NCBI RefSeq assembly: GCF_049075655.1
Contig: NZ_CP157522.1
Span: 192,001-256,000, forward strand
Direction of reading: 5' to 3'
From: Methanothermococcus sp. Ax23
GTDB lineage: Archaea > AGJL01 > Methanococci > Methanococcales > Methanococcaceae
DNA: 64,000 nt
In this document: positions 1 through 64,000 of the stretch, piece after piece
How positions within the stretch are numbered: position 1 is the stretch's first letter
How the letters are laid out: every line of letters starts with the position of its first letter
Translations under genes and position numbers: made by a program
The notes under the pieces: model-generated
What the model saw: only the letters and a program-made list of their open reading frames with translations
What the model was told of the DNA's origin: nothing
Databases searched by the model: none

Positions 1-945
1 TATATCATTATCTTCTATTTTTTTATTTACCTTTTGATATTTGTCAAAATTACATTCATCTGGAATTTGTATATACTCAGTATATTCTTTTATTTTTTTC
101 AAAGAATATCCTGATAGTTTTTGATATGTATTATTGATTTTTTCTTTCAATTTTGATGATACATTGTAATAATTTTCTACCAAATGATTATGAAATTTTT
201 TAATATCGGAATATTTTTGATTATTCGCTTTTGAAATAATTTCTAATACTTCATATTCACTATTATTTATTTTTAGTGTATTATAACGATAATCCAACGT
301 TATTAAGTTAGACAATAAACAATTTAATAATTTTTCATGTTCTATCTCGTATTTTATCGCCAGAAATGGCAACTCCCTATCTTTTAATTTAAAAGTTATA
401 TCGCCCCACTCTTCCCAGTCAATTGAATCAATTCCAACAAATTCTGAAAATTTATTTGATTTATCACGCTCCCAAACTTTAACGACAATGTTATCATCTA
501 GTATTTTTAATTTTATGAACCTTATCAAACCTTTCTTTGATATTAACGTATTTATTCTCTTTAATTCATCTTTTTCTTTACTCAATCCATCTAATTTTGA
601 GCAATGAATTATAAATATACTATTCTCTTTTGGTTTTATAATTACAGTCAATGATTTATTTAGCCCTTTTCCATTACCTCTTATAGCACCCTGCTCAAAG
701 TCATTCATTAATAATTCTGCCAGCATTTCATAATATTCAATATTTAGAAATCTTATGGAAAAGTCTTTCCAATTTTTTGGTAGGTTAGTTTCATTGAAAT
801 CATATTCTTTATTTGTTCTATCTTCACAAAATTTTATCATGTCTGAAATATATTCCTCAGATTCTCTATTTAATTGCTCTTCAATTATTTCAGAGTCTTC
901 TACAATACCATTTTTGAAAAAAACAATAATGTCATTATTTTTCAT
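1..945 (-). CDS. Hypothetical protein downstream of hsdS (runs off the window; not in ORF track)
   Basis: ATG at 945 after the RBS GAGGAGGGG; open to the window edge (MKNNDIIVFFKNGIVEDSEIIEEQLNRESEEY...), at least 315 codons. Confidence 0.8.
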   Translation of the reverse strand, partial: MKNNDIIVFFKNGIVEDSEIIEEQLNRESEEYISDMIKFCEDRTNKEYDFNETNLPKNWKDFSIRFLNIEYYEMLAELLMNDFEQGAIRGNGKGLNKSLTVIIKPKENSIFIIHCSKLDGLSKEKDELKRINTLISKKGLIRFIKLKILDDNIVVKVWERDKSNKFSEFVGIDSIDWEEWGDITFKLKDRELPFLAIKYEIEHEKLLNCLLSNLITLDYRYNTLKINNSEYEVLEIISKANNQKYSDIKKFHNHLVENYYNVSSKLKEKINNTYQKLSGYSLKKIKEYTEYIQIPDECNFDKYQKVNKKIEDNDI

Positions 946-968
946 ATCTACCCCTCCTCATTTAAATA

Positions 969-2168
969 TTAAACTAATTCCCCCTTAAATGCTTTATTTA
1001 AAATACTTTCTTTTAATTCTTTGAATAGGTTTAATTGTTTTTCTTGTAGTTGTTCTAATTTTTTTATTTTGTTATGTAGATTGTCTAAATATTCGGCGAT
1101 TTCTTTTTGTTTTTGTAGGTCTGGTTTGTTGTCTTTGTATGGGATAGGGATTAAAAGGCTTTCAAATTTTTTCTTAGTTATATGTTTCATGGTAGAACCA
1201 TGAGTTTTATCTGTAATACTCTTCAATATAGGCTTAATCGCGAAATACATATATTTTTTATCAATATATTCATTTTTCAACTCCACTTTAAAAATATGTT
1301 GATTTAATAGAGCCTTTCCACCACTCCAAATATATGCGTCAATTGAAGCAGACCACGATATTAGCAAATCCTCATTTTGAATATAGTATTTTTTTTCGAC
1401 AGGTTTTGAACAATAATTATATGGTGCGTTTGGATTATTTAAATTTTGAATTCTAATTATGGGTAGTCCCGTCTCTTCCCATTCAGAAGGCTTAAAAGCT
1501 CGTCCATTTATATATTTCCCCACATCTCCCAATCTAACCAATTTAAACCCTTCATCTTTAAAAACCTTATTTAAGACAGAATTAAATAAATCCTTTGTTT
1601 CATTTAATGCTTTTTGTCTTAATTCTATTGCTTTGTTAATATTGTTAAAGAGAGTTTCTATTTTATTAACAATTTCCTTTTGTTTTTGTAGGTCTGGTTT
1701 GTTGTCTTTGTATGGGATTGGGATTAAAATTTCTTTTAATTTTTTTGCATTAAAATTTGGTTTAACTCCTCCACTCGGCACTATTTGACTCCAATAATAT
1801 TTAGATTTAAAAAACATGTCTAAATAATAAGGATTAACAACATCTAAATTAGGTTTAATTTTTATCAGATAGGAAGCAAAAATTACGGGTTCTGAAAGAT
1901 TTTCTTTAATTAAATATGTTTTACCTGTTGTTGAACCAGTCCTTGCAAAAAGTATATCTCCTTTCTTTAAAATATATCTACTTATATCTTTTTCTGGCTT
2001 GCAATATGGGACATTCTCCCAATTTACATTGTTATCTTGTATATCAGTAATTCTTAAAAGTTTTATTCCAGTATTTTCTTTTAGAGCTTTTGTAGTGTAG
2101 CCATATTGTGGATTTTCTTTTAATAAATCTTCCAATCTAACCAATTTCCAACCATCTGGCAATTCCAT
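969..2168 (-). CDS. hsdS: Type I restriction-modification specificity subunit
   Basis: ELPDGWKLVRL start, two TRDs, repeated conserved segment IPIPYKDNKPDLQKQKEI, C-terminal LKESILNKAFKGEL. Confidence 0.97.
   Translation of the reverse strand: MELPDGWKLVRLEDLLKENPQYGYTTKALKENTGIKLLRITDIQDNNVNWENVPYCKPEKDISRYILKKGDILFARTGSTTGKTYLIKENLSEPVIFASYLIKIKPNLDVVNPYYLDMFFKSKYYWSQIVPSGGVKPNFNAKKLKEILIPIPYKDNKPDLQKQKEIVNKIETLFNNINKAIELRQKALNETKDLFNSVLNKVFKDEGFKLVRLGDVGKYINGRAFKPSEWEETGLPIIRIQNLNNPNAPYNYCSKPVEKKYYIQNEDLLISWSASIDAYIWSGGKALLNQHIFKVELKNEYIDKKYMYFAIKPILKSITDKTHGSTMKHITKKKFESLLIPIPYKDNKPDLQKQKEIAEYLDNLHNKIKKLEQLQEKQLNLFKELKESILNKAFKGELV
1099..1729. repeat. 58-bp direct repeat inside hsdS (1099-1156 and 1672-1729)
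   Basis: ATTTC(T/C)TTTTGTTTTTGTAGGTCTGGTTTGTTGTCTTTGTATGGGAT(A/T)GGGATTAAAA, 2 mismatches. Confidence 0.9.
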
Positions 2169-2178
2169 AATTTAACCC

Positions 2179-3684
2179 CTATAAATTACTTTTTATCTCT
2201 TCAATTATATTTTTAATATTAACATCAATCTCTTCAATCTCTTTTACAACTTCATTAGGTTCTTTATATTCGATTTCTTCTTTTTTATTTGGATTTTTGG
2301 CAGTTAAATCATAATCTCTTTTTTTAATCTCGTCAATGGAAACAATCCAACTATTTTCAGAAATTTCACGATTTTTAATTTTATTCAAAACATCCTCAAA
2401 ATCTTCATCTTTTATCCTTTGTTTTTTCGTATATTTGCCCTCTAACTCATAATACCAAATTTCTTTGGTTTTTCCCGTCTTCTCAAAAAATACAATATTT
2501 GTTTTAACTCCTGCTCCCATCTGACTAAATACACCCTGCGGTAGTGAGACAATGGCAAAAACATTAAATTTATTTAAGAGCTCTTCCCGAATTGTTTTGA
2601 ACTTTCCACCACCGAACATTATTTGACCCTCTGGAAGAATAACTCCTGCCCTTCCTCCATTTTTTAACTTCCTCATTATATATTGAAGTGCTAATGCCTC
2701 CGTAGATTGTATTTTGTGGGGGAAATTATCCTGAACCTTTTTATTCTCCCTACCACCAAATGGCGGATTTGTAATAATTATATCGTATTTTTCACTTTCT
2801 GGAACATTATGAACATCCTCATCTCCTAAGGAATTTCTCCTATAATAATTAGGAGTTAAAATGCCGTGCAAAACCATATTCATAGTCCCTAATAAATAAG
2901 GAAATGGCTTTTTTTCATGCCCATAAAGTGTTTTATACATCAAAGTTTCATGCTCTTGAACTGTCATCAATTCCCCGAGCTCATTCTGAATATATTTTAA
3001 TACCTCAATTAAAAAACCAGCAGAGCCTCCAAATGGGTCAAATACTTTTTCTCCTATTTTTGGTTTTATCACATTAATAATAAATCTTATAATAGGTCTC
3101 GGCGTATAAAATTCTCCGCCCCATCCTGCTTCATTACCCATATTTAATAGGAGCTCCTCATATATTTGAGATAAAACATGAGTATCCTCATAATCATCAG
3201 TATTAATATTATCAATTTTATTTATTACATCCACTAAATTATAAGTGGATTTCATTTTATTTCCTGAAATTTCTTTAAAAATGCTTGCAATTTTCTCCCT
3301 CCCGGGTGTTCCTTCCAAACTCCTCAGATATGGAAACAAAATATTATCTATGAAATAAACTAAGGTATCCTCTAAATCTTCTATTTCTTTAATCTCTTCA
3401 TCAACATCATCAACAAAATCCTTTAAACTCTCCTTAGGTTTTCCTATCCAGTCTCTTTTTGCCCAGTTTGACCATCTATATTTTTTATCGATTATGGGAA
3501 TATATTCCCTACCATCCATTAAAGCAGTTTCCTCCAACTCCTTTTCAACACTTTCAAACACTTTTAAAAACAAAAGCCACGACAATTGTTCCATATAATC
3601 CATAGCCCCAGAAGTTCCGTCGTCCTTTCTTAATATATCACATGCGGATTTTACTTCGCTTTTCACTATTGATTCTCTTTTCAT
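2179..3684 (-). CDS. hsdM: Type I R-M N6-adenine methyltransferase subunit
   Basis: GEFYTPR, DPFGGSAGF (motif I), NPPF (motif IV); adjacent to hsdS. Confidence 0.97.
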   Translation of the reverse strand: MKRESIVKSEVKSACDILRKDDGTSGAMDYMEQLSWLLFLKVFESVEKELEETALMDGREYIPIIDKKYRWSNWAKRDWIGKPKESLKDFVDDVDEEIKEIEDLEDTLVYFIDNILFPYLRSLEGTPGREKIASIFKEISGNKMKSTYNLVDVINKIDNINTDDYEDTHVLSQIYEELLLNMGNEAGWGGEFYTPRPIIRFIINVIKPKIGEKVFDPFGGSAGFLIEVLKYIQNELGELMTVQEHETLMYKTLYGHEKKPFPYLLGTMNMVLHGILTPNYYRRNSLGDEDVHNVPESEKYDIIITNPPFGGRENKKVQDNFPHKIQSTEALALQYIMRKLKNGGRAGVILPEGQIMFGGGKFKTIREELLNKFNVFAIVSLPQGVFSQMGAGVKTNIVFFEKTGKTKEIWYYELEGKYTKKQRIKDEDFEDVLNKIKNREISENSWIVSIDEIKKRDYDLTAKNPNKKEEIEYKEPNEVVKEIEEIDVNIKNIIEEIKSNL

Positions 3685-3824
3685 ACTATCACCTTTAACA
3701 TCCTAAAATACATAATAACATTACACTAATATGTAAAATACGGTAAAAAATTATAAAAATATTTTTTATACCCTCTTTAAAATTATAAAACTCTAAAAAA
3801 TAGAAAAAAGAATAAAAAATAAAC

Positions 3825-4025
3825 TTATTCAACCGTAGCAAAGCGAGTGGGCTATAAAATCCGTTAGGATTTTATTCAATCGGAGCGAAGCGGAGAGCTA
3901 TAAAAATCCCAAAGGGATTTTTATTCAATCACATCGAAGATGTGAGCTATAAAAATTACTTCGTAATTTTTATTCAACCACGAGCAAAGCGAGTGGGCTA
4001 TAAAATCCGTTAGGATTTTATTCAA
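3825..4025. repeat. Tandem array of four 47-49 nt double-hairpin modules
   Basis: Units 3833-3879, 3880-3928, 3929-3977, 3978-4025, each hairpin1-GCTA-hairpin2-TTCAA; the last unit overlaps the guaA stop codon. Confidence 0.9.
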
Positions 4026-4950
4026 ATTCAATTGTTGCCGGTGGTTTATCTGTAATATCTAAAACAACCCTTGCAACATTTGGAACTTCTGATGTGATTC
4101 TTTTACTTATTCTTTTCAATACACTGAATGGGAGCTCAGGCACACTTGCAGTCATTGCATCAAGGGATTCAACAAACCTTACTGCAACTACCCAATTGTA
4201 TTCTCTTATGTCTCCTTTAACTCCTGTTGCCTTTGTATCAAGCACAGCGGCAAAATACTGCCATAAATCTTTATCGAGACCTTCTTTTTCTATCTCTTCC
4301 TCAACTATGGCATTTGCTTCCCTGCACACTTCCAACTTTTCCTCTGTGATTTCCCCTAAAATTCTTACTGCAAGACCGGGTCCTGGGAATGGCTGTCTGT
4401 TTGCTATTTTATCTGGAAGCCCCAATTCTCTTGCCAATATTCTTACCTCATCTTTATATAATTCTCTCAACGGCTCAACAACTTCAAGCACCATTCCGCT
4501 TGGCAATGCTATGTTGTGGTGTGTTTTAATGTCCCCTTCACTTTCTATCCAATCTGGTGCAATAGTTCCCTGAACAAGAACCTCTTCACCGTTTTCCTTT
4601 GCAACTTCCTCAAATACTTCAATAAATAATCTTCCTATTATCTTCCTTTTCTCTTCTGGGTCATCTACTCCCTTTAATTCCTTTAAAAATAAGTCCTTTG
4701 CATTAATTATTTTTAAGTTAAGTCCCATATCTTCTTTAAATATTTTGTAAATTTCCTCTGCTTCATTTTTTCTCATAAGTCCTGTATCAACAAAGACTGC
4801 TAAAAGTCTGTCCCCTATTGCCCTGTCTGTAAGAACTGCGGCTACTGAACTATCTACGCCACCACTAAGTGCTATTATTGCCTTTTTGTCCCCTATTTGT
4901 TCCTTTATTTCTGAAATGGATTCTTCAATGAATTTTTTAGCATCAAACAT
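4018..4950 (-). CDS. guaAB: GMP synthase subunit B (ATPPase)
   Basis: [30 protein letters not shown]. Confidence 0.97.
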
Positions 4951-5048
4951 ATAATATCACCATTTATATTCCATATTAGATTTTTAATCCACATTATAAT
5001 AATCTAATTTATTTTTTATTTTAATTTTATTTATTTCTTAATTATTTC

Positions 5049-6701
<1,653 letters not shown>

Positions 6702-6831
6702 CTAATAACATATAACAAATAACATATAACAAATATATAACCAACAGCTTACTTAAAAATATAAAGAATATATCTTATTGAAAATTATATAAAAATATAT
6801 GCAAATAAAAAAATAAAATTTAAAAAAAGAA

Positions 6832-7179
6832 TTATGCTACATTAGCACCTTGAATGGTTTTTTGTAATGATTCTTGTAAATCCATTAATCTCTTCTGCAT
6901 TTTTTCTTCCTGTTTTTCCAATGTTTTAGTCCTTAATTTTAAGGTTTCCAATTTTTCGTTTAATTCTTCTTCTATTTCTTTTTTATTTCTTTTTACAAGT
7001 ATGCCGCCAGCCATCTTATATACTTCCTCTGACTGTGATTTTCCCATCTCTTCCAACGCCTTTTCCATTTCTTTTATTTGTGCTTCTATCTGCTGTTTTT
7101 GGAAAACAATAGCCTGCAACTGCTGTTGAAGTTGTTGAAACTGCATTAATTGGTTTTGAACATTTGGTGGTAATTCCAT
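6832..7179 (-). CDS. pfdB: Prefoldin beta subunit
   Basis: Q-rich coiled coil, [10 protein letters not shown] hairpin; conserved superoperon position. Confidence 0.93.
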
Positions 7180-7243
7180 AATTTCCCTCCTTTTTTATTT
7201 ATAGTATTTTATATAACGTATAAATATTATATATCTATTATAT

Positions 7244-7558
7244 TTATTGTTCAGATGTTAATTTATAAATACTTTCCGCAACCTTTATCCATCTAATGTA
7301 TGAATACAACGATGCCTTTAAAATACTGAGCTCATCTGCAACAGTTTCTATAAATATTATGTTATTTTCAATTTTCATAATGCTCTTTGACCTTATCTGA
7401 GAATCAAGATGTTCTAAAAGTATGCTATCGTATATTATTTTTGCTTCATCTTCTGAACTGCATTCTATTTCCAAACTAAAAGATATATCAGACTTATGAT
7501 TAAATTTATCCACATTTATATTCAATTTACCCGCAGCATTAGATGTATTGGTGTTCAT
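7244..7558 (-). CDS. pcc1: KEOPS complex subunit Pcc1
   Basis: EAKIIYDSI...RS...I.A..LSILKASLYSYIRW pattern; sits before pfdB. Confidence 0.85.
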   Translation of the reverse strand: MNTNTSNAAGKLNINVDKFNHKSDISFSLEIECSSEDEAKIIYDSILLEHLDSQIRSKSIMKIENNIIFIETVADELSILKASLYSYIRWIKVAESIYKLTSEQ

Positions 7559-7622
7559 GATATCGTTTTTATTTATCTTTTTTATTTAACATATTTCCGC
7601 AAGAAGTCCCCACCCGTAAGGG

Positions 7623-7668
7623 ATTGAACAAAATCCTTCGGATTTTGTAGCCCTTCGCTTCGCTACGG
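7623..7668 (-). repeat. Double-hairpin module inserted into the IS left-end hairpin
   Basis: Minus strand CCGTAGCGAAGCGAAGG-GCTA-CAAAATCCGAAGGATTTTG-TTCAA-T; removing it restores CCCACCCGTAAGGGTGGG. Confidence 0.8.
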
Positions 7669-7746
7669 TGGGATGAATTGCGGACAAAATATATAAATGG
7701 TATAGTGATAACATACTATTTATAAGTTATCAAACTGTGATGCCCA

Positions 7747-8997
7747 ATGATAAGGACTTACAAGTTCAGGATTTATCCTTCAAAGAGTATCCAAAGAACA
7801 ATAGAGGAGCATCTAAATATATGTAGATACCTTTATAATTATCTTTTGGAACAAAAAACTAAGAATCCAAAACTAAACAAAATGGATACTCAAAAACTAA
7901 TTACAGAGCATAAGAGGGAGAATCCTGAACTTAAAAAAGTCCATTCAAAAGTATTACAGATGGTAAATAACAAGCTTTGGGGAAATCTCAAAGCATTAGG
8001 GGAACTAAAAAAGAATGGATTCAAAGTGGGGAAGTTAAGGTTCAAATCCTCTAAAAATCATTACAAAACATTAGAATACAATCAATCAGGTTTTAAGATT
8101 GATTATAACACTAAAAAACTAAAACTATCCAAGATTGGAGAAATTCCAATAGTATTACACAGAAACATCAAGGGAGAAGTTAAAGGAGTTATTATAAAAA
8201 AAGAACCTACTGGCAAGTGGTTTGCCTTCTTCCAAGTTGAGGAGGAACCTAAACCACTACCTAAAACTAACAAAGTTGTAGGTATCGATTTAGGAATCGA
8301 TGGTTATACCATCGATTCAGATGGTAATAAATTTGAAAATCCAAAGTTTATAGATAAGACATTGGATAAAATAAAGAGAGTTCAAAAGAACCTATCCCGA
8401 AAGGTTAAGGGTTCGAACAACTATAAAAAGACCAAACTAAAACTTATCAAGGTTTATGATAAACTAAACAATCAGAAAAATGATTTTCTACATAAGTTAT
8501 CTAGATACTACATAAATAACTACGATAAAATAATTTTAGAAGACTTAAATATAAAATCGATGGTTGAAAATGGAAAATGTAAGACCTTAAACCGTCATAT
8601 TCTTGACGGTTCATGGCGTAAATTCATAAATCTACTTCTCTACAAGGCGGAGGGTGCTGGTAGAGAAGTAATATTAGTAAATCCCCATTATACTTCTAAA
8701 AAATGTTCCAACTGCGGGCATGTTGTTAAAGACTTAAAACTTTCAGATAGAATCTTTTTTTGTCCTGTCTGCGGTTGGAAAATCGATAGGGATTATAACG
8801 CATCCCTAAATATATTAAAGTCAGGGCTGGGAGAGTCCGTTGTGCCTGCCGAGAGAAAACCTCTGCTCCAAACTATTTCTTATAAAGAAGTGGTTTTGGG
8901 GCAAGTTTTCTCAATGAATCAGGAAGCCTTGCCCGAAGGGCGAGGGCTACGAAAACCGAAAGGTTTTCGTTTAACCCCGTCCGTAAGGGCGGAGTAA
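7747..8997 (+). CDS. tnpB: RNA-guided endonuclease TnpB
   Basis: N-terminal YKFRIYP HTH, RuvC motifs GIDLG, LEDL and DRDYNA, zinc finger CSNC...CPVC. Confidence 0.96.
   Translation: MIRTYKFRIYPSKSIQRTIEEHLNICRYLYNYLLEQKTKNPKLNKMDTQKLITEHKRENPELKKVHSKVLQMVNNKLWGNLKALGELKKNGFKVGKLRFKSSKNHYKTLEYNQSGFKIDYNTKKLKLSKIGEIPIVLHRNIKGEVKGVIIKKEPTGKWFAFFQVEEEPKPLPKTNKVVGIDLGIDGYTIDSDGNKFENPKFIDKTLDKIKRVQKNLSRKVKGSNNYKKTKLKLIKVYDKLNNQKNDFLHKLSRYYINNYDKIILEDLNIKSMVENGKCKTLNRHILDGSWRKFINLLLYKAEGAGREVILVNPHYTSKKCSNCGHVVKDLKLSDRIFFCPVCGWKIDRDYNASLNILKSGLGESVVPAERKPLLQTISYKEVVLGQVFSMNQEALPEGRGLRKPKGFRLTPSVRAE
8927..8974 (+). repeat. Double-hairpin module inserted in frame in the tnpB 3' end / IS right end
   Basis: CCTTGCCCGAAGGGCGAGG-GCTA-CGAAAACCGAAAGGTTTTCG-TTTAA (48 nt); removing it restores QEAPSVRAE. 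Confidence 0.8.
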
Positions 8998-9045
8998 TTC
9001 ACTTGATTTTACGATAAAATTACATTTAATCATTATGTGGCAATA

Positions 9046-9546
9046 TTATTCGATTTCTAAAATCTTTAAAGATTTAACAATAATTAAAGGCCCTACCTTT
9101 TTATCATTTTCATAAAATTGTATATAAAATATATTCTTATCTGATGAAGAACCTTCAAAACACATCCTAAAAGGCGAATTACCATTAACTACTCCAAAAT
9201 CACTAAAAAAATCATAAAATAGTTTCCGATATTTTTTGGTGTTTCCCATGAACTCCATGCTTATTTTTCCTTCCAAATTTGCAGTTTCTTCTTCGCAGAC
9301 TTCTCTTTGAAGCTTTGCAGATATTAGTATAGATATTATTTTATTTCTATTAACATCATAAAACTTTATTTTTCCAGGGTTTCCTTTATATTCTTCTACG
9401 ACAATCAATTTGCTGTATTCATTGAGAATATCCTTTAATGGAGTTTTACCTCGAGTTAATATTTTTGCATTGAGTATTCTTGCCAAATCATTTACAAAGC
9501 TTCGTGTTCTTTGAGAAGGTTTTCTTGATGTTGTAATTACCATCAT
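9046..9546 (-). CDS. Brix/Imp4-domain ribosome biogenesis protein
   Basis: ITTSRKPSQRTRSF...RGK...GNPG. Confidence 0.92.
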   Translation of the reverse strand: MMVITTSRKPSQRTRSFVNDLARILNAKILTRGKTPLKDILNEYSKLIVVEEYKGNPGKIKFYDVNRNKIISILISAKLQREVCEEETANLEGKISMEFMGNTKKYRKLFYDFFSDFGVVNGNSPFRMCFEGSSSDKNIFYIQFYENDKKVGPLIIVKSLKILEIE

Positions 9547-9577
9547 TCTATTACCTATTGTAATATATTTTACCTAA

Positions 9578-9718
9578 TTACCTTGCTTTTACTTCTTTAA
9601 TCACTCTTGGTCTTAATTTTATCAAAATCTTATTACTACAGTGAGGACATTTTGCTTTTAAACCTAATTCCTCTTGGGTTATGATTTTACCACAATTTGA
9701 ACATTTATACTCCGCCAT
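9578..9718 (-). CDS. rpoP: RNA polymerase subunit P (Rpo12), 46 aa; not in ORF track
   Basis: MAEYKCSNCGKIITQEELGLKAKCPHCSNKILIKLRPRVIKEVKAR; GGTGA RBS; follows rpl37ae. Confidence 0.95.
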   Translation of the reverse strand: MAEYKCSNCGKIITQEELGLKAKCPHCSNKILIKLRPRVIKEVKAR

Positions 9719-9778
9719 AATTTCACCAAAAAAATAAAAAATAACTATGAATTAAATAAAATTAAAAGAAAAAATAAA

Positions 9779-10069
9779 TTAGATTTCTCTGCTCTTGCTC
9801 TCGATAACTCTTCTTATTGCCTTTGCCACTACTTTACCAGCACCTGTTTCTGGTGTGTATGCCCCACCAGCCATTTTAGCACCGCATTTTTTACAGCTCC
9901 ATATTGAAGTGCTGACTCTTTTTAATTTTGGGAATCCACAAACAGGACATTTATACTCTTTTTTCTGTTTTATTTCAACATCTCTAACTCTAACTCTAAT
10001 TTTTCTACCGTATCTTGGTCCAAATCTTCCTGCTGAACCTATCTTTTTTGTATGGCTAAATTCTGGCAT
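9779..10069 (-). CDS. rpl37ae: 50S ribosomal protein L37Ae (eL43)
   Basis: [12 protein letters not shown]...WSCKKC, GGAYTP; ATG 10069 after GGTGA. Confidence 0.96.
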
Positions 10070-10165
10070 TCTTATCACCGTTTTATTTTTTTATTTATTT
10101 TTTTACGATATGATTATATTTTCATATTCTATGTGAGATTATGTGAATTACTTCCCTAGTTTCCA

Positions 10166-10867
10166 TTAAAATCTTTTTAAGAGTTTAGTTTGAACATTGC
10201 CTTTTGTGACTTTGTTTAAATATCCGTAGAATTCATTTTCAATTCCACTTGGGATTTCAATAACAAATACCAAAGAACCATCGGACTGCCATTCCTCCTG
10301 TTTTATCGTCCCATATTCATGGAGTGAATGGTAGGCCGACGCAGCATATTCTGGCGGTATTCTAACTGCAATTTCCCTTTTTTCAAATTTAATTGGTAAT
10401 ACCCTTTTAAGGTCTTTAATAATGTTAGGAATTTGCTCTTCGGCACTTTTGTAAATATCAATATTTGCCCGTATCTCCTCCAATGCATTTTCAATTCTTT
10501 TTGGAGGATGCGGGGTGTCAGTTTGAGGGTTTATAGTGTTTCTTGCAATTAAAGAAACGATTTGTTTCCTCTTCTGTTCTTTCATCTCTTTTCTCTGCTG
10601 GGCGGTAAGCTGAACATTGCCTTTTAATATAATTTTTTTGGCTATTTCATGAATATCCATTGTTCCAAAAACTTTTTCCAGCAATTCTTCTGAAGCTTTT
10701 TCTCCTTTTCCAGAATCTTTATAAACCGCCTCAGCCGCCAGTATGTCAGAAATATCTATTGGCTGACCTTCTTTTAATTTAGCAGCTAAATAAGGGTCCA
10801 CCAATATTTCAAATTTTTCCCCATGGGATTGAAGCCGTGCAATTACAGCCTTTTCCAACGACACCAT
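10166..10867 (-). CDS. Ribosome maturation factor SBDS/SDO1
   Basis: [25 protein letters not shown]. Confidence 0.95.
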
Positions 10868-10992
10868 AATATCCCTTTTTTTTATTTATATACCTTTCGA
10901 TATAATGATTAATATTTAATAATTTACATACATCTATAAAAAATATATTGAATAAAATAAATATAAATACAGATATAAAAAGAAATAATTAT

Positions 10993-11805
10993 TTATTCAT
11001 TGTTATTTTCATCATTGTTATTTTCGTCAGTCTCATTATTGTCTTCATCCAATTCTTCTTCACTTTCTTCTTCCGCCTTTAAATCATCAAATGCCTTTTT
11101 TACAAGCTTTTCAATTTCTTCAAACGATAGTTTTTCCACAGTTTTTGCTTCTGATTTAATTACTGCCATATCTACATTTTCTGGTTTTAATTCTCCCCCC
11201 GTGGTCTTGCTCAGTGTATATATTGCAAGTTCAAGAGCTCCTTCAATTGTTAAATCTTCACTGTATTTTTCTTCAAGGATTTCCATTGCAGCAGGTCTTC
11301 CAGAGCCTATTGCTGTTGCCTTATATTCAATCAATGCTCCACTTGGGTCTGTTTCAAACAATCTTGAACTGTGTCTATCAATACCTGCAATTAATAAAGA
11401 TAAACCAAATGGTCGAGCTCCGCCATGCTGTGTGTATGCCTGTTTAATGTCGCAAATTTTTTTTGCAAGAGCCTCAACTGTTACAGGTTCTCCATAAGTT
11501 ATTTTGTTTATCTGAGCTTCCACTCTTGCCCTGTCTATTAAAACCCTTGCATCCGCTACAAGTCCAGAAGTTGCTGCCATTATATGGTCATCTATTTGAA
11601 ATATTTTCTCTATGGAGCATACTTCTATTAATTTACTTGTTATTCTCCTATCAACTGCTAAAATAACCCCATCTTTACATTTAATACCTATTGCAGTGGT
11701 GCCTCTCCTAACAGCCTCTCTTGCATATTCTACCTGATAAAGTCTTCCTTCTGGGCTGAATACGGTAATTGCCCTATCATATCCTGATGCTGGAACCATT
11801 TGCAT
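10993..11805 (-). CDS. psmA: Proteasome alpha subunit
   Basis: GYDRAITVFSPEGRLYQVEYA; acidic/Asn-rich C-terminal tail. Confidence 0.98.
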   Translation of the reverse strand: MQMVPASGYDRAITVFSPEGRLYQVEYAREAVRRGTTAIGIKCKDGVILAVDRRITSKLIEVCSIEKIFQIDDHIMAATSGLVADARVLIDRARVEAQINKITYGEPVTVEALAKKICDIKQAYTQHGGARPFGLSLLIAGIDRHSSRLFETDPSGALIEYKATAIGSGRPAAMEILEEKYSEDLTIEGALELAIYTLSKTTGGELKPENVDMAVIKSEAKTVEKLSFEEIEKLVKKAFDDLKAEEESEEELDEDNNETDENNNDENNNE

Positions 11806-12143
11806 ATATATCCCTCCAATTTTTATAAATTGTAATAATAGTTATAGTTATGGAAAAGATAATGAATAACTAGTTTAGATTTTTATTTTTTAACATATAT
11901 GGCTATGCTTTTTTATCTCTTTTTCCATGTTTTTTATAATTATTGGTTAATCTATGTTATTATTGTATATATATTTTGTTTATATACGTATATAATATAA
12001 CTTATGCTATAAGAAAACTTAAACGCACATATGTTCATAATTATGACACAACATTTATATACTATAAAATCTAATAAAGATATAATACGATACAGAACAT
12101 TAAATATTTTTTGAATTTCCCGTTTTACTGGGATGGTGATAAT

Positions 12144-12437
12144 ATGATACCTGTGAGCATTTCCGAAGATGCCATGGAATTTATAAAAGAAAAGATTAAA
12201 AAAGCAAATGCTGATTCCTTGGTAATATACTTCGAAGGATTTGGATGAGGCGGACCTAAATTTGGAATAGATATAAAGTCCCCAAATGAAAATGATGAAT
12301 TAATTTACGATGGGGAATTTAAGATATACCTTGACAAAGTGGCAGGACAATTCCTCAATGAAGTTAATATTGTATTAAAGAAATCAATGTTCTATGGGAA
12401 ATATCTTGCCATTAAAGGTATGGGCGGAAAATGCTAA
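12144..12437 (+). CDS. HesB-like selenoprotein (97 aa, in-frame UGA = Sec); not in ORF track
   Basis: GGTGA RBS; MIPVSISEDAMEFIKEK...YFEGFG-U(TGA 12246-12248)-GGPKFGI...GMGGKC; SECIS immediately downstream. Confidence 0.92.
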
Positions 12438-12441
12438 GTGC

Positions 12442-12473
12442 TGAACCTAAGAACCCTTATGGGATTAGGTTCA
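12442..12473 (+). promoter_or_regulatory. Archaeal SECIS element
   Basis: TGAACCTAA-GAA-CCC-TTAT-GGG-A-TTAGGTTCA: 9-bp stem, GAA/A internal loop, 3 C-G pairs, apical loop. Confidence 0.9.
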
Positions 12474-12691
12474 TTAATTTCTTTTTTAATTTTCTTATTT
12501 TTATCAAAGATAAAATTACATTTTTTGTCATATTATATTTATCAGTTGAATATTTTTATTTTTAAATCCTTTTTTAGTGAATTAAATGTAAATTTACGCA
12601 TTAAACAAAATATTAAAGTCAATTTTAACATTAACCAAAAGATTTTAATAACTTAAAAATTATACCATCATAAAAAAGTAGTGGTGATATT

Positions 12692-13912
12692 GTGAAGGCT
12701 GTTATTTTTATTGTTGATGGATTAGGCGATAGGCCAAATACTGAGGGAAACACACCATTAAAAGAGGCCAATACACCTACAATAGACAGAATGGCAAAAG
12801 AAAGTATTTGTGGTATAATGAATGCCGTTGATATTGGAGTTAGGCCTGGAAGCGATACTGCACATTTAGCTATACTGGGATATGACCCCCATGAAAACTA
12901 CACTGGGAGAGGACCTTTTGAAGCAGCGGGTGTAGGCATTGACGTGCAACCGGGAGATATAGCATTTAGATGTAATTTTGCCACCGTTGATGAAAATTTT
13001 GTCGTAATCGACAGAAGAGCGGGAAGAATAAAAAACACGGAAGAGCTCGAAAAAGCAATTGATGGTATTGAAGTTGATGGGGTTAAAGTAATCTTCAAAC
13101 AGTCAGGAGGATATAGGGCAGCACTTGTTTTAAGAGGAGATAAGTTAAGCGACAAAATAACCGAAGGAGACCCACACCACGAAGGAGTAAAGGTTCCAGA
13201 AATAAAACCCCTGGATGATTCAGAAGAAGCAAAAAGAACTGCTGATGTGCTGAATAAAATAATAAAAATAGCTTATGAAAAATTAAACAACCATCCAGTA
13301 AATGAAGAAAGAAGGAAAAATGGACTCCCTCCTGCAAATATCATATTGCCAAGAGGTGTTGGGAAGGTTCCAACCATTCAGCCGTTCAGCGAAAAATATG
13401 GATTAAAAGGAGCATGTATTGCAGGAACTGGTCTTATAAAAGGTATTGCAAAAATGGTAAAATTGGATTATATAGATGTTGAAGGAGCTACGGGAACCCC
13501 TGAAACCAATTTCATGAACAAGGCAAAGGCCATTGTGGAAGGGCTTAAAACATATGATTTTATTATTATTAATGTGAAAGGGGCAGACGAAGCTTCACAC
13601 GATGGAAACTACGAGCTCAAAAAGAAAGTTATTGAAAAAGTAGATGGAATGTTGAAATACATACTTGATAATATCGATAAAAACGAGGTTTATTTCGTAT
13701 TAACGGGAGACCACTCTACCCCAATAGAAGAAAAAGACCACTCAGCAGACCCAATTCCTATATTAATATGGGGTAAAAGTGTAAGAGTTGATGATGTGGA
13801 AAAATTCGACGAGTTTTCCACATATAAAGGAGGGTTATGTTGGATAAGAGGTAAGGATATACTACCAATACTGCTTGATTTAATGGGATTGGCTAAAAAA
13901 TACGGTGCATAA
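12692..13912 (+). CDS. apgM: 2,3-BPG-independent phosphoglycerate mutase
   Basis: DGLGDRP, PGSDTAH, YTGRGPFEA, DEASHD, TGDHSTP. Confidence 0.96.
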   Translation: MKAVIFIVDGLGDRPNTEGNTPLKEANTPTIDRMAKESICGIMNAVDIGVRPGSDTAHLAILGYDPHENYTGRGPFEAAGVGIDVQPGDIAFRCNFATVDENFVVIDRRAGRIKNTEELEKAIDGIEVDGVKVIFKQSGGYRAALVLRGDKLSDKITEGDPHHEGVKVPEIKPLDDSEEAKRTADVLNKIIKIAYEKLNNHPVNEERRKNGLPPANIILPRGVGKVPTIQPFSEKYGLKGACIAGTGLIKGIAKMVKLDYIDVEGATGTPETNFMNKAKAIVEGLKTYDFIIINVKGADEASHDGNYELKKKVIEKVDGMLKYILDNIDKNEVYFVLTGDHSTPIEEKDHSADPIPILIWGKSVRVDDVEKFDEFSTYKGGLCWIRGKDILPILLDLMGLAKKYGA

Positions 13913-14036
13913 TTGATTAATACCATAATGCTGTTAAATTATTCATTATTAAATTGATTATTTATTGACTTATTAATTTATTCTATTTTTATCATCATAT
14001 TTTATTATATTTTTATAATTACTATTTAGTGATACC

Positions 14037-15032
14037 ATGGAGCTCCTACAATTTTATGAAAAATCCATTAGAAAGGAAATTACATATAAAGACGCCATCG
14101 AACTTTGGGACTACGATGTTTATGATTTACTTTATACGGCATATTCCGTTAAAAAATATTACAACAATAAAAACAATAACAGCAACAATAATGCCAACAA
14201 TAACAAAATCGATTTATGTTCCATAATAAATGCAAAATCTGGGAGATGTCCTGAAAACTGTGCATTTTGCTCCCAGTCCATACATAATAAGGTGAATATC
14301 AATATTTACGACTTAAAACCAAAGGAAGAGATTTTAAAATATGCAAAATACATAGAAAAATACAGCCACAGGCTTTCAATAGTTGTAAGTGGAAAAACTG
14401 TAAATAATGACGAGTTTGAAAAAATAATGGATACGATAAAGGAAATAAAAGAAAAAACAAATTTAAAAGTCTGTGCTTCATTGGGAATTCTCGATAAAGA
14501 CAGATTAAAAGAATTAAAAGAATTAAATGTTAGAATACATAACAATCTGGAAACTTCGAGGGATTATTTTGATAATATATGCACCACACATAAATACGAT
14601 GACAAAATAAAAACAATAAAAACCGCTAAAAAATTGGGATTGGAAGTTTGTAGTGGGGGAATATTTGGACTTGGGGAAACTTTCGAAGATAGAATTAAGA
14701 TGTTTGAGGAATTGAAAAACCTTAATGTAGATGGCATAGCTTTAAACATTATCCATCCAATGGAGGGAACAAAAATATATAATTTAATTGCGGAAAATAA
14801 AATAAAAAGAATTACGCCAATTGAGGCGTTAAAGTCCATAGCAATAGCAAAAATATATCTACCTGATAGAGAAATACGGCTCTGCGGTGGAAGAGAATAT
14901 AATTTAAATGATTTGCAGAGTTTGGCACTATTAGCACTTGATGGACTTATGGTTGGAAACTATCTAACTACAAAGGGAAGAAATATTGATGACGATATAA
15001 AAATGATAATTGACATGGGATTTAAATGTTAA
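14037..15032 (+). CDS. bioB: Biotin synthase
   Basis: NAKSGRCPENCAFCSQS, HNNLET, CSGGIFG, GNYLTT. Confidence 0.95.
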   Translation: MELLQFYEKSIRKEITYKDAIELWDYDVYDLLYTAYSVKKYYNNKNNNSNNNANNNKIDLCSIINAKSGRCPENCAFCSQSIHNKVNINIYDLKPKEEILKYAKYIEKYSHRLSIVVSGKTVNNDEFEKIMDTIKEIKEKTNLKVCASLGILDKDRLKELKELNVRIHNNLETSRDYFDNICTTHKYDDKIKTIKTAKKLGLEVCSGGIFGLGETFEDRIKMFEELKNLNVDGIALNIIHPMEGTKIYNLIAENKIKRITPIEALKSIAIAKIYLPDREIRLCGGREYNLNDLQSLALLALDGLMVGNYLTTKGRNIDDDIKMIIDMGFKC

Positions 15033-15823
15033 TGGAAAAATACCAAAAATTGAAAGATTATTTTAAAGGAAAAAAAGTAATAGTATCTTATTCCGGTGGC
15101 ATCGATAGTTCATTAGTAGCTAAGGTGAGCTCCGATAATGCAAAATACACTCTCGCCATCACAATAGATAACGGCTTTTTTTCAGAGGATGCCGTAAATA
15201 ATGCAATAGAACGAGCTAAAAAATACAATATAAACCACAAAATCATAAAAATGAACTATATGGACAGCGAGGACATAATATCTAAAATAAATAACGATTT
15301 AAAAAATAGGTGCTACTTCTGTAAAAAGTTCATGGCAGAGGAGCTCGTAAAGGAAAAAAATAAATTAAGTGATAATGTAATTAATAATGATATAATCATT
15401 GTGGATGGAACAAACTACGATGATTTGTTTGAAGATAGACCTGGAATGAGAGCATATAAGGAATACAACATAAAATCACCCCTTGCAGAGCTGAAATTTT
15501 CCAAAAATGATATAATCAACATTTCAAAATATCTAAATCTCGATATTCCAAAAAAAGATACCTGTTTAGCCACGCGGGTTTTAAATCCACCGATTACAGA
15601 GGAAAAACTAAAAATGGTGGAAAGGGCAGAAAGATTTTTAGCATCATTTTTAAATATTGAGGGCTATTTCAGAGTAAGGCATTTTTATGATATTGCCATT
15701 ATTGAAATAAATAAAGATGAAGTTTATAAATTTGAAACTGATATAGATAATCTAAAAACAATAAATAAAAAATTTAAAGAAATAGGATTTAAAAAATGCG
15801 TATTGGATTTTAATCTAAAATAA
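15026..15823 (+). CDS. larE: LarE-family ATP-dependent sulfur transferase
   Basis: PP-loop SYSGGIDS, RCYFCK, DGTN.DD..EDRPG, CLATR, RVRH. Confidence 0.8.
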   Translation: MLMEKYQKLKDYFKGKKVIVSYSGGIDSSLVAKVSSDNAKYTLAITIDNGFFSEDAVNNAIERAKKYNINHKIIKMNYMDSEDIISKINNDLKNRCYFCKKFMAEELVKEKNKLSDNVINNDIIIVDGTNYDDLFEDRPGMRAYKEYNIKSPLAELKFSKNDIINISKYLNLDIPKKDTCLATRVLNPPITEEKLKMVERAERFLASFLNIEGYFRVRHFYDIAIIEINKDEVYKFETDIDNLKTINKKFKEIGFKKCVLDFNLK

Positions 15824-15890
15824 TTAGTTAAGGGTTTAGATTATAATTTAATAATAATTAAAAACAGCATATAGGTATAATGGTGATTAC

Positions 15891-17042
15891 ATGGATGAAA
15901 ATATAAATCTTGATAAATACAGAAACATTAAAAGACATCTCGGAAGAGAAATGATTGATTTGAACCCAATTCAAAGGGGCGGAGTCCTTCCAATAGAATC
16001 AAAAAAGGTAATGTATGAATACTGGGATGGATACAGTGTTTGCGACTACTGTGGAGGGCGACTTGATGAGGTTGAAACTCCACCAATCTGCGAATTTTTA
16101 AACGACATGTCAAAATTTTTAGATATGGATATATCAAGACCAACACACGGAGCTCGGGAGAGTAAATTTATAGTCATGCACTCAATATGTAAAGAAGGAG
16201 ATTATGTAGTCCTCGATGAAAACGCCCATTACACATCCTATGTTGCTATGGAAAGGGCGAAATTAAATCATGCAGTGGTAAAAAGTGAGGGCTATCCCAC
16301 ATATAGAATAAATCCCGAAGGCTATAAGGAAGTTATCGATAATTTAGAGGATGAGGGAAAAAACATAGGCTTAATACTTCTCACCCATGTGGATGGAAAC
16401 TATGGAAACCTTGCAGATGCTGAAAAAGTGGGAAAGATTGCAAAAGATAAGGGTTATCCATTTTTATTAAATTGTGCATACACCGTTGGAAGAATGCCTG
16501 TAAAGGGTAAAAAATTAAATGCCGACTTTTTAGCATGTTCAGGGCATAAAAGTATGGCGGCGTCTGGTCCTATGGGCATATTATCAATAAGGGATGAATT
16601 TGCAGACCGGATTTTAAGAACATCAAAAACCCACCCTGTTAAAGAGGTTGAGATGCTTGGATGCACCAGCAGGGGAGCTCCGATAGTATCACTTATGGCG
16701 AGCTTCCCTCACATTGTGGAAAGGGTTAAACACTGGGATGAGGAAATTAAGAAAACAAGGTTTGTAGTAGATGAGCTCGAAGAGATTGGATTTAAACAGA
16801 TTGGAGTAAAACCAAAGGAACATGATTTAATCAAATTTGAAACCCCTATACTTGATGAGATTGCACAGAAAGATAAAAGAAGAGGCTATTTCTTCTATGA
16901 CGAGTTGAAGAAAAGAGGAATCGGCGGAATAAGGAGGGGAACTACAAAAGAGGTAAAAATGAGCGTTTATGGTTTAACATGGGAGCAGGTTGAGTATGTT
17001 GTAAATAGTATTAAAGAAATTGTTGAAAATAATATAAAATAA
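15891..17042 (+). CDS. pscS: Sep-tRNA:Cys-tRNA synthase
   Basis: NPIQRGG, GYSVCDYC, GARE, SGHKSMA (PLP lysine), LGCTSRG. Confidence 0.96.
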   Translation: MDENINLDKYRNIKRHLGREMIDLNPIQRGGVLPIESKKVMYEYWDGYSVCDYCGGRLDEVETPPICEFLNDMSKFLDMDISRPTHGARESKFIVMHSICKEGDYVVLDENAHYTSYVAMERAKLNHAVVKSEGYPTYRINPEGYKEVIDNLEDEGKNIGLILLTHVDGNYGNLADAEKVGKIAKDKGYPFLLNCAYTVGRMPVKGKKLNADFLACSGHKSMAASGPMGILSIRDEFADRILRTSKTHPVKEVEMLGCTSRGAPIVSLMASFPHIVERVKHWDEEIKKTRFVVDELEEIGFKQIGVKPKEHDLIKFETPILDEIAQKDKRRGYFFYDELKKRGIGGIRRGTTKEVKMSVYGLTWEQVEYVVNSIKEIVENNIK

Positions 17043-17208
17043 CATTATAACAATAAAAATTATTTAATATTATTTTAAAACACTTAATTTTTATTTTTAA
17101 TATTTATTTTATTTTAATTTTGAATAAAAAATAACAAATTTTATAAATTAAAGTTAAGATATAAATATATCATAAATGATTATTTAACTAAAAAATTAGG
17201 GGGTAAAT

Positions 17209-19320
17209 ATGCTTGATAAAATCTTTAATCCAAAATCCATTGCAGTAATTGGAGCATCCAGCACCGAGGGAAAAGTGGGGCATGCCATAATGAAAAATCT
17301 AATGGCATTTGTAGAAAACAGCCCCAATAACAAAATTTATCCAATAAACCCAAAATACGACGAAATATTGGGCATCAAATGCTACAAGTCTGTGTTAGAT
17401 GCTCCCGATAATATTGATTTAGCAGTAATTACCATACCTGCAAGGCTTATACCAAATACATTAGAAGAATGTGGAAAGAAGGGGATAAAAGGGGCAGTGA
17501 TAATATCCGCAGGTTTTTCAGAGGTTGGAAACTACGAGCTCGAAGAGGAAGTAAAAACAATAGCAAAAAAATATAACATAAGAATAATAGGTCCAAACTG
17601 TCTGGGAATAATAAATATGCACAACAGATTGAACGCTTCATTCAGCAAAGAATATTTTAAAGAGGGGAATATAACATTTATATCCCAGAGTGGGGCAGTA
17701 TTAACAGCCATACTTGATATAGCACCCCTTTTAAATTTAGGATTCTCAAAAATAATCAGCCTTGGGAATAAAATTGACATTCAGGAAAGCGATTTAATGG
17801 AATATTTAATTCATGATGATACAACAGAGGTTGTTGTTTTTTATATTGAGGGATTAAAGGATAAAAAATTTATAAAATCTGCAAAAAAGCTTGCAAAGGT
17901 TAAACCAATTATTGCCTTAAAAAGTGGAAAAACAGAAGCAGGAGCTAAGGCAGCATCTTCCCATACTGGAAGTTTGGCAGGAGATAATCAGATATACAAT
18001 GCCGCATTTAAAAAAGGAAAAGTCCTCACGGTTGAAACCTTTGAAGAATTGGTTAATTTAATGCACGTATTTTCAACACAACCACTTATGAAAAGTGATA
18101 AAATAGGAATTATTACAAATGCGGGAGGATTTGGAGTAATAGCTGCCGATAGCTGTAAAAAGTATGGTCTAACCATTGGAGAGTTTGAAGAATCTACGCG
18201 GGAAGAATTAAAAAAATATCTTCCACCAACATCGTCCATTTCAAATCCTCTTGATTTAATTGGTGATGCAGATACTGATAGATATAAAAACGCATTGAAT
18301 ATCGTTAAAAATGATAAAAATATCGACGGAATGCTTGTAATACTTACACCGCAAGAGATGACAAAGCCCTTGGAAGTTGCAGATGTGATTGTTGAGACAA
18401 AAAACAAAATGAAAAATGAAGGGATATACAAACCAATTGTGGCATCATTCGTTGGAGGAGAATCCATTAAAGGGGCAAAGAGCTATTTAAGAAAAAATGG
18501 AGTTCCCACATATATTTCTCCTGAAAGTGGAATTGAGGCACTGTCGAGCTCCTACAAATACAACACCATGAAAATAAAAGAAGACAATTGTGAATATTTA
18601 AACAGCATAAAAGACGAACTATTGAAAATAAAAGAAAAGTATAATGATATTGTTAAAAACCTTCTTAATAATCCTAATGAATATAATTCAAAAGAGTTTT
18701 TAAAAATACATGGAATGAAAGTTCCAAAAAGATATTTAGCAAAAACTCCCGAAGAAGCGGAAGAGTATGCATCTGATTTAGATGATGTTGTAATGAAAAT
18801 ATCCTCTCCTGATATTCTGCATAAATCAGATGCTGGATGTGTAATGGTAAAACCAGAAGACATTAAAAAAGCATTTAATACTATTATGGAAAACGGAAAA
18901 AGATATTTGGAAAAAAACGGAATTGAAGGAGTTATTGATGGAGTCCTGATTGAGGAATATATAGAAGGTCTTGAAGTTATTGTTGGAGGAAAAAGAGATG
19001 CCGTGTTCGGTCCTGTTGTAATGGTGGGATTAGGGGGAGTATTTGTCGAAGTTTTGAAGGATGTTTCATTCGGCATTCATCCAATTACAAGGGATTATGC
19101 ATTGGATAAATTGAAAGAATTAAAATCATATAAAGTTTTAGAAGGAATTAGGGGAAGACCTAAAAGGGATATTGATTTTATAATTGATATTATGGTTAGA
19201 TTGGGAATAATAATGGAAATATATCCTGAAATAAAAGAAATTGATATAAATCCATTGTTTGTAAAAGAGGATGGAAGGGGTGGATGTGTTGGTGATGCTT
19301 TGATTATTGTTGAAAAATAA
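17209..19320 (+). CDS. ADP-forming acyl/acetyl-CoA synthetase (fused alpha-beta)
   Basis: IAVIGAS, GPNCLG, SHTGSLAG, NPLDL, ATP-grasp HKSD and EIDINP. Confidence 0.93.
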   Translation: MLDKIFNPKSIAVIGASSTEGKVGHAIMKNLMAFVENSPNNKIYPINPKYDEILGIKCYKSVLDAPDNIDLAVITIPARLIPNTLEECGKKGIKGAVIISAGFSEVGNYELEEEVKTIAKKYNIRIIGPNCLGIINMHNRLNASFSKEYFKEGNITFISQSGAVLTAILDIAPLLNLGFSKIISLGNKIDIQESDLMEYLIHDDTTEVVVFYIEGLKDKKFIKSAKKLAKVKPIIALKSGKTEAGAKAASSHTGSLAGDNQIYNAAFKKGKVLTVETFEELVNLMHVFSTQPLMKSDKIGIITNAGGFGVIAADSCKKYGLTIGEFEESTREELKKYLPPTSSISNPLDLIGDADTDRYKNALNIVKNDKNIDGMLVILTPQEMTKPLEVADVIVETKNKMKNEGIYKPIVASFVGGESIKGAKSYLRKNGVPTYISPESGIEALSSSYKYNTMKIKEDNCEYLNSIKDELLKIKEKYNDIVKNLLNNPNEYNSKEFLKIHGMKVPKRYLAKTPEEAEEYASDLDDVVMKISSPDILHKSDAGCVMVKPEDIKKAFNTIMENGKRYLEKNGIEGVIDGVLIEEYIEGLEVIVGGKRDAVFGPVVMVGLGGVFVEVLKDVSFGIHPITRDYALDKLKELKSYKVLEGIRGRPKRDIDFIIDIMVRLGIIMEIYPEIKEIDINPLFVKEDGRGGCVGDALIIVEK

Positions 19321-19368
19321 GAAGGGCCAATATAATAAATAATTATAATGAATATTGCAATAATTAAT

Positions 19369-20034
19369 CTATAAATCAATTAATTCTATATTTTTAATTC
19401 TAACTTTATCATTTTTGTCAAATACATCAGATATAAAAAATGATTCCTGCGATGGATTAACGATATAACTGTTATTTATTTTATCAATACATTTACTTTC
19501 ATGTATATGCCCACATATAACCAAAGATGGACTGTATTCTTCAATAATTTTTCTCACTGATTCGCTTCCAACATTATCCTCCCCAACTCTATCTGCCATG
19601 GTATTTTTTGGCGGTGCATGAGATATTAATATAAAATTATTTATCAAATCCTCTTTTTTTATACCTTTAACTGCATTCTTGAACTTGGTATATAACTCTT
19701 CCTCGGTATATTCATTGGGCGTGTTAAACGGTGTTGGATTACTTCCTCCAATTCCTATAAATTTTATGTTGTTTATTTCAACACATTTTCCATCGATGTT
19801 TATATTCAATTCATTTAACTTGTTTATGGATTCGCCATTGTCGCAGTTTCCAGGAACTGTTAAGACTTGCACATTTTCCTTTTCCTTTAAATATTTCAAA
19901 TAATCAATTATTCTTAAATCTCTTCCAAAATGAGTAATATCTCCCGAAACAATAACCATATCTGGTTTATACAATAAAACTCTGCTGAAATTCACAATTC
20001 TTCCGTGCAAGTCGGTTAATCCTGCTATCCTCAT
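19369..20034 (-). CDS. Metallophosphoesterase (Icc-like)
   Basis: DLH, GD, GNCD, SHAPP, GHIHE. Confidence 0.92.
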   Translation of the reverse strand: MRIAGLTDLHGRIVNFSRVLLYKPDMVIVSGDITHFGRDLRIIDYLKYLKEKENVQVLTVPGNCDNGESINKLNELNINIDGKCVEINNIKFIGIGGSNPTPFNTPNEYTEEELYTKFKNAVKGIKKEDLINNFILISHAPPKNTMADRVGEDNVGSESVRKIIEEYSPSLVICGHIHESKCIDKINNSYIVNPSQESFFISDVFDKNDKVRIKNIELIDL

Positions 20035-20075
20035 AAAATCCCTCTTTTACCATCTTTATTTATTTCTTTGTTTTT

Positions 20076-21710
20076 TTACTGAATTTTAACAAATTTTATC
20101 TCATCATTACACACAACTAAATTTCCCTTCCATTCTTCTTTTGTTTCTGGATAGTCTGAACGGTAGTGAGCTCCCCTGCTTTCCCTCCTCTCCAATGCAC
20201 ATTTCACAATAATTTCTGCAACTGTAATCATGTTCTTTAATTCAAGGTATTTTTGAATTTCAATGATTCCGTTTATTTTTACATTTTCTGCTTTATTTTT
20301 CAAGTCATCTATCTCTGAAAGTGCCTTTTTTAATCCCCCTTCGTTTCTCACTATTGAAACATAGTCCCACATAATACCTTTAAGCGAATTTATTAATTCA
20401 AATACATTATACTTATTGTCATTTTCGTTTTTGTTATTTCCATTATTCATTTTATTAGCAATTTCTTCTTTAATATCCATTATTAACTTATCTGCATATT
20501 CCTTTATATCTTTTAAATTAAATTCGCTTTCTTCTGCAAATTCTTCCGCACTTCTTCCAGCAATTGCTCCAAATACCTGAGTATCTGCCAGTGCATTTCC
20601 TCCCAGTCGGTTTGCACCGTGTATTCCTCCTGCAACTTCACCGCATGCAAAAAGCCCTTTTATGTTTGTTTCGCATCTTTCATTTATTCTTACACCGCCC
20701 ATTGAATGGTGTGCCGTAGGTGCTATAATCATTGGTTCCCTTCTTATATCTACGCCTATATCCATAAACTGCCTGAACATTGTTTCAAGCCGTTCTTCAA
20801 TGATTTCATCATCGAGATGAGACACATCTAAATAAACTCCCCCATTTACTCCCCTACCTTCCTGTATCTCATTGTATATTGCCTTTGCAACTACATCCCT
20901 TGTGGAGAGCTCCATCCTATCTTTGTCATAATTTACCATAAACCTTTCTTTATTTTTGTTGTATAAAATTCCCCCCTCTCCCCTTACAGCTTCTGTAACA
21001 AGAACTCCTGTTCCAACCATTCCTGTTGGGTGGAACTGCACCATTTCCATATCTATTAATTCCACTCCCTCATTGTATGCCATTGCAAAGCCGTCTCCAA
21101 CCTTTTGAATAGGATTTGATGTGATTGGATATAACTGCCCAGCCCCTCCTGTTGCAAGAACTGTGGATTTTGCATATATTGGGAAAATGTCCCCTGTAAT
21201 CATGTTTAAAAACAGAGCTCCGTAGCATCTATTATCCTTTACTATTAATTTTATTGCCATTGTGTCTTCTAAAATTTTAACTTTTTCAAGTTTATTTATA
21301 TACTCCATTAAACCTGCCATGAGCTCATGCCCTGTCCTGTCTCCACTATAACAAGTCCTATTGAAACTCTGCCCACCAAATGGTCTTTGAGCTATTGTTC
21401 CATCGTCGTTTCTATCGAATATTGAGCCAAATTTTTCCAAATTTTTTAATTCTTTTGGAGCATTTTTTATAAGAATTTCTACGAGTTTGGGATTATTTAT
21501 ATATCCCCCTCCCTTCATGGTGTCCTCAAAGTGCTTCTTAAAATCATCTTCTGGGTTTAATACTGCATTATATCCACCTTCTGCCATAACTGTGCATCCG
21601 CTTTTACCGAAAAGCCCCTTAACTGCGATGATTACATTTTTGTTGCTACATTCTATGGCACATCTTGCCGCAGCTCCTCCACCGCCAATAATTAAAACAT
21701 CTGTAATCAT
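20076..21710 (-). CDS. tfrA: Thiol:fumarate reductase flavoprotein subunit A
   Basis: GGGGA, QFHPTG, TEAVRGEGG, HGANRLGGN, RESRGAH. Confidence 0.92.
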   Translation of the reverse strand: MITDVLIIGGGGAAARCAIECSNKNVIIAVKGLFGKSGCTVMAEGGYNAVLNPEDDFKKHFEDTMKGGGYINNPKLVEILIKNAPKELKNLEKFGSIFDRNDDGTIAQRPFGGQSFNRTCYSGDRTGHELMAGLMEYINKLEKVKILEDTMAIKLIVKDNRCYGALFLNMITGDIFPIYAKSTVLATGGAGQLYPITSNPIQKVGDGFAMAYNEGVELIDMEMVQFHPTGMVGTGVLVTEAVRGEGGILYNKNKERFMVNYDKDRMELSTRDVVAKAIYNEIQEGRGVNGGVYLDVSHLDDEIIEERLETMFRQFMDIGVDIRREPMIIAPTAHHSMGGVRINERCETNIKGLFACGEVAGGIHGANRLGGNALADTQVFGAIAGRSAEEFAEESEFNLKDIKEYADKLIMDIKEEIANKMNNGNNKNENDNKYNVFELINSLKGIMWDYVSIVRNEGGLKKALSEIDDLKNKAENVKINGIIEIQKYLELKNMITVAEIIVKCALERRESRGAHYRSDYPETKEEWKGNLVVCNDEIKFVKIQ

Positions 21711-21838
21711 AAAATCACCTAAAAAAATTATAATTTATAACATTATAATAATTTTTATTGTCAAATCTATTAAAAAAAGTATTTTTAAAATTTATTAATA
21801 ATTATTGGTTTTATTAATATATATCTATATTAACATAT

Positions 21839-23071
21839 TTACTGAATTACTCCGTATCCAATCAATCTCCATCTTGAACCTATTCTTCTACTCATTGCTA
21901 CTCTGTCTCCTTTATCGGCACATATTGGGAGTTTTAATTTTATATCTGCAATATCATCCCTTGCGGAGAGTATCACACCAACGGTTGTTGCTGTTCCAAC
22001 ATTCAACATTAATACTTCATTTGATTTCAATGGCTCAATTACCAATTCCTCTTTTGCACCAACGATTCTTTCAAGGAGATGTGCCTTTATGGTGATTTTA
22101 TCCAATGTTTCAGGTAGTGTTCCAGGTTCTCCTGCAACGCTTCCGCTGAGAGCATCTGATTTTGTAAGGGCAGGGTCGAGCTCCGTTCCAACCCCTACCA
22201 ATCCACCAGGATATGCCTTTTTAACCTTAGTCCCTCCAACTCCAAGAGAAGTTATTTTTGTAATAATCGGTTCCCAATAGGTTTTGTTTCCCTCTGTGAT
22301 TTTTAAACCCGGTTTTATTTCAATTTCCTTTCCAACTTCGAGAACTCCTTGAATAATACTTCCCCCTATAACACCACCTTTAAGGTCTTTTATTTCGCTT
22401 CCAGGTTTGTTAATGTCAAAACTTCTTGCAACATACATTCTTGCTGGGAGCTCCGCATCTCTCTCAGGTGTTGGTATAATGTCTTCAATTGCCTTTAAGA
22501 GAACATCAATATTTGCACCGTGGTGTGCTGAAACTGGAATAATCGGGGCATTTTCTGCAACGGTTCCCTTTACAAACTCTTTTATTTGTTTGTAGTTTTC
22601 CTTAGCTCTTTCTTCATCCACAAGGTCTATTTTGTTCTGGACAATTATTACATTTTTGATTCCCAAAGCATCCAATGCCATTAAATGCTCCTTTGTCTGT
22701 GGTTGTGGACATTCCTCGTTTGCTGCAATTACCAATATTGCACCGTCCATTAATGAAGCTCCTGAAAGCATTGTAGCCATAAGAGTTTCGTGTCCCGGTG
22801 CATCTACAAAGGATATTTTTCTAAGTGTTTTGGTTTTTGAACCACATCTTGGACATACTGGATTTACAGTATATGCCTCAGGCTCTGGACATTTTGGACA
22901 TTTTTTTATCTCGCAATCAGCATACCCCAATCTAATTGAGATACCTCTTTTTAATTCCTCACTGTGTGTATCTGTCCATACACCGGTTAGCTGTTTTGTT
23001 AAACTGGTTTTTCCATGGTCTACGTGTCCAACCATTCCAATATTTACTTCTGATTGTCTAGTCTTTGCCAT
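21839..23071 (-). CDS. eif2g: Translation initiation factor 2 gamma
   Basis: [33 protein letters not shown]. Confidence 0.98.
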
Positions 23072-23301
23072 ACTATCCCTCTAAATATTTTTTATTTTTG
23101 GTTCCGCATTTGTGAGTGCATGATTATAATTGGAATATTATAATAAGAATAATAAAAGAGAATTAGCATTGTATATTCTATCTTTTATCAAATTCATTAA
23201 CATCATATACCATTTATACGACACCATATATATAATTTACATCAAATAAGAAAAATAATTAGAACATATCCTACAATTACAAAATATAATTTGGTGGAAT
23301 T

Positions 23302-24165
23302 ATGGACAGTATGAAATCCTCCGCAGTATCTCTTGCATCGGGAACAATCATAAATGCAATAGCCACAGGAAAAGGCTCAGCATTTGGTATTGATTTAAAG
23401 GTAAAAGCAACTGTCGAGCTCATAGATGATGGCAAAAAACACATAGTGGGAAAGGTAAAAGACCACCCAAATGTAAAGACAAATCTCATAGAAACATGCG
23501 TAAAAAATGTTTTAGATTATTTTAAGCTGGATTATTCGGCGAAAGTCATTACAGAAACAGAAATTCCAATAAAATCAGGTTTAAGCAGTAGCAGTGCAAC
23601 ATCAAATGCAGTGGTTTTGGCAACCTTCGGAGCTCTGAACGAAAAAATAGACGACAAACTTATACTTGATTTGGCAATAAAATCGTCATTTGATGAAGGT
23701 TTGACCATCACAGGAGCTTATGATGATGCTACGGCGTCATACTATGGTGGAATTACCATTACAGACAATTTAAATAGGGAAATAATTAAAAGAGATACAT
23801 TTAAAGAAGAAGATATAGATGTTTTGGTGCTTATGCCAAATTTAAATAAAAATGTAGATGTAAATAAGATGAAACTCTTAAAAAATTATGTTGAAGTGGC
23901 ATTTAACGAGTGTTTAAGTGGAAACTACTACAACGCACTATTTTTAAATGGAATTTTATACGCTTCTGCTCTTAACTTCCCAACAAACATTGCCATAGAA
24001 GCAGTTGAGTGCGGAGCTCTGACAGCAGGACTATCTGGAACAGGTCCATCATACATAGCATTAAGTTATAAGGATGACACTGAGAAAGTTAGGGGAGCTC
24101 TTGAAAAATACGGTAAGGTAATCACTACAAAGTTGAATAATAAGGGAGCTGAAATAATTGATTAA
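23302..24165 (+). CDS. aroK: Archaeal shikimate kinase (GHMP family)
   Basis: [35 protein letters not shown]. Confidence 0.93.
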
Positions 24166-24252
24166 AAACTATAAAGATAAATATTAAGTAATAAAGTTAA
24201 AATAAATAATATTAAAATAAATTTAAAAAATAATAAAGGTAAAGGTGAAATA

Positions 24253-24945
24253 GTGGTAAATAAAGTTTATGGAATAGGTGTAGGACCAGGAGATGAAGAA
24301 CTATTGACTTTAAAAGCGGTAAGGATATTAAAAGAAGTAGATACAATCTTTGTTCCAATATCTAAAAAAGGAAAAACATCCGTAGCTTATGATATTATTA
24401 AAAATATTGTAGATGAAAATAAAAATATAGTGGAACTACTATTCCCAATGAGTAAAGATATAGAGTATTTAAAAAAACATTGGGAAGAGGCATTTAATAC
24501 CATCAAAAACGCAGAGGGGGAAGTGGCAGTAATTACAATAGGGGACCCGACCCTTTACAGCACCTTTTCTTATGTTTGGAATTATCTAAAAGAAAATAAT
24601 ATTCCTGTTGAGATTATAAACGGCATTCCTTCACCATTTGCAAGTGCAGGGAGGTTGAATATCCCACTTGTTGAAGGGGATGAAAACCTTGTAATACTTC
24701 CGCAGGGAAAGGATTTGGAAAAATATTTGGGAGTATTTGATACCATCGTAGTTATGAAGACTAAGAGTTTAGGGGAAAAACTTAGAGCTCTCCTTGATGA
24801 AGAACATAAAAATGATTATCTTGTTGGTATCGTGTGCAGAGCATGTTGCGAGAATGAGGAAATTCAAATTGGAAAAATCGATGAAATCAATTTTGATGAA
24901 GTTAATGAATATCTATCCCTTGCTGTGATTAAGAAGATTAAATAA
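24253..24945 (+). CDS. cbiL: Cobalt-precorrin-2 C20-methyltransferase
   Basis: GVGPGDEELLTLKA, FPMS, GDPTLYST, VMK. Confidence 0.9.
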   Translation: MVNKVYGIGVGPGDEELLTLKAVRILKEVDTIFVPISKKGKTSVAYDIIKNIVDENKNIVELLFPMSKDIEYLKKHWEEAFNTIKNAEGEVAVITIGDPTLYSTFSYVWNYLKENNIPVEIINGIPSPFASAGRLNIPLVEGDENLVILPQGKDLEKYLGVFDTIVVMKTKSLGEKLRALLDEEHKNDYLVGIVCRACCENEEIQIGKIDEINFDEVNEYLSLAVIKKIK

Positions 24946-24998
24946 TTAAAAAGCAGATTAAACGATTATTAATATAATAATTGTTTTTGCCTTTTGCA

Positions 24999-25241
24999 CT
25001 AATTCCCTAATTTTTTTAACCTTTTAAATATTATTCTTACAATGGTGGTTACTATGCCCAAAATTACTAATAATGCCAAGATATAATAAAAAATTACTAA
25101 AATATTTATAGATATGATTTTAATATTGTCAAATATGGGATTACATCCTTTTATGAAATCATATATCAGTAAATAACCCACACAAAAAGCTAAAAGTACT
25201 AATAGAACCCTAAATTTGGTTATTCCCACATAAATCACCAT
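24999..25241 (-). CDS. Small two-TM membrane protein
   Basis: Two hydrophobic stretches, basic tail; true start may be GTG at 25229. Confidence 0.55.
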   Translation of the reverse strand: MVIYVGITKFRVLLVLLAFCVGYLLIYDFIKGCNPIFDNIKIISINILVIFYYILALLVILGIVTTIVRIIFKRLKKLGN

Positions 25242-25280
25242 TTAATAAATTAAAAATAAAGAAGTGAAAGGTCAGTATTA

Positions 25281-26135
25281 TTAATTAATATTTACTTTAC
25301 ACATATCATAATCAGAGTCTCCAGTGCCCCAAATAGCACCGGTAATTGAATCACTAGATCTAAACTCAAAGCTTCCACTTTTACTGTATCTAACTTTTAT
25401 AATGGTTTTTTTCTTATATTCTTCATATAACCCTGTGGAGCTCCACAATAACAAAGTACAAGGGCCTTCTACAAAGGAATTATCTAATCCTTGTTCTGGA
25501 ACTATATATATCTCTCCAGATTTTAAATGTTTAATATAATTTGGATTTACGCCGTCAATAACGCCCTTATATTCAACACCCTCAGGTATTCTTAAATAAT
25601 AAATTGTTGTAGGTATTATTAAACCATTAGCTTTATTATCTACATCTATTGTAATTGACCCATAACTATTAATTGAAGTATAATATTTATCGGGATATAT
25701 ATCTACTGTTGCAGTAGGATGCGGTATCCTCAAATCTATACCTTTGGTGGATAACATTGTGGATTTTTCAAATAATTTAGAGCTTATATGTTCAATAGGA
25801 TTATAAGTTGTTTTCATTGTTGTGTATTTTTTACCATCCACATACATTTCAGTTAAATATGTGTCTTTTACTTTTTTAGTTATGAATTTATAGTTTATTG
25901 TTTTTCCTGTTTTCTTATCCATTATTTTAAGAGTAGCAACTTTTCCATTTGTATGATAGGTTATGAGATTTCCATTAACATTTACTATTTGGTCTGTTGG
26001 CGTATTTTTTACTACCTCAACATCTACCTTCTGCATTTCAATATTTTTGTTATTTTCCACACTAATAGCACTTACAGATGCAATTGTGGAACATACAATT
26101 AATATTCCAAATAAAAAGGATAAAATCTTTTTCAT
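25281..26135 (-). CDS. Exported hypothetical protein
   Basis: Signal peptide MKKILSFLFGILIVCSTIASVSA; beta-rich. Confidence 0.8.
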   Translation of the reverse strand: MKKILSFLFGILIVCSTIASVSAISVENNKNIEMQKVDVEVVKNTPTDQIVNVNGNLITYHTNGKVATLKIMDKKTGKTINYKFITKKVKDTYLTEMYVDGKKYTTMKTTYNPIEHISSKLFEKSTMLSTKGIDLRIPHPTATVDIYPDKYYTSINSYGSITIDVDNKANGLIIPTTIYYLRIPEGVEYKGVIDGVNPNYIKHLKSGEIYIVPEQGLDNSFVEGPCTLLLWSSTGLYEEYKKKTIIKVRYSKSGSFEFRSSDSITGAIWGTGDSDYDMCKVNIN

Positions 26136-26185
26136 ATTCTACACCCCAATTTATTATTTTGGTTAGGAAATACCTTATCATTTGA

Positions 26186-26248
26186 TTATCTACTTAACGT
26201 TCCTACCTCACTTAAATATACAATTCTATTACTGTTTTCAAATTCCAT
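26186..26248 (-). CDS. Putative 20-aa peptide or truncated gene
   Basis: Strong RBS GGGGGTGAT then ATG; MEFENSNRIVYLSEVGTLSR. Confidence 0.3.
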   Translation of the reverse strand: MEFENSNRIVYLSEVGTLSR

Positions 26249-26311
26249 ATATCACCCCCATAATTTTACAAAAATAACTTTTTCTTTTCCATATATTTAA
26301 AATTTTCTATA

Positions 26312-26401
26312 TATAATTATTATGATATTTCATAAAAATTATGTTTTTTTATAATTATTATGATGAATCATAAAATTTTATGGTTAAGCATAATTATTAT
26401 G
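26312..26401. promoter_or_regulatory. Five phased palindromic operator-like sites (C/T)ATAA-N3-4-TTATG
   Basis: Starts at 26312, 26331, 26350, 26369, 26389; just upstream of a minus-strand TATA (TTTAAATATA, ~26291-26300). Confidence 0.7.
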
Positions 26402-26470
26402 ATACTTTATAAATCGAAAGAATTAAGAATATGGATATAGAAGTATTAAAAAATAAATAAAAATAAACAT

Positions 26471-27250
26471 CTAAATCTTATCAATTTCCTTAGATTTATT
26501 TAAATAATAACCAAATAACTCCCTCCCCCACATTAAAGCATTTTTATCATAAGATATTAAAAATTCACTTACATCATAAACACCATTTTTAAAATACAAA
26601 GAAAGATATAAAAACCTATCAGAAACTACCATAGCTAATTTTGCATCTTTGACAACATACATTTTTGCATTGCCTAACTCCAAATATTCGTTGAGCTCTT
26701 TGGGATTTTTCTCTTTCACCTTATTAAATACATTTTCAGTTAAAATTAAATAGATATTTTTGCCAGTTTTTGCAAGTTTTAAAAACGTCAAAGGATAATC
26801 TGGATGATAAATAGATGAGATTCCATATATATTATCCGATACCTCAATATTCCTTATAAATCCTTCATGAAGTTCATAAATACCTTCTAATGGATTTTTT
26901 ACAACTTCACAACTTTCTAACTCATAAATTCTTTTTAATAAGTTGTTAGGAATTGGTGAAATATCGTGATTATTCCAGAAATCCATATACTTTTCAACAA
27001 TATCCGCCCCCAACATAAATCCAAGAAATAATTCTTTAACTAACTTTCCAGATTCAGTTAATGAGTATTTTCCATTTTTAGATTTAACTAACTCCTCATA
27101 CTCAAGTTTTCTTAGATATGGTAAGAGATTTGATGGTGTTATATCAAGAGTTTTTGATAACTCTGCAAGTGATTTTGAAACATCTGAAAGCTCTAAAATT
27201 ATTTTACATCTTTTTTCAGAAGTTATTAATAATTTTAATAACCTTTGCAA
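26471..27250 (-). CDS. Winged-helix regulator (ArsR-like HTH plus DUF1724/FilR1-type domain)
   Basis: SEKRCKIIL...YSLTESG, FWNNHDISPIP..LL.RI.EL, ALMWGRELF; TTG start after GAGGGGG. Confidence 0.85.
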   Translation of the reverse strand: MQRLLKLLITSEKRCKIILELSDVSKSLAELSKTLDITPSNLLPYLRKLEYEELVKSKNGKYSLTESGKLVKELFLGFMLGADIVEKYMDFWNNHDISPIPNNLLKRIYELESCEVVKNPLEGIYELHEGFIRNIEVSDNIYGISSIYHPDYPLTFLKLAKTGKNIYLILTENVFNKVKEKNPKELNEYLELGNAKMYVVKDAKLAMVVSDRFLYLSLYFKNGVYDVSEFLISYDKNALMWGRELFGYYLNKSKEIDKI

Positions 27251-27352
27251 AAATATCCCCCTCAAATCTTTTAGCCTAATATATTTGGAAAAAATATATA
27301 TTTTTATCATTAAAAGTAATAAATGGAAAAGTATTTAAAAAAATTTTAAAAA

Positions 27353-28465
27353 TTATTCAACAATCTCCTTCAAAATCTCCAAAAACCTCTCATCCTCTTC
27401 AAAAGTTCCAATAGCAACCCTTACATAATTATCTCCAAGACCTTCAAATGAATAACAGTCCCTTACAATTACCCCTCTTTTCAAGAGCTCCTCACAAAAC
27501 TCACCTGAGCTCATGCCATTTTTAACCTCAACTAACAAATAGTTTGCCTCAGATGGATAAACTCTTAATTCTTTAAACTTCTTCAATCCTTCGTATAATA
27601 TTTCTCTGCTCCTTATACCGTCATTTTTTGATTTATTGAAAAATTCCTTATCTCTTAGTGCTGTGATGGCACAGATTTGGCTTAATCTTGTTAAACTGAA
27701 TATTGGTTTAACCCTCATCATATAATCTACGATTTTTTTACTTGTGATGCCGTAGCCAATTCTCTGACCTGCTAAACCAAATACCTTTGAAAATGTTCTT
27801 AATACTAAAACATTGTCATACTTCAATGCCCATTCTGTTAAATCGTATTCCTCTTTTGAGTATTCAATATAGGCGTGGTCTATTACCACCAACGCATCGG
27901 TTGAATTTATGATTTTTTCAATGTCCTTTTTATCAATTATATTTCCTGTTGGGTTGTTTGGGGTGCATAGGAATATAATTTTTGTTTTATCTGTAATATT
28001 GTTTAAAACACTATCAACATCCAATTCAAAATCCTTTTCCTTGTCAAATTTTGCATATTTTACATTTGCACCATATATTTTTGCAGATATTCTATACTGT
28101 GTAAAGGTAGGTATTGGAATAATTACCTCATCACCATTATCAATTAATATTCTCATCATTGTGTCTATTATCTCATCTGCACCATCTCCACCAACAATAA
28201 TATTTTCCTTCGGAGCTCCTGTGAATTTGGAGAGCTCTTCCATAAGTATTGGATTTACAGGCTCTGGGTATTGGTGGAGTTTTGGAATCTCTTTTAATAT
28301 TTCATCCTTTATTTTTGGAGAACATCCCCATGGATTTTCATTTGAACCTAATTTTATAATATCGTCTGGATTTATTCCGTAAGTTCTTGCTATTTCTTCC
28401 TTTGATTTTCCAGGAACATAAGCTTTAAAGGATTTTACTACATCTCTTATTTTATTATCTATCAT
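27353..28465 (-). CDS. hisC: Histidinol-phosphate aminotransferase
   Basis: [28 protein letters not shown]. Confidence 0.95.
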
Positions 28466-28889
28466 ATAATCACCGTCATTTGATAATACACATACATTAT
28501 AAAGTGCAATTAGTGATTTTAATGTAATTCTTACTTTATAATTATATTTGTATCTATGATATGCAAAAGTGGAATTATTATATTGGTAAATAATGCAACC
28601 ACAGAATATATAATACTTATCAATTTTTATTAAAGGAATTAGAGGTTAGAAAATATTGGATAATGTTAAGACAATATTAAATAAACTTGAAAATAACATC
28701 TATTGAAACAATAACCCATTATATACTTATTAATCGATATATAATCAAATATGCCACATCAATCACGTTTAAATAACTAGGTGTATGTGTAGATATTCCA
28801 CAATATATGGGAGTGAAAATTACTAATTTTTTATCATATATTTAATTTTTTATACCTATTTTAAAAATGAATAAAAAATAAGAATCTAA

Positions 28890-29234
28890 TTATAATGCAC
28901 TTTTAACCTTTTCAGTGCTTCTCTTCATGGATATTCTAATCAACCCCAAATTTACCTTAGCATCGGTTAAAACAACCAAAATACCTTCTCCTGCATCAGT
29001 CATTAATGTTTTTCCATACTCCCCTTCAATCATCATCTGTTGTAAGTTCCCCTGATTTATCTCTGATGCCGTTCTTTCAGCCGAACCATATGCTGCAGAT
29101 GCCATAGCACCAATTAATTCCGTATCTATGCCTGATGGCATTTGAGCTGCAATTACGAGTCCGTCTTTACCTACAACCATTGAACCTTTTATACCTTCGG
29201 TTTTGTTCAAATCTGACAGTATTCTATCTATCAT
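28890..29234 (-). CDS. Roadblock/LC7 protein (MglB-like)
   Basis: [19 protein letters not shown]. Confidence 0.92.
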
Positions 29235-29377
29235 GGTTTCACCATTGGTTTTTATAGGATATGTTCCTATTAATTATTTAAATATCTTTTGATTTATTTC
29301 AAACGATATGATGCCCTTAGAATTGTGATTTTCTTTATTTTGAACGAAGTGTGGGAATTATAGTTTTTTGTTATTCC

Positions 29378-29857
29378 TCATACATCGAGATTGGCAAAAA
29401 TATTTTTTAATTCATCAAAACCTTTATTTTTTAGTGCCGAACCTTCGACGATATGATAATAATTATTACATAAAACTTCAATTTCTTTTTTTAATTCTTC
29501 AAGTTTCTTTTTATCTACAATGTCTATTTTATTTATAAATATGATATAAGGTATTCTTTTGGAACATAATTTATCAATTATTTTTTTATCCAGTTTATTT
29601 AGTCCAGCGGCGGCATCTAAAACCAGTAATACAAAATCCACTCCATTTAATGCCAATTCCCTCATAAATTCAAACCGTTCCTGCCCCGGAGTGCCAAATA
29701 AATGTAATTTTCTTCCATTTATTACCGTATTTCCATAATCTATTGCTACTGTGGTTCCATTATGTTCTACTTTACCTATGTTTCCAATTAAATTTTCCAT
29801 TAATGTGGTTTTCCCCACATCTTCGGAACCCATGACAACAATTTTTATTTCTTTCAT
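29378..29857 (-). CDS. Small GTPase (MglA-like)
   Basis: GSEDVGKTT, TTVAIDYG, GTPGQERF, NKID, SA. Confidence 0.92.
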   Translation of the reverse strand: MKEIKIVVMGSEDVGKTTLMENLIGNIGKVEHNGTTVAIDYGNTVINGRKLHLFGTPGQERFEFMRELALNGVDFVLLVLDAAAGLNKLDKKIIDKLCSKRIPYIIFINKIDIVDKKKLEELKKEIEVLCNNYYHIVEGSALKNKGFDELKNIFANLDV

Positions 29858-29866
29858 AATACTCCC

Positions 29867-30895
29867 TTAATCCGTGAATAACTTTCTCATACTCCGTTTA
29901 ATAGCTCCATTTGCCGCAGCTCCCCCAATCAATGTTCTAAGTTCTTTCACAAGTGCCTGAGCTGCAACAAGTGTTGTTGGATTTATTGTTGCATTTTGAG
30001 ATTCGCTTAATAATTTTTCATCTAAATTATTTAATATGTCTAACGCATCGTCTAATTCTTTCTGTTCTTCCAATAGGTGCATGGATGATGCACTTTTTAT
30101 AAGTAATTCTGGATTTATGGCTTTTAGAAGCCCTTTAACTCCCGAGGTTTCCACAAGTGAAGCCATTGTTTGAAGTGTCATGATAATTTGCTGTTCAATC
30201 ATTTTTTCCGGAGCTCCTATAACATTTTTACCCACACTATAATAATCTAAAACGCCAGCTAGTGCAACAGCAGTTACAAGAGAACCCATGTCTGCAACAG
30301 AGGATGAAACATCAGCAGGAACCACATAAGCTTTTTTATTGGCACTTTCTGCCAGTTCAACACATTTTTTTATCTGCTCATCAGTAGCATAATTTGTTCC
30401 ATCTGTTGAAGTTCCGCTTATCACATAATGGCTATGCTGTGGAGTTCCAGGAACCGCAGCAGGATGCATTGAAGATATACCCACATCCTTTCTTTTTGTT
30501 CTGAGCTCTACTTCAAGTGCAGCATATAAAACAGCGGGGGATATTGTGCATGTATTTGCTATAATGGCATTTTCCGGGAGGTGGGGAATTATATTTTTTG
30601 CTATTTCAATAGTTTTTTTTCCAAATGGTGTGAAAAATATGGCTATCTCCCCATGCCTTGCAGCTTCGATATCGTCTGAAACCACCTTAACCCCGGATTC
30701 TTCAACTTTTTTCCACATTTCCTCAGTTAGTATATTTTTGTTAGGTTCTGCAAGTACAACATCATGTCCTGCTTCTGCAAACTCCATGGCAATTCTACTT
30801 CCGCCATAAGGTGCCTCCCCACCATAATTTTCAGGTAAATTTAATTGATTTACATACAGGTTTTGGTTTCCTGCACCATATACTGAAATTTTCAT
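29867..30895 (-). CDS. Hmd paralogue (HmdII/III, H2-forming methylene-H4MPT dehydrogenase-related protein)
   Basis: YGAGNQNLY, PYGG, FTPFG, NTCT, SSMHPAAVPGTP. Confidence 0.9.
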   Translation of the reverse strand: MKISVYGAGNQNLYVNQLNLPENYGGEAPYGGSRIAMEFAEAGHDVVLAEPNKNILTEEMWKKVEESGVKVVSDDIEAARHGEIAIFFTPFGKKTIEIAKNIIPHLPENAIIANTCTISPAVLYAALEVELRTKRKDVGISSMHPAAVPGTPQHSHYVISGTSTDGTNYATDEQIKKCVELAESANKKAYVVPADVSSSVADMGSLVTAVALAGVLDYYSVGKNVIGAPEKMIEQQIIMTLQTMASLVETSGVKGLLKAINPELLIKSASSMHLLEEQKELDDALDILNNLDEKLLSESQNATINPTTLVAAQALVKELRTLIGGAAANGAIKRSMRKLFTD

Positions 30896-31123
30896 AATAT
30901 ACCTCCTCTATTGAACTAAATAAAATAATATTGTATCAATTGTTTATAAATGTTTTATTATAATTATGCATCAATCATACAAAAAAGAATATGGTAGTTA
31001 TAATTATAAAGAGACTAAACTCGAAGCAGAAGCCGAAATTTAATCTTTTGACTTTATATTACTTCACTAGGATATTAATCGAATCAAAGGAATACATTTA
31101 ACATTGACTAAATATATTCCTAA

Positions 31124-32173
31124 TTATATTTTTTCAATTACTAAGATTCCATCACTTAAAGATGTGTGTTTAAAATCATAGCCCATAGATTCCAAGGTAT
31201 CCAATATTTCTTTTTTCGAATGATAGTTTTTAAAAAATTTATTTAATCTATTATAAAACTCAAATAATTCAACATTTATATCAGAAGCTGTATCTTTAAA
31301 GAATTCCTCTGCAATAAATAGTTTACCTCCTGAACGCAGAGCATCCATCATCTTTTTGAGGAATATCTTTGGTGATGAAGCATACTTTAGTGTATATGTG
31401 CATATAACATAATCGTATTTATTTTTAATTATTGCATCGCAAAAATCCATATGTTTTAATAATACACTGCCATTATCCCATCTTTTAGTTCTTATTTCAG
31501 CTATTTTCAGTAAATTTTTTGATATATCTATGCCAGTATATTTTCCCCTAGGGAATATTTTGGAGATATAAAATTCAGGAGACCTAGAACCACAACCTAC
31601 ATCCAATATATAATCGCCATTTTCTAAACCTAAATATTTCGCAGCAATATTTCTACATGATTTCAAATATGAGGTATTTAGTATTATGTCCCAAATATCA
31701 GCGTCTTCTATAAAATTAAGCAATATTTTTGGATGGTTATATCCTATAAGGGCATATTTAGATAACTTAGTCATATGGTCGTAGTTTATTGAATAATCTT
31801 CCATAAATTTGTCGTATTCTGGATGCTTTATAATTATTTTTTTATCCCTATTTAGTTCTAAACTACCATTTTCGTTTTGATATATTATCTCTAATTTTAT
31901 GGCAGTTTTTATGTAGTCATTGAGAAAATCATTGTTGGGATAACCTAGAAGTGAATTTACTTCATTTATTTTTGGTTTATATTTATCAATTACGCCATAT
32001 ATTCCAAAATCCATGCCCTGCTTAAAAAATGCTACCAGTAATTCATTACTTAAATATTTTATGGTAAAATCCATGGATTTAAGTGCAGCATTTATGTCAT
32101 CTATTTTATATTCATATTCGTAACTACTCCTCCCAACTATGTCCTGTATTCTATGATTAAAATTAATTCCCAT
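31124..32173 (-). CDS. Class I SAM-dependent methyltransferase
   Basis: ILDVGCGS, YTGIDIS, LRSGG; ATG 32173 after GGTGA. Confidence 0.88.
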   Translation of the reverse strand: MGINFNHRIQDIVGRSSYEYEYKIDDINAALKSMDFTIKYLSNELLVAFFKQGMDFGIYGVIDKYKPKINEVNSLLGYPNNDFLNDYIKTAIKLEIIYQNENGSLELNRDKKIIIKHPEYDKFMEDYSINYDHMTKLSKYALIGYNHPKILLNFIEDADIWDIILNTSYLKSCRNIAAKYLGLENGDYILDVGCGSRSPEFYISKIFPRGKYTGIDISKNLLKIAEIRTKRWDNGSVLLKHMDFCDAIIKNKYDYVICTYTLKYASSPKIFLKKMMDALRSGGKLFIAEEFFKDTASDINVELFEFYNRLNKFFKNYHSKKEILDTLESMGYDFKHTSLSDGILVIEKI

Positions 32174-32177
32174 AATA

Positions 32178-32510
32178 TCACCACTTATCAATTGAATCAT
32201 AATCTTTTAGGTATTCAACAACATTTTTTCCATAATTAGTTATTACATAGATTTTCATGCCTGCTTCATCGATACACTCAACAAGACCCATCTCAATTAA
32301 TGAATAACTCCCATTGTATCGATTCCCCATTCCTTTTAGACATCCCAATACATTGCTAGGGTCTGAACCCACCCATCTCGAGAGCTCTGAAAGATATACT
32401 CCCTGCGGGTGTATTTTATATAGGAAAAATAATATTTTTTTTCTTAATTTGCTTTTGTTTAATGACCTCAATATTGTGGGGTTGATAAATATCATATCTT
32501 TTGCCATCAT
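32178..32510 (-). CDS. earA: Archaellum operon activator EarA family wHTH protein
   Basis: RSLNKSKLRKKIL, YLSELSR, SDPSNVLG.L.GM..RY; gene context as in Methanococcus. Confidence 0.8.
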   Translation of the reverse strand: MMAKDMIFINPTILRSLNKSKLRKKILFFLYKIHPQGVYLSELSRWVGSDPSNVLGCLKGMGNRYNGSYSLIEMGLVECIDEAGMKIYVITNYGKNVVEYLKDYDSIDKW

Positions 32511-32670
32511 GCCGTCACACCTGAAGAGTATTATTTCTTAATAACATTATAATTCATATGCATACGATATTATTATGATTATAACATAGGTTAATGTCAT
32601 AGGTTATAAACCGATAATTATGATATAATTTATGATAATATAATAAATATGAATAAAATTGGAGATAATA

Positions 32671-35193
32671 TCAGGCTGCCGAAAATACTGTGGATATTAA
32701 ATTCCTTATAATTGAATAAATGCTTTCAAATACACTTTTTTTAGCAGTATTGTTAATATTTTCAGGTATTGTATGATTATTTAACTCAGATGTTGAATGA
32801 TTATCTACGCTATTGTTGTTAATTACAGAAGGTGGTGTAATGCTGATATTGTTGTTTTTAACAACACCTCCTTTTTTAACAATATTTTTACTTTTTTCTA
32901 AAACCATTGGGTAATATGCCCCATTATCTTTGATAAAATTGGGTATTTCTACATAAAGCTTTAAAGTATAATTTCCTTCATCCAAATCCCTCAATTTTAC
33001 ATTAATATGTTTAATTTCTAGAGGATGTATCATTTCAGAGTGTGCTTCACTTTTAAATACTGATACATTGTCTTTAATTAACTCAATCCAATAATTATAA
33101 TGTATATTGACTGGAAATGCATCGACGGAATCAGAAACTATCTCTGCATGAATCTGGGAATTGTTGTAGGTCAGATTTGTTATGGATAAGGGTGCCACTA
33201 CCTTAATGGGCTTGGTAATAATAGGAGTGGCATTGGAAAGATTATCCCATATTGCGGTTGGAATTGCATAAAACAAAATATGTCCTTCAAACCCCTCATT
33301 AAACTTAATTTTGAAATCAATGGTTTTAAGTCCATTTGGTGGAATATATACTACCCTTTTTGGAGTAGTCGTTTTCACATATCCATCACCCCTCACAACC
33401 TCAATCCAAGTTAAACATTCAATTTTTTCATTTAGTGGATTATTCAATGTAGCTACAAATGTATTATAACATCCCGCCACAGGATAGTGTCTAAACACGG
33501 GATTTTCATTGATAACAGCAATTTTAGGTCTTAGTGTATCATTATAATCTAGTTCAGCTTTTATATTATGTGCATTAAAATGAATAGTTTTAGAAAATTC
33601 TGCCAATGCATCATCTGTTTTTACAAAGAATTGCACATCTCCATTAGCTCCAGTATTAAATGATATTGGAATTGAAATGGTCTTTTCCGCATGAGCTCCT
33701 AATGTAAATGGAACATCTGAAATGTAATTTACAACCCCTTCTTTAAAATCATCTTTAAGAATGAGATTTCCAGAGAGGGTTTTATTATATTTATTTACCA
33801 ATGTTATTTTCATTATGTATGTTCTTCCAACCAATATATCTGCATAGTTGTTAGTTAGCACATAACTCCTATTATCATAAGAATATGTAATATTTTTTAT
33901 CCTTACAACTGGAATTTTCTCAGGATTTATATTAAGATTTTTAGTTTCAATATATGTATAGGTTCCAGCTGAACAGATTACAATTTTAATCTGTTTATTT
34001 CCAGTATAGTTAATATAGCAAGGAATATAAACATCTTTAGTTTCAAAACTGCTCATATTTACATTCTCAGTAGCGGTCCCCATATCATTTTCAATCGATA
34101 TGGTTCCAAATGTTATACCATCGAATCTATTTTTTAATGTTAATTTAACAATCGCCAAATAAGGATCAGTTTTTAAATACGCCCTTGGTATAACATTATC
34201 TTTGTTATAATAACTGTAATGGTCTATCATCTTTTTTAATTCATCGTCTTCAATGTTTGAATCTTTATAAAACTTTCTTAAAATATCCGCAGTAGTTTTA
34301 TTAATATTGGTGACTACCTCAAAATTCGTCAAAGATATTGGATAAAAAAATTTCTTATCAGATTTATTGCGAGAATATATTATATTTAAATTATCGCTCC
34401 CCGTTATTTCAGTATTTGCAGGACCATCCGCGTAATCATGAACCCCCATCACATCGGTATGGACCTGAATTTTTATTGCATCGGCATCCTGGACCACTGG
34501 AGGAATCTTGAAAGATACTTCGGATTCACCATATTTTGGAACATATATTAATTTACTATCATTTTCACCATAATATAGAACTCCCGCATCATTTTTATTC
34601 TTACTTGCATCTTTATTATAATCCTGAGATACTACTGCAATCCATGTTTTAACCATGTAATCTGACTGAGAATACTTATTATTTTTTAAACTAATTTTAA
34701 ACCATGGAGAATTACATACTTCAATATTTGGATTGGATTCATTAACGTATGAATCACTGCATGTTATATTTTCAATATCAATTGGATTGGCAACATATAT
34801 CGTCGTTGATTTAGATGTCAATATATTCCCATTTTCATCTAATACTGATACATATATTTTATGAGGGCCAAATTCCTCAAATTTTAATTTTGCATTTATC
34901 ACCTCCCCCTTGTTTGGGCTCGGCGGCATAGATATTATTGGAGATTGCCATGATATTCCTTCATCTGATTTAATATCTAGAATAATATTATGCTGGTATG
35001 TGTCATGATTAACAACTGCAACACAAATATTAGGGAAGATGCCTACGTCGATATAATATCCACCATATTCCCCATTCAGACCTATAAGAGTATTTGATGT
35101 CCAAATATTAGATACTTCAATATTATTTCCATATAATCCATGAATACCGCCAATTAGAATCCCTATAATTATTATATAATGTATTTTTTTCAT
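32671..35193 (-). CDS. Large exported/surface protein, beta-rich
   Basis: Signal peptide, many N-x-S/T sequons, low-complexity linker, C-terminal amphipathic helix. Confidence 0.8.
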   Translation of the reverse strand: MKKIHYIIIIGILIGGIHGLYGNNIEVSNIWTSNTLIGLNGEYGGYYIDVGIFPNICVAVVNHDTYQHNIILDIKSDEGISWQSPIISMPPSPNKGEVINAKLKFEEFGPHKIYVSVLDENGNILTSKSTTIYVANPIDIENITCSDSYVNESNPNIEVCNSPWFKISLKNNKYSQSDYMVKTWIAVVSQDYNKDASKNKNDAGVLYYGENDSKLIYVPKYGESEVSFKIPPVVQDADAIKIQVHTDVMGVHDYADGPANTEITGSDNLNIIYSRNKSDKKFFYPISLTNFEVVTNINKTTADILRKFYKDSNIEDDELKKMIDHYSYYNKDNVIPRAYLKTDPYLAIVKLTLKNRFDGITFGTISIENDMGTATENVNMSSFETKDVYIPCYINYTGNKQIKIVICSAGTYTYIETKNLNINPEKIPVVRIKNITYSYDNRSYVLTNNYADILVGRTYIMKITLVNKYNKTLSGNLILKDDFKEGVVNYISDVPFTLGAHAEKTISIPISFNTGANGDVQFFVKTDDALAEFSKTIHFNAHNIKAELDYNDTLRPKIAVINENPVFRHYPVAGCYNTFVATLNNPLNEKIECLTWIEVVRGDGYVKTTTPKRVVYIPPNGLKTIDFKIKFNEGFEGHILFYAIPTAIWDNLSNATPIITKPIKVVAPLSITNLTYNNSQIHAEIVSDSVDAFPVNIHYNYWIELIKDNVSVFKSEAHSEMIHPLEIKHINVKLRDLDEGNYTLKLYVEIPNFIKDNGAYYPMVLEKSKNIVKKGGVVKNNNISITPPSVINNNSVDNHSTSELNNHTIPENINNTAKKSVFESIYSIIRNLISTVFSAA

Positions 35194-35361
35194 GGTGTCC
35201 CTCAATGGATAAATAACTTAATATAAAATAAATTAAAAATAAAGACCCATATATAATATAACTTGTTCAATTTATATTATTTAAATATAATAGTGTATGT
35301 GTATATGTAGGTTATATTATAATCGGAGAATATGGGTAATTAAACCAAAAAAGGTGATTTA

Positions 35362-37539
35362 ATGAAGTTAAAATATCCTAGCTTGATTCTTTGCATGATT
35401 TTTTTACTAATGAATGCAGGATATGCCCTAAATTACAAATGGACATCAACAATACCTGTTGAATTTGTCCCACTTTCAAGTATTGATAATCAAACACAGT
35501 TGGAATATTATTTAAATAAGCATAATATTGTTGTTTTTTATATGGATGAAAAATATAGTATAAAAAGTAACGATTGGATACTATATAAATTTAATATTAC
35601 AAGAGTTAGCCCAGACAAAATTCCAGACTATGGAAATTACACACTCGTAAGTAGTAATGGGGTTGTTGTATTATATCCCGAAAATAGTGTATATCGTGAT
35701 AAAGATGGGGCATTGATATACAATACACCAATGCCAGTAAATGATGTAGAATATAAAATTCAACATGTTCCCCCAGTGAAACAGGAGAAGAATAGTATAA
35801 TCCCAGATTATTATGATTATGTATTAATAAATAACGGAACATTTATCATATATCCTCAAAAATACATAACAAGGGACGACGATGGTGCATTAATTTATAA
35901 TCCTCCATTAAAACAAAATAATAGTAAAGAATACAAGATATCATATGGGAAGCATATTAATGAAAAAGTAATCCCAAATTATTATGATTATGTATTTGTA
36001 AATCAAAATAATGTTTTTGTTATATATCCTCAAAAATACATAACAAAGAACAAAGACGGTGCAATAATATACAATCCGCCATTAGATATTAAAAACGATA
36101 ATATTCCAATATATAATGTTAGCACTAAATTAATAGATGCAGAAAAAGGAGTTTATGAAATCAAACCTAAAAAAATATTGATAACGCACCCAATAAATCC
36201 AGATGACAAAAATATTTTGGATTTCATTGGATATTATGTTTCAGAAAATAACGGGACATTTGCATATATAAACAAAGTTCCACCACACTACAAACATGTT
36301 CTCATTAACGGAATAGTGGTTCAAAATGCCATCCCTGATAAAAACGGAGACTATGCAGTAGATGTTGCAGGGAGAAAGATAAAAGTCGATTTAAGAGATG
36401 ATGATTTAATAAATAAAAAGATAAAAACAGTAAAAGGACTCTCGGAGATTTTAAATATAAATGCAACCTATATATCAACAGGTTCAGAAAATTTAAAGGT
36501 TATTAAAAAAGAAAACCCTGATAAGAATGAATTGGATGCATTGTTAAATGAATATTGGTTTAAAAAATGGTATAATGATGAATATTACCATACATACTAC
36601 AACCCATCAAATATTAAAAACAATTACAATGCCAAAGATTTTGACGTATTGGCCATGAGCTATTATCCGATAATATACACCGATAAAGCACCTGAAACTT
36701 TCCAAAATGACCCAAAAGGTGGATATTACCCAGAGGTTATAAGTTATAAAGGAACTGATGATATTGGATACTGGGAAAAAGGGGTAAAATCCGATAATAA
36801 ATATTATTATTACGATAAAAATGAACCCCATTGGAATGATAACGATAAATATGTAAGTAATTGGTATTATGAAGGAAAATCCGTTTCGCCTGCAAATGAT
36901 TCTGAAATGAACGATAAATACAAATATTTCAACCAATGGTTTGTTAAAAATTATGGCTATGCAGTAAGTGAAGGTGTTGATGGATTGCTTTTAACATCTA
37001 ATGATAAAAACCTGGTTGATGCAGTGTTTGGAAAAGAAAATAATAATATATCGTGGAAACTTGCCATGGATGGCAAACTAAGTTATGTTGTAATCCCTGA
37101 TTACAAAGGAGTTTCAAAGGAAAATAACATAACAATAGTAAAAATCCCTGGATTAACCAATGACCTATATGGCATGCATTATATCAAAGAATACTATATC
37201 CCCCCAAAGGACGAAGAATTTGGAGTTTATGTGGCAGATATTGTGGAATATAACGTCAGCAAAATATATATGTTAAAGAATAACTATACGTGGATTTGTT
37301 CATTTAAAAATTATGCAGATTGGATAAATAATTATATGTATAGCAACATTAAAATAGTAAATAGCACCATAATAATTGCAAAATCTAACAATCCCATAAA
37401 AATAACTATTTACAAAAAAGGAACAAATATTACCTCCCCCGACCTGTTAAAAATACCAATGGAAGAATACGATAAGAATTCAAATAAAATAATATTATAT
37501 TGTTTTTCCAACGGGAGCTCTACAATAAAATTAAGTTAA
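35362..37539 (+). CDS. Exported Tyr/Asn-rich protein with three internal repeats
   Basis: Signal peptide; three copies of IP(D/N)Y..Y...N....(I/L)YP........DGA.IYN.P. Confidence 0.8.
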   Translation: MKLKYPSLILCMIFLLMNAGYALNYKWTSTIPVEFVPLSSIDNQTQLEYYLNKHNIVVFYMDEKYSIKSNDWILYKFNITRVSPDKIPDYGNYTLVSSNGVVVLYPENSVYRDKDGALIYNTPMPVNDVEYKIQHVPPVKQEKNSIIPDYYDYVLINNGTFIIYPQKYITRDDDGALIYNPPLKQNNSKEYKISYGKHINEKVIPNYYDYVFVNQNNVFVIYPQKYITKNKDGAIIYNPPLDIKNDNIPIYNVSTKLIDAEKGVYEIKPKKILITHPINPDDKNILDFIGYYVSENNGTFAYINKVPPHYKHVLINGIVVQNAIPDKNGDYAVDVAGRKIKVDLRDDDLINKKIKTVKGLSEILNINATYISTGSENLKVIKKENPDKNELDALLNEYWFKKWYNDEYYHTYYNPSNIKNNYNAKDFDVLAMSYYPIIYTDKAPETFQNDPKGGYYPEVISYKGTDDIGYWEKGVKSDNKYYYYDKNEPHWNDNDKYVSNWYYEGKSVSPANDSEMNDKYKYFNQWFVKNYGYAVSEGVDGLLLTSNDKNLVDAVFGKENNNISWKLAMDGKLSYVVIPDYKGVSKENNITIVKIPGLTNDLYGMHYIKEYYIPPKDEEFGVYVADIVEYNVSKIYMLKNNYTWICSFKNYADWINNYMYSNIKIVNSTIIIAKSNNPIKITIYKKGTNITSPDLLKIPMEEYDKNSNKIILYCFSNGSSTIKLS

Positions 37540-37569
37540 ATTCCAATAATTATAACATATGGTGATTTT

Positions 37570-38349
37570 ATGAAAATAGGATTTTATAATATACAGGGAG
37601 GCACGGGAAAAACCACCATTGCTACAAATATGGCTTATTACCTTAGTGATAGGATAAAAACCATATATATAGACTGCGATATATTTGGGGGCAATGGGGC
37701 ATTATTATTTGGGCTCGAAAATAACCCCAATACCTTAAATGCATATTTGGATAGAGAATGCAGTTTGGATGATATTATTCATGAACATGATAATTTATCA
37801 ATTATCGTTTGTGATACAACCCCAAATGCATTTAATACAGACATAGACCAGAAAAAATTTTTAGATGTCATAAGATTCGCAGATGAACATTATGATGTTG
37901 TTATACTTGATTTGCCACCAAATATCACCGAAGGTAATATATTATTCTCCAATGAGAATGTATTAAATAAAATGATAGTGGTGGCAGAGGATAGTATTCC
38001 AGGAATTGCAAATACTCTTAAAACTATTGAATTATTGCATGCCCTTAGTATTGAAATTGTGGGGACTATTGTAAATAAAGATAGAAGTATTGTAGATTTT
38101 GAGGATATATTGGATAATGTTATGGCCATACTCCCATATGATAAAAAAGTTGAATATCAATGGCTGGATGGAGTCCCAATTATAAAAAAACGGTCAGCAT
38201 TTGGAAAGGAACTAAGTTTTTTAGCTGATGAACTAACTGAAGCATATATAGAAAAAGATTTGGCTACTTTGAGAGCTCTAAAAATAGCAAAAGAATTTAG
38301 GAGCTCTATTATTGGAAATGATGATAACCGTAAATTTGATGAATTTTAA
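37570..38349 (+). CDS. MinD/ParA-family ATPase
   Basis: Deviant Walker A QGGTGKTT, IDCD, ILDLPP, VNK, LPYD. Confidence 0.88.
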   Translation: MKIGFYNIQGGTGKTTIATNMAYYLSDRIKTIYIDCDIFGGNGALLFGLENNPNTLNAYLDRECSLDDIIHEHDNLSIIVCDTTPNAFNTDIDQKKFLDVIRFADEHYDVVILDLPPNITEGNILFSNENVLNKMIVVAEDSIPGIANTLKTIELLHALSIEIVGTIVNKDRSIVDFEDILDNVMAILPYDKKVEYQWLDGVPIIKKRSAFGKELSFLADELTEAYIEKDLATLRALKIAKEFRSSIIGNDDNRKFDEF

Positions 38350-38422
38350 TGTTAAGATTAACGCTGCATTTAATACTATTAACCTAATATTAATAAAAAT
38401 AAATTACATGATGGTGGAATAG

Positions 38423-39250
38423 GTGCTAACAAAAAGAATTATTCCATGCTTGGATATAAAAGAAGGAAGAGTTGTAAAAGGAACAAATTTTGTTGAGTTA
38501 AGGGACGCGGGTGACCCCGTAGAGCTCTCAAAAATATACAATGAACAGGGTGCAGATGAGCTCGTGTTTTTAGACATTACTGCATCATATGAAAAAAGAG
38601 ATATATTAATAGATTTAGTAGAAAGGACAGCAGAGCAGGTATTTATCCCCTTAACAGTTGGTGGAGGTATAAAAACTGTCGATGATTTTAGAAGAATACT
38701 CAGGGCAGGGGCTGATAAAATATCTATAAATACTGCTGCGGTTAAAAATCCTGCATTGATTAGAGAAGCTAGTGAAATATTCGGTTCTCAGTGTGTAGTT
38801 GTAGCTATTGACGTAAAAAGAAACTACGTTGATGAAGATAAACTTGAATCCAAAGATTTGGAAGATAAAAATATCGTAAAAATTGACAAAAATAAATACT
38901 GCTGGTTTGAAGTCTATATCTATGGAGGTAGGAAAGGAACAGGCATTGATGCTATTGAATGGGGTAAGGAAGTGGAGGAGCTCGGTGCAGGGGAGATACT
39001 TTTAACCAGTATGGATGCAGATGGAACAAAAGAAGGTTATGATATTGAACTAACAAAATCAATGTCAATGAATGTAAAACTTCCAGTAATAGCAAGTGGT
39101 GGTTGCGGAGCTCTTGAACATATCTATGATGCATTCGAGTATGGGAAAGCGGATGCAGCACTGATGGCTAGCATACTGCATTATAGGGAATATACTGTTC
39201 AGGAGATAAAGGAATATTTATTAAAAAAGAGTATTCCTGTTAGATTATAA
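38423..39250 (+). CDS. hisF: Imidazole glycerol phosphate synthase cyclase subunit
   Basis: [29 protein letters not shown]. Confidence 0.97.
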
Positions 39251-39454
39251 TTTGTTTCCAACTGACACGAGCAATAGCGAGGGAAGTATTTTTTATATTA
39301 TTTTATTTTGAATTATTTTACTTAACTATAAAATTATCATCACTCTTTTTTTATAGTGAAATGAGATATGTATATATATTAAATTTTTTAAAAAAATTAT
39401 AAAATTATAAAAGAAAATATTATATTAATACCATCATAAAAAAGGAGGAAAACT

Positions 39455-40165
39455 ATGGCAAAAAGTAGTTCAAAATCATCATCTGATGTGGAAAATGCAA
39501 AATTTATGGTAGCAAAAGAAGCGGCAAATCTTATAAAAGATGGAATGATTGTAGGCCTTGGTTCAGGCTCTACTGCAAATTTGTTCATAAGAGAGCTCGG
39601 AAGAAGAGTGGTAGAAGAGGAATTAAGTATATTTGGAATACCAACTTCATTTGAATCTAGAATGCTTGCTATTCAATATGGAATTCCTTTGGTTTCACTT
39701 GATGAATATGGTGAAATAGATATTGCTGTTGATGGTGCTGATGAAGTTGATAAGGAATCACTCTGTCTTATAAAAGGGGGCGGAGGATGCCATACAAGAG
39801 AAAAAATAATAGATTACTGTGCAAAGGAATTTGTGGTTATGGTGGATGAAAATAAGATTGTAGATTTATTGGGCGACAAAACACCAGTTCCATTAGAGGT
39901 TTTACCTTTTGCATATTCCACCGTTTTAAATGAATTATTAAAAAGAAATGCCGCACCATCAATAAGAATGGCTGATAGAAAAATGGGCCCAGTAATTACA
40001 GATAATGGAAATATGATTATAGATGTATTTATTGACCTAAAAAATCCCGAAGAAGTTGAAAGAGAATTAAACAATATTCCAGGAGTTATAGAAAATGGAA
40101 TATTTACAAAAGTAGATAAGGTTCTTGTTGGAAGCCCAAAAAAAGTTAAAATATTGAGTAAATAA
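39455..40165 (+). CDS. rpiA: Ribose-5-phosphate isomerase A
   Basis: GLGSGST, DGADEVD, KGGGG, TDNGN. Confidence 0.97.
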   Translation: MAKSSSKSSSDVENAKFMVAKEAANLIKDGMIVGLGSGSTANLFIRELGRRVVEEELSIFGIPTSFESRMLAIQYGIPLVSLDEYGEIDIAVDGADEVDKESLCLIKGGGGCHTREKIIDYCAKEFVVMVDENKIVDLLGDKTPVPLEVLPFAYSTVLNELLKRNAAPSIRMADRKMGPVITDNGNMIIDVFIDLKNPEEVERELNNIPGVIENGIFTKVDKVLVGSPKKVKILSK

Positions 40166-40270
40166 TTTTAATTATATTTTATATGTTTTTATATTCTTAG
40201 GTCATGCAATTGGTTTCATTTGTTTCAAAGTATATCATTTGATAGTTCAAATTAACCAATTGATTTATAA

Positions 40271-40504
40271 GTCTCATTGCTGGTTTCGTTGCCGTCCCCA
40301 ACTCGACTTATGGGGTGAGACCCGCACCCTCCTACCCGCTACTGGATTCGCGGTTCGCTTGCGTTAGCAACGACATAAAACCTTTCGGTTTTAAGTTTTC
40401 CTTCGCTACTCGACGAAAATCTAAAAGATTTTCGGGAGTCATCGAATTCTTCGAATTCGATTCGACGCTTGGAAATGCAATGAAATGCGAAGCATTTCAT
40501 CTAA
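40271..40504 (-). other. GC-rich structured intergenic element (MITE or ncRNA candidate) loaded with hairpin modules
   Basis: GC-rich core 40271-40356, then hairpins at 40376-40393, 40414-40434, 40441-40461 and GCAA-hairpin-TCTAA at 40477-40504. Strand inferred. Confidence 0.5.
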
Positions 40505-40688
40505 TTGCTTACTTTGTATAATTTTTCATTTAAAGTCGGAAGAAATAGTATTAAAGTGATACTTACTATAAAACATAGTTCGTAATAAGTATTTAAAACT
40601 TATGGTATTATTATTTAACAATATTTGAAACATTTGGTTAAAAGTGTGTATGATATTTTTTAGGATAGAATATATTATTGGTGGTTAA

Positions 40689-40895
40689 ATGGAAAGTCTT
40701 TTGAGTAAAAGCCCGGGCACATATACCGTTGTAAAAATAGCAAGCCCATGCAAAAAATTCCATGAGCTCGGCATAATTCCTGGTTCTAAAATAACAGTGA
40801 TTTCTTCAAATAAAAGGGGACCTATACTTGTAAGAATAGGAAATTGCAAAATAGCCATAGGAAGGGGCATGGCAAATTCTATACTTGTGGAATAA
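40689..40895 (+). CDS. feoA: Ferrous iron transport protein A
   Basis: ELGIIPGSKI, GPILV, IAIGRGMA. Confidence 0.9.
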   Translation: MESLLSKSPGTYTVVKIASPCKKFHELGIIPGSKITVISSNKRGPILVRIGNCKIAIGRGMANSILVE

Positions 40896-40955
40896 TCTTA
40901 TATATTATAATAATTTATTTAATCATAATTAAACATTTTAAACTCACTAAAATAT

Positions 40956-41222
40956 ATGGGGAAATATATGAATAAATATATGAATAAATCGAAAACTGTA
41001 AAATCAAATATTTTTAAACTTGACAAAACCCCTTCGAGGTTTTATAAGTTCGACAAAAACCAAAGGAATTTGTCTCAATCAGCGAATCCTTTGGATTCGC
41101 TTCGAAAACATTTAAACCATATTTTAAAATATATTATTAAACACTCATGCTCCTGCTGTTCAAATAAAGATAGGTGTGAAACATACATAAAATATTATAA
41201 AGAAAAAGATAATAATAGATGA
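40956..41222 (+). CDS. Small ORF between feoA and feoB with Cys-rich C-terminus
   Basis: CSCC....C motif; N-terminal half contains hairpin-derived sequence; start uncertain. Confidence 0.4.
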   Translation: MGKYMNKYMNKSKTVKSNIFKLDKTPSRFYKFDKNQRNLSQSANPLDSLRKHLNHILKYIIKHSCSCCSNKDRCETYIKYYKEKDNNR

Positions 41223-41236
41223 ATAGATGAAATGGT

Positions 41237-43207
41237 GTGAAAATGGGCAATAATAACAACGATAATAAAAAAATAGTGGCACTTACTGGTCAGCCCAATG
41301 TTGGAAAAACCACATTATTTAACTCACTCACTGGAATGAGGCAGGAAATAGGAAACTGGCCAGGTGTGACTGTTGAAAAAAAGGAAGGTCTGTTAAAATA
41401 TAAAAACGCAGAATTTAAAGTAGTTGATTTACCTGGAATATATTCTTTGATGTCTAATTCCATAGACCAGAAGATAGCCAGAGATTTCATACTTGAAAAT
41501 AAGGATATAATAATTGTAAATGTAATCGACACCCCAAATATTAACAGAAATTTATATTTAACACTACAACTTATAGAGCTCGGCAAGTCTCCGATTTTAT
41601 GTTTAAATCTTATTGATGAAGCTGAAAAATACGGAATAGTTGTTGATGAGAAAAAGCTCAGTGAAAAGTTAGGAGGATTACCAGTTATAAAAATGTCTGG
41701 AAGATACAATGTTGGAATACCAGATTTAAAGGAAAAAATTTATAAATATAAACCTAAAAAACCCTGCGAAATTACTTATTCTGAAATATTGGAAGATGCC
41801 ATTGAAAAAATTGTTAAAAAAATAGAAGAATGCAAAAATTTGGAATTAGGTGAAAAATTCAAATCTGTTCCAAAAAGATGGCTTGCAATATCCCTGCTTG
41901 AAGGAGACCCCGAGGTTTTAGAAGAATTTAAAGATAAAAAAGAATTGTTAGCCTTTGTAAAAAATATAAAAAATAATATTGAAAATGAAATAAAACACGA
42001 TATTGAAAGTTATATTGTTGAACAGAGATATAAAAAATCTGACGAAATTTTAAAGGACATAATGACTGAGAGCCAACTGCATGAAGATATCGACACAATA
42101 ATACTTCATCCCGTTTATGGGTTTGTAATCTTTGGAATTGTTATGTATTTAATGTATAGTTTTGTATTTGGGTTTGGAGATTTCTTCTCTGGATATATCG
42201 GCATGTTTTTTGACTATCTTGGAGATTATTTGACAAAAATACTTCCAGCCACATATGCCGGATTTGTGGTAGATGGTGCATTGTCAGGAGTCGGCGGAGT
42301 ATTGGAGTTCTTCCCACAAATTGTGTTAATAATGTTTTCTTTGGCAATATTGGAAGATTGCGGGTATTTATCAAGAGTGGCAGCTCTGATGCATGAGGTA
42401 ATGTCGAAAATAGGACTTGGTGGAAAGGCATTTATCCCATTTATAATAAGTTTTGGATGTAATGTTCCTGGATTAATGGCTACAAGGTTTATGTCTAGCC
42501 ATAGAGAAAGGCTTATTACATTACTTGTGGCACCTTTGATTCCATGTTCGGCAAGATTTGTAGTAATAGGATTTATGGCGTCCGTATTTTTCCCACAATA
42601 TGCAACATTATTTACTCTTGGAATATTGGGAATCGTGTTTATCTTACTAGGGGCTGTTTCATATCTATTGGGTAAATTAATAAAAGGAGAACCTGAGGAG
42701 TTTATATTTGAATTACCGCCATATAGAACACCCGACTGGAAAAATATTTTAAAAATAACATGGGAAAGAAGCAAGGCATTTCTAAAAAAAGCAGGAACCG
42801 TTATTGTGGCAGGCTCTCTTGCATTTTATGGGCTGTTGAATTACCCAAGCATTGACAACAGCTATGCAATTGCAATAGGTAAAATATTAGAGCATATTAC
42901 TTTATGGATGGGCATTGATTGGAGAGGGGTTATTTCCTTGATGTTTGGAGTTGTCGCAAAGGAGCTCGTAGTATCTACAATGAACATAGTTTATGGTGGT
43001 GAGGTGAGCTCCGCTTTAACACCATTGAAGGCCTTTGTTTTCACTCTTGTATCTGTTCTGTATATTCCATGTTTAGCAACAGTTGCGGCACAATATATGG
43101 AAACAAAAAGTTTAAAATGGACTTTATTTGGCGTAGCATACAATATATCCTTGGCAACGGTAGTTGGTATCGTCATATATAATATTGGAAAACTTCTTGG
43201 ATTCTAA
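41237..43207 (+). CDS. feoB: Ferrous iron transport protein B
   Basis: GQPNVGKT, NWPGVTVE, DLPGIYSL, FGCNVP, PCSAR, YIPC. Confidence 0.97.
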   Translation: MKMGNNNNDNKKIVALTGQPNVGKTTLFNSLTGMRQEIGNWPGVTVEKKEGLLKYKNAEFKVVDLPGIYSLMSNSIDQKIARDFILENKDIIIVNVIDTPNINRNLYLTLQLIELGKSPILCLNLIDEAEKYGIVVDEKKLSEKLGGLPVIKMSGRYNVGIPDLKEKIYKYKPKKPCEITYSEILEDAIEKIVKKIEECKNLELGEKFKSVPKRWLAISLLEGDPEVLEEFKDKKELLAFVKNIKNNIENEIKHDIESYIVEQRYKKSDEILKDIMTESQLHEDIDTIILHPVYGFVIFGIVMYLMYSFVFGFGDFFSGYIGMFFDYLGDYLTKILPATYAGFVVDGALSGVGGVLEFFPQIVLIMFSLAILEDCGYLSRVAALMHEVMSKIGLGGKAFIPFIISFGCNVPGLMATRFMSSHRERLITLLVAPLIPCSARFVVIGFMASVFFPQYATLFTLGILGIVFILLGAVSYLLGKLIKGEPEEFIFELPPYRTPDWKNILKITWERSKAFLKKAGTVIVAGSLAFYGLLNYPSIDNSYAIAIGKILEHITLWMGIDWRGVISLMFGVVAKELVVSTMNIVYGGEVSSALTPLKAFVFTLVSVLYIPCLATVAAQYMETKSLKWTLFGVAYNISLATVVGIVIYNIGKLLGF

Positions 43208-43366
43208 GGAAATAAAAAAATTAAAAAAATTAAAATAGAATGAGATATAAATAAAATAATAACTAGGTAATTAAAATAATTAAAATAATTAAATAATAAA
43301 CAAATTTAATAAAATAAATATTAATTTTTATTTTGTTTCATTTTAGTTCATTATAATGGGGATAGT

Positions 43367-44059
43367 ATGGATAAAAATGATATATACGTGGTGGTTCCGG
43401 CATACAATGAAGAAGAAATGATAGGAAACACTTTAAAAAAATTAAAAGATGAAGGCTATAAAAACATAATTGTTGTAGATGATGGAAGTAGGGACAATAC
43501 CTACAACATAGCAAAAGAAGAGGGAGTTATTGTTTGCAAACATATTATAAACAGGGGATTAGGCGGAGCTCTGGGGACAGGCATAAAATGTGCATTGGAG
43601 TATAATCCAAAGATAATAATTACATTTGATGCCGATGGACAGCACGACCCAAGGGACATTGAAAAGGTTGCAAAACCTATTTTGAATGAAAATTACGATG
43701 TTATAATAGGAAGCAGGTTGATGGATGAAAAAGAAGTAAAAAATATGCCAAAGATAAAAAGAATAGGAAATTGGGGTTTGAATTTCTTAACATACTTAAT
43801 GGGCGGACATTTTATTACAGACAGCCAAAGCGGTTTAAGGGCATTTTCCAATAAAGCCGCGAAGATACTAATAAACCAATTAAAAAGTAATAAATATGAA
43901 GTTTCTTCTGAATTTGTTGTTTTAATCAAAAGAAATAATTTGAAATTTAAGGAAATCCCTATAAAAACGATATATACAGATTACTCTATGGCTAGGGGAA
44001 CAAATGTGATTACTGGGTTTAAAATACTTGTAAAGCTTATAATTCATAAACTGATTTAA
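43367..44059 (+). CDS. GT2 glycosyltransferase (Dol-P-hexose synthase-like)
   Basis: VPAYNEE, VDDGS, DADGQH, DSQSG. Confidence 0.92.
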   Translation: MDKNDIYVVVPAYNEEEMIGNTLKKLKDEGYKNIIVVDDGSRDNTYNIAKEEGVIVCKHIINRGLGGALGTGIKCALEYNPKIIITFDADGQHDPRDIEKVAKPILNENYDVIIGSRLMDEKEVKNMPKIKRIGNWGLNFLTYLMGGHFITDSQSGLRAFSNKAAKILINQLKSNKYEVSSEFVVLIKRNNLKFKEIPIKTIYTDYSMARGTNVITGFKILVKLIIHKLI

Positions 44060-44107
44060 AATAACATTGTTAATACCACATAACACTACAACATAATATG
44101 TGATAAT

Positions 44108-44908
44108 ATGAAATACTTATTAATTTACTCTACAAAGGATTTAGCTGGGATGAACATTAAAAACAATCTGAATAATTTAAATTTAGATGATTTAAAAGAA
44201 AATATCTATTTTTTTGAAACCGACAAAAAACTTACGGAGCTCTCACAGAAAGACCTACCAAACGATTATGACTATTATATTTTTCTATCAAAACACAGAA
44301 GTGAAAGCAAAAAACCAACATTAACAGTCCATACTTCTGGAAATTTAACAACTGACAATTCACACGGCGGAAATATTGAAGAAATATGTCCATGTGATGG
44401 AGTTTTAAATTCTCTTTTGCTTAAAAATATTTCTAAATACAACAATTTAGAAGAATATAGTCAATTTAATTTTGAAGTGTCATTTGAGGCAGTTCATCAT
44501 GGACCTACTGATTTAAATGTTCCATCGGTATTCGTTGAAATTGGAAGCTCCGAGAAAGAATGGGAAATTAAAGAAGCTGGGGAAATAATTGCAAAATCAA
44601 TTATAGACACAATTAAATCCATTGAAAATAAAAATTATAATGTCTTGGACAAAGTTGTTGGATTCGGTGGAGGGCATTATGCTCCGAGATTTACAAAATT
44701 GGTATTGTCAAATAAATGCTATGTGGGATATATTATTCCAAAATATGCCAAACTTTCTGAGAAGGTTCTTAACCAAATACTAATTAAACAGGATTTTGAT
44801 TATATATTGTTTGATTGGAAGGGACTTAATAGCGAGGATAAAAAAAGATACATAGAATTTTTTGAAAAAAACGATATTTTATGGAAAAAAGTTAAAGATT
44901 TATGTTAA
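44108..44908 (+). CDS. dtdA: D-aminoacyl-tRNA deacylase (archaeal DTD2)
   Basis: SKHRS, LTVH, EAVHHGP, FVEIGS, GGGHY. Confidence 0.92.
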
Positions 44909-44928
44909 TATAAATATAATGTGATATC

Positions 44929-45720
44929 ATGAGAGAGATTCTTACAAAATTTAAAAAAGGAGAATTAACCTTAGAGGAAGTAGAAAAAAAATTAAAATTA
45001 TTTCATCTTGATGAAATAGAAAAGCTATATAATCTGGATTTTAATAGAAGAAATAGGACAGGAGTTCCAGAGGTGGTTTATGGAGGAGGGAAAAAAACAG
45101 AGGATATTGCAGAGATTCTCCTTAAACTTGCAGAAGACAACGGCACGGCACTTGCAACTAGGGTAAATGACATTGAAAAAGTGGTTGAATTATTAAATAA
45201 TATGAAAGACATTGATGAATTTACTATCGATGTTAATGAAATGGCAAAAACAATATCCCTCACAAAAAAGAATTATAAAATTGACAGCATTGGAAAAATC
45301 GGAATAATTACAGCAGGAACTTCTGATATTCCCGTGGCTGAGGAGGCAAAAGAAGCCGCAAAATTAATGGGATGTGAGGTATTAACTGCTTATGATGTTG
45401 GAATTGCGGGGATGCACAGAATTACAAAACCATTAAAAAAAATGATAGATGAAGATGTTTGCTGCATAATTGTAATTGCAGGTATGGAAGGAGCTCTACC
45501 ATCAGTAGTGGCGTCTCTTGTGGATGTCCCAGTTATTGGAGTTCCAACCTCAACAGGATACGGCGTAAAAGAAACTCCACTTCTTACAATGCTTCATTCC
45601 TGTGCCCCAGGACTTGCGGTAGTAAATATGGATAATGGTTTTGGTGCAGGAATATTTGCAGGATTGATGGCTTATAACATATATAAACGGTTGAATATTT
45701 CAAATTCTAATGGAGATTAA
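44929..45720 (+). CDS. larB: Nickel-pincer cofactor biosynthesis protein LarB
   Basis: R.GVPEVVYG, AGTSD.PVAEEA, AGMEGALPS, PTSTGYG, DNGFGA. Confidence 0.92.
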   Translation: MREILTKFKKGELTLEEVEKKLKLFHLDEIEKLYNLDFNRRNRTGVPEVVYGGGKKTEDIAEILLKLAEDNGTALATRVNDIEKVVELLNNMKDIDEFTIDVNEMAKTISLTKKNYKIDSIGKIGIITAGTSDIPVAEEAKEAAKLMGCEVLTAYDVGIAGMHRITKPLKKMIDEDVCCIIVIAGMEGALPSVVASLVDVPVIGVPTSTGYGVKETPLLTMLHSCAPGLAVVNMDNGFGAGIFAGLMAYNIYKRLNISNSNGD

Positions 45721-45722
45721 TA

Positions 45723-46035
45723 GGGGTCTGTCCAATGTGAGAGCGTTGGTTAGTAAATGCTCACATTGGACTTGGGCGTCATCAACCTTATATCCCTCTG
45801 GGTTCATTGGGAGCATGTCATCAGTCTCCTCCCCTGTCATGGGGACCCCAACTCCACCCATCAATTCGACAATTTGTTGGATGTTTTAACATGTTTAAAA
45901 GAGGTTTAGGAAAGTCTTGGGGTTGATTAGATTGACACTATAAACTATGCATGAAAACACTATATAAACATTTCGAAAACTAAATGCTCCCATACACTCA
46001 CAAATACTCACAAAAAACTAAACAGTTTTAAACGG
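45723..46035 (-). mobile_element. Non-autonomous IS607-like miniature element with omegaRNA-like region
   Basis: GG at both junctions; direct repeats TAAATGCTC(A/C)CAT (45754, 45981) and ACTCACAA at 10-bp period; 12-bp hairpin 45730-45771; TATA at 45961-45968; no ORF. Confidence 0.6.
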
Positions 46036-46084
46036 CAAGAATTTGGGATATACTTATTATAAAAAATATTTTAAGGGAACGAAA

Positions 46085-47305
46085 ATGAGCACCAAAGTTA
46101 TTGAAGGAACTTTTTTGAAAATAGGCGAGGATTGCGAAGAGTTAAATAAAAGCTTGCAGAATTTTAATGGATACATGAGGTTATCGATAAAGAAAGATAA
46201 CGATTTTGAAGAGGGATATATTTTTTTAGAAAATAATGTGCCTGTGGGGTATTATTACAACTACAACAATACCGAAGCCTTTGGAAGTAAGGCAATTGAA
46301 TATATCGAGGAAATGAAAAAAAATAGATGTATTGTGGAGTTATACCGATATGATGCAGGCAAATTAAACCTAATGAAAGACTTATTTAAAGAGATGTTTT
46401 TAGATAAATCCGAATTAAAAGTAAAAAAAGCAAATCACGAAAATGAAAGCATGGACGAAAAAATACATGAAAGCCAATCCTCATGCAAATATCAAAAAAT
46501 AATATTGGACATTCCCAGCGGAAAACCCTTAAAAATGGGGATAAATGGAGATTATAAAGAATATTTGGAAGGTTATAGATTATTAGATATATTTAAAAAA
46601 GACGATGGTGGATTTAAAAGAGCCTACATTGTATATTATAACAAAGAGCCCATTTTGGCTGCTTATGAAGATAACAATGGAGTGTTATTTGGAAATGACG
46701 CAGATATATTTATTAAGGAGCTCTTAAATAATTTAGATGCAATAATAGATATATATGAATATAATGTTGAAAAAGTAAATATCTTAACAGAATATTATCC
46801 ACATATTAAATTAAAAAAGGAAAATCTAGAACATGATGAAAACAAAAGTGGGTCAGATGAAGAGAATTTAGGGGAATTTATATCTGACCTATCTAAGAAA
46901 AAAGAAATGCCCCCTACTACGGATGAAAACGATGAACCATTATGTAAAGAAGAACTTCTAAAAAAACTGGGGATACATGCACCAAATGATGATATGATAG
47001 ATAACATTATTCAAAATGTTCTAGTTCCTGATGCGTATGAATTAAAAAACATGGAAGATGATTTAAAGGAAAAAATTTCAGAATTTTTAAAAAATCAAAA
47101 GGATATCCAAAATTTTTTAATAAATATCTCACTAGAATATAATCAAAGATACATCTGCGAATGCAAAATCAAATTAGAACCTAAAAAAAGATTTGGGATT
47201 ATAAAAAGGGAATTGGATATACCATATATAAAAGATGGGATATATAATATATTAAACAACTACATTATAGACCTGGATTCAAAGGTATCTATCGAGTTAG
47301 TATAG
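46085..47305 (+). CDS. DUF2226-like protein (two tandem repeats of one domain)
   Basis: Repeated (N/E)GY.R....K....(E/R).YI......P...Y......FG..A unit; ELLKKLGI..P segment. Confidence 0.7.
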   Translation: MSTKVIEGTFLKIGEDCEELNKSLQNFNGYMRLSIKKDNDFEEGYIFLENNVPVGYYYNYNNTEAFGSKAIEYIEEMKKNRCIVELYRYDAGKLNLMKDLFKEMFLDKSELKVKKANHENESMDEKIHESQSSCKYQKIILDIPSGKPLKMGINGDYKEYLEGYRLLDIFKKDDGGFKRAYIVYYNKEPILAAYEDNNGVLFGNDADIFIKELLNNLDAIIDIYEYNVEKVNILTEYYPHIKLKKENLEHDENKSGSDEENLGEFISDLSKKKEMPPTTDENDEPLCKEELLKKLGIHAPNDDMIDNIIQNVLVPDAYELKNMEDDLKEKISEFLKNQKDIQNFLINISLEYNQRYICECKIKLEPKKRFGIIKRELDIPYIKDGIYNILNNYIIDLDSKVSIELV

Positions 47306-47317
47306 GGTGTGTGTTTT

Positions 47318-47848
47318 ATGGAGCTCATATATATATTTGTTATAATGTCAATTTTAGGATTTTTTATTACATTCTCAGTCTGGAAGATATACAAGTTGGA
47401 AAAATCTAGGCGGGAACAGGAACAAAAAGAAGAACTTGAAAACGAAATTATAGAAGGATTACTTGAACTAAAAAAACATACGGTAAAATCAAATAATAAA
47501 AAATTATCTGATAAATATGATTTACTAGAAATAGCTTTTGAAAATGATGTATTGGACATAACCATAGCTAATGAGGAGGGTTTACCTATTGTATCTACAC
47601 TTAAAGACCCTGATGAGGACTCTGCACAATACAGTGCATTATTTCAAAATGTCAATAAATCACTAAATAGCAATCTGTTAAAAGTAAGTATTAAATGTGA
47701 AGAGGGATATAGATACATATTACCTATTGTTAAAAATAATACTTCATTATATGTTATCGTTAGCTCAAATATCGAAATTGATTCAATCAACGAAAAGAAA
47801 TTAACAAAAGATATATTAAATATTCTTGACAGATACATTCCGAATTAA
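47318..47848 (+). CDS. Membrane-anchored protein with a roadblock/longin-like domain
   Basis: N-terminal TM helix, coiled coil, DITIANEEGLPIVST motif. Confidence 0.6.
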   Translation: MELIYIFVIMSILGFFITFSVWKIYKLEKSRREQEQKEELENEIIEGLLELKKHTVKSNNKKLSDKYDLLEIAFENDVLDITIANEEGLPIVSTLKDPDEDSAQYSALFQNVNKSLNSNLLKVSIKCEEGYRYILPIVKNNTSLYVIVSSNIEIDSINEKKLTKDILNILDRYIPN

Positions 47849-47854
47849 AAAGAA

Positions 47855-47918
47855 AAGGCAGATGATGATGTTATCCCCGGCTGATTATGATGAGAAAATC
47901 TTAAAAAACTGATGCCTT
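47855..47918 (+). ncRNA. C/D-box methylation guide sRNA
   Basis: Terminal stem AAGGCA/TGCCTT; C ATGATGA 47862, D' CTGA 47881, C' ATGATGA 47887, D CTGA 47909; D' guide TGTTATCCCCGG. Confidence 0.9.
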
Positions 47919-48055
47919 ATTTTTATATAAATACTAAGTTTTAGATTTTGTTGGTCATTTAGTAGATTACCTTCTTTTTTAGCAAACATTATAAAGTCAT
48001 TAATTTAAATAAATCGATTAAAAATGATAAAAAATAAAAAAATAAAAGAAAACAA

Positions 48056-48271
48056 TTATAATCTTTCAGCAAAAGCAAATTTTTGTTTTACTGATGTGAT
48101 TTTAATTGTGAGTGTTTCTCCTTTTGTAGTGCTAGGGACGAAAATAACAAATCCTTCGATTCTTGCTATTCCGTCACCCCCTCTTCCTACATCTTCAATT
48201 GTTACATCATATTCTTTTCCTTCAACGACAGGAACATTTCTTTCATTTTGTCTGTATTCGCCAAAAACCAT
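48056..48271 (-). CDS. Single TRAM-domain RNA chaperone
   Basis: PVVEGKEYDVTIEDVGRGGDGIARIEGFVIFVP. Confidence 0.93.
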   Translation of the reverse strand: MVFGEYRQNERNVPVVEGKEYDVTIEDVGRGGDGIARIEGFVIFVPSTTKGETLTIKITSVKQKFAFAERL

Positions 48272-48565
48272 TTTATTCACCTAAGTAGAAATATATTTAT
48301 TTATTCACCATATTTATGGTTAATTATAACTTGGTTTTATAGTATATAAACCTATCTATTGTTTATTATTTGAAACAATAAAATATATACCGCCAATACG
48401 GGCATTTATCGGCATTTGTCCGCATATATCGCATCTAAAAAACCAAAGTGTCTCTATTTGTCGAATATACTTTCAATTTATGGATATATGGATTATGAAA
48501 AAAAAGCCTTAAATATTTAATAATAATTACCTATAATGATATTAAAAAAGATTAATGGTGATTTT

Positions 48566-49300
48566 TTGATTAGTGAGATATTTTCGTCCATTATGGGGGA
48601 AGGAAATTTCATTGGAAGGAGATACATTTTTGTTAGATTTAAAGGATGTCCTCTGAACTGCATATACTGCGATGAATATGTAAAAGATAATATTCCATGC
48701 AGAGTTGAAGAGATTCCTGGAAGTGGAGAGTTTAAAGAATGTCCCGATATAGAAGATAAGTTAATTGATGTGATAGGTAAATTAAAAACTCCTGATTTAT
48801 TTGCAGTATCATTTACAGGAGGAGAGCCTTTATTATATTCCAATGAAATAAAAAAATATTCTGAAATTCTTCATGATTTAGGTTATAAAACTCATCTGGA
48901 AAGCAATGGCATGTATCCCGATAGAATAAGTTTTTTTGACTATGCTTCAATAGATATAAAGCTTCCAGAACATTTTAATGATATAAAAATCGAAGATTAC
49001 GAAAAACTCTATAAAAACGAATTAAAATCCATAAAAAAACTATATGACTTAGGTTCTAATGTATATGCAAAGATAGTAATTATGGAAAATACAGATCCAG
49101 TGGTTATAGGAGATATTGCAAAGGATTTATCCGATATTGGAAATATTATGTTATGCATACAACCTGTGAGCTCATGTTTAAATGTCAAATCCCTGCCCAC
49201 TCAAAAGAAATTATTGGATATTATGGAATTATGCGGAGCTCACCTAAATGACAATGTAATTTGCACTTCACAGATGCATAAATATCTGGGCATGTTATAA
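48566..49300 (+). CDS. queE: 7-carboxy-7-deazaguanine synthase (radical SAM)
   Basis: EIFSSIMGEG, FVRF.GCPLNCIYCD, TGGEP, QMHK; TTG start after GGTGA. Confidence 0.88.
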   Translation: MISEIFSSIMGEGNFIGRRYIFVRFKGCPLNCIYCDEYVKDNIPCRVEEIPGSGEFKECPDIEDKLIDVIGKLKTPDLFAVSFTGGEPLLYSNEIKKYSEILHDLGYKTHLESNGMYPDRISFFDYASIDIKLPEHFNDIKIEDYEKLYKNELKSIKKLYDLGSNVYAKIVIMENTDPVVIGDIAKDLSDIGNIMLCIQPVSSCLNVKSLPTQKKLLDIMELCGAHLNDNVICTSQMHKYLGML

Positions 49301-49331
49301 AAAAATAAATAAAAATTAAATTGGGAAATGA

Positions 49332-50297
<966 letters not shown>

Positions 50298-50514
50298 TTA
50301 ATAATATATAATATATTATATAGGGGGTGGCAATTATGAAAAGATGGAATTTATCTTTTAAAAATCTGATGATTCCAGTATGGTAGTTTTTAAAATCCCC
50401 TTAAAACAGGCTGTATATTATCTTTATTTTAATAAAATTCAGCAAACCGAATTTAAAAACTCTTTTATAGTTTAAAAATAATAATTTATCATAAATATCT
50501 TTTTTGGTGATATT

Positions 50515-52431
50515 ATGAAAGGGGGAGCTCTTGTTTTAATTAGTATATTTATATATTTAGTAGCATTTTGTGGATGTATAGACAATAGTAAGGATAACGG
50601 AAATACGATAAATAAGATAAATGAATTTAAGGTAGTTCCAGCAGACGAGGCGACATTTAAAGAATTTGTTAGTAAATCAACAGCTCATAGTTATGAATAC
50701 TACAATATACTTGGTGGATTCAATACTGCATCAGGAAGAGTAAAAGCTTTACCCACAGCAGAATTAGGTATTTCCGCAGATTCAAATGGCGTAGAGCGAC
50801 ATTCTGAAACCAATGTGCAGGTAAAAAGCGTAGATGAAGCAGATATTGTAAAAACTGATGGTAATTATATTTATTTCACTCCACCGGGAAGTTATCACAT
50901 TATAAAAAATTATCCGGAATATCCGCACTCTTTTGGAGTTGAAAAAACATATATAATAGATGCCCTTCCACCAGAATCAGCAGAGATTATTAAAGATATT
51001 TCAAATGGTGGTGTGCTTTACTTGTGCAATGACAATTTAATAATAATTGACTACAACAACGATGAGATATTAAACTACAATGTTTCAAATCCAAAAAATC
51101 CAAAATTAAAGTGGAAAATGGATTTAAATGGTTCCTATGTGGATTCAAGGGTTCATAATGGAAAGTTGTATTTGATTGTATCAAAATTTGATTATATAGT
51201 TTGTCCAATAATTTGGAATGGAGTAAAAATAAATTACAATAAATACTACATTCCAATAGTTCCAGATGTTATATCAAGAGATTTCGATAGAACATATATA
51301 ATCTCTTCAATAGATGTAAATAGCGGAAATATTGAAAATACAATTGCTACATCGGGAACCTACTATACCACAACATACATGTCAAAAAACAACATTTATT
51401 TCACCTATCATTTAATACCCAATGAAAACATACTGTTTATCAACTTCTTAAAGGAAAACTCCAATAAATACTTCCCAAATAGCACTGCCGTTTTAATTAA
51501 TAAAGTTCTGAGCTCTGAGCTCTTTGGTGATGAAGCAAAGTATGTTGAAATTAGAACAATATTGGATGCATATTTCAAAACCCTTCCAAGTGAAGAGAGA
51601 ATGAATTTAATAAATAAAATAAACAAGGACTATGAAATATACCTTGAAGAACACTGGGAAGAGCTGGAAAAAACTGGGATAATGAAAATAGATATAAATA
51701 CCTTTGAAGTTAAAAGTGGGAGCGTTCCTGGAAGATTGATAAACCAATTTGCAATGGATGAATACAACAACAATTTAAGAGTTGCCACAACAATAGGGAA
51801 CTATTGGAAATTTAGAGATAAAATGACAAATAATTTGTATATTCTTGATGATGAGCTAAATATAAAAGGAAAACTTACCAATCTTGAAAAAGGAGAGCGG
51901 ATATACGCTGTTAGATTTATGGGGGATACTGCATATATTATCACATATAAAGAAACTGACCCATTGCTTGTAATAGGTTTAAAAGACCCTAAAAATCCAA
52001 AACTACTTGGGGAATTAAAAATTCCTGGATATTCAACATACTTGCATCCAATAGGAAACAATAGACTTATAGGCATAGGAAAGGGCGATGATAGAAAACT
52101 AAAAATATCGTTATTTGATGTGAGCGACCATACTAATCCAAAAGAAGTTGATAAATACAAACTTCCTGAATATTGGTCCCCTGCTCTTTACAACCATCAC
52201 GCATTTTTATGGGATAAAGATAAGAATATAATGGTAATACCTGTGGGAGCTCATGTTTATATGTTCAAAATAGAAAATGATAAAATAACAATGAAAAAAG
52301 ACGATAAACACAAATCAAATGTTTTAAGGTCATTGTATATTAACAATTACATATACACATTCTCAAACGACGAAATCCATATAATCGATGAAAACAGCTG
52401 GAATACAGTTAAAAAGATTGGATTAAATTGA
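50515..52431 (+). CDS. Secreted lipoprotein with beta-propeller domain
   Basis: Lipobox FCGC, SETNVQV..VDEADIVKTDG, LINQFAMDEY, GELKIPGYSTYLHP. Confidence 0.9.
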   Translation: MKGGALVLISIFIYLVAFCGCIDNSKDNGNTINKINEFKVVPADEATFKEFVSKSTAHSYEYYNILGGFNTASGRVKALPTAELGISADSNGVERHSETNVQVKSVDEADIVKTDGNYIYFTPPGSYHIIKNYPEYPHSFGVEKTYIIDALPPESAEIIKDISNGGVLYLCNDNLIIIDYNNDEILNYNVSNPKNPKLKWKMDLNGSYVDSRVHNGKLYLIVSKFDYIVCPIIWNGVKINYNKYYIPIVPDVISRDFDRTYIISSIDVNSGNIENTIATSGTYYTTTYMSKNNIYFTYHLIPNENILFINFLKENSNKYFPNSTAVLINKVLSSELFGDEAKYVEIRTILDAYFKTLPSEERMNLINKINKDYEIYLEEHWEELEKTGIMKIDINTFEVKSGSVPGRLINQFAMDEYNNNLRVATTIGNYWKFRDKMTNNLYILDDELNIKGKLTNLEKGERIYAVRFMGDTAYIITYKETDPLLVIGLKDPKNPKLLGELKIPGYSTYLHPIGNNRLIGIGKGDDRKLKISLFDVSDHTNPKEVDKYKLPEYWSPALYNHHAFLWDKDKNIMVIPVGAHVYMFKIENDKITMKKDDKHKSNVLRSLYINNYIYTFSNDEIHIIDENSWNTVKKIGLN

Positions 52432-52442
52432 TAATTTTTTAA

Positions 52443-52491
52443 TCGAACCGTAGATTCGAGCTATAAAAAATCCCTTTGGATTTTTATTCAA
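52443..52491 (+). repeat. Solo double-hairpin module between convergent genes
   Basis: TCGAACCGTAGATTCGA-GCTA-TAAAAAATCCCTTTGGATTTTTA-TTCAA. Confidence 0.85.
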
Positions 52492-52493
52492 TT

Positions 52494-53249
52494 TTATTTT
52501 AAATATTTATTTAAATACCCTCTTGGAGTAATCATTTTATTATCTACTATTTTTGTGTTTGAGTTTCCAATTATTAAGGTGGTGTTCATATCGATATAAT
52601 TCATATAATCATCTAAATTGCTTGTTAAATCATTCAAAGTGGTTATTTTATATTCTTCTGAATCTCTTCCAGCATTTTTAACGATTCCAATAACATAATT
52701 TATTTTTCGTTTTTCTGCATAATTTTTTATAACATCCAGAGTCTTTAAAAATGGCTCTTTTCTTGATTTACTTAATGGGTTATATATTGCAACAACAAAA
52801 TCCCCTTCCAATGCACATTTAACTCTGTTTAATATAACTTCCAATGGTGTGAGCAAATCACTTAAACTAATTACGCAAAAATCATGATTTAGCGGAGCTC
52901 CTAATATTGCCGAGCATATGCTTGCAGATGTTAAACCACTTATTACTTTTATGGGGACATCAATATTGTTTTTTTCTCGGAGCTCATAGGCAAGGGACGC
53001 CATGCCATAGATTGTAGCATCCCCACTTGATACAAGTGCGACATCTTTATCTTTCGCTTCATTTAGAGCATAACTTGTTCTATCAATTTCTTTTTTCATT
53101 CCAGATGTGTAAATTGGCTTGTTAAATCGTTTTATAAATTTTTCATAACCTTTATAGCAGACAATTAAATCGACATTGTTTAAAATAGCCTCTGCCTCTT
53201 CTGTAAAAAAATCTTTATTGCCCGGTCCTATTCCAACGATATAAAGCAT
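52494..53249 (-). CDS. cbiH: Precorrin-3B C17-methyltransferase
   Basis: VGIGPG, SSGDATIYGMA, GAPLNHDF, SLSDLLTP, MITPRGY. Confidence 0.93.
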   Translation of the reverse strand: MLYIVGIGPGNKDFFTEEAEAILNNVDLIVCYKGYEKFIKRFNKPIYTSGMKKEIDRTSYALNEAKDKDVALVSSGDATIYGMASLAYELREKNNIDVPIKVISGLTSASICSAILGAPLNHDFCVISLSDLLTPLEVILNRVKCALEGDFVVAIYNPLSKSRKEPFLKTLDVIKNYAEKRKINYVIGIVKNAGRDSEEYKITTLNDLTSNLDDYMNYIDMNTTLIIGNSNTKIVDNKMITPRGYLNKYLK

Positions 53250-53317
53250 AATATCACATAATTTAGATTCCATAAGAAGAAAATATATTCAATAAAATAA
53301 TCTTAATAAATGGTAGC

Positions 53318-53400
53318 TGTGTCAGACAGTGCTGATGTCGTCATCCTGAATAAATGATTTTTATTTATTCAGTCAGTGGGGGTAACTCTCATCATCCACA
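53318..53400 (-). ncRNA. C/D-box sRNA with an extended hairpin between D' and C'
   Basis: TGTG stem, C ATGATGA, guide GAGTTACCCCCA, D' CTGA, 10-bp hairpin, C'-like GGATGA, guide CGACATCAGCACTGT, D CTGA, CACA; TTTAAATA about 22 nt upstream. Confidence 0.8.
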
Positions 53401-53455
53401 AATTAATATTATAAAAATAGATATTTAAAGGTATCGAAAAATCCGAATAATGAAA

Positions 53456-53501
53456 TCAGGGCGAAGCAGAGAGCAATAAATTCCGAAGATTTTTGTTTTA
53501 A
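53456..53501 (+). repeat. Degenerate double-hairpin module
   Basis: TCAGGGCGAAGCAGAGA-GCAA-TAAATTCCGAAGATTTTTG-TTTTAA; resembles array unit 2. Confidence 0.55.
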
Positions 53502-53563
53502 TCGGAGCTCCGAAGAAGTATCATATAAATAATTTTACAATGTTCTTCACTTGGTTCTAAATG

Positions 53564-53791
53564 TTAATTATGTTCAGTATTTTCCGAACTTTCATTCTCG
53601 GGCTTTTTGGGAATTATAAAACAGGCGATAATATATAATAGAAGTCCAGCCCCCCAATATAAGGCAATAATCGCCCATAACAATCTAACAATCACTGGGT
53701 CTATATTTAAATACTCTGCAATACCACCACATACTCCACACAACACTTTATCGGTATCTGATTTATAAAGTCTTTTTTTAACATTAGTCAT
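53564..53791 (-). CDS. PspC-domain membrane protein
   Basis: KRLYKS..DKVLCGVCGGIAEYL.IDP..VRL, LLYII..FIIP. Confidence 0.92.
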   Translation of the reverse strand: MTNVKKRLYKSDTDKVLCGVCGGIAEYLNIDPVIVRLLWAIIALYWGAGLLLYIIACFIIPKKPENESSENTEHN

Positions 53792-53991
53792 GCGTATGCC
53801 CTCCAATGAAACATATGAATATAACTTCGAAGTAGTTTATTCTATTAATATAGTATTGATAAATTATTTAAAATAAGAGACAATATATATCTACAACCTA
53901 TTTGATTATTAGATGTTTTATGTAATTAGTGTATCATTTTATTTTTATTTATTATTTATATTTTCTGATTTATTAATATAGAGGTGAAATA

Positions 53992-54852
53992 TTGATACTT
54001 TTAGATGAAAACACAAAAGCAATAGTTCAAGGAATTACCGGAAAGCAGGGAAGTTTCCATACAAAAAACATGCTTGAATGTGGAACAAACATAGTTGCAG
54101 GAGTAACTCCTGGAAAAGGCGGAACAGAAATTTATGGAATTCCAGTATATGATACAGTTGCGGAAACTGTTGAGAAACACGGTGCAAATGCCTCAGTAAT
54201 ATTCGTCCCTGCACCATTCGCAAAGGATGCAGCCTATGAAGCAATTGATGCAGGTATTGAACTTGTTGTAATTATTACAGAACATATTCCAGTCCATGAT
54301 ACAATAGACATACTTAACTATGCAAAACATAAAGGCGTTAAAGTAATTGGACCAAACACTCCGGGAATTGCATCCCCAAAGGTTGGAAAATTAGGTATCA
54401 TTCCTATGAAAGTTTTAAAAGAAGGAAGGATAGGAATGGTTTCAAGAAGTGGGACCTTAACCTATGAAATTGCAAATGAATTAATAAGCAATGGATTTGG
54501 GCAGTCATCATGTATAGGAATAGGAGGAGACCCTACAATTGGTCTTGGATATATTGAAATACTTGAAATGTTTGAAAATGATGAAGATACAGATGCTATT
54601 GTAATGATTGGAGAAATAGGAGGAAGTAATGAAGAAATAGCCGCAGAATATATTAAAAAAATGAAAAAACCAGTGATAGCATATATTGCAGGTCAGTCAG
54701 CACCAGAGGGAAAAAGAATGGGACATGCCGGAGCAATTATTGAGAGGGGTGTGGGAACAGCAGAAAGTAAAATGAATACATTAAAAGATGCCGGAGCTCA
54801 TGTTGTAAAGAGGATTTCAGAAATACCATCGGTATTAAAAGAAGTGTTATAA
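53992..54852 (+). CDS. sucD: Succinyl-CoA synthetase alpha subunit
   Basis: [27 protein letters not shown]. Confidence 0.96.
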
Positions 54853-55156
54853 TATTATAATTTGATTTTTTAAATTATATCTCTTAATTGGCAAGTTCTT
54901 AGAGAAATAAAATGGATTTACTAAAAAAGTTTTTAAGAAAATTTGTAAATTCGCTGATTAATCTGCCTACATAAATTTATTAATTTTTTATAATAAGGAT
55001 GATTATTCAACATATATTAAGAATGAAGTAAAATTAATTTTAAAAAATTATTTTATGTCTTCTTATTTTATGGTTTAATTCTCTCTTCCCAATAATATCT
55101 CCAAAATAGCACATATACTTTTATTTTTTCCAAATGATTATTTCAAAAAAATAAAA

Positions 55157-55230
55157 TGGACTGGGCGGGATTTGAACCCGCGGCCTCCGCATAGCCAATG
55201 CGGCGATCTCCCAGTCTGATCTACCAGCCC
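55157..55230 (-). tRNA. tRNA-Ala(GGC)
   Basis: GGGCTGG/CCAGTCC-A acceptor with G3.U70; anticodon arm CCGCA-TTGGCTA-TGCGG; T-loop TTCAAAT. Confidence 0.96.
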
Positions 55231-55493
55231 TATAACACGTGACTTCTAAGTGATTAATAATATATAAAATTTTTGGTTTGCATATGATAATAAGATAATA
55301 AATGATGAATAATGTTGGTTATATATAATTATATAAAAAGGGAGGGGGATTATGAAAATACATAGTGAGGATTTTGATGTCATAATTATTGGAGCAGGTC
55401 CAGCAGGACTTTTTGCCGCGTATGAGCTCGCAGAAAATAGCATGTTTAAGATTTTGATAGTTGAGAAAGGTTTTGATATAGACAAAAGAATAT

Positions 55494-55865
55494 CTGACCT
55501 ACTCCAACGAGTGAACTCGTTGGGTTCTCGCTTACGGTAGTAAGCGAGCAACGAAATCACGAAGTGATTTCGTCTAATTTTAGTAGGGTTTAACCCTACA
55601 CGGGTGGCCAAGCCCACTACCCCTACCCATTAATGGGTTCAGGGCTACCTTTTGAACTTCCAACCACTACCAGCGGTAGAGTTTTCACTAACCCTACCCA
55701 TAGATACTTGGACTGGTAGCGTTACTTACTATTAATCTTCTCATATTTATATTTTACTACTTACTAGCCGATATAATGTCCGCCTCTCATCCAATCTCAT
55801 AAGAGATTTTACAAAACTATGTTTTGTATAACGATTAAAATCGTTGGCTTTCTCGGCGGTTTATC
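55494..55865 (-). mobile_element. Non-autonomous IS200/IS605 miniature element (PATE-like, 372 bp)
   Basis: On the minus strand it follows TTAC; LE guide AAAG before hairpin CCAACGA..TCGTT[insert]GG; RE GAAC-CCAACGAG.TTCA.CTCGTTGG...TCAG; no ORF. Confidence 0.85.
55528..55577 (+). repeat. Double-hairpin module abutting the right end of the mini-IS
   Basis: TCGCTTACGGTAGTAAGCGA-GCAA-CGAAATCACGAAGTGATTTCG-TCTAA. Confidence 0.75.
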
Positions 55866-56763
55866 GTAAGTAGGGAGGACGAGATTTTTAAAATAAACAC
55901 AATATATATCATCGTAGCCACGGGGAGGGCTGGGGCAAACTGGTTTCATGATGTGGCTAAAAAAATAGGTTTAAATGCAGAGTATGGTCCAATTGATGTT
56001 GGCGTTAGGGTTGAAGTGCCTGCAATTATATGGAGCTCATAACAAACATATATCACGACCCGAAATTTCATATATATACTGATACATATGATGACTTTAT
56101 CCGAACCTTTTGCACAAATCCCCATGGTTTTGTTGTGTGGGAGATATATAAAGATTTTATTGGGGTCAATGGACACTCTATGAGGGATGAAAAAAGCAAC
56201 AATACAAATTTTGCTCTTTTAACTAGAATAGAACTTACAGAGCCTGTGGGGGATACCACAGCTTATGGGATGAGTATAGCATATTTAGCAACTACTATTG
56301 GTGGAGGGAAGCCTATTATTCAAAGATTGGGGGACTTAAAAAGAGGTAGGAGAAGCACATGGTCAAGAATCGGCAGGAGTAGTATTGAATCTACATTAAA
56401 AAATGTCTGCCCTGGAGACATAGCCATGGCTTTACCCCATAGGATAGTTACAGATATCATTGAAGGACTTGAAAAGCTTGATAAAGTCATTCCCGGGGTT
56501 GCAAGTGATTGCACACTTCTCTATGCTCCGGAAATCAAATACTATGCAATGAAGGTAATAGTGGATGAAAATCTTGAAACTAATATAAAAAATATATTTG
56601 TTGTAGGGGATGGGGCAGGAATTTCGAGGGATATTACAAATGCAGCAGCCACTGGAATTTTAGCTGCAAGAGGAATTTTAAAAAAAGAGGGTATTTGTAA
56701 TGATGCGGATTTTAAAAAAGAAGGCAATTGGAGAGAAAAAATAAATGGGTTGTAATTTTTAAA

Positions 56764-57816
56764 TTATTCCATTATCATTTTTTTGTTTTTATATTCCACA
56801 ACTACCTTATTACTTATTTTTTCTCCATTTATTTCAATTTCATCCTCTATTTTTCCAATAATATAAGCAGGGATATTGTGGTGATTTGCGATTTCAATGA
56901 CCTTTTCAGCGTCTTCCTTATCAACCACTACGCAGAATCCTATGCCCATGTTGAATGTTTTAAACATTTCCTCGTCTGAAACATTTCCAATTCTCTGTAT
57001 TTCTTTAAATATTGGAAGGGGCTCTGGAAGATTGTTAATTAAATAGACTACATTTTTATTTAACCTTATTAGCTTCCTAAATCCCCCTCCTGTGATATGT
57101 GCTAATCCTTTAACATCTACCTTTTTAATCATCTCCAAAACTGGTTTAACATATATTCTCGTTGGTGTGAGGAGCTCCTCTGCAATAGTTTTTCCATGAG
57201 GTAGTTCGTCGTTAATATCCATCTTTCCAATATCGAAAAATACCTTTCTTGCAAGGGATAAACCGTTGCTATGTATTCCGCTACTTCTAAGTCCTATAAT
57301 CACATCTCCTTTTTTTACATCATTTCCAGATATTACTTTATCCTTTTTTACAACGGCAAGCACAGTTCCAGCTATGTCTATTCCTTTTACCATATCTGGA
57401 AGTGTTGCAGTTTCTCCACCAATTAAGTTTATATTGGATTCCTTTAATCCTTCGTTTAATCCTTTACCAATTTGTCTCGCTATGTCTTCATTTATATCCT
57501 CAACTGCCATATAATCCACAAGTGCCACAGGTTCTGCCCCTATACATATGGCATCATTTACATTCATGGCTATCATGTCTATGGGAACGGTATCAAATTT
57601 ATTTGCCATTTCTGCAACAATCATCTTACTACCCACACCGTCGGTGCATAAAACTAAATAATAATCGCCGAATTCTATTGCCCCTGCATAGTGCCCTTTT
57701 AGTTCCTCTGCTGGTTTTATACTGTCAGTTCTTTTAAATGTTATTTGAGATACCAATGCCTTTATTATTTTGTCTTCTTTGTAAATATCTACTCCTGCGT
57801 CTTTGTATGATACCAT
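56764..57816 (-). CDS. purM: AIR synthetase
   Basis: YKDAGVD, DGVGSK, GGETA, SSGIHSNG, HITGGG, FNMG. Confidence 0.97.
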   Translation of the reverse strand: MVSYKDAGVDIYKEDKIIKALVSQITFKRTDSIKPAEELKGHYAGAIEFGDYYLVLCTDGVGSKMIVAEMANKFDTVPIDMIAMNVNDAICIGAEPVALVDYMAVEDINEDIARQIGKGLNEGLKESNINLIGGETATLPDMVKGIDIAGTVLAVVKKDKVISGNDVKKGDVIIGLRSSGIHSNGLSLARKVFFDIGKMDINDELPHGKTIAEELLTPTRIYVKPVLEMIKKVDVKGLAHITGGGFRKLIRLNKNVVYLINNLPEPLPIFKEIQRIGNVSDEEMFKTFNMGIGFCVVVDKEDAEKVIEIANHHNIPAYIIGKIEDEIEINGEKISNKVVVEYKNKKMIME

Positions 57817-57877
57817 TTTTTCACCATTTTAAAAGCAATTTTTCACAATATTGGGTGTAGTTATATATAGTTATATA

Positions 57878-58765
57878 TTATTTATGGAGGTTGTTATTTT
57901 TCAAAAGTATGTTGTCTCCTACTTCAACTCCTACCATTTCAGCAATAGGGAGACATTTCGCCTTAAATATATAATATATTGGCTGTTCAATGTTGTATTC
58001 GGTTAAGCTTTCAAAATTACCCATACCTTTTGCTATTATCAAATCTGCTTCCTTAAATTCTTTTAAAAATTCTTCTGATGATTCCTCTAATCTAACACCT
58101 ATAACATCACTTCCATTTGTAATTACTTTTGCAATCTTATCAATTCCTGCAATCTTTGCATCTTCAAGTGTAGCATCGTTTAGTATAGGAGCTCCTTTAA
58201 CAGAAACTACGACATCGCAGTAATTTTTTAATTCCTCAATTAGTATTTTATCAAATACTACTTCACCTGCATTGTCGCAGATGTATAATATTTTATTTGC
58301 ATCTTTTAAATCATTCAGCAGCTCTTTACTGCGGTCTATTTTTAGTTTCCCACTAAGTGTTTCTTCTATTTTTTTATTAATATCCATATCTGTGCTATAT
58401 GGTCCAAAATCAATAACATTACCTGCTATGGATAGTTTAACTTTACATATTAGTCTATCTAATGGATTATCGTCATCGCATAGCTTTAACTCATCTTTCA
58501 ATTTTTCCAAATAATTTAATGCTATTTTGTTTGCAGTATTTTTTAATCTTTTGTAGGGGTCAGGATTTCCACTTATTTTTTTTAGATATCTATGGACAGT
58601 AGTTCCCATCCATGCTGGAACAGCATCAGGCGTATAAGCCTCTTTTATACTATCCAAACATGATTTTATTATCTCAAACTGCCTTTTTTCATCATCTGAT
58701 ATTTCTTTTGCGGCATCCACAACTTGCCTTACAATACAGGTTGCACATTCTGGTTTAATCTTCAA
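57878..58765 (-). CDS. DUF89/ARMT1 damage-control phosphatase
   Basis: EC..C, GNVID, DNAGE, NDAT, KGMGNFE. Confidence 0.92.
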   Translation of the reverse strand: MKIKPECATCIVRQVVDAAKEISDDEKRQFEIIKSCLDSIKEAYTPDAVPAWMGTTVHRYLKKISGNPDPYKRLKNTANKIALNYLEKLKDELKLCDDDNPLDRLICKVKLSIAGNVIDFGPYSTDMDINKKIEETLSGKLKIDRSKELLNDLKDANKILYICDNAGEVVFDKILIEELKNYCDVVVSVKGAPILNDATLEDAKIAGIDKIAKVITNGSDVIGVRLEESSEEFLKEFKEADLIIAKGMGNFESLTEYNIEQPIYYIFKAKCLPIAEMVGVEVGDNILLKNNNLHK

Positions 58766-58851
58766 GAAATCACCCTCTCTATGGTGGCTTTAAATAAAAA
58801 ATCTTTAAATAAAAAATAATTGATAATTACTTAAACATTAATATCATTATC

Positions 58852-59223
58852 TTATTTAAATAAAATTAATGAAATCATCCTCCCAAGATAAACCATGCCA
58901 ATACATCCAAAAACATTCAAAAGTATATTTATTATAAATTTTAAAGTATATCCTTCTTCAAGTAGTGAAAAGGTTTCATAACTAAATGTGGAAAATGTAG
59001 TTAATGCCCCACAAAATCCAGTAATAATTAAAAGTCTATATTCTGGTGGAATATCCAATGTTAATGAAGAATACATGATAAAACCAATTATAAAACTTCC
59101 AATTAGATTAACGGTAAATGTTCCCATGGGCAATCCAAATTTAACTGGAACAACGCCACTTATTATGTATCGCAATATTGCTCCAACGAATCCTCCAACA
59201 CCTATTATTAAGAGCTCTCTCAA
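58852..59223 (-). CDS. crcB: Fluoride channel Fluc
   Basis: GGFVGAILRY, GFCGALTTFSTF. Confidence 0.95.
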   Translation of the reverse strand: MRELLIIGVGGFVGAILRYIISGVVPVKFGLPMGTFTVNLIGSFIIGFIMYSSLTLDIPPEYRLLIITGFCGALTTFSTFSYETFSLLEEGYTLKFIINILLNVFGCIGMVYLGRMISLILFK

Positions 59224-59304
59224 GTTTTCACCAATAAATATTTATATACCATGATGATAATATAACAGGGATGTAAAATGAATATATATTTACTCGTATG
59301 GTAA

Positions 59305-59379
59305 GGGCCCGTAGTTTAGCCTGGACAGAATGCGGGGCTTCGGACCCCGTGGTCGAGGGTTCAAATCCCTCCGGGCTCG
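59305..59379 (+). tRNA. tRNA-Arg(UCG)
   Basis: GGGCCCG/CGGGCTC-G acceptor; anticodon arm CGGGG-CTTCGGA-CCCCG; T-loop TTCAAAT. Confidence 0.96.
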
Positions 59380-59496
59380 TATTTTTTATAACACTCGTTT
59401 CTTAGGTTCCAAACCTTACGAAGTAAGGTTTGGACTTTGGATGGCAACCTTTTTTAAAGGTTGCGTTTGAATCCCTCCGGGCTCGTATTTTTATAA
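59364..59496 (+). repeat. Duplicated tRNA-Arg 3' end (att-like) flanking two hairpins
   Basis: AATCCCTCCGGGCTCGTATTTTT at 59364 and 59470; hairpins 59408-59434 and 59444-59464. Confidence 0.85.
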
Positions 59497-59525
59497 TATT
59501 TTTATATCATATTTTATAAAATAAT

Positions 59526-60080
59526 TTAATCATCATTTTTTATGGCTATTTTTAATACTTTTTCTAAATTATTTAAATAGGTAGTATAATCTCCCTCATT
59601 AATAACAACATAATCAGCCAAAGATATTACCTTTCCAATGGAAAACTCCAATTCTCTTAAATCCCTTTCAACAAATTTATCCCATTCTGATGTATCATCT
59701 TCTCTTTTTCTTGATTTTAATCTGTTAAATCGGGTTTTCGGTGAAGAATGTATTGCTATAATTGTTAATGGATGGGATTTTCTAAAATAATTAACCTCAT
59801 ACATACTTCGTATGCCCTCTATGATAACTATTTCTTCGTTATTATAATTTTCCTCTATATATTGAAGGCATGGAACTGCTACTGCCTCGTTTCCATACTT
59901 CTTCCTTAGTTCCACTGCTGTATTTCCTACATTTTCGGGATTTAATTCCAATCCCTTTTTCATAGTTTCACGACGAACTACGTCCCCCATAGAAATTACT
60001 GGTATATTGTATTTTCTTGCTATTTCTATTATTGCACTTTTTCCAGAGCCTGGCATTCCTGTGATACCTATCAGTTTCAT
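59526..60080 (-). CDS. UPF0200 / dephospho-CoA-kinase-like P-loop protein
   Basis: [25 protein letters not shown]. Confidence 0.85.
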
Positions 60081-60089
60081 GTTATCTCC

Positions 60090-60284
60090 TTAATTCACCG
60101 TCTTTAATACGTTCATTGTGGCATCCGATGTTTTATTTATTGCATCAATATTTGTATTTTTAATGTTTATTGCGGATTTGAGCATATAATACCCAAGCAC
60201 CGCCGCTGCGGTTATACCTGCAAACATGAGAATAGAAAATTCTAAGCTAATCTGCCCTCTACAAGAGCATATTTTTTTTATCAT
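60090..60284 (-). CDS. Class III signal peptide pilin-like protein
   Basis: RG/QISLEF cleavage motif followed by a hydrophobic helix. Confidence 0.85.
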   Translation of the reverse strand: MIKKICSCRGQISLEFSILMFAGITAAAVLGYYMLKSAINIKNTNIDAINKTSDATMNVLKTVN

Positions 60285-60372
60285 AAAACCACCAAAGTTA
60301 TGATAAAGTATATTTAATTAAATATGGTATATGTTATTCTTTTTATATAAATAATTTAATTCTGGTGATATT

Positions 60373-62874
60373 TTGATTATAATAAGAAAACTAAAAAAGA
60401 AAAAACAAAAACAAGAACTCGAAATAATTGACTTGGTAAATAATATAAAATATTACGGCACTTTAAGAGGGACGGACACTAAATTAAGCCTATATAAATG
60501 TAAAGAGGAAAAAGATGGGAACATAAAACCAATTCAGCCTTCAAGGGTAATGAATATCCTAAAAACCAGTAAAAAGGTTTATTTAAATAATGACGAAGAA
60601 TCATTAAAATTAGAGGATTTTTTAAAACAGAATAATATTAAATATAATTACATAGAGCTCTGCCCATTCTGCCTAATAAAGGGGAGATACAACGAAATAG
60701 ATAAAGGCAACAGATACAGATTTTACAATCAATATATATGTTTTGACTGTGCAGTGGAGGAAGTTAAACATGAAGTGAATATTAACGAGGAATTTATAGA
60801 AAAACTTTTACGAAGATTTAAGGATGTGAATAAAGTAATAGATTTATTTATTATGAAAAACCCACTAGATAACCCTGATTTAACAAAATATGATGTTTTA
60901 ACCGGTAGTGAAGAGGATAAAATAAGAAACTATAAAATAGACGAGTTGAATATCCCCTCTGAATTAAAGGAAATTATAAAAAATAGAGGTATAAAGGAGC
61001 TCCTACCAGTTCAAACACTCACCGTTAAAGGGGGCTTATTGGATGGAAAGGATTTGATAATTACCTCTGCAACATCCTCTGGAAAAACACTTATTGGGGA
61101 GTTAGCAGGCATAAATAATTTAAAGGAAGGCAAGGGAAAGTTATTATTTTTAGTCCCCCTTGTGGCATTAGCAAACCAGAAGTATATTGAATTTAAAGAG
61201 CGTTATGAAAAAATAGGGCTCACCGTGAGTTTGAGGGTTGGCATGGGGAGATTATCAGAAGATAAATCAGAATTCATAAATACAGATATAAACGCAGATA
61301 TTGTTGTTGGAACCTATGAAGGTATTGATTTTTTGGTTAGGTCTGGAAAATTAAGGGATGTAGGAACTGTTGTAATTGATGAAGTTCATTCATTGAATAT
61401 GGAGGAGAGAGGAGCTCGGCTTGATGGACTTATCGGCAGGTTGAGGTATCTAAAAAACATCTTAAAAAGTAATATTCAAATGATATATTTGTCCGCCACA
61501 GTGGGAAATCCAGAGGAGCTCGCAAAGAATCTTAATGCAAATGTGGTTATATACAATGGAAGACCTGTTCCACTTGAAAGACATATTATTTTTGCCAAAA
61601 ACGATTATAATAAATTGAATTTAATAAAAGAAATTGTTAAAAAAGAGTTCAACACAAAATCAAAATATGGATTTAGAGGTCAGAGTTTAATATTTACCTA
61701 TTCAAGAAAAAGGGCAGAATATATTTCGAATTTCTTAAATACAAAAGGAATAAAATCGGATTACTACCATGGAGGTATGGAGTATAAAAGAAGGAGAATG
61801 GTGGAGGATAATTTTTTAAATCAAAAAATCATGTGTGTAGTTACAACAGCAGCACTTGCAGCAGGTGTGGATTTCCCAGCATCTACTGCGGTTCTTGAAA
61901 GTTTAGCGATGGGTGGAGATTGGCTTAATCCATCAGAATTCCAGCAAATGTGCGGTAGGGCAGGTAGAAAGGGCATGCATGATAGAGGAAAGGTCTATAT
62001 GCTTGTGGAGATTGGTAAAAAATACCATGCTAAAATGGGAAACACTGAGGACGAGGTGGCATTTAAATTACTGAGCTCAGAAGCTGAGGATGTTGTGGTG
62101 CAATATACCGAGGATGAAGAGTTGGAACAGATACTTGCCAGTGTGAGCTCCGCTGAAAGATATTTGAAATCAATTAATAAATCAGTTAATAAAAGTGAAT
62201 TAAACAAGGTTCCATTAATGGGGAAAAATCACGATTTAGATTATATTATTGATAAATTAAACGACTATCATATGATAAAATCCTATAACAACAAAATAAA
62301 CATTACAAAATATGGCTATGCTACGGCAATATCATTTTTGTATCCGAAGGATGCCGAGCTTATTCGAACTAATTTAAATAAACCAATTATGGAATTAACT
62401 GCCCTAATAAATCCCTTTGAGAATTTATATGTTCCAAATAATATAAAAAATAAGATCTCAAAAATAATCCATACAAATATTCCAACAAGGTTTATAGATG
62501 CCTTTGAGATTGTAAAGGAAAATATTTCAAAAATAACCGATAGGGACTTAAGAGATAGGATTCTGCCGTGGATGGTAGAATTTGAAGGAATGATTGAGGA
62601 GGATATAATAAGATACTTCTCAAAATATGTATTAAATCTAAGGATAAATAAAAAAACACCCTCGCAGATTTCAAAGATTATCTATGAAAACTTCAATCTG
62701 CAAACCTATTCAGGGGACATATACTCATATCTTGAAAATACCATAAAAATTCTGGATGCAGTTGAAAGAATAGGAGGCATTTACAATAAAAATATATCCA
62801 ATGAAGCAAAGGATTTTAAGGAAAAAATTTCAAACCCATATAAATATAGAAAAAAGAAAAAAATTAAAAAATAA
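60373..62874 (+). CDS. Ski2-like SF2 helicase with N-terminal Cys4 domain (ASH-Ski2-like)
   Basis: CPFC...CFDC, LLPVQ, ATSSGKT, DEVH, SAT, QMCGRAGR. Confidence 0.9.
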   Translation: MIIIRKLKKKKQKQELEIIDLVNNIKYYGTLRGTDTKLSLYKCKEEKDGNIKPIQPSRVMNILKTSKKVYLNNDEESLKLEDFLKQNNIKYNYIELCPFCLIKGRYNEIDKGNRYRFYNQYICFDCAVEEVKHEVNINEEFIEKLLRRFKDVNKVIDLFIMKNPLDNPDLTKYDVLTGSEEDKIRNYKIDELNIPSELKEIIKNRGIKELLPVQTLTVKGGLLDGKDLIITSATSSGKTLIGELAGINNLKEGKGKLLFLVPLVALANQKYIEFKERYEKIGLTVSLRVGMGRLSEDKSEFINTDINADIVVGTYEGIDFLVRSGKLRDVGTVVIDEVHSLNMEERGARLDGLIGRLRYLKNILKSNIQMIYLSATVGNPEELAKNLNANVVIYNGRPVPLERHIIFAKNDYNKLNLIKEIVKKEFNTKSKYGFRGQSLIFTYSRKRAEYISNFLNTKGIKSDYYHGGMEYKRRRMVEDNFLNQKIMCVVTTAALAAGVDFPASTAVLESLAMGGDWLNPSEFQQMCGRAGRKGMHDRGKVYMLVEIGKKYHAKMGNTEDEVAFKLLSSEAEDVVVQYTEDEELEQILASVSSAERYLKSINKSVNKSELNKVPLMGKNHDLDYIIDKLNDYHMIKSYNNKINITKYGYATAISFLYPKDAELIRTNLNKPIMELTALINPFENLYVPNNIKNKISKIIHTNIPTRFIDAFEIVKENISKITDRDLRDRILPWMVEFEGMIEEDIIRYFSKYVLNLRINKKTPSQISKIIYENFNLQTYSGDIYSYLENTIKILDAVERIGGIYNKNISNEAKDFKEKISNPYKYRKKKKIKK

Positions 62875-62882
62875 TATATATT

Positions 62883-63638
62883 TTATCTTGTTTTATTTAG
62901 GAAGTAATCTAGGAATACTGTACCACCACCATAGCATGCTGGTTTTGGATGCAGTGATAAATAGAATTGGTATTGTGAATTATCATAATCAAATAATGCT
63001 TTGATTTCTTGGAATTTAATTTCATTTTTTGGAATATACCATGTATATTCGTTATTTGTGATTTTTTCAATAGTGCCGTTTGGGTAAATTAATTTATCAG
63101 TTAATATTATGGTATAATTATGTTTAAGAAGTACCTTCATAGAGTCATTACTTAATGCCCATGCAGGTGGAAGAAACAATGTCATATTATCAAACCCACA
63201 TTTTGACATTATAATTTCGGCATTGTAGAGTTTTTTTGAACATACACTTTTTGAACAGTTGAATTCGTGATAAGTATGTTTATAACCATGAAGTTCAACT
63301 TTATACCCTCTATTTTCTAATTGATGCAGATAATTAACAAATTCTTTATTTTTTCTTAAATCCCATTTTCCACCACTAGATGGGTTTTCAAGATCTGGAA
63401 TTACAAATAAAATGGTATTATTGCTGTAATTGTATTTATCAATAATTGGTATAATTTCTTTCAATTCATCAAAATATGCTGGACTTATATCATGTATCAG
63501 AATTATTGGCTTATTTTTTTGTTGGGAATTGGATATATTCCATAAATGCGAATTATTTAAATGACATGTGTTAAAAGATGCCGCTATTGTCAATAAAATT
63601 AACACTAATACGATTATTGGATATAATATTTTTTTCAT
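62883..63638 (-). CDS. DUF2334 polysaccharide-deacetylase-like protein
   Basis: IHDISP, LFVIP, LHGYKH, FLPPAW, SLHP; N-terminal anchor. Confidence 0.85.
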   Translation of the reverse strand: MKKILYPIIVLVLILLTIAASFNTCHLNNSHLWNISNSQQKNKPIILIHDISPAYFDELKEIIPIIDKYNYSNNTILFVIPDLENPSSGGKWDLRKNKEFVNYLHQLENRGYKVELHGYKHTYHEFNCSKSVCSKKLYNAEIIMSKCGFDNMTLFLPPAWALSNDSMKVLLKHNYTIILTDKLIYPNGTIEKITNNEYTWYIPKNEIKFQEIKALFDYDNSQYQFYLSLHPKPACYGGGTVFLDYFLNKTR

Positions 63639-63647
63639 ATTGCCCCC

Positions 63648-64000
63648 CTATCGAGTTTCATTTAAAAAATAATCTAAAAATTTCAACCCTCCTCCATAAT
63701 TTACAGCTTTTGGATGGATTGATAAACAAAACTGGTGTTGTGAAGTTTTATAATCTGAAACTGCCAATAGTTCAACAGTTTTTGTAAGATTCTTAGGTAA
63801 ATACCAAGTATATTCTTTATTCGTAATTATAATCCTTTTAATAGAATTATTTTCCTTTTTTAATATATTGGGGCCTACGATAATTGAGATATTTTTATCT
63901 AGAAATACCTCTTCTGCGTCCTTTGATAATCCATACCTCGGTGGAATAAAGTATTTTATATTTTTAGTATCAAACCCGCAATCTTCCAATATTTTAAATG
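63648..64000 (-). CDS. DUF2334 paralogue, 3' part (start outside window)
   Basis: FIPPRY, ITNKEYTWY, LSIHPKAVNYGGG..FLDYFLN.TR, closely similar to the neighbour. Confidence 0.85.
   Translation of the reverse strand, partial: FKILEDCGFDTKNIKYFIPPRYGLSKDAEEVFLDKNISIIVGPNILKKENNSIKRIIITNKEYTWYLPKNLTKTVELLAVSDYKTSQHQFCLSIHPKAVNYGGGLKFLDYFLNETR

Follow-up and report, generated by a model that had tools for sequence, protein, structure and literature searches.

GAGCTC is a highly iterated palindrome in Methanothermococcus sp. Ax23 and may act as a sequence tag

Short words iterated in other genomes

The closest described counterpart of the word considered here is HIP1 (GCGATCGC) of cyanobacteria. 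According to the relevant parts of two reports (PMC5861425, PMC4390886), HIP1 is a short exact palindrome, 15-300-fold over-represented and present about once per gene, which occurs within as well as between genes, has flanks that tend to extend the palindrome, and is missing from some related lineages, these carrying other motifs or none; its conservation at orthologous positions is likewise described (PMC5861425). Ever since the description of HIP1 it has been asked why some genomes become filled with a single short palindrome, and cyanobacteria have so far been the only basis of the debate. A second group of iterated words is formed by the uptake sequences of the Pasteurellaceae (USS) and the Neisseriaceae (DUS), which occur about once per kb in coding and non-coding DNA, form lineage 'dialects', are rarer in acquired DNA, have a measurable effect on encoded peptides, and accumulate by drive without methylation. 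These sequences are 9-12 nt long, non-palindromic and of graded specificity, and their uptake bias has been shown experimentally.

The word described here, GAGCTC, has features in common with HIP1 and with the uptake sequences, yet it belongs to neither of these families. It differs from HIP1 in that its host is an archaeon (a methanogen) and not a cyanobacterium, and in being a 6-mer and a word other than GCGATCGC. In the literature collection searched, no paper combines GAGCTC with Methanococcales, and no title or abstract among those listed describes an excess of GAGCTC in archaea; in Elhai 2015 (PMC4390886) neither 'archaea' nor 'GAGCTC' occurs.

GAGCTC in the window and in the whole genome

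The window, by which we mean the whole stretch of 64,000 nt of the genome of Methanothermococcus sp. Ax23 (G000) that was analysed (1..64000), contains 81 dispersed copies of GAGCTC, the first at 2578 and the last at 62145. The zero-order expectation is 4.6, and dinucleotide-preserving shuffles of the window (n=100) gave a mean of 3.77 (sd 1.61, largest 8), with none of the 100 reaching the observed number. An earlier note on this DNA, which had claimed about 80 sites where about 4 are expected, was therefore accurate in this respect, the effect being even stronger than it had supposed, and each of the six positions which it gave as examples (viz. 27485, 27507, 38522, 51510, 51517 and 62073) is a GAGCTC site. 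Based on the ORFs called in the present analysis, all three reading frames are represented, as the note had also stated, with 42 sites read as GAG-CTC, 25 as nGA-GCT-Cnn and 12 as nnG-AGC-TCn, while the remaining two are intergenic (40764..40769 and 53505..53510). One pair of sites 22 bp apart (27485 and 27507; 27485..27512) lies within one gene, in frames 0 and 2, and the sites of another pair (51510..51522) are 7 bp apart, that at 51510 being in frame 2 and that at 51517 in frame 0; gaps of 7 bp are seen 3 times in the whole genome.

Some stretches of the window are free of sites. The first of these (1..2577) comprises, on the reverse strand, the 3' part of a 556-aa ORF without a Pfam family, which covers 1-945, and then hsdS (969-2168, reverse strand; Pfam Methylase_S). 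The gene hsdM for the type I methyltransferase subunit (2179..3684, reverse strand), which is the sole DNA methyltransferase gene within the window, has 3 GAGCTC sites. The largest site-free stretch of the window (7334..11234, 3.9 kb) includes tnpB (7747-8997), an IS605-type OrfB matching OrfB_IS605 and Cas12f1-like_TNB, and a second stretch of 3.8 kb (33699..37514) lies within two large ORFs (844 and 725 aa) without a Pfam family. No GAGCTC was counted in hsdS, the gene at 1-945 or tnpB, in agreement with what had been noted for these three genes.

In the genome as a whole, GAGCTC is observed 2089 times versus 124.7 expected (16.7-fold), corresponding to a density of 1.25 per kb and a mean spacing of 797 bp. 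[quoted passage not shown] The tetramer AGCT is near its expectation in the window (183 observed versus 186) as well as in the genome (5049 versus 4900, i.e. 1.03), and 2085 of the 5049 chromosomal AGCT lie within GAGCTC; hence the enrichment is unexplained by AGCT frequency. As a dicodon-preserving shuffle is circular for the GAG-CTC frame, synonymous-codon shuffling inside each gene (n=30) and non-coding DNA were used as controls. The coding sequences contain 1928 copies of GAGCTC versus 186.8±14.8 in the synonymous shuffles (largest 218), and the excess is seen in each of the frames (1092/616/220 observed versus 82/81/23 shuffled). Non-coding DNA is equally enriched (158 versus 9.3 expected, 17-fold), and in spacers of at most 250 bp the excess is 44-fold (56 versus 1.27). 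Thus, codon bias, which the earlier note considered an unlikely cause, is ruled out along with AGCT frequency. Set beside the value of at least 15-fold in genes and spacers that applies to HIP1, the excess of GAGCTC lies above it in the genome, in non-coding DNA and in short spacers.

The preference is also highly specific. For the hexamers of the same composition (n=180), the median count is 65.5 in coding and 9 in non-coding DNA, and GAGCTC is the commonest dicodon for E-L (1092 of 3903) although CTC and GAG are rare codons, whereas the one-off E-L dicodons GAACTC (58) and GAGCTT (53) are scarce. The one-off words of GAGCTC are found at 0.5-1.2 of expectation, the T-containing neighbour GAGTTC/GAACTC being at 0.88 of its zero-order expectation. 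The preference is thus all-or-none, with the perfect 6-mer alone favoured and the one-off variants not, which differs from the situation for HIP1, where one-off variants are common according to the pertinent part of Elhai's study (PMC4390886). The one-off variants of GAGCTC are only mildly depleted (0.5-0.9), less than a strong sink might give, and this observation speaks against the reading favoured below. The flanks of GAGCTC contain at most 0.22 bit per position and nearly no information past ±3 bases, but extended forms are in excess, viz. GGAGCTCC (331 versus 3.2 expected), TGAGCTCA (167 versus 14.4) and the 10-mer CGGAGCTCCG (35 versus 0.08). The copies of all three are in unique contexts, and with flanks so poor in information a dispersed repeat or MITE is ruled out as the source. 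Several other GC-rich hexamers are 4-8 fold over expectation in this genome, in which many 4-mers are strongly avoided, as are many other palindromes.

Conservation, spread and distribution of the sites

When G000 is compared with G012, 323 of 409 aligned GAGCTC sites are common to both species. At conserved E-L positions, GAGCTC is retained in 181 of 209 cases (87%) versus 64% for the favoured GAATTA, other E-L dicodons being retained at 64% or less, and the codons which make up the motif are retained more often inside than outside it (CTC 84% vs 23%; GAG 85% vs 49%; GCT 94% vs 66%; AGC 89% vs 49%). An odds ratio of 2.9 was obtained for those E-L positions which are conserved in G013. Further, 86 sites are private to G000 and 90 to G012, and the outgroup G013 has the motif at 9-11% of the private positions versus 26% of the shared ones; gains of GAGCTC are still continuing. 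Where G000 and G012 show a single difference, it most often affects the G/C pair at the centre of the motif, with 21 of 43 cases once symmetrised.

In a survey of 40 genomes of Methanococcales, 5 are enriched, and in a single-gene tree these form two separate branches. Relatives of similar GC contain 4-229 copies of GAGCTC, and G005, a non-enriched sister lineage, avoids AGCT (283 observed versus 2607 expected). The two enriched lineages share near-identical mobile genes: an MNT gene is 99% identical at the amino-acid level, and a type IIG gene is 90.5% identical in nucleotides over 2 kb.

The spacing of the sites has a coefficient of variation of 1.09, with a variance/mean of 1.17 in 20-kb bins, and no periodicity of 10-90 kb was detected, the top spectral peaks lying under the 95% level of 500 random placements; GAGCTC differs in this respect from HIP1. 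There is no effect on flanking synonymous sites, third-position identity and GC3 being flat beyond the adjacent codon. The density is 0.82 per kb in genes without a match in G013 and 1.51 per kb in shared genes, and clusters of accessory genes make up the longest stretches devoid of sites. As GAGCTC is sparser in accessory, low-GC DNA, it partly marks native versus acquired DNA, and the earlier suggestion that it could do so holds to the extent that it is a partial marker only. The encoded proteins are also affected: observed/expected values for E-L peptides are 1.20 in G000, 1.23 in G012 and 1.15 in G013 versus 0.90 in G005, and those for [GR]A[LPHQR] are 1.83, 2.09 and 1.51 versus 1.17, respectively. 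In its occurrence at about 1 per kb, its rarity in acquired DNA and its effect on the proteome, GAGCTC is similar to USS and DUS; it differs from them in being a palindromic 6-mer with little flank information, and in a spacing no more even than random, that of USS and DUS being more even.

How the palindrome may be maintained and what it means

The interpretation that we place first, while holding it tentatively, is that GAGCTC serves as a sequence tag which is actively maintained throughout the genome, i.e. an archaeal highly iterated palindrome kept by a bias in fixation. On the best reading, this bias would be independent of methylation and would operate by drive or by weak selection, both of which fit the present data alike, via a predicted protein which reads the duplex hexamer. 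Substitutions which create or keep the exact hexamer would then fix far more often than the synonymous alternatives, in coding and non-coding DNA, with an estimated fixation bias of about 60-90-fold and a scaled coefficient near 4. From the all-or-none and strictly local nature of the preference, and from the flanks that extend the palindrome (GGAGCTCC and TGAGCTCA), we infer that the reader would be symmetric (dimeric), that it would recognize the hexamer with a specificity like that of restriction enzymes, and that it would bias what is transmitted. As for the mechanism, we favour, with slightly more reserve, a biased correction of the very-short-patch type acting on motif/near-motif heteroduplexes when copies of the genome undergo gene conversion; that this organism is highly ploid and converts genes in this way is assumed from its relatives. 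A correction of this kind would be a molecular drive with no need of methylation, and it would account for a spacing close to Poisson, for the distorted proteome, and for a density which follows the opportunity for sites and the age of the DNA.

This putative correction step is modelled on the Dcm/Vsr system of E. coli (CCWGG), in which site-specific correction similarly favours a short palindrome over one-off variants, with a local footprint and no tract effect. However, neither of the two partners of that system was found here: C5-methyltransferases (PF00145) gave no match in G000, G003, G010 and G012, and Vsr (PF03852) none in 41 genomes, the positive controls matching in 3 of 14. Moreover, the excess of GAGCTC is large, whereas that of Dcm/Vsr is modest and known Vsr-type drives yield far smaller excesses, and the neighbour expected from deamination shows no clear depletion at 0.88, GAACTC being rare among the E-L dicodons (58 versus 1092 for GAGCTC). 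For HIP1, the conservation of sites was taken by Xu et al., in the portion of their paper concerned with it, as evidence for selection over biased repair (PMC5861425), a point which weighs against the correction favoured here. The targets of restriction-modification systems (SacI-type GAGCTC, AluI-type AGCT) are a further point of comparison, as GAGCTC is the SacI word, its specificity is all-or-none like that of restriction enzymes and a relative (G005) avoids AGCT; however, restriction sites are normally avoided and GAGCTC is enriched. RE_SacI (PF09566) was matched in 0 of 41 genomes, control genomes likewise being without a match to this family.

The reading ranked next, a close second although in itself unlikely, is that GAGCTC is a self-DNA tag for DNA exchange or recombinational repair, similar to USS/DUS or Chi. 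In this case, a receptor or a nuclease-helicase would prefer DNA containing GAGCTC, motif-bearing alleles would be taken up or recombined, and the tag would accumulate to about 1 per kb. The density of GAGCTC is that of bacterial uptake sequences, and its occurrence in coding and non-coding DNA, sparseness in accessory DNA, effect on the proteome and dialect-like restriction to certain lineages are consistent with such a role, for which no methylation gene is required. The near-identical mobile genes in two enriched lineages are compatible with DNA traffic between them, and HIP1 itself has recently been proposed to be an uptake signal, in the statement of that proposal available in PMC13756078. 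However, the spacing of GAGCTC is not more even than random, no published uptake sequence of an archaeon came up in the literature search, and no receptor candidate was found. Further, known uptake sequences are longer, asymmetric and graded in specificity, whereas GAGCTC is a 6-bp palindrome with all-or-none specificity, and the genomes of group g3, which we take to be the naturally competent genus Methanococcus, are not enriched.

A maintenance coupled to methylation, as was suggested for HIP1 and by the earlier note for GAGCTC, appears improbable. An orphan methyltransferase acting on GAGCTC or AGCT, together with a linked repair or strand-discrimination step, would in this case restore or select the site. 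The abundance of HIP1 accompanies CGATCG and GATC orphan methyltransferases in the portion of Elhai 2015 that treats them (PMC4390886), and several orders of archaea have retained orphan m4C methyltransferases for AGCT, as stated in a passage of PMC10609329. The avoidance of AGCT in G005 indicates that AGCT-specific systems circulate in the group, and the inner G/C pair, at which G000 and G012 differ most often, is the deamination-prone position under a C-methylase, although this signal is weak. Against this stand the lack of a HIP1-type periodicity, the deamination product GAGTTC/GAACTC at 0.88 of expectation, and the outcome of the gene searches. A regex for C5-methyltransferase motifs had no match in the G000 proteins, and weak PF00145/PF01555 matches of 350-360 aa are homologues of Trm5-type tRNA methyltransferases. 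Scans with four Pfam families yielded six DNA methyltransferase candidates in G000, none of which is present in all five enriched genomes: for candidate 'a' (C1:1437541-1438443) the sole orthologues are those of G003 and of seven genomes of group g5; 'f' is shared with G003 alone; 'i' is present in G013 and on the G012 plasmid and also in the non-enriched G005, G006, G011 and G030, but was not found in G003 and G010; and 'b' and 'e' have no corresponding family match in G012. In the family scans, no counterpart in G012 or G010 was seen for the type I and type III genes of G000 or for its second type IIG gene. The hsdM gene is not a candidate cause, because type I enzymes recognise bipartite sites and G010 is without an N6_Mtase match of HsdM size. 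The DNA methyltransferases seen in G012 are of type I and one plasmid type IIG only.

The search for repair or reader genes was similarly negative. HhH-GPD (Mig-type) proteins show no extra paralogue in the enriched genomes, G000 having one and many relatives two. A screen for genes which G000 and G013 possess but which are missing from the syntenic location of G005, which covered 53% of G005 and 94% of G013, returned 12 genes, none of them resembling a nuclease or methyltransferase, and within that coverage gave no candidate for a lineage-specific DNA-binding, reader or repair protein; a 173-aa candidate from the screen is widespread (30 of 41 genomes). The co-occurring orphan methyltransferase or Vsr/Mig-type gene which the earlier note proposed to look for was thus not found with the enrichment. 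The analogy with HIP1 stands in that GAGCTC is a genuine highly iterated palindrome which is conserved between species and is not due to codon bias, but methylation-coupled repair is not supported as its cause, and the absence of a co-occurring orphan methyltransferase from the scans with four Pfam families distinguishes it from HIP1. As M.MaeIII, an enzyme of a related methanogen, had been overlooked in standard annotation (PMC10113651, in the section reporting this enzyme), and as four Pfam families were scanned, a methyltransferase of a hidden or unrecognised family is possible.

A signal for nucleoid or chromatin architecture, i.e. a binding or positioning site which selection would maintain for some abundant DNA-binding protein, is very improbable. 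The sites are conserved within and between genes, as are those of HIP1, for which Xu et al. argued a nucleoid role in the pertinent part of their paper (PMC5861425), and a palindrome with symmetric flanks suits a dimeric binder. However, no periodicity or regular spacing is seen, the density tracks opportunity and the age of DNA and not position, sister lineages manage without GAGCTC while one removes AGCT altogether, and the gene screen, within its coverage of G005, found no lineage-specific DNA-binding protein. Lastly, the excess might be a by-product of composition, arising from biased codons or dicodons, from the frequency of AGCT, from the shunning of other words or from a family of dispersed repeats. 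That GAG-CTC is the commonest coding frame, that other GC-rich hexamers are in excess and that the avoided 4-mers narrow the places open to G and C might speak for this reading, but it can practically be dismissed in view of the synonymous shuffles, the enrichment of all frames and non-coding DNA, the counts of AGCT and of same-composition hexamers, the nearly uninformative flanks with their unique contexts, and the low copy numbers in relatives of similar GC.

Returning to the reading of GAGCTC as a tag kept by biased fixation, it can be put more boldly, though in this form we consider it doubtful: GAGCTC could be the first archaeal 'self-DNA' tag, a hexameric palindrome independent of methylation which would be written by a new sequence-specific drive (short-patch correction or a preference in uptake/recombination), and which would have been acquired or retained in two separate lineages of methanogens, their sister lineages having given it up or come to avoid AGCT. 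GAGCTC provides an independent case in another domain, with a shorter word whose specificity is easy to read and with no obvious methyltransferase partner. With five enriched genomes, sister lineages at the level of chance and others that avoid the core AGCT as natural contrasts, its cause is testable by comparative genomics and simple experiments in lineages which presumably include cultured thermophilic methanogens. If the self-DNA tag reading is true, then the drive would be strong enough to reshape the proteome and to make rare codons the commonest encoding of Glu-Leu. In practical terms, GAGCTC helps to recognise DNA of recent acquisition, and since the statistics of codon pairs and peptides are distorted by it, codon optimisation and composition-based binning for these organisms should take it into account.

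Abundance and placement of GAGCTC

The window contains 81 copies of GAGCTC, whereas 4.6 are expected from its composition (zero-order, 31.4% GC) and 3.77±1.61 (maximum 8) are found in dinucleotide-preserving shuffles, none of 100 of which reached 81. The earlier note, which had counted by eye about 80 sites against about 4 expected by chance, was thus close to the exact figure, and all of its example coordinates are true GAGCTC sites. The whole genome of Ax23 (1,662,948 + 7,732 bp; denoted G000, with C1 for the chromosome, on which the window spans 192001-256000) carries 2089 copies vs 124.7 expected (16.7-fold), 4 of them on the 7.7-kb second contig. Among the 4096 hexamers GAGCTC ranks first by observed/expected ratio and, in the genome-wide Markov comparison proposed by the earlier note, also by maximal-order z (21.7), where the expectation of 1306 already has the excess of GAGCT and AGCTC built in; the runners-up, AGCTCC and GGAGCT, are overlaps of GAGCTC. 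The frequency of AGCT alone, which could have accounted for the excess, is excluded as an explanation, as this tetramer is near expectation (183 vs 186 in the window, 5049 vs 4900 in the chromosome), and GAGCTC alone stands out among the 16 NAGCTN words, the remaining ones lying at 0.3-1.3.

The sites in Ax23 are spaced at a mean of 797 bp with a coefficient of variation of 1.09, and their counts per 20-kb bin have a variance/mean ratio of 1.17. Gaps of ≤20 bp are under-represented (27 vs 52 expected at random), and among pair distances of ≤300 bp multiples of three are favoured (373 vs 219 and 222), as the dominance of one reading frame would predict; spectral analysis gave no peak above the 95% level obtained from 500 random placements. 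The preference scales with opportunity and DNA age. Genes with an orthologue in G013, an enriched species of another genus, carry 1.51 sites per kb vs 0.82 in genes without a match, and 118 of 212 of the latter carry none. The suggestion that the motif could mark native versus acquired DNA is thus partly supported. Most of the longest stretches lacking sites consist of low-GC gene clusters that have no homologues in G013, examples being C1:113848-124946, C1:1342927-1355393, C1:809168-816163 and the type III restriction-modification locus. The hsdS gene, the ORF at 1-945 and tnpB were confirmed to be devoid of sites, and the TnpB gene (OrfB_IS605, Cas12f1-like TNB and HTH; window 7747-8997, + strand) lies within the largest site-free stretch of the window. 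Two divergent window ORFs without a Pfam family, of 844 aa (32671-35205, − strand) and 725 aa (35362-37539, + strand), contain one site each and have G013 homologues at 46% and 53% identity.

Codon use, exactness and footprint

With genes taken as simple ORF calls of ≥100 aa (1513 genes, 85% of the chromosome), the chromosomal sites comprise 1092 GAG-CTC, 616 nGA-GCT-Cnn and 220 nnG-AGC-TCn, with 158 outside ORFs, and those of the window 42, 25 and 12 in the same order, with 2 outside; their occurrence in all three frames is thus as first noticed. When synonymous codons were shuffled per gene (n=30), 187±15 sites (maximum 218) were obtained vs 1928 observed (by frame 82, 81 and 23 vs 1092, 616 and 220), and since the shuffled codon pool is already inflated by GAGCTC this control is conservative. 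Codon bias is therefore insufficient as a cause, which the earlier note had already judged unlikely on its own. GAGCTC is the most frequent Glu-Leu dicodon (1092 of 3903), GAG making up 25% of Glu and CTC ~7% of Leu codons, and 39% of the 2807 CTC codons are preceded by GAG. As a dicodon-preserving shuffle is circular for the GAG-CTC frame, non-coding DNA was taken as the decisive control; the DNA outside called ORFs has 158 sites vs 9.3 expected (5.6 under a first-order Markov model), and spacers of ≤250 bp (19% GC) have 56 vs 1.27.

The preference is confined to the perfect hexamer, words one base away (one-off words) occurring at 0.5-1.2 of zero-order expectation and those below this range all containing GATC or GCGC, both of which are avoided genome-wide. 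The one-off Glu-Leu dicodons are scarce (GAACTC 58, GAGCTT 53, GAGCTA 50, GAGCTG 38) and, relative to two-off forms, no commoner than codon use predicts, GAACTC:GAACTT being 58:284 vs 1715:7279 for CTC:CTT outside the motif. Arithmetic on the dicodon counts, setting 1092:58 against a GAG:GAA ratio of ~0.30 and 1092:53 against a CTC:CTT ratio of ~0.24 (both outside the motif), gives a last-step bias toward GAGCTC of ~60-90-fold and a scaled coefficient near 4. Flanks extending the palindrome are preferred (GGAGCTCC, 331 vs 3.2 expected; TGAGCTCA, 167 vs 14.4), and symmetric flank pairs are found at 46% of non-coding sites vs 29% expected from half-site frequencies. GAGCTC is not a repeat family, as its flanks carry ≤0.22 bit per position and even the 10-mer CGGAGCTCCG stands in unrelated contexts at its 35 occurrences. 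Third-position identity to G012 (an enriched relative) or G013, and likewise GC3, is flat at every distance past the adjacent codon, and the constraint is point-like. The preference is strong, exact, local and symmetric, and it acts on DNA, not on codons. At some intergenic sites (G000:C1:34227, 353647 and 375901) the motif overlaps likely ribosome-binding sites, with GGTGAGCTC followed by ATG within a few bases, and GAGCTC can share bases with translation signals.

Distribution and turnover among Methanococcales

Among 40 genomes of the order Methanococcales, five have high counts of GAGCTC, viz. Ax23 (2089), its relatives G012 (2070), G010 (1645) and G003 (1321, in a 1.4-Mb assembly that is 90% complete), and G013 (1515), and the others have 4-229 each; for G003 and G010 the comparison covers counts and gene searches only. 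A single helicase (window 60373-62874; best-matching loci of 30 genomes) served for a quick maximum-likelihood tree with SH-aLRT support only, in which the clade (G010,(G012,(G000,G003))) is enriched throughout, its sister clade (G008,(G005,(G004,(G009,(G006,G011))))) has no enriched member, and G013 groups with the non-enriched genus g3 as its sister. On this tree the enrichment state must have changed at least twice, the topology being provisional because it comes from a single gene and one quick search. The near-absence of GAGCTC from G005, a species of the same genus (4 copies in 800 kb), is due to its avoidance of AGCT altogether (283 vs 2607 expected). GAG+CTN dicodons are nearly missing from the Glu-Leu positions of G005, and its 257-aa PF01555 methyltransferase (G005:C1:47542-48153) might be a candidate AGCT enzyme.

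G012 is syntenic with Ax23 at ~80% nucleotide identity, and in 262 reciprocal-best orthologues from 400 kb (86% amino-acid identity) 323 of the 409 Ax23 sites in aligned codons (79%) are also GAGCTC, third positions being 71% identical. At conserved Glu-Leu, GAGCTC is retained in 181 of 209 cases (87%), GAATTA in 64% and all others in ≤58%, and synonymous retention inside vs outside the motif is 84% vs 23% for CTC, 85% vs 49% for GAG, 94% vs 66% for GCT and 89% vs 49% for AGC. Of the aligned window sites, G012 shares 41 of 45, G013 14 of 70 and G005 0 of 40. The comparison with G013 covered 94% of its genome and 1118 orthologues at 74% amino-acid identity; 370 of 1569 Ax23 sites recur there, and at conserved Glu-Leu G013 has the motif in 31.1% of cases where Ax23 has it vs 13.5% where not (odds ratio 2.9, p = 7e-18), which reflects either some common inheritance or a shared positional propensity. 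With G005 (53% of the genome compared) 1 of 805 sites is shared, and at Ax23 motif positions GAACTT or GAACTC makes up 50% of its codon pairs vs 18% elsewhere, which would fit either a loss of ancestral sites where AGCT is avoided or a precursor role of CTY codons.

There are 86 sites specific to Ax23 and 90 specific to G012, and because G013 rarely has the motif at these positions (6/69 and 8/71, vs 73/284 for shared ones) most of them look like gains. Opposite lineage-specific Glu-Leu sites, the partner genome has an excess of one-off and CTN forms and little GAATTA, and the gains are stepwise. Old sites are kept and new ones have been added in at least two species. Glu-Leu pairs encoded by GAGCTC are conserved to the same degree as other Glu-Leu; for motif tripeptides conservation toward G013 is lower than in rough controls (0.45 vs 0.63 in frame 1, 0.27 vs 0.46 in frame 2), and likewise toward G005. 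Among the called proteins the observed/expected values in Ax23, G012 and G013 are 1.20, 1.23 and 1.15 for Glu-Leu (0.90 in G005), 0.89, 0.86 and 0.97 for the reverse Leu-Glu (1.06) and 1.83, 2.09 and 1.51 for [GR]-A-[LPHQR] (1.17), although G005, due to its AGCT avoidance, is not a neutral control for such statistics.

Candidate enzymes and possible mechanisms

The earlier note had envisaged an orphan methyltransferase or a Vsr/Mig-type repair gene co-occurring with the enrichment, and neither emerged from the searches. A PF00145 profile had no match in Ax23, and none of its DNA methyltransferase candidates, viz. a 300-aa SPPY enzyme ('a'), a type III Mod ('b'), the HsdM of the window ('d'), two type IIG-size proteins ('e' and 'i') and a 567-aa gamma-class enzyme ('f'), is present in all five enriched genomes. 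The weak matches 'c', 'g', 'h' and 'j', the last of them Trm5-like, resemble methyltransferases of RNA or protein. Candidate 'a' is found in seven genomes of genus group g5 and in G003 (G003:C37:1957-2847, 92% identity), where an in-frame TAA may indicate a pseudogene or an assembly error, and was not found in G010, G012 or G013; 'f' has a match in G003 only. Candidate 'i' is present in G013 (78%), on a G012 plasmid and in the non-enriched G005, G006, G011 and G030, and was not found in G003 or G010. The plasmid holds only its N-terminal half, and its C-terminal 2 kb with the next gene (G000:C1:355534-357513) is 90.5% identical in DNA to G013:C1:17810-19776, which points to a mobile module whose target-recognition parts have been swapped. 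Family scans gave two HsdM genes and one plasmid type IIG gene in G012, and a single 453-aa PF01555 protein in G010, and nothing more. Vsr was found in none of 41 genomes (controls E. coli, B. subtilis and Caulobacter positive), and the enriched genomes have no extra HhH-GPD copy (one each in G000, G010 and G013, two in many relatives). RE_SacI had no match in the 41 genomes or in the control genomes, so that this search is uninformative. A synteny-based screen for genes present in Ax23 and G013 (94%) and missing at the matching place in G005 (53%) yielded 12 genes, with nothing resembling a nuclease or methyltransferase among them, and an HTH-like 173-aa gene of this set is widespread (30 of 41 genomes).

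Some 0.9 kb before the window start, a 101-aa MNT-type nucleotidyltransferase (Pfam NTP_transf_2; G000:C1:190804-191109) is 99% identical to its G013 counterpart vs a genome average of 74%, and has no tblastn match in 53% of G005; this toxin-antitoxin-type gene looks to have been recently transferred between the two enriched lineages. Both Ax23 and G012 strongly avoid CTNNAG (515 vs 4900 expected) and GTNNAC (256 vs 4900), and other avoided words are GATC (0.03), GTAC (0.07), ACGT (0.10), CTAG (0.14), CTGCAG (18 vs 124) and CTCGAG (8 vs 124). Despite this avoidance, the methyltransferases recovered from G012 in three Pfam scans were limited to type I enzymes and a type IIG enzyme on a plasmid; either the models miss many restriction systems or the avoidance is historical. 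The accessible text on the Methanococcus aeolicus PL15/Hp methylome names CTAG, GTNAC, GCACY, CGAG and ACGT, with GAGCTC unmentioned there (PMC10113651).

A dimeric protein would read the GAGCTC duplex, and a per-site bias independent of neighbours would lead to near-Poisson spacing and a density proportional to opportunity. As such spacing and density are observed, a transmission bias (drive) fits better than a spacing- or position-dependent function. Two kinds of drive are known, viz. short-patch mismatch correction (Vsr type) and uptake bias with recombination (USS/DUS type, after the bacterial DNA uptake sequences), and relatives have high ploidy with gene conversion, possibly amplifying a correction bias. 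Tentatively, and by a small margin, we favour a short-patch correction drive toward GAGCTC, given that the specificity is all-or-none, that the footprint is point-like and that such amplification is possible. An uptake or recombination tag is unlikely, if still a serious contender; uptake sequences resemble GAGCTC in density, in amelioration and in their effect on the proteome, but differ in length, asymmetry and spacing. Methylation-coupled maintenance is rather improbable; HIP1, the cyanobacterial highly iterated palindrome, is likewise abundant, palindromic, conserved and phylogenetically patchy, but GAGCTC lacks its methyltransferase feature and its reported periodicity of 10-90 kb (PMC5861425). 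A nucleoid role appears quite improbable beside the near-random spacing, and what likelihood is left belongs to some other explanation. Hardly any weight falls on a compositional artefact, beside the 180 hexamers of the same composition, whose median counts are 9 (non-coding DNA) and 65.5 (coding DNA) vs 158 and 1928 for GAGCTC. A restriction target would show the opposite. Selection and a correction drive, or any other drive, cannot be separated on these data, and Xu et al., in the part of their text considered, took comparable site conservation of HIP1 as selection (PMC5861425).

In the literature, no paper pairing GAGCTC with Methanococcales and no title or abstract on its excess in archaea was found, supplementary tables lying outside this coverage. 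Archaea are absent from the accessible text of the Elhai survey of such palindromes (PMC4390886), a survey of DNA-structure patterns names Methanococcus, in the portion available, for tandem repeats only, and archaeal restriction-modification surveys, including PMC10609329, do not mention the excess in their main text as far as accessible (supplementary tables not covered). As no report of this excess was found, GAGCTC, previously unreported so far as these sources go, is regarded as a new form of highly iterated palindrome, here an archaeal hexamer with no visible methyltransferase.

What the first reader, a model, noticed from the sequence alone, without database searches (positions are those of the whole stretch)
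7590..9002. Both ends of the tnpB element are interrupted by hairpin modules
Seen: a 46-nt module splits the left-end stem, and a 48-nt module sits exactly between the right-end guide GAAG (8923-8926) and its hairpin, in frame, adding 16 residues (LPEGRGLRKPKGFRLT). Deleting each restores canonical ends. Established: TnpA needs the guide tetranucleotide at the foot of the hairpin to cut the terminal motif (here TCAC), and this region is also the omegaRNA. Inference: the modules target IS ends, and may immobilise the element while leaving an intact TnpB with an enlarged omegaRNA - hyperparasitism or domestication.
Basis: partly seen in the sequence, partly recalled or inferred. Interest (0 to 1): 0.78.

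Follow-up and report, generated by a model that had tools for sequence, protein, structure and literature searches.

The report
Hairpin mini-repeats nested in transposon ends
Two roughly 48-base double-hairpin repeats really are inserted in both ends of this archaeal tnpB transposon, but they belong to a genome-wide family of tiny insertion elements that travel with mobile copies and do not appear to disable them.

Summary
Window 7590-9002 is a tnpA-less IS605-type element with an intact TnpB gene. A 46-47 nt insert lies in the 3' arm of its left-end hairpin. A 48 nt in-frame insert lies between GAAG and the right-end hairpin. Relatives in sister genomes and in MITE-like derivatives lack these inserts and show the canonical ends.

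Both inserts belong to one dispersed family of double-hairpin modules: 55 copies by nhmmer and 90 by covariance model in this genome. The family occurs in 9 of 23 related genomes. It also inserts in frame into unique genes, which resembles the palindromic elements reported for Methanocaldococcus jannaschii in 2005.

The modules recur at several positions in the ends of two unrelated tnpB families, and they co-occur with tnpB genomes, so targeting of IS ends is plausible.

Immobilisation is not supported:
- Module-bearing ends are multi-copy in several genomes.
- They occur beside a tnpA gene.
- They make up 22 of 37 right ends of a second family.
- The sites of this copy and of copy B are empty in sister genomes, although the modules are older than those insertions.

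How the modules move is unknown. Module presence or absence differs exactly between otherwise identical MITE copies, and this is the most intriguing open point.

The parts
7585..7589 (+). Target / presumed TAM TTTAA, immediately 5' of the element
   Evidence: All copies are preceded by TT(T)AA. An empty-site contig ends in TTTAA before 9003. The orthologous empty site in G016 reads ...ATATTAA|TTATTTT.
7590..9002 (+). tnpA-less IS605-type element (copy A), 1413 nt
   Evidence: Similarity to copies B and C starts and stops here. A contig of run X1 joins 7588 to 9003. The locus is empty in G016 and G010.
7595..7684 (+). Left end: outer stem TTCCGCAA/TTGCGGA, GAAG 7603-7606, and hairpin CCCCACCC GTAA GGG...GGTGGG split by the module
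   Evidence: Sequence. DNA fold z -5.6 with the outer stem and CCCACC/GGTGGG paired. Comparison with copies B and C.
7623..7669 (+). Left-end module ('A-type'). It has hairpin H1 AAAATCC TTC GGATTTT, then GTAGCCC, then the TTCGCTTCGCTAC core.
   Evidence: R1 match 7621-7674, 57.9 bits. The same module sits at the same position in G009 and G016 copies. Two compensatory pair changes in H1 are seen in contigs of run X4.
7747..8997 (+). tnpB, 416 aa
   Evidence: Pfam OrfB_IS605 8e-27, Cas12f1-like_TNB 1.2e-24, HTH_OrfB_IS605 1.5e-9. It aligns to ISDra2 TnpB chains 8bf8/8exa over residues 4-361, E 3e-43, with the GIDLG, EDL and DRDYNA motifs kept.
8817..9002 (+). Structured 3' region (presumed omegaRNA scaffold) including the right end
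   Evidence: RNAalifold on 14 copies gives stems with compensatory changes at 6 pairs, for example AU<->GC at alignment pairs 38/95, 40/93, 54/81 and 56/79. RNA fold z -6.0. Expression was not shown.
8923..8926 (+). GAAG, the tetranucleotide that abuts the hairpin foot in module-less relatives (presumed right guide)
   Evidence: The rule for IS608 comes from passages of PMC3201880.
8927..8974 (-). Right-end module, same family in inverted orientation. On the + strand it reads CCTTGCCC GAAG GGCGAGG, GCTA, CGAAAACC GAAA GGTTTTCG, TTTAA.
   Evidence: R1 match on the minus strand, 34.3 bits, E 5e-8. It is identical in copies A, B and C and differs by 1 nt in G009. It is absent from 4 related full-length copies.
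8975..9002 (+). Right-end hairpin CCCCGTCC GTAA GGGCGGAG and terminal TAATTCAC (cleavage motif TCAC 8999-9002)
9003..9021 (+). Flank that would supply the omegaRNA guide (TTGATTTTACGATAAAATT)
   Evidence: Copies diverge immediately after TCAC. This is an inference from the TnpB model; it was not tested.

Best explanation
Window 7590-9002 is a non-autonomous (tnpA-less) IS200/IS605-family element of the IS605 type. It has an apparently active TnpB gene and inserted 3' of TTTAA.

Both of its ends carry copies of a separate family of about 45-57 nt 'double-hairpin' miniature insertion elements. A module has these parts:
- a 5' ATTGAAY/ATTAGAY motif;
- an A/T-rich hairpin H1 of 9-10 bp, whose stem covaries;
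- a second, more G+C-rich hairpin or mini-hairpin core GCTN(N)CGC.

The family is dispersed through this genome and some relatives. It also lands in frame in ordinary genes. It most resembles the 'palindromic repetitive elements with coding potential' reported for Methanocaldococcus jannaschii.

Shown:
- The modules are insertions.
- They have hit IS ends repeatedly, at different positions.
- Module-bearing ends are found at many loci.
- Copy A landed at its present site after the split from sister genome G016.

Inferred:
- The modules were already in copy A when it moved.
- Each module folds on itself in the single-stranded DNA or RNA as two closed stem-loops. The flanking IS sequences (guide tetranucleotide, hairpin foot, stem halves) are then brought back together, so TnpA and TnpB/omegaRNA still work.
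- The modules are therefore tolerated passengers that multiply by riding in IS and MITE copies. They are not brakes.
- How a module itself moves is unknown. The seamless presence or absence without target duplication, and the co-occurrence with tnpB elements, point to a single-strand, hairpin-dependent route linked to the IS machinery. Alternatively, copies may exchange modules by short-tract gene conversion.
For: Insertion status:
- Module-less right ends occur in L015, L023, L033, L038 and in MITE-like L005, L006, L030, L035.
- A left-end second module is present in 3 of 4 MITE copies and absent in the fourth.
- A 57-nt / 19-aa in-frame module sits in a GluRS-like gene of G000 and is absent from 5 of 5 orthologues.

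One family:
- nhmmer finds 55 copies at E<1e-3.
- Model R1 finds 90 matches in G000 and matches in 9 of 23 genomes.
- R1 also finds the right-end module, which was not in its seed.
- H1 has 9 pairs, 6 of them with compensatory changes.

Recurrent hits in IS ends:
- Four positions are used in the left end: between GAAG and the foot, in the loop, in the 3' arm, and after ATGAAT. There are also nested inserts.
- The right end of family 1 is hit.
- The right end and the 5' coding part of a second tnpB family are hit.
- A G021 element with an intact tnpA has a module after ATGAAT.

Co-occurrence: all 7 genomes with 6 or more modules have tnpB over the Pfam cut-off. Of the 14 genomes without modules, 1 does.

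Mobility with modules:
- The same left-end (A-type) module is seen in 4 G009 and 3 G016 copies with different flanks.
- The right-end module is seen in 3 G000 copies, 3 G009 copies and about 10 G016 places.
- G009 L014 has tnpA plus both kinds of module.
- G010 L015 and L023 are about 99% identical at different loci, with a split hairpin loop.
- 22 of 37 family-2 right ends carry the module, all with different flanks.
- The site of copy A is empty in G016 (flank 93% identical), in G010, and in one environmental contig.
- The site of copy B is empty in G010 and G016.

Folding: the modules form separate hairpins and the IS hairpin is kept.

TnpB integrity.
Against: (1) The modules are much less diverged than the sequence around them.
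- The right-end module has 0 of 48 differences among copies A, B and C, which overall are 88% identical.
- In family 2, between hairpin classes, the module differs at 0.5% of positions against 13.7% for the adjacent 33 nt.
- Module state needs at least 2 changes on the tree of 11 family-1 copies.
- It needs 8 changes on 37 family-2 ends, where shuffled labels give a mean of 11.5 and a minimum of 7.
- So modules may have entered, or been copied into, elements after those elements had landed. That weakens 'multi-copy, therefore mobile'.

(2) G000 has no Y1 transposase (0 matches), so present-day mobility cannot be claimed.

(3) In IS608 the four bases directly 5' of the hairpin foot are needed to activate TnpA (PMC3201880). 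A 48-nt spacer might be expected to hurt. Tolerance here is inferred from natural copies and predicted folds only.

(4) No read-level RNA evidence shows an omegaRNA that contains the module.

(5) Identity with the published M. jannaschii elements could not be checked, because the paper is not held.
Confidence: 0.68

Rival explanations
1. The modules are hyperparasites that home to IS ends and immobilise the element by separating guide from hairpin and splitting the stem. This leaves a stranded or domesticated TnpB with an enlarged omegaRNA.
For: - The right-end module separates GAAG from the hairpin foot by 48 nt, and IS608 needs these adjacent.
- The modules are far less diverged than their flanks, as expected if they invaded copies that were already in place.
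- G000 has no tnpA.
- Every full-length family-1 copy seen has at least one left-end module.
Against: - Near-identical G010 copies sit at different loci with a module-split hairpin loop.
- 22 module-bearing family-2 right ends have 22 different flanks.
- The sites of copies A and B are empty in sister genomes, while the modules are shared with those genomes' copies.
- Modules occur next to tnpA in G009 and next to an intact tnpA in G021.
- The TnpB catalytic motifs are intact, and the gene is not fixed at one locus.
Confidence: 0.07
2. The modules spread among already inserted IS and MITE copies, either by site-specific insertion or by short-tract gene conversion between copies. Their presence at many loci then says little about whether module-bearing elements can transpose. 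The effect on transposition is open.
For: - Between-class divergence is 0.5% in the module against 13.7% in the adjacent right-end sequence.
- Copies identical over 119 flanking nt differ only in module presence. Examples are r1457292 against r993133 and r362946, and r948086 against r524412, r1542694 and r1132622.
- Module state is almost randomly placed on the tree: 8 changes, where shuffles give a minimum of 7.
- In family 1 the right-end module is always linked to the neighbouring hairpin base G (CCCCG against CCCCT), as expected if a tract is copied.
- The three G000 copies have three different left-end architectures although their tnpB bodies form one clade.
Against: - It requires many separate exact events.
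- A downstream conversion boundary would have to fall within about 7 nt in family 2.
- It does not explain the two G010 copies, which share complex composite left-end inserts and are about 99% identical throughout.
- It is compatible with, and not exclusive of, the best explanation.
Confidence: 0.17
3. The modules are adaptive parts of these IS in hyperthermophiles. Examples would be extra stable stem-loops that stabilise the omegaRNA or the single-stranded ends, or that bind a host or IS protein. On this view selection keeps them, and tolerance alone is not the reason they persist.
For: - Sequence conservation of the modules within IS families is extreme.
- The module-bearing form is the majority in family 2, at 22 of 37.
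- The H2 core GCTN(N)CGC is the complement of the 'extraordinarily stable' mini-hairpin DNA motif GCGN(N)AGC (abstract of PMC13037366). It is present in 40 of 55 modules against about 0.4 expected. This count is partly circular, because the family was seeded on this motif.
- H1 stems covary.
Against: - Module-less elements also persist and include recently moved copies (L015 and L023 have a module-less right end).
- Positions and orientations in the ends are not fixed.
- The same family sits in unrelated genes and intergenic arrays.
- There are no functional data.
Confidence: 0.08

Closest known systems
IS200/IS605 family elements with TnpB (IS608 of Helicobacter pylori, ISDra2 of Deinococcus radiodurans)
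   Same: - TnpB with OrfB_IS605, zinc-ribbon/TNB and HTH domains, alignable to ISDra2 TnpB.
- Subterminal hairpins at both ends, with no terminal inverted repeats.
- Seamless insertion 3' of a short target (TTTAA).
- The left cleavage point lies about 18 nt 5' of the hairpin foot and the right end 8 nt 3' of it. The figures for IS608 are 19 and 10.
- A related copy carries a Y1 tnpA.
   Different: - This copy and this genome have no tnpA.
- Both ends carry foreign double-hairpin inserts, one in the hairpin arm and one between the presumed guide and the hairpin foot. To my knowledge, and in the searches, this is not described for IS608 or ISDra2.
Palindromic repetitive elements with coding potential (MJRE) of Methanocaldococcus jannaschii, Suyama, Lathe and Bork, FEBS Lett 2005
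   Same: Short palindromic repeats in a related methanogen lineage, found intergenically and as in-frame insertions in protein genes. This is as stated by citing papers PMC2229807 and PMC2996958. Here I saw 55-90 copies, 8 inside long ORFs of unique genes, and one verified 19-aa insertion.
   Different: - Sequence identity with MJRE1-3 could not be tested, because the paper is not held. The element names and counts are recalled, not seen.
- Nesting in IS605 ends and in the omegaRNA region, and the link with tnpB genomes, are not mentioned in the passages I could read.
REP/BIME sequences and their Y1 transposase relatives (RAYT/TnpA-REP) in bacteria
   Same: - Small G+C-containing palindromes, often preceded by GTAG. 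Many modules have GTAG between H1 and H2.
- Tandem arrays (window 3828-4028).
- They resemble IS200/IS605 end hairpins, and a single-strand HUH mechanism has been proposed (abstracts of PMC3333891 and PMC8266576 in the listing).
   Different: - No RAYT or Y1 gene in G000, and such a gene in only 3 of the 9 module-bearing genomes.
- The modules have two hairpins and occur inside genes.
- This is an archaeal host.
Rickettsia palindromic elements and similar 'selfish' in-frame palindromes
   Same: In-frame insertion of a short palindromic repeat into housekeeping genes without breaking them (passage of PMC2996958; GluRS-like case here).
   Different: Different organisms and sequences. No link to IS ends is reported there, in the passages I saw.
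PATE/MITE-like deletion derivatives of IS200/IS605
   Same: The genome holds tnpB-less derivatives with both ends. These include the family-1-like copies at C1:334.6k, 497.4k, 986.4k and 1036.3k, and about 30 family-2 MITEs.
   Different: The modules themselves are not such derivatives. They lack the IS end hairpins and cleavage motifs, and they are inserted inside those derivatives.

Membership tests
IS200/IS605 family (IS605-type, tnpB-bearing) | TnpB/OrfB protein with RuvC-like and zinc-ribbon (TNB) domains | tested here: met
   Pfam OrfB_IS605 8e-27, Cas12f1-like_TNB 1.2e-24, HTH 1.5e-9. Alignment to ISDra2 TnpB, E 3e-43, with the GIDLG, EDL and DRDYNA motifs kept. That these motifs are the catalytic D-E-D is recalled.
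IS200/IS605 family (IS605-type, tnpB-bearing) | Subterminal imperfect hairpins at both ends, no terminal inverted repeats | tested here: met
   Left hairpin CCCCACCC GTAA GGG..GGTGGG and right hairpin CCCCGTCC GTAA GGGCGGAG on the same strand.
IS200/IS605 family (IS605-type, tnpB-bearing) | Seamless insertion 3' of a short conserved target, no target duplication | tested here: met
   All copies follow TT(T)AA. Empty sites are seen in an X1 contig and in G016 and G010, without duplication.
IS200/IS605 family (IS605-type, tnpB-bearing) | Y1 (HUH) transposase TnpA | tested here: not met
   Absent from this copy and from the whole genome (PF01797: 0 matches). A related copy, G009 L014, has a tnpA that looks frameshifted. 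The window copy is therefore a non-autonomous member.
IS200/IS605 family (IS605-type, tnpB-bearing) | omegaRNA from the 3' end of tnpB plus the right end | tested here: inconclusive
   A conserved structure with 6 compensatory pairs lies upstream of the module, and the fold has z -6.0. Rfam has no match. Contigs of RNA libraries cannot show the transcript.
Palindromic repetitive elements with coding potential (MJRE, M. jannaschii) | Short palindromic repeat, many dispersed copies | tested here: met
   55 copies by nhmmer and 90 by R1 in G000. The H1 hairpin covaries.
Palindromic repetitive elements with coding potential (MJRE, M. jannaschii) | In-frame insertion in protein genes without disrupting them | tested here: met
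   A 19-aa insert in the GluRS-like protein is absent in 5 of 5 orthologues. 8 of the 24 unique-context copies lie in ORFs of 100 aa or more. At all 10 places examined an open frame runs through the module.
Palindromic repetitive elements with coding potential (MJRE, M. jannaschii) | Sequence match to the published MJRE1-3 consensus | not testable with these tools
   The paper is not held. Only its citation and one-sentence summaries were seen.
REP/BIME with RAYT | Associated Y1 transposase-like gene (RAYT) in the same genome | tested here: not met
   PF01797 has 0 matches in G000. It is present in 3 of the 9 module-bearing genomes and 0 of the 14 others.
REP/BIME with RAYT | Clusters of repeats in regular arrays | tested here: met
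   Four head-to-tail modules at window 3828-4028. Further clusters lie at C1:365.0k, 560.1k and 1587.5k. They were not checked for alternating orientation.
Classical MITE (terminal inverted repeats plus target duplication) | Terminal inverted repeats and a fixed-length target-site duplication | tested here: not met
   Five filled/empty comparisons (GluRS gene, family-2 right end, family-1 right end, and left-end positions B and MITE-second) show no consistent duplication. At most 1-3 ambiguous bases are shared. The ends ATTGGA...TCCGAT are only weakly inverted.

The most novel reading that the evidence does not exclude
The double-hairpin modules are an archaeal counterpart of REP/BIME elements: autonomous-looking but enzyme-less single-strand mini-transposons that depend on IS200/IS605 machinery.

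On this reading they home seamlessly to the foot, arms and loops of IS end hairpins, and less often to other DNA. They excise just as seamlessly. They thereby remodel TnpA substrates and add stem-loops to natural omegaRNAs without killing them.

This would explain three observations:
- the exact presence or absence of an identical 49-nt module among otherwise identical MITE copies;
- its presence in right ends whose hairpins differ by about 14%;
- the genome-level co-occurrence of modules with tnpB elements.
Probability: 0.25. Interest if true: 0.8.

Novelty: new variant of a known kind. Interest (0 to 1): 0.55.

Why it matters
IS200/IS605 ends are among the best understood transposase substrates, and their right ends double as omegaRNA scaffolds for TnpB, the ancestor of Cas12.

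Natural elements seem to keep moving with 46-95 nt of foreign hairpins in three places: the hairpin arm, the loop, and between guide and foot. These are free experiments on what TnpA and TnpB tolerate. They show where omegaRNA scaffolds accept insertions, which is useful for engineering thermostable TnpB systems.

The modules themselves are a poorly understood class of tiny mobile DNA in hyperthermophilic methanogens. The tie to tnpB-bearing genomes and the exact gain or loss at IS ends give a concrete handle on how they move. As far as I could find, that question has been open since their description in 2005.

If the modules are only passengers, the finding is a tidy case of nested mobile DNA and not a new mechanism.

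Tried and rejected
Things tried that led nowhere:
- Rfam on 7400-9200 gave only a chance-level hit (tpke11, E 0.5).
- The 2005 MJRE paper is not held, so the module consensus could not be compared with it.
- Literature searches found nothing on hairpin inserts in these IS ends. One search combined Methanocaldococcus, repetitive elements, hairpin and IS605 and returned 29 papers, of which 20 were listed. Another combined TnpB and Methanocaldococcus and returned 5 papers. I saw only listings and abstract starts, and supplements were not opened.

RNA evidence:
- The runs found are kept as contigs only.
- Contigs of run X4 (an RNA-Seq library of 'organism A', 90-95% alike) cover the left end, the tnpB start and part of the right end.
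- They cannot show a transcript, its ends or its strand, so no claim of omegaRNA expression is made.
- Parts without cover in X1 and X4 mean nothing.

Ideas rejected:
- Chance palindromes were rejected on the shuffles and the model match.
- A native end structure shared by all members was rejected because module-less relatives exist.
- BHB-type mini-introns were considered but not tested. The in-gene copies keep the frame open, so splicing is not needed.
- A K-turn or C/D-box reading of the GATGA-like 5' motif was looked at by eye only and gave no convincing fit.
- A uniform target motif for module insertion was not found. Flanks are often ...AA|ATT..., but left-end positions A and C and the family-1 right end do not fit.

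Incomplete checks:
- The locus of copy C could not be compared with sister genomes, because the flanks match poorly.
- The up-60 divergence (14.8%) is an ungapped count and may be inflated by 1-nt indels, so I rely on the right-end 33-nt figure.
- In one search, 21 of the 22 module-bearing ends were used. One, with a 2-nt deletion in the module, was dropped.
- In one search, 2 of 25 pattern hits were dropped as not module-like.
- In one search, 1 of 38 anchor hits was a palindromic false hit.
- The first tree caught only 7 of 12 loci because my anchors were too strict. One search, with 11 loci, replaces it.
- Two of the four folds (L002 and L003) used wrong coordinates and are not used.
Full report
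WHAT IS THERE

The 416-aa ORF at 7747-8997 is a TnpB. Pfam gives OrfB_IS605 8e-27, Cas12f1-like_TNB 1.2e-24 and HTH_OrfB_IS605 1.5e-9. It aligns to ISDra2 TnpB chains (8bf8/8exa) over residues 4-361 at E 3e-43, with the GIDLG, EDL and DRDYNA motifs kept. That these motifs are the RuvC acidic residues is my recollection.

The genome (G000) has 1.67 Mb, 2 contigs, 32% G+C and is 98.9% complete. It holds three copies of this element:
- copy A, in the window;
- copy B, at C1:336350-337791;
- copy C, at C1:1308507-1309835.

THE OBSERVATION

The left end reads as follows:
- TTCCGCAA GAAG T CCCCACCC GTAA GGG;
- then a 46-47 nt insert (7623/4-7669);
- then GGTGGG ATGAAT TGCGGA.

The right end reads as follows:
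- GAAG (8923-8926);
- a 48 nt insert (8927-8974);
- CCCCGTCC GTAA GGGCGGAG TAATTCAC.

The 48 nt are in frame and add LPEGRGLRKPKGFRLT.

Natural module-less versions exist. Right ends reading CAGGAAG|CCCCTTCCGTAAGGGAGGGGTAATTCAC occur in these places:
- two full-length copies of G010 (L015, L023);
- two of G009 (L033, L038);
- MITE-like derivatives (L005, L006, L030, L035).

Copies B and C and G009 L014 show the unsplit left hairpin.

WHAT THE INSERTS ARE

The three G000 copies all have a left-end insert, but at three different places:
- inside the 3' arm (copy A);
- after ATGAAT (copy B);
- between GAAG and the hairpin foot (copy C).

G010 copies have about 95 nt of stacked hairpins inside the GT|AA loop, plus one insert after ATGAAT. 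G009 and G016 copies have A plus B positions, and two of them have a further insert nested in the A module.

MITE-like derivatives in G000 have the C-position module, 98% identical to that of copy C. Three of the four also have a second module after the hairpin. The fourth is an exact empty site.

Evidence that all these are one family:
- A pattern for the conserved core (TTCGCTN(N)CGCT) hits 25 places, 23 of them module-like.
- Iterated nhmmer finds 55 copies at E<1e-3.
- A covariance model (R1) built from 20 copies has a 9-bp hairpin H1, and 6 of the 9 pairs show compensatory changes.
- R1 gives 90 matches in G000, where 150 of 2778 candidates were scored.
- In the window R1 finds the left module (57.9 bits). 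It also finds, on the minus strand, the right module (34.3 bits, E 5e-8), which was not in the seed.

The two inserts are therefore inverted relatives, as the repeat finder had hinted (I1).

Of the 55 copies, 31 lie in repeated or IS context and 24 in unique DNA. Eight of the unique-context copies lie inside ORFs of 100 aa or more.

One in-gene copy was checked. A GluRS-like gene of G000 has a 57-nt, 19-aa in-frame insert exactly at the module. It is absent from all 5 orthologues examined, in G010, G009, G001, G015 and G008.

[quoted passage not shown] 2005; passages of PMC2229807 and PMC2996958). The paper itself is not held, so sequence identity is untested.

The core GCTN(N)CGC is present in 40 of 55 modules against about 0.4 expected. 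This count is partly circular, because the family was seeded on the motif. The core is the complement of GCGN(N)AGC, described as an extraordinarily stable mini-hairpin DNA (abstract of PMC13037366).

DO THE MODULES TARGET IS ENDS?

Independent events in IS sequence are many:
- four positions in the family-1 left end;
- nested inserts;
- the family-1 right end;
- an extra insert in the 3' region of G016 L016;
- a module after ATGAAT in a different element of G021 that has an intact 143-aa tnpA.

A second, unrelated tnpB family of G000 is also hit. It has a module in the 5' coding part of all 7 copies, and a 49-nt module just 5' of AGAA plus the right hairpin in 22 of 37 right ends.

Across 23 genomes of the taxonomic family, modules are found in 9. 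The counts are G000 90, G020 90, G016 44, G009 39, G022 23, G021 17, G010 6, G017 4 and G018 3.

All 7 genomes with 6 or more modules have tnpB over the Pfam cut-off. Of the 14 genomes with no module, one has it, as a broken copy. Y1 transposase matches occur in 3 genomes, all of them module-bearing. Related genomes are not independent, so this is a hint and not a statistic.

IS ends are also non-coding and may simply tolerate inserts. I rate true targeting at about 0.6.

DO THE MODULES IMMOBILISE THE ELEMENT?

The evidence is against it.
1. The A-type left module, 2 nt different, sits at the same position in 4 G009 and 3 G016 copies with different flanks.
2. The right module, 0-1 nt different, is in 3 G000 copies, 3 G009 copies and about 10 G016 places.
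3. G009 L014 has the left module, a frameshifted-looking tnpA, tnpB and the right module.
4. G010 L015 and L023 differ by under 1% in 1 kb, lie at different loci, and share the loop-splitting inserts.
5. The 22 module-bearing family-2 right ends all have different flanks.
6. The insertion site of copy A is empty in three sources.
   - G016: the flank is 93% identical and reads ...ATATTAA|TTATTTTAATAAAATTACATT.
   - G010.
   - One 196-nt contig of a vent metatranscriptome library. It has depth 5.4 and joins 7588 to 9003, with 14 other letters in between that end in TTTAA.
7. The site of copy B is empty in G010 and G016.

Both modules of copy A are shared with copies in G009 and G016, so they are older than this insertion. 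The simplest reading is that the element moved with them.

Predicted folds fit this reading. The right module forms two closed hairpins beside an intact end hairpin. In the left end the outer stem and CCCACC/GGTGGG still pair around the module.

WHAT SPEAKS THE OTHER WAY

The modules are oddly uniform.
- The right module is identical in copies that are 88% alike overall.
- In family 2, nucleotide diversity is 0.0095 in the module against 0.063 in the next 33 nt.
- Between hairpin classes it is 0.5% against 13.7%.

Module state is also scattered on the trees.
- It needs at least 2 changes on a tree of 11 family-1 tnpB bodies.
- It needs 8 changes on 37 family-2 ends, where 500 label shuffles gave a mean of 11.5 and a minimum of 7.
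- Copies identical over 119 flanking nt differ only by the module.

In family 1 the module is always linked to a G in the adjacent hairpin arm (CCCCG against CCCCT).

So modules are gained, lost or copied between elements exactly and often. The possible routes are site-specific insertion, seamless excision, or short-tract conversion. Some multi-copy counts could therefore post-date transposition.

Three further caveats apply. G000 has no Y1 transposase at all, so nothing can be said about present mobility. In IS608 the four bases directly 5' of the hairpin foot are needed to activate TnpA and to pick the cleavage site (passages of PMC3201880). Tolerance of a 48-nt spacer remains an inference.

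THE omegaRNA QUESTION

The 3' region 8817-8926 is conserved among 14 copies and has stems with compensatory changes at 6 pairs, as expected of an omegaRNA scaffold. The module lies between this scaffold and the terminal hairpin, so the RNA would gain two stem-loops with GAAG and GAAA loops.

Rfam has no model that matches. The public RNA libraries are available only as contigs, which cannot show a transcript.

One useful by-product came from contigs of run X4. They carry an orthologous A-type left module with two double compensatory changes in H1: 7634/7642 T-A to C-G, and 7635/7641 C-G to T-A.

COMPARISON AND VERDICT

The element is a non-autonomous member of the IS200/IS605 family. The inserts are members of a dispersed double-hairpin repeat family of the kind reported in M. 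jannaschii, with REP/BIME-like traits but no RAYT.

Three things appear not to be described in what I could search:
- the recurrent nesting in the functional hairpins of IS605 ends and in the omegaRNA region;
- the apparent tolerance of that nesting by transposition;
- the exact on/off polymorphism among identical MITE copies.

The inference of immobilisation or domestication is not supported. The notion of a parasite of a parasite survives in the milder form of a hitch-hiker.

I score interest at 0.55 and rate the finding a new variant of a known kind.

Noticed in passing
window 3828-4028 (-): Four modules of the same family lie head to tail directly after the end of a gene. Each unit is about 48-50 nt (ATTGAATAAAA-hairpin-TATAGC-second hairpin). 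This is a BIME-like array.
   Followed up: partly
window 55537-55580 (-) and surroundings: A MITE of the second tnpB family, whose right end carries the 49-nt module. It is one of the 22 of 37 such right ends in the genome.
   Followed up: partly
window 40450-40507 (-), 53450-53503 (-), 52450-52494 (-): Further, weaker matches to module model R1 (26.4, 23.3 and 21.9 bits). Their context was not examined.
   Followed up: no
G000 C1:130888, 894101, 1075470, 1125374, 1279248, 1499273, 1504654: All 7 copies of the second tnpB family carry a module (ATTAGACGAAAACC TTCG GGTTTTCG TTGCTCGCTTGC TAC GCAAGCGA) inside the conserved 5' part of the gene region. No module-less relative was looked for.
   Followed up: partly
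L064 (G000 C1:1007300-1009500), module at C1:1008555-1008605: A GluRS-like gene has a 57-nt / 19-aa in-frame module insert (IGQKSQSDFCSSSLASLTP region), absent from five orthologues. A very similar peptide (VEQKSQSDFCSSPFASL) is encoded by the module at C1:567591-567640.
   Followed up: yes
L016 (G016:C46), about 40 nt downstream of the AAAGTCAGGGCTGGG anchor: An extra insert of about 52 nt with two hairpins lies inside the tnpB 3' / omegaRNA region. It is followed by an internal GGAGGGGAGTAATTCAC that looks like a second right-end terminus.
   Followed up: no
L022 and L028 (G009), left end: The A-type module itself contains a nested insert of about 45 nt (TTTCCGAACAATAGTGAGGAAAACTTAAAACCGTTAGGTTTTAGGT). 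This is a module within a module within an IS end.
   Followed up: partly
L014 (G009:C1:316376-320628), 2755-3170 on the minus strand: The tnpA of this full-length copy is split over at least two frames (ORFs of 62 aa and shorter; Pfam Y1_Tnp matches in two pieces). It is probably a pseudogene. L033, L038 and L028 keep only remnants of it.
   Followed up: partly
copies A and B, roughly window 8560-9002 against C1:337340-337786: By eye in the alignment, the last 400 nt or so of copies A and B are nearly identical, while the rest differs by about 12%. This suggests recombination or conversion between copies. It was not quantified.
   Followed up: no
G020 (other genus), e.g. C1:461229-461262, 70752-70791, 1011597-1011641: G020 has 90 module matches but only 3 tnpB matches and no Y1 transposase. 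Several stand-alone modules there are 91-97% identical to the A-type left-end module of the window copy.
   Followed up: no
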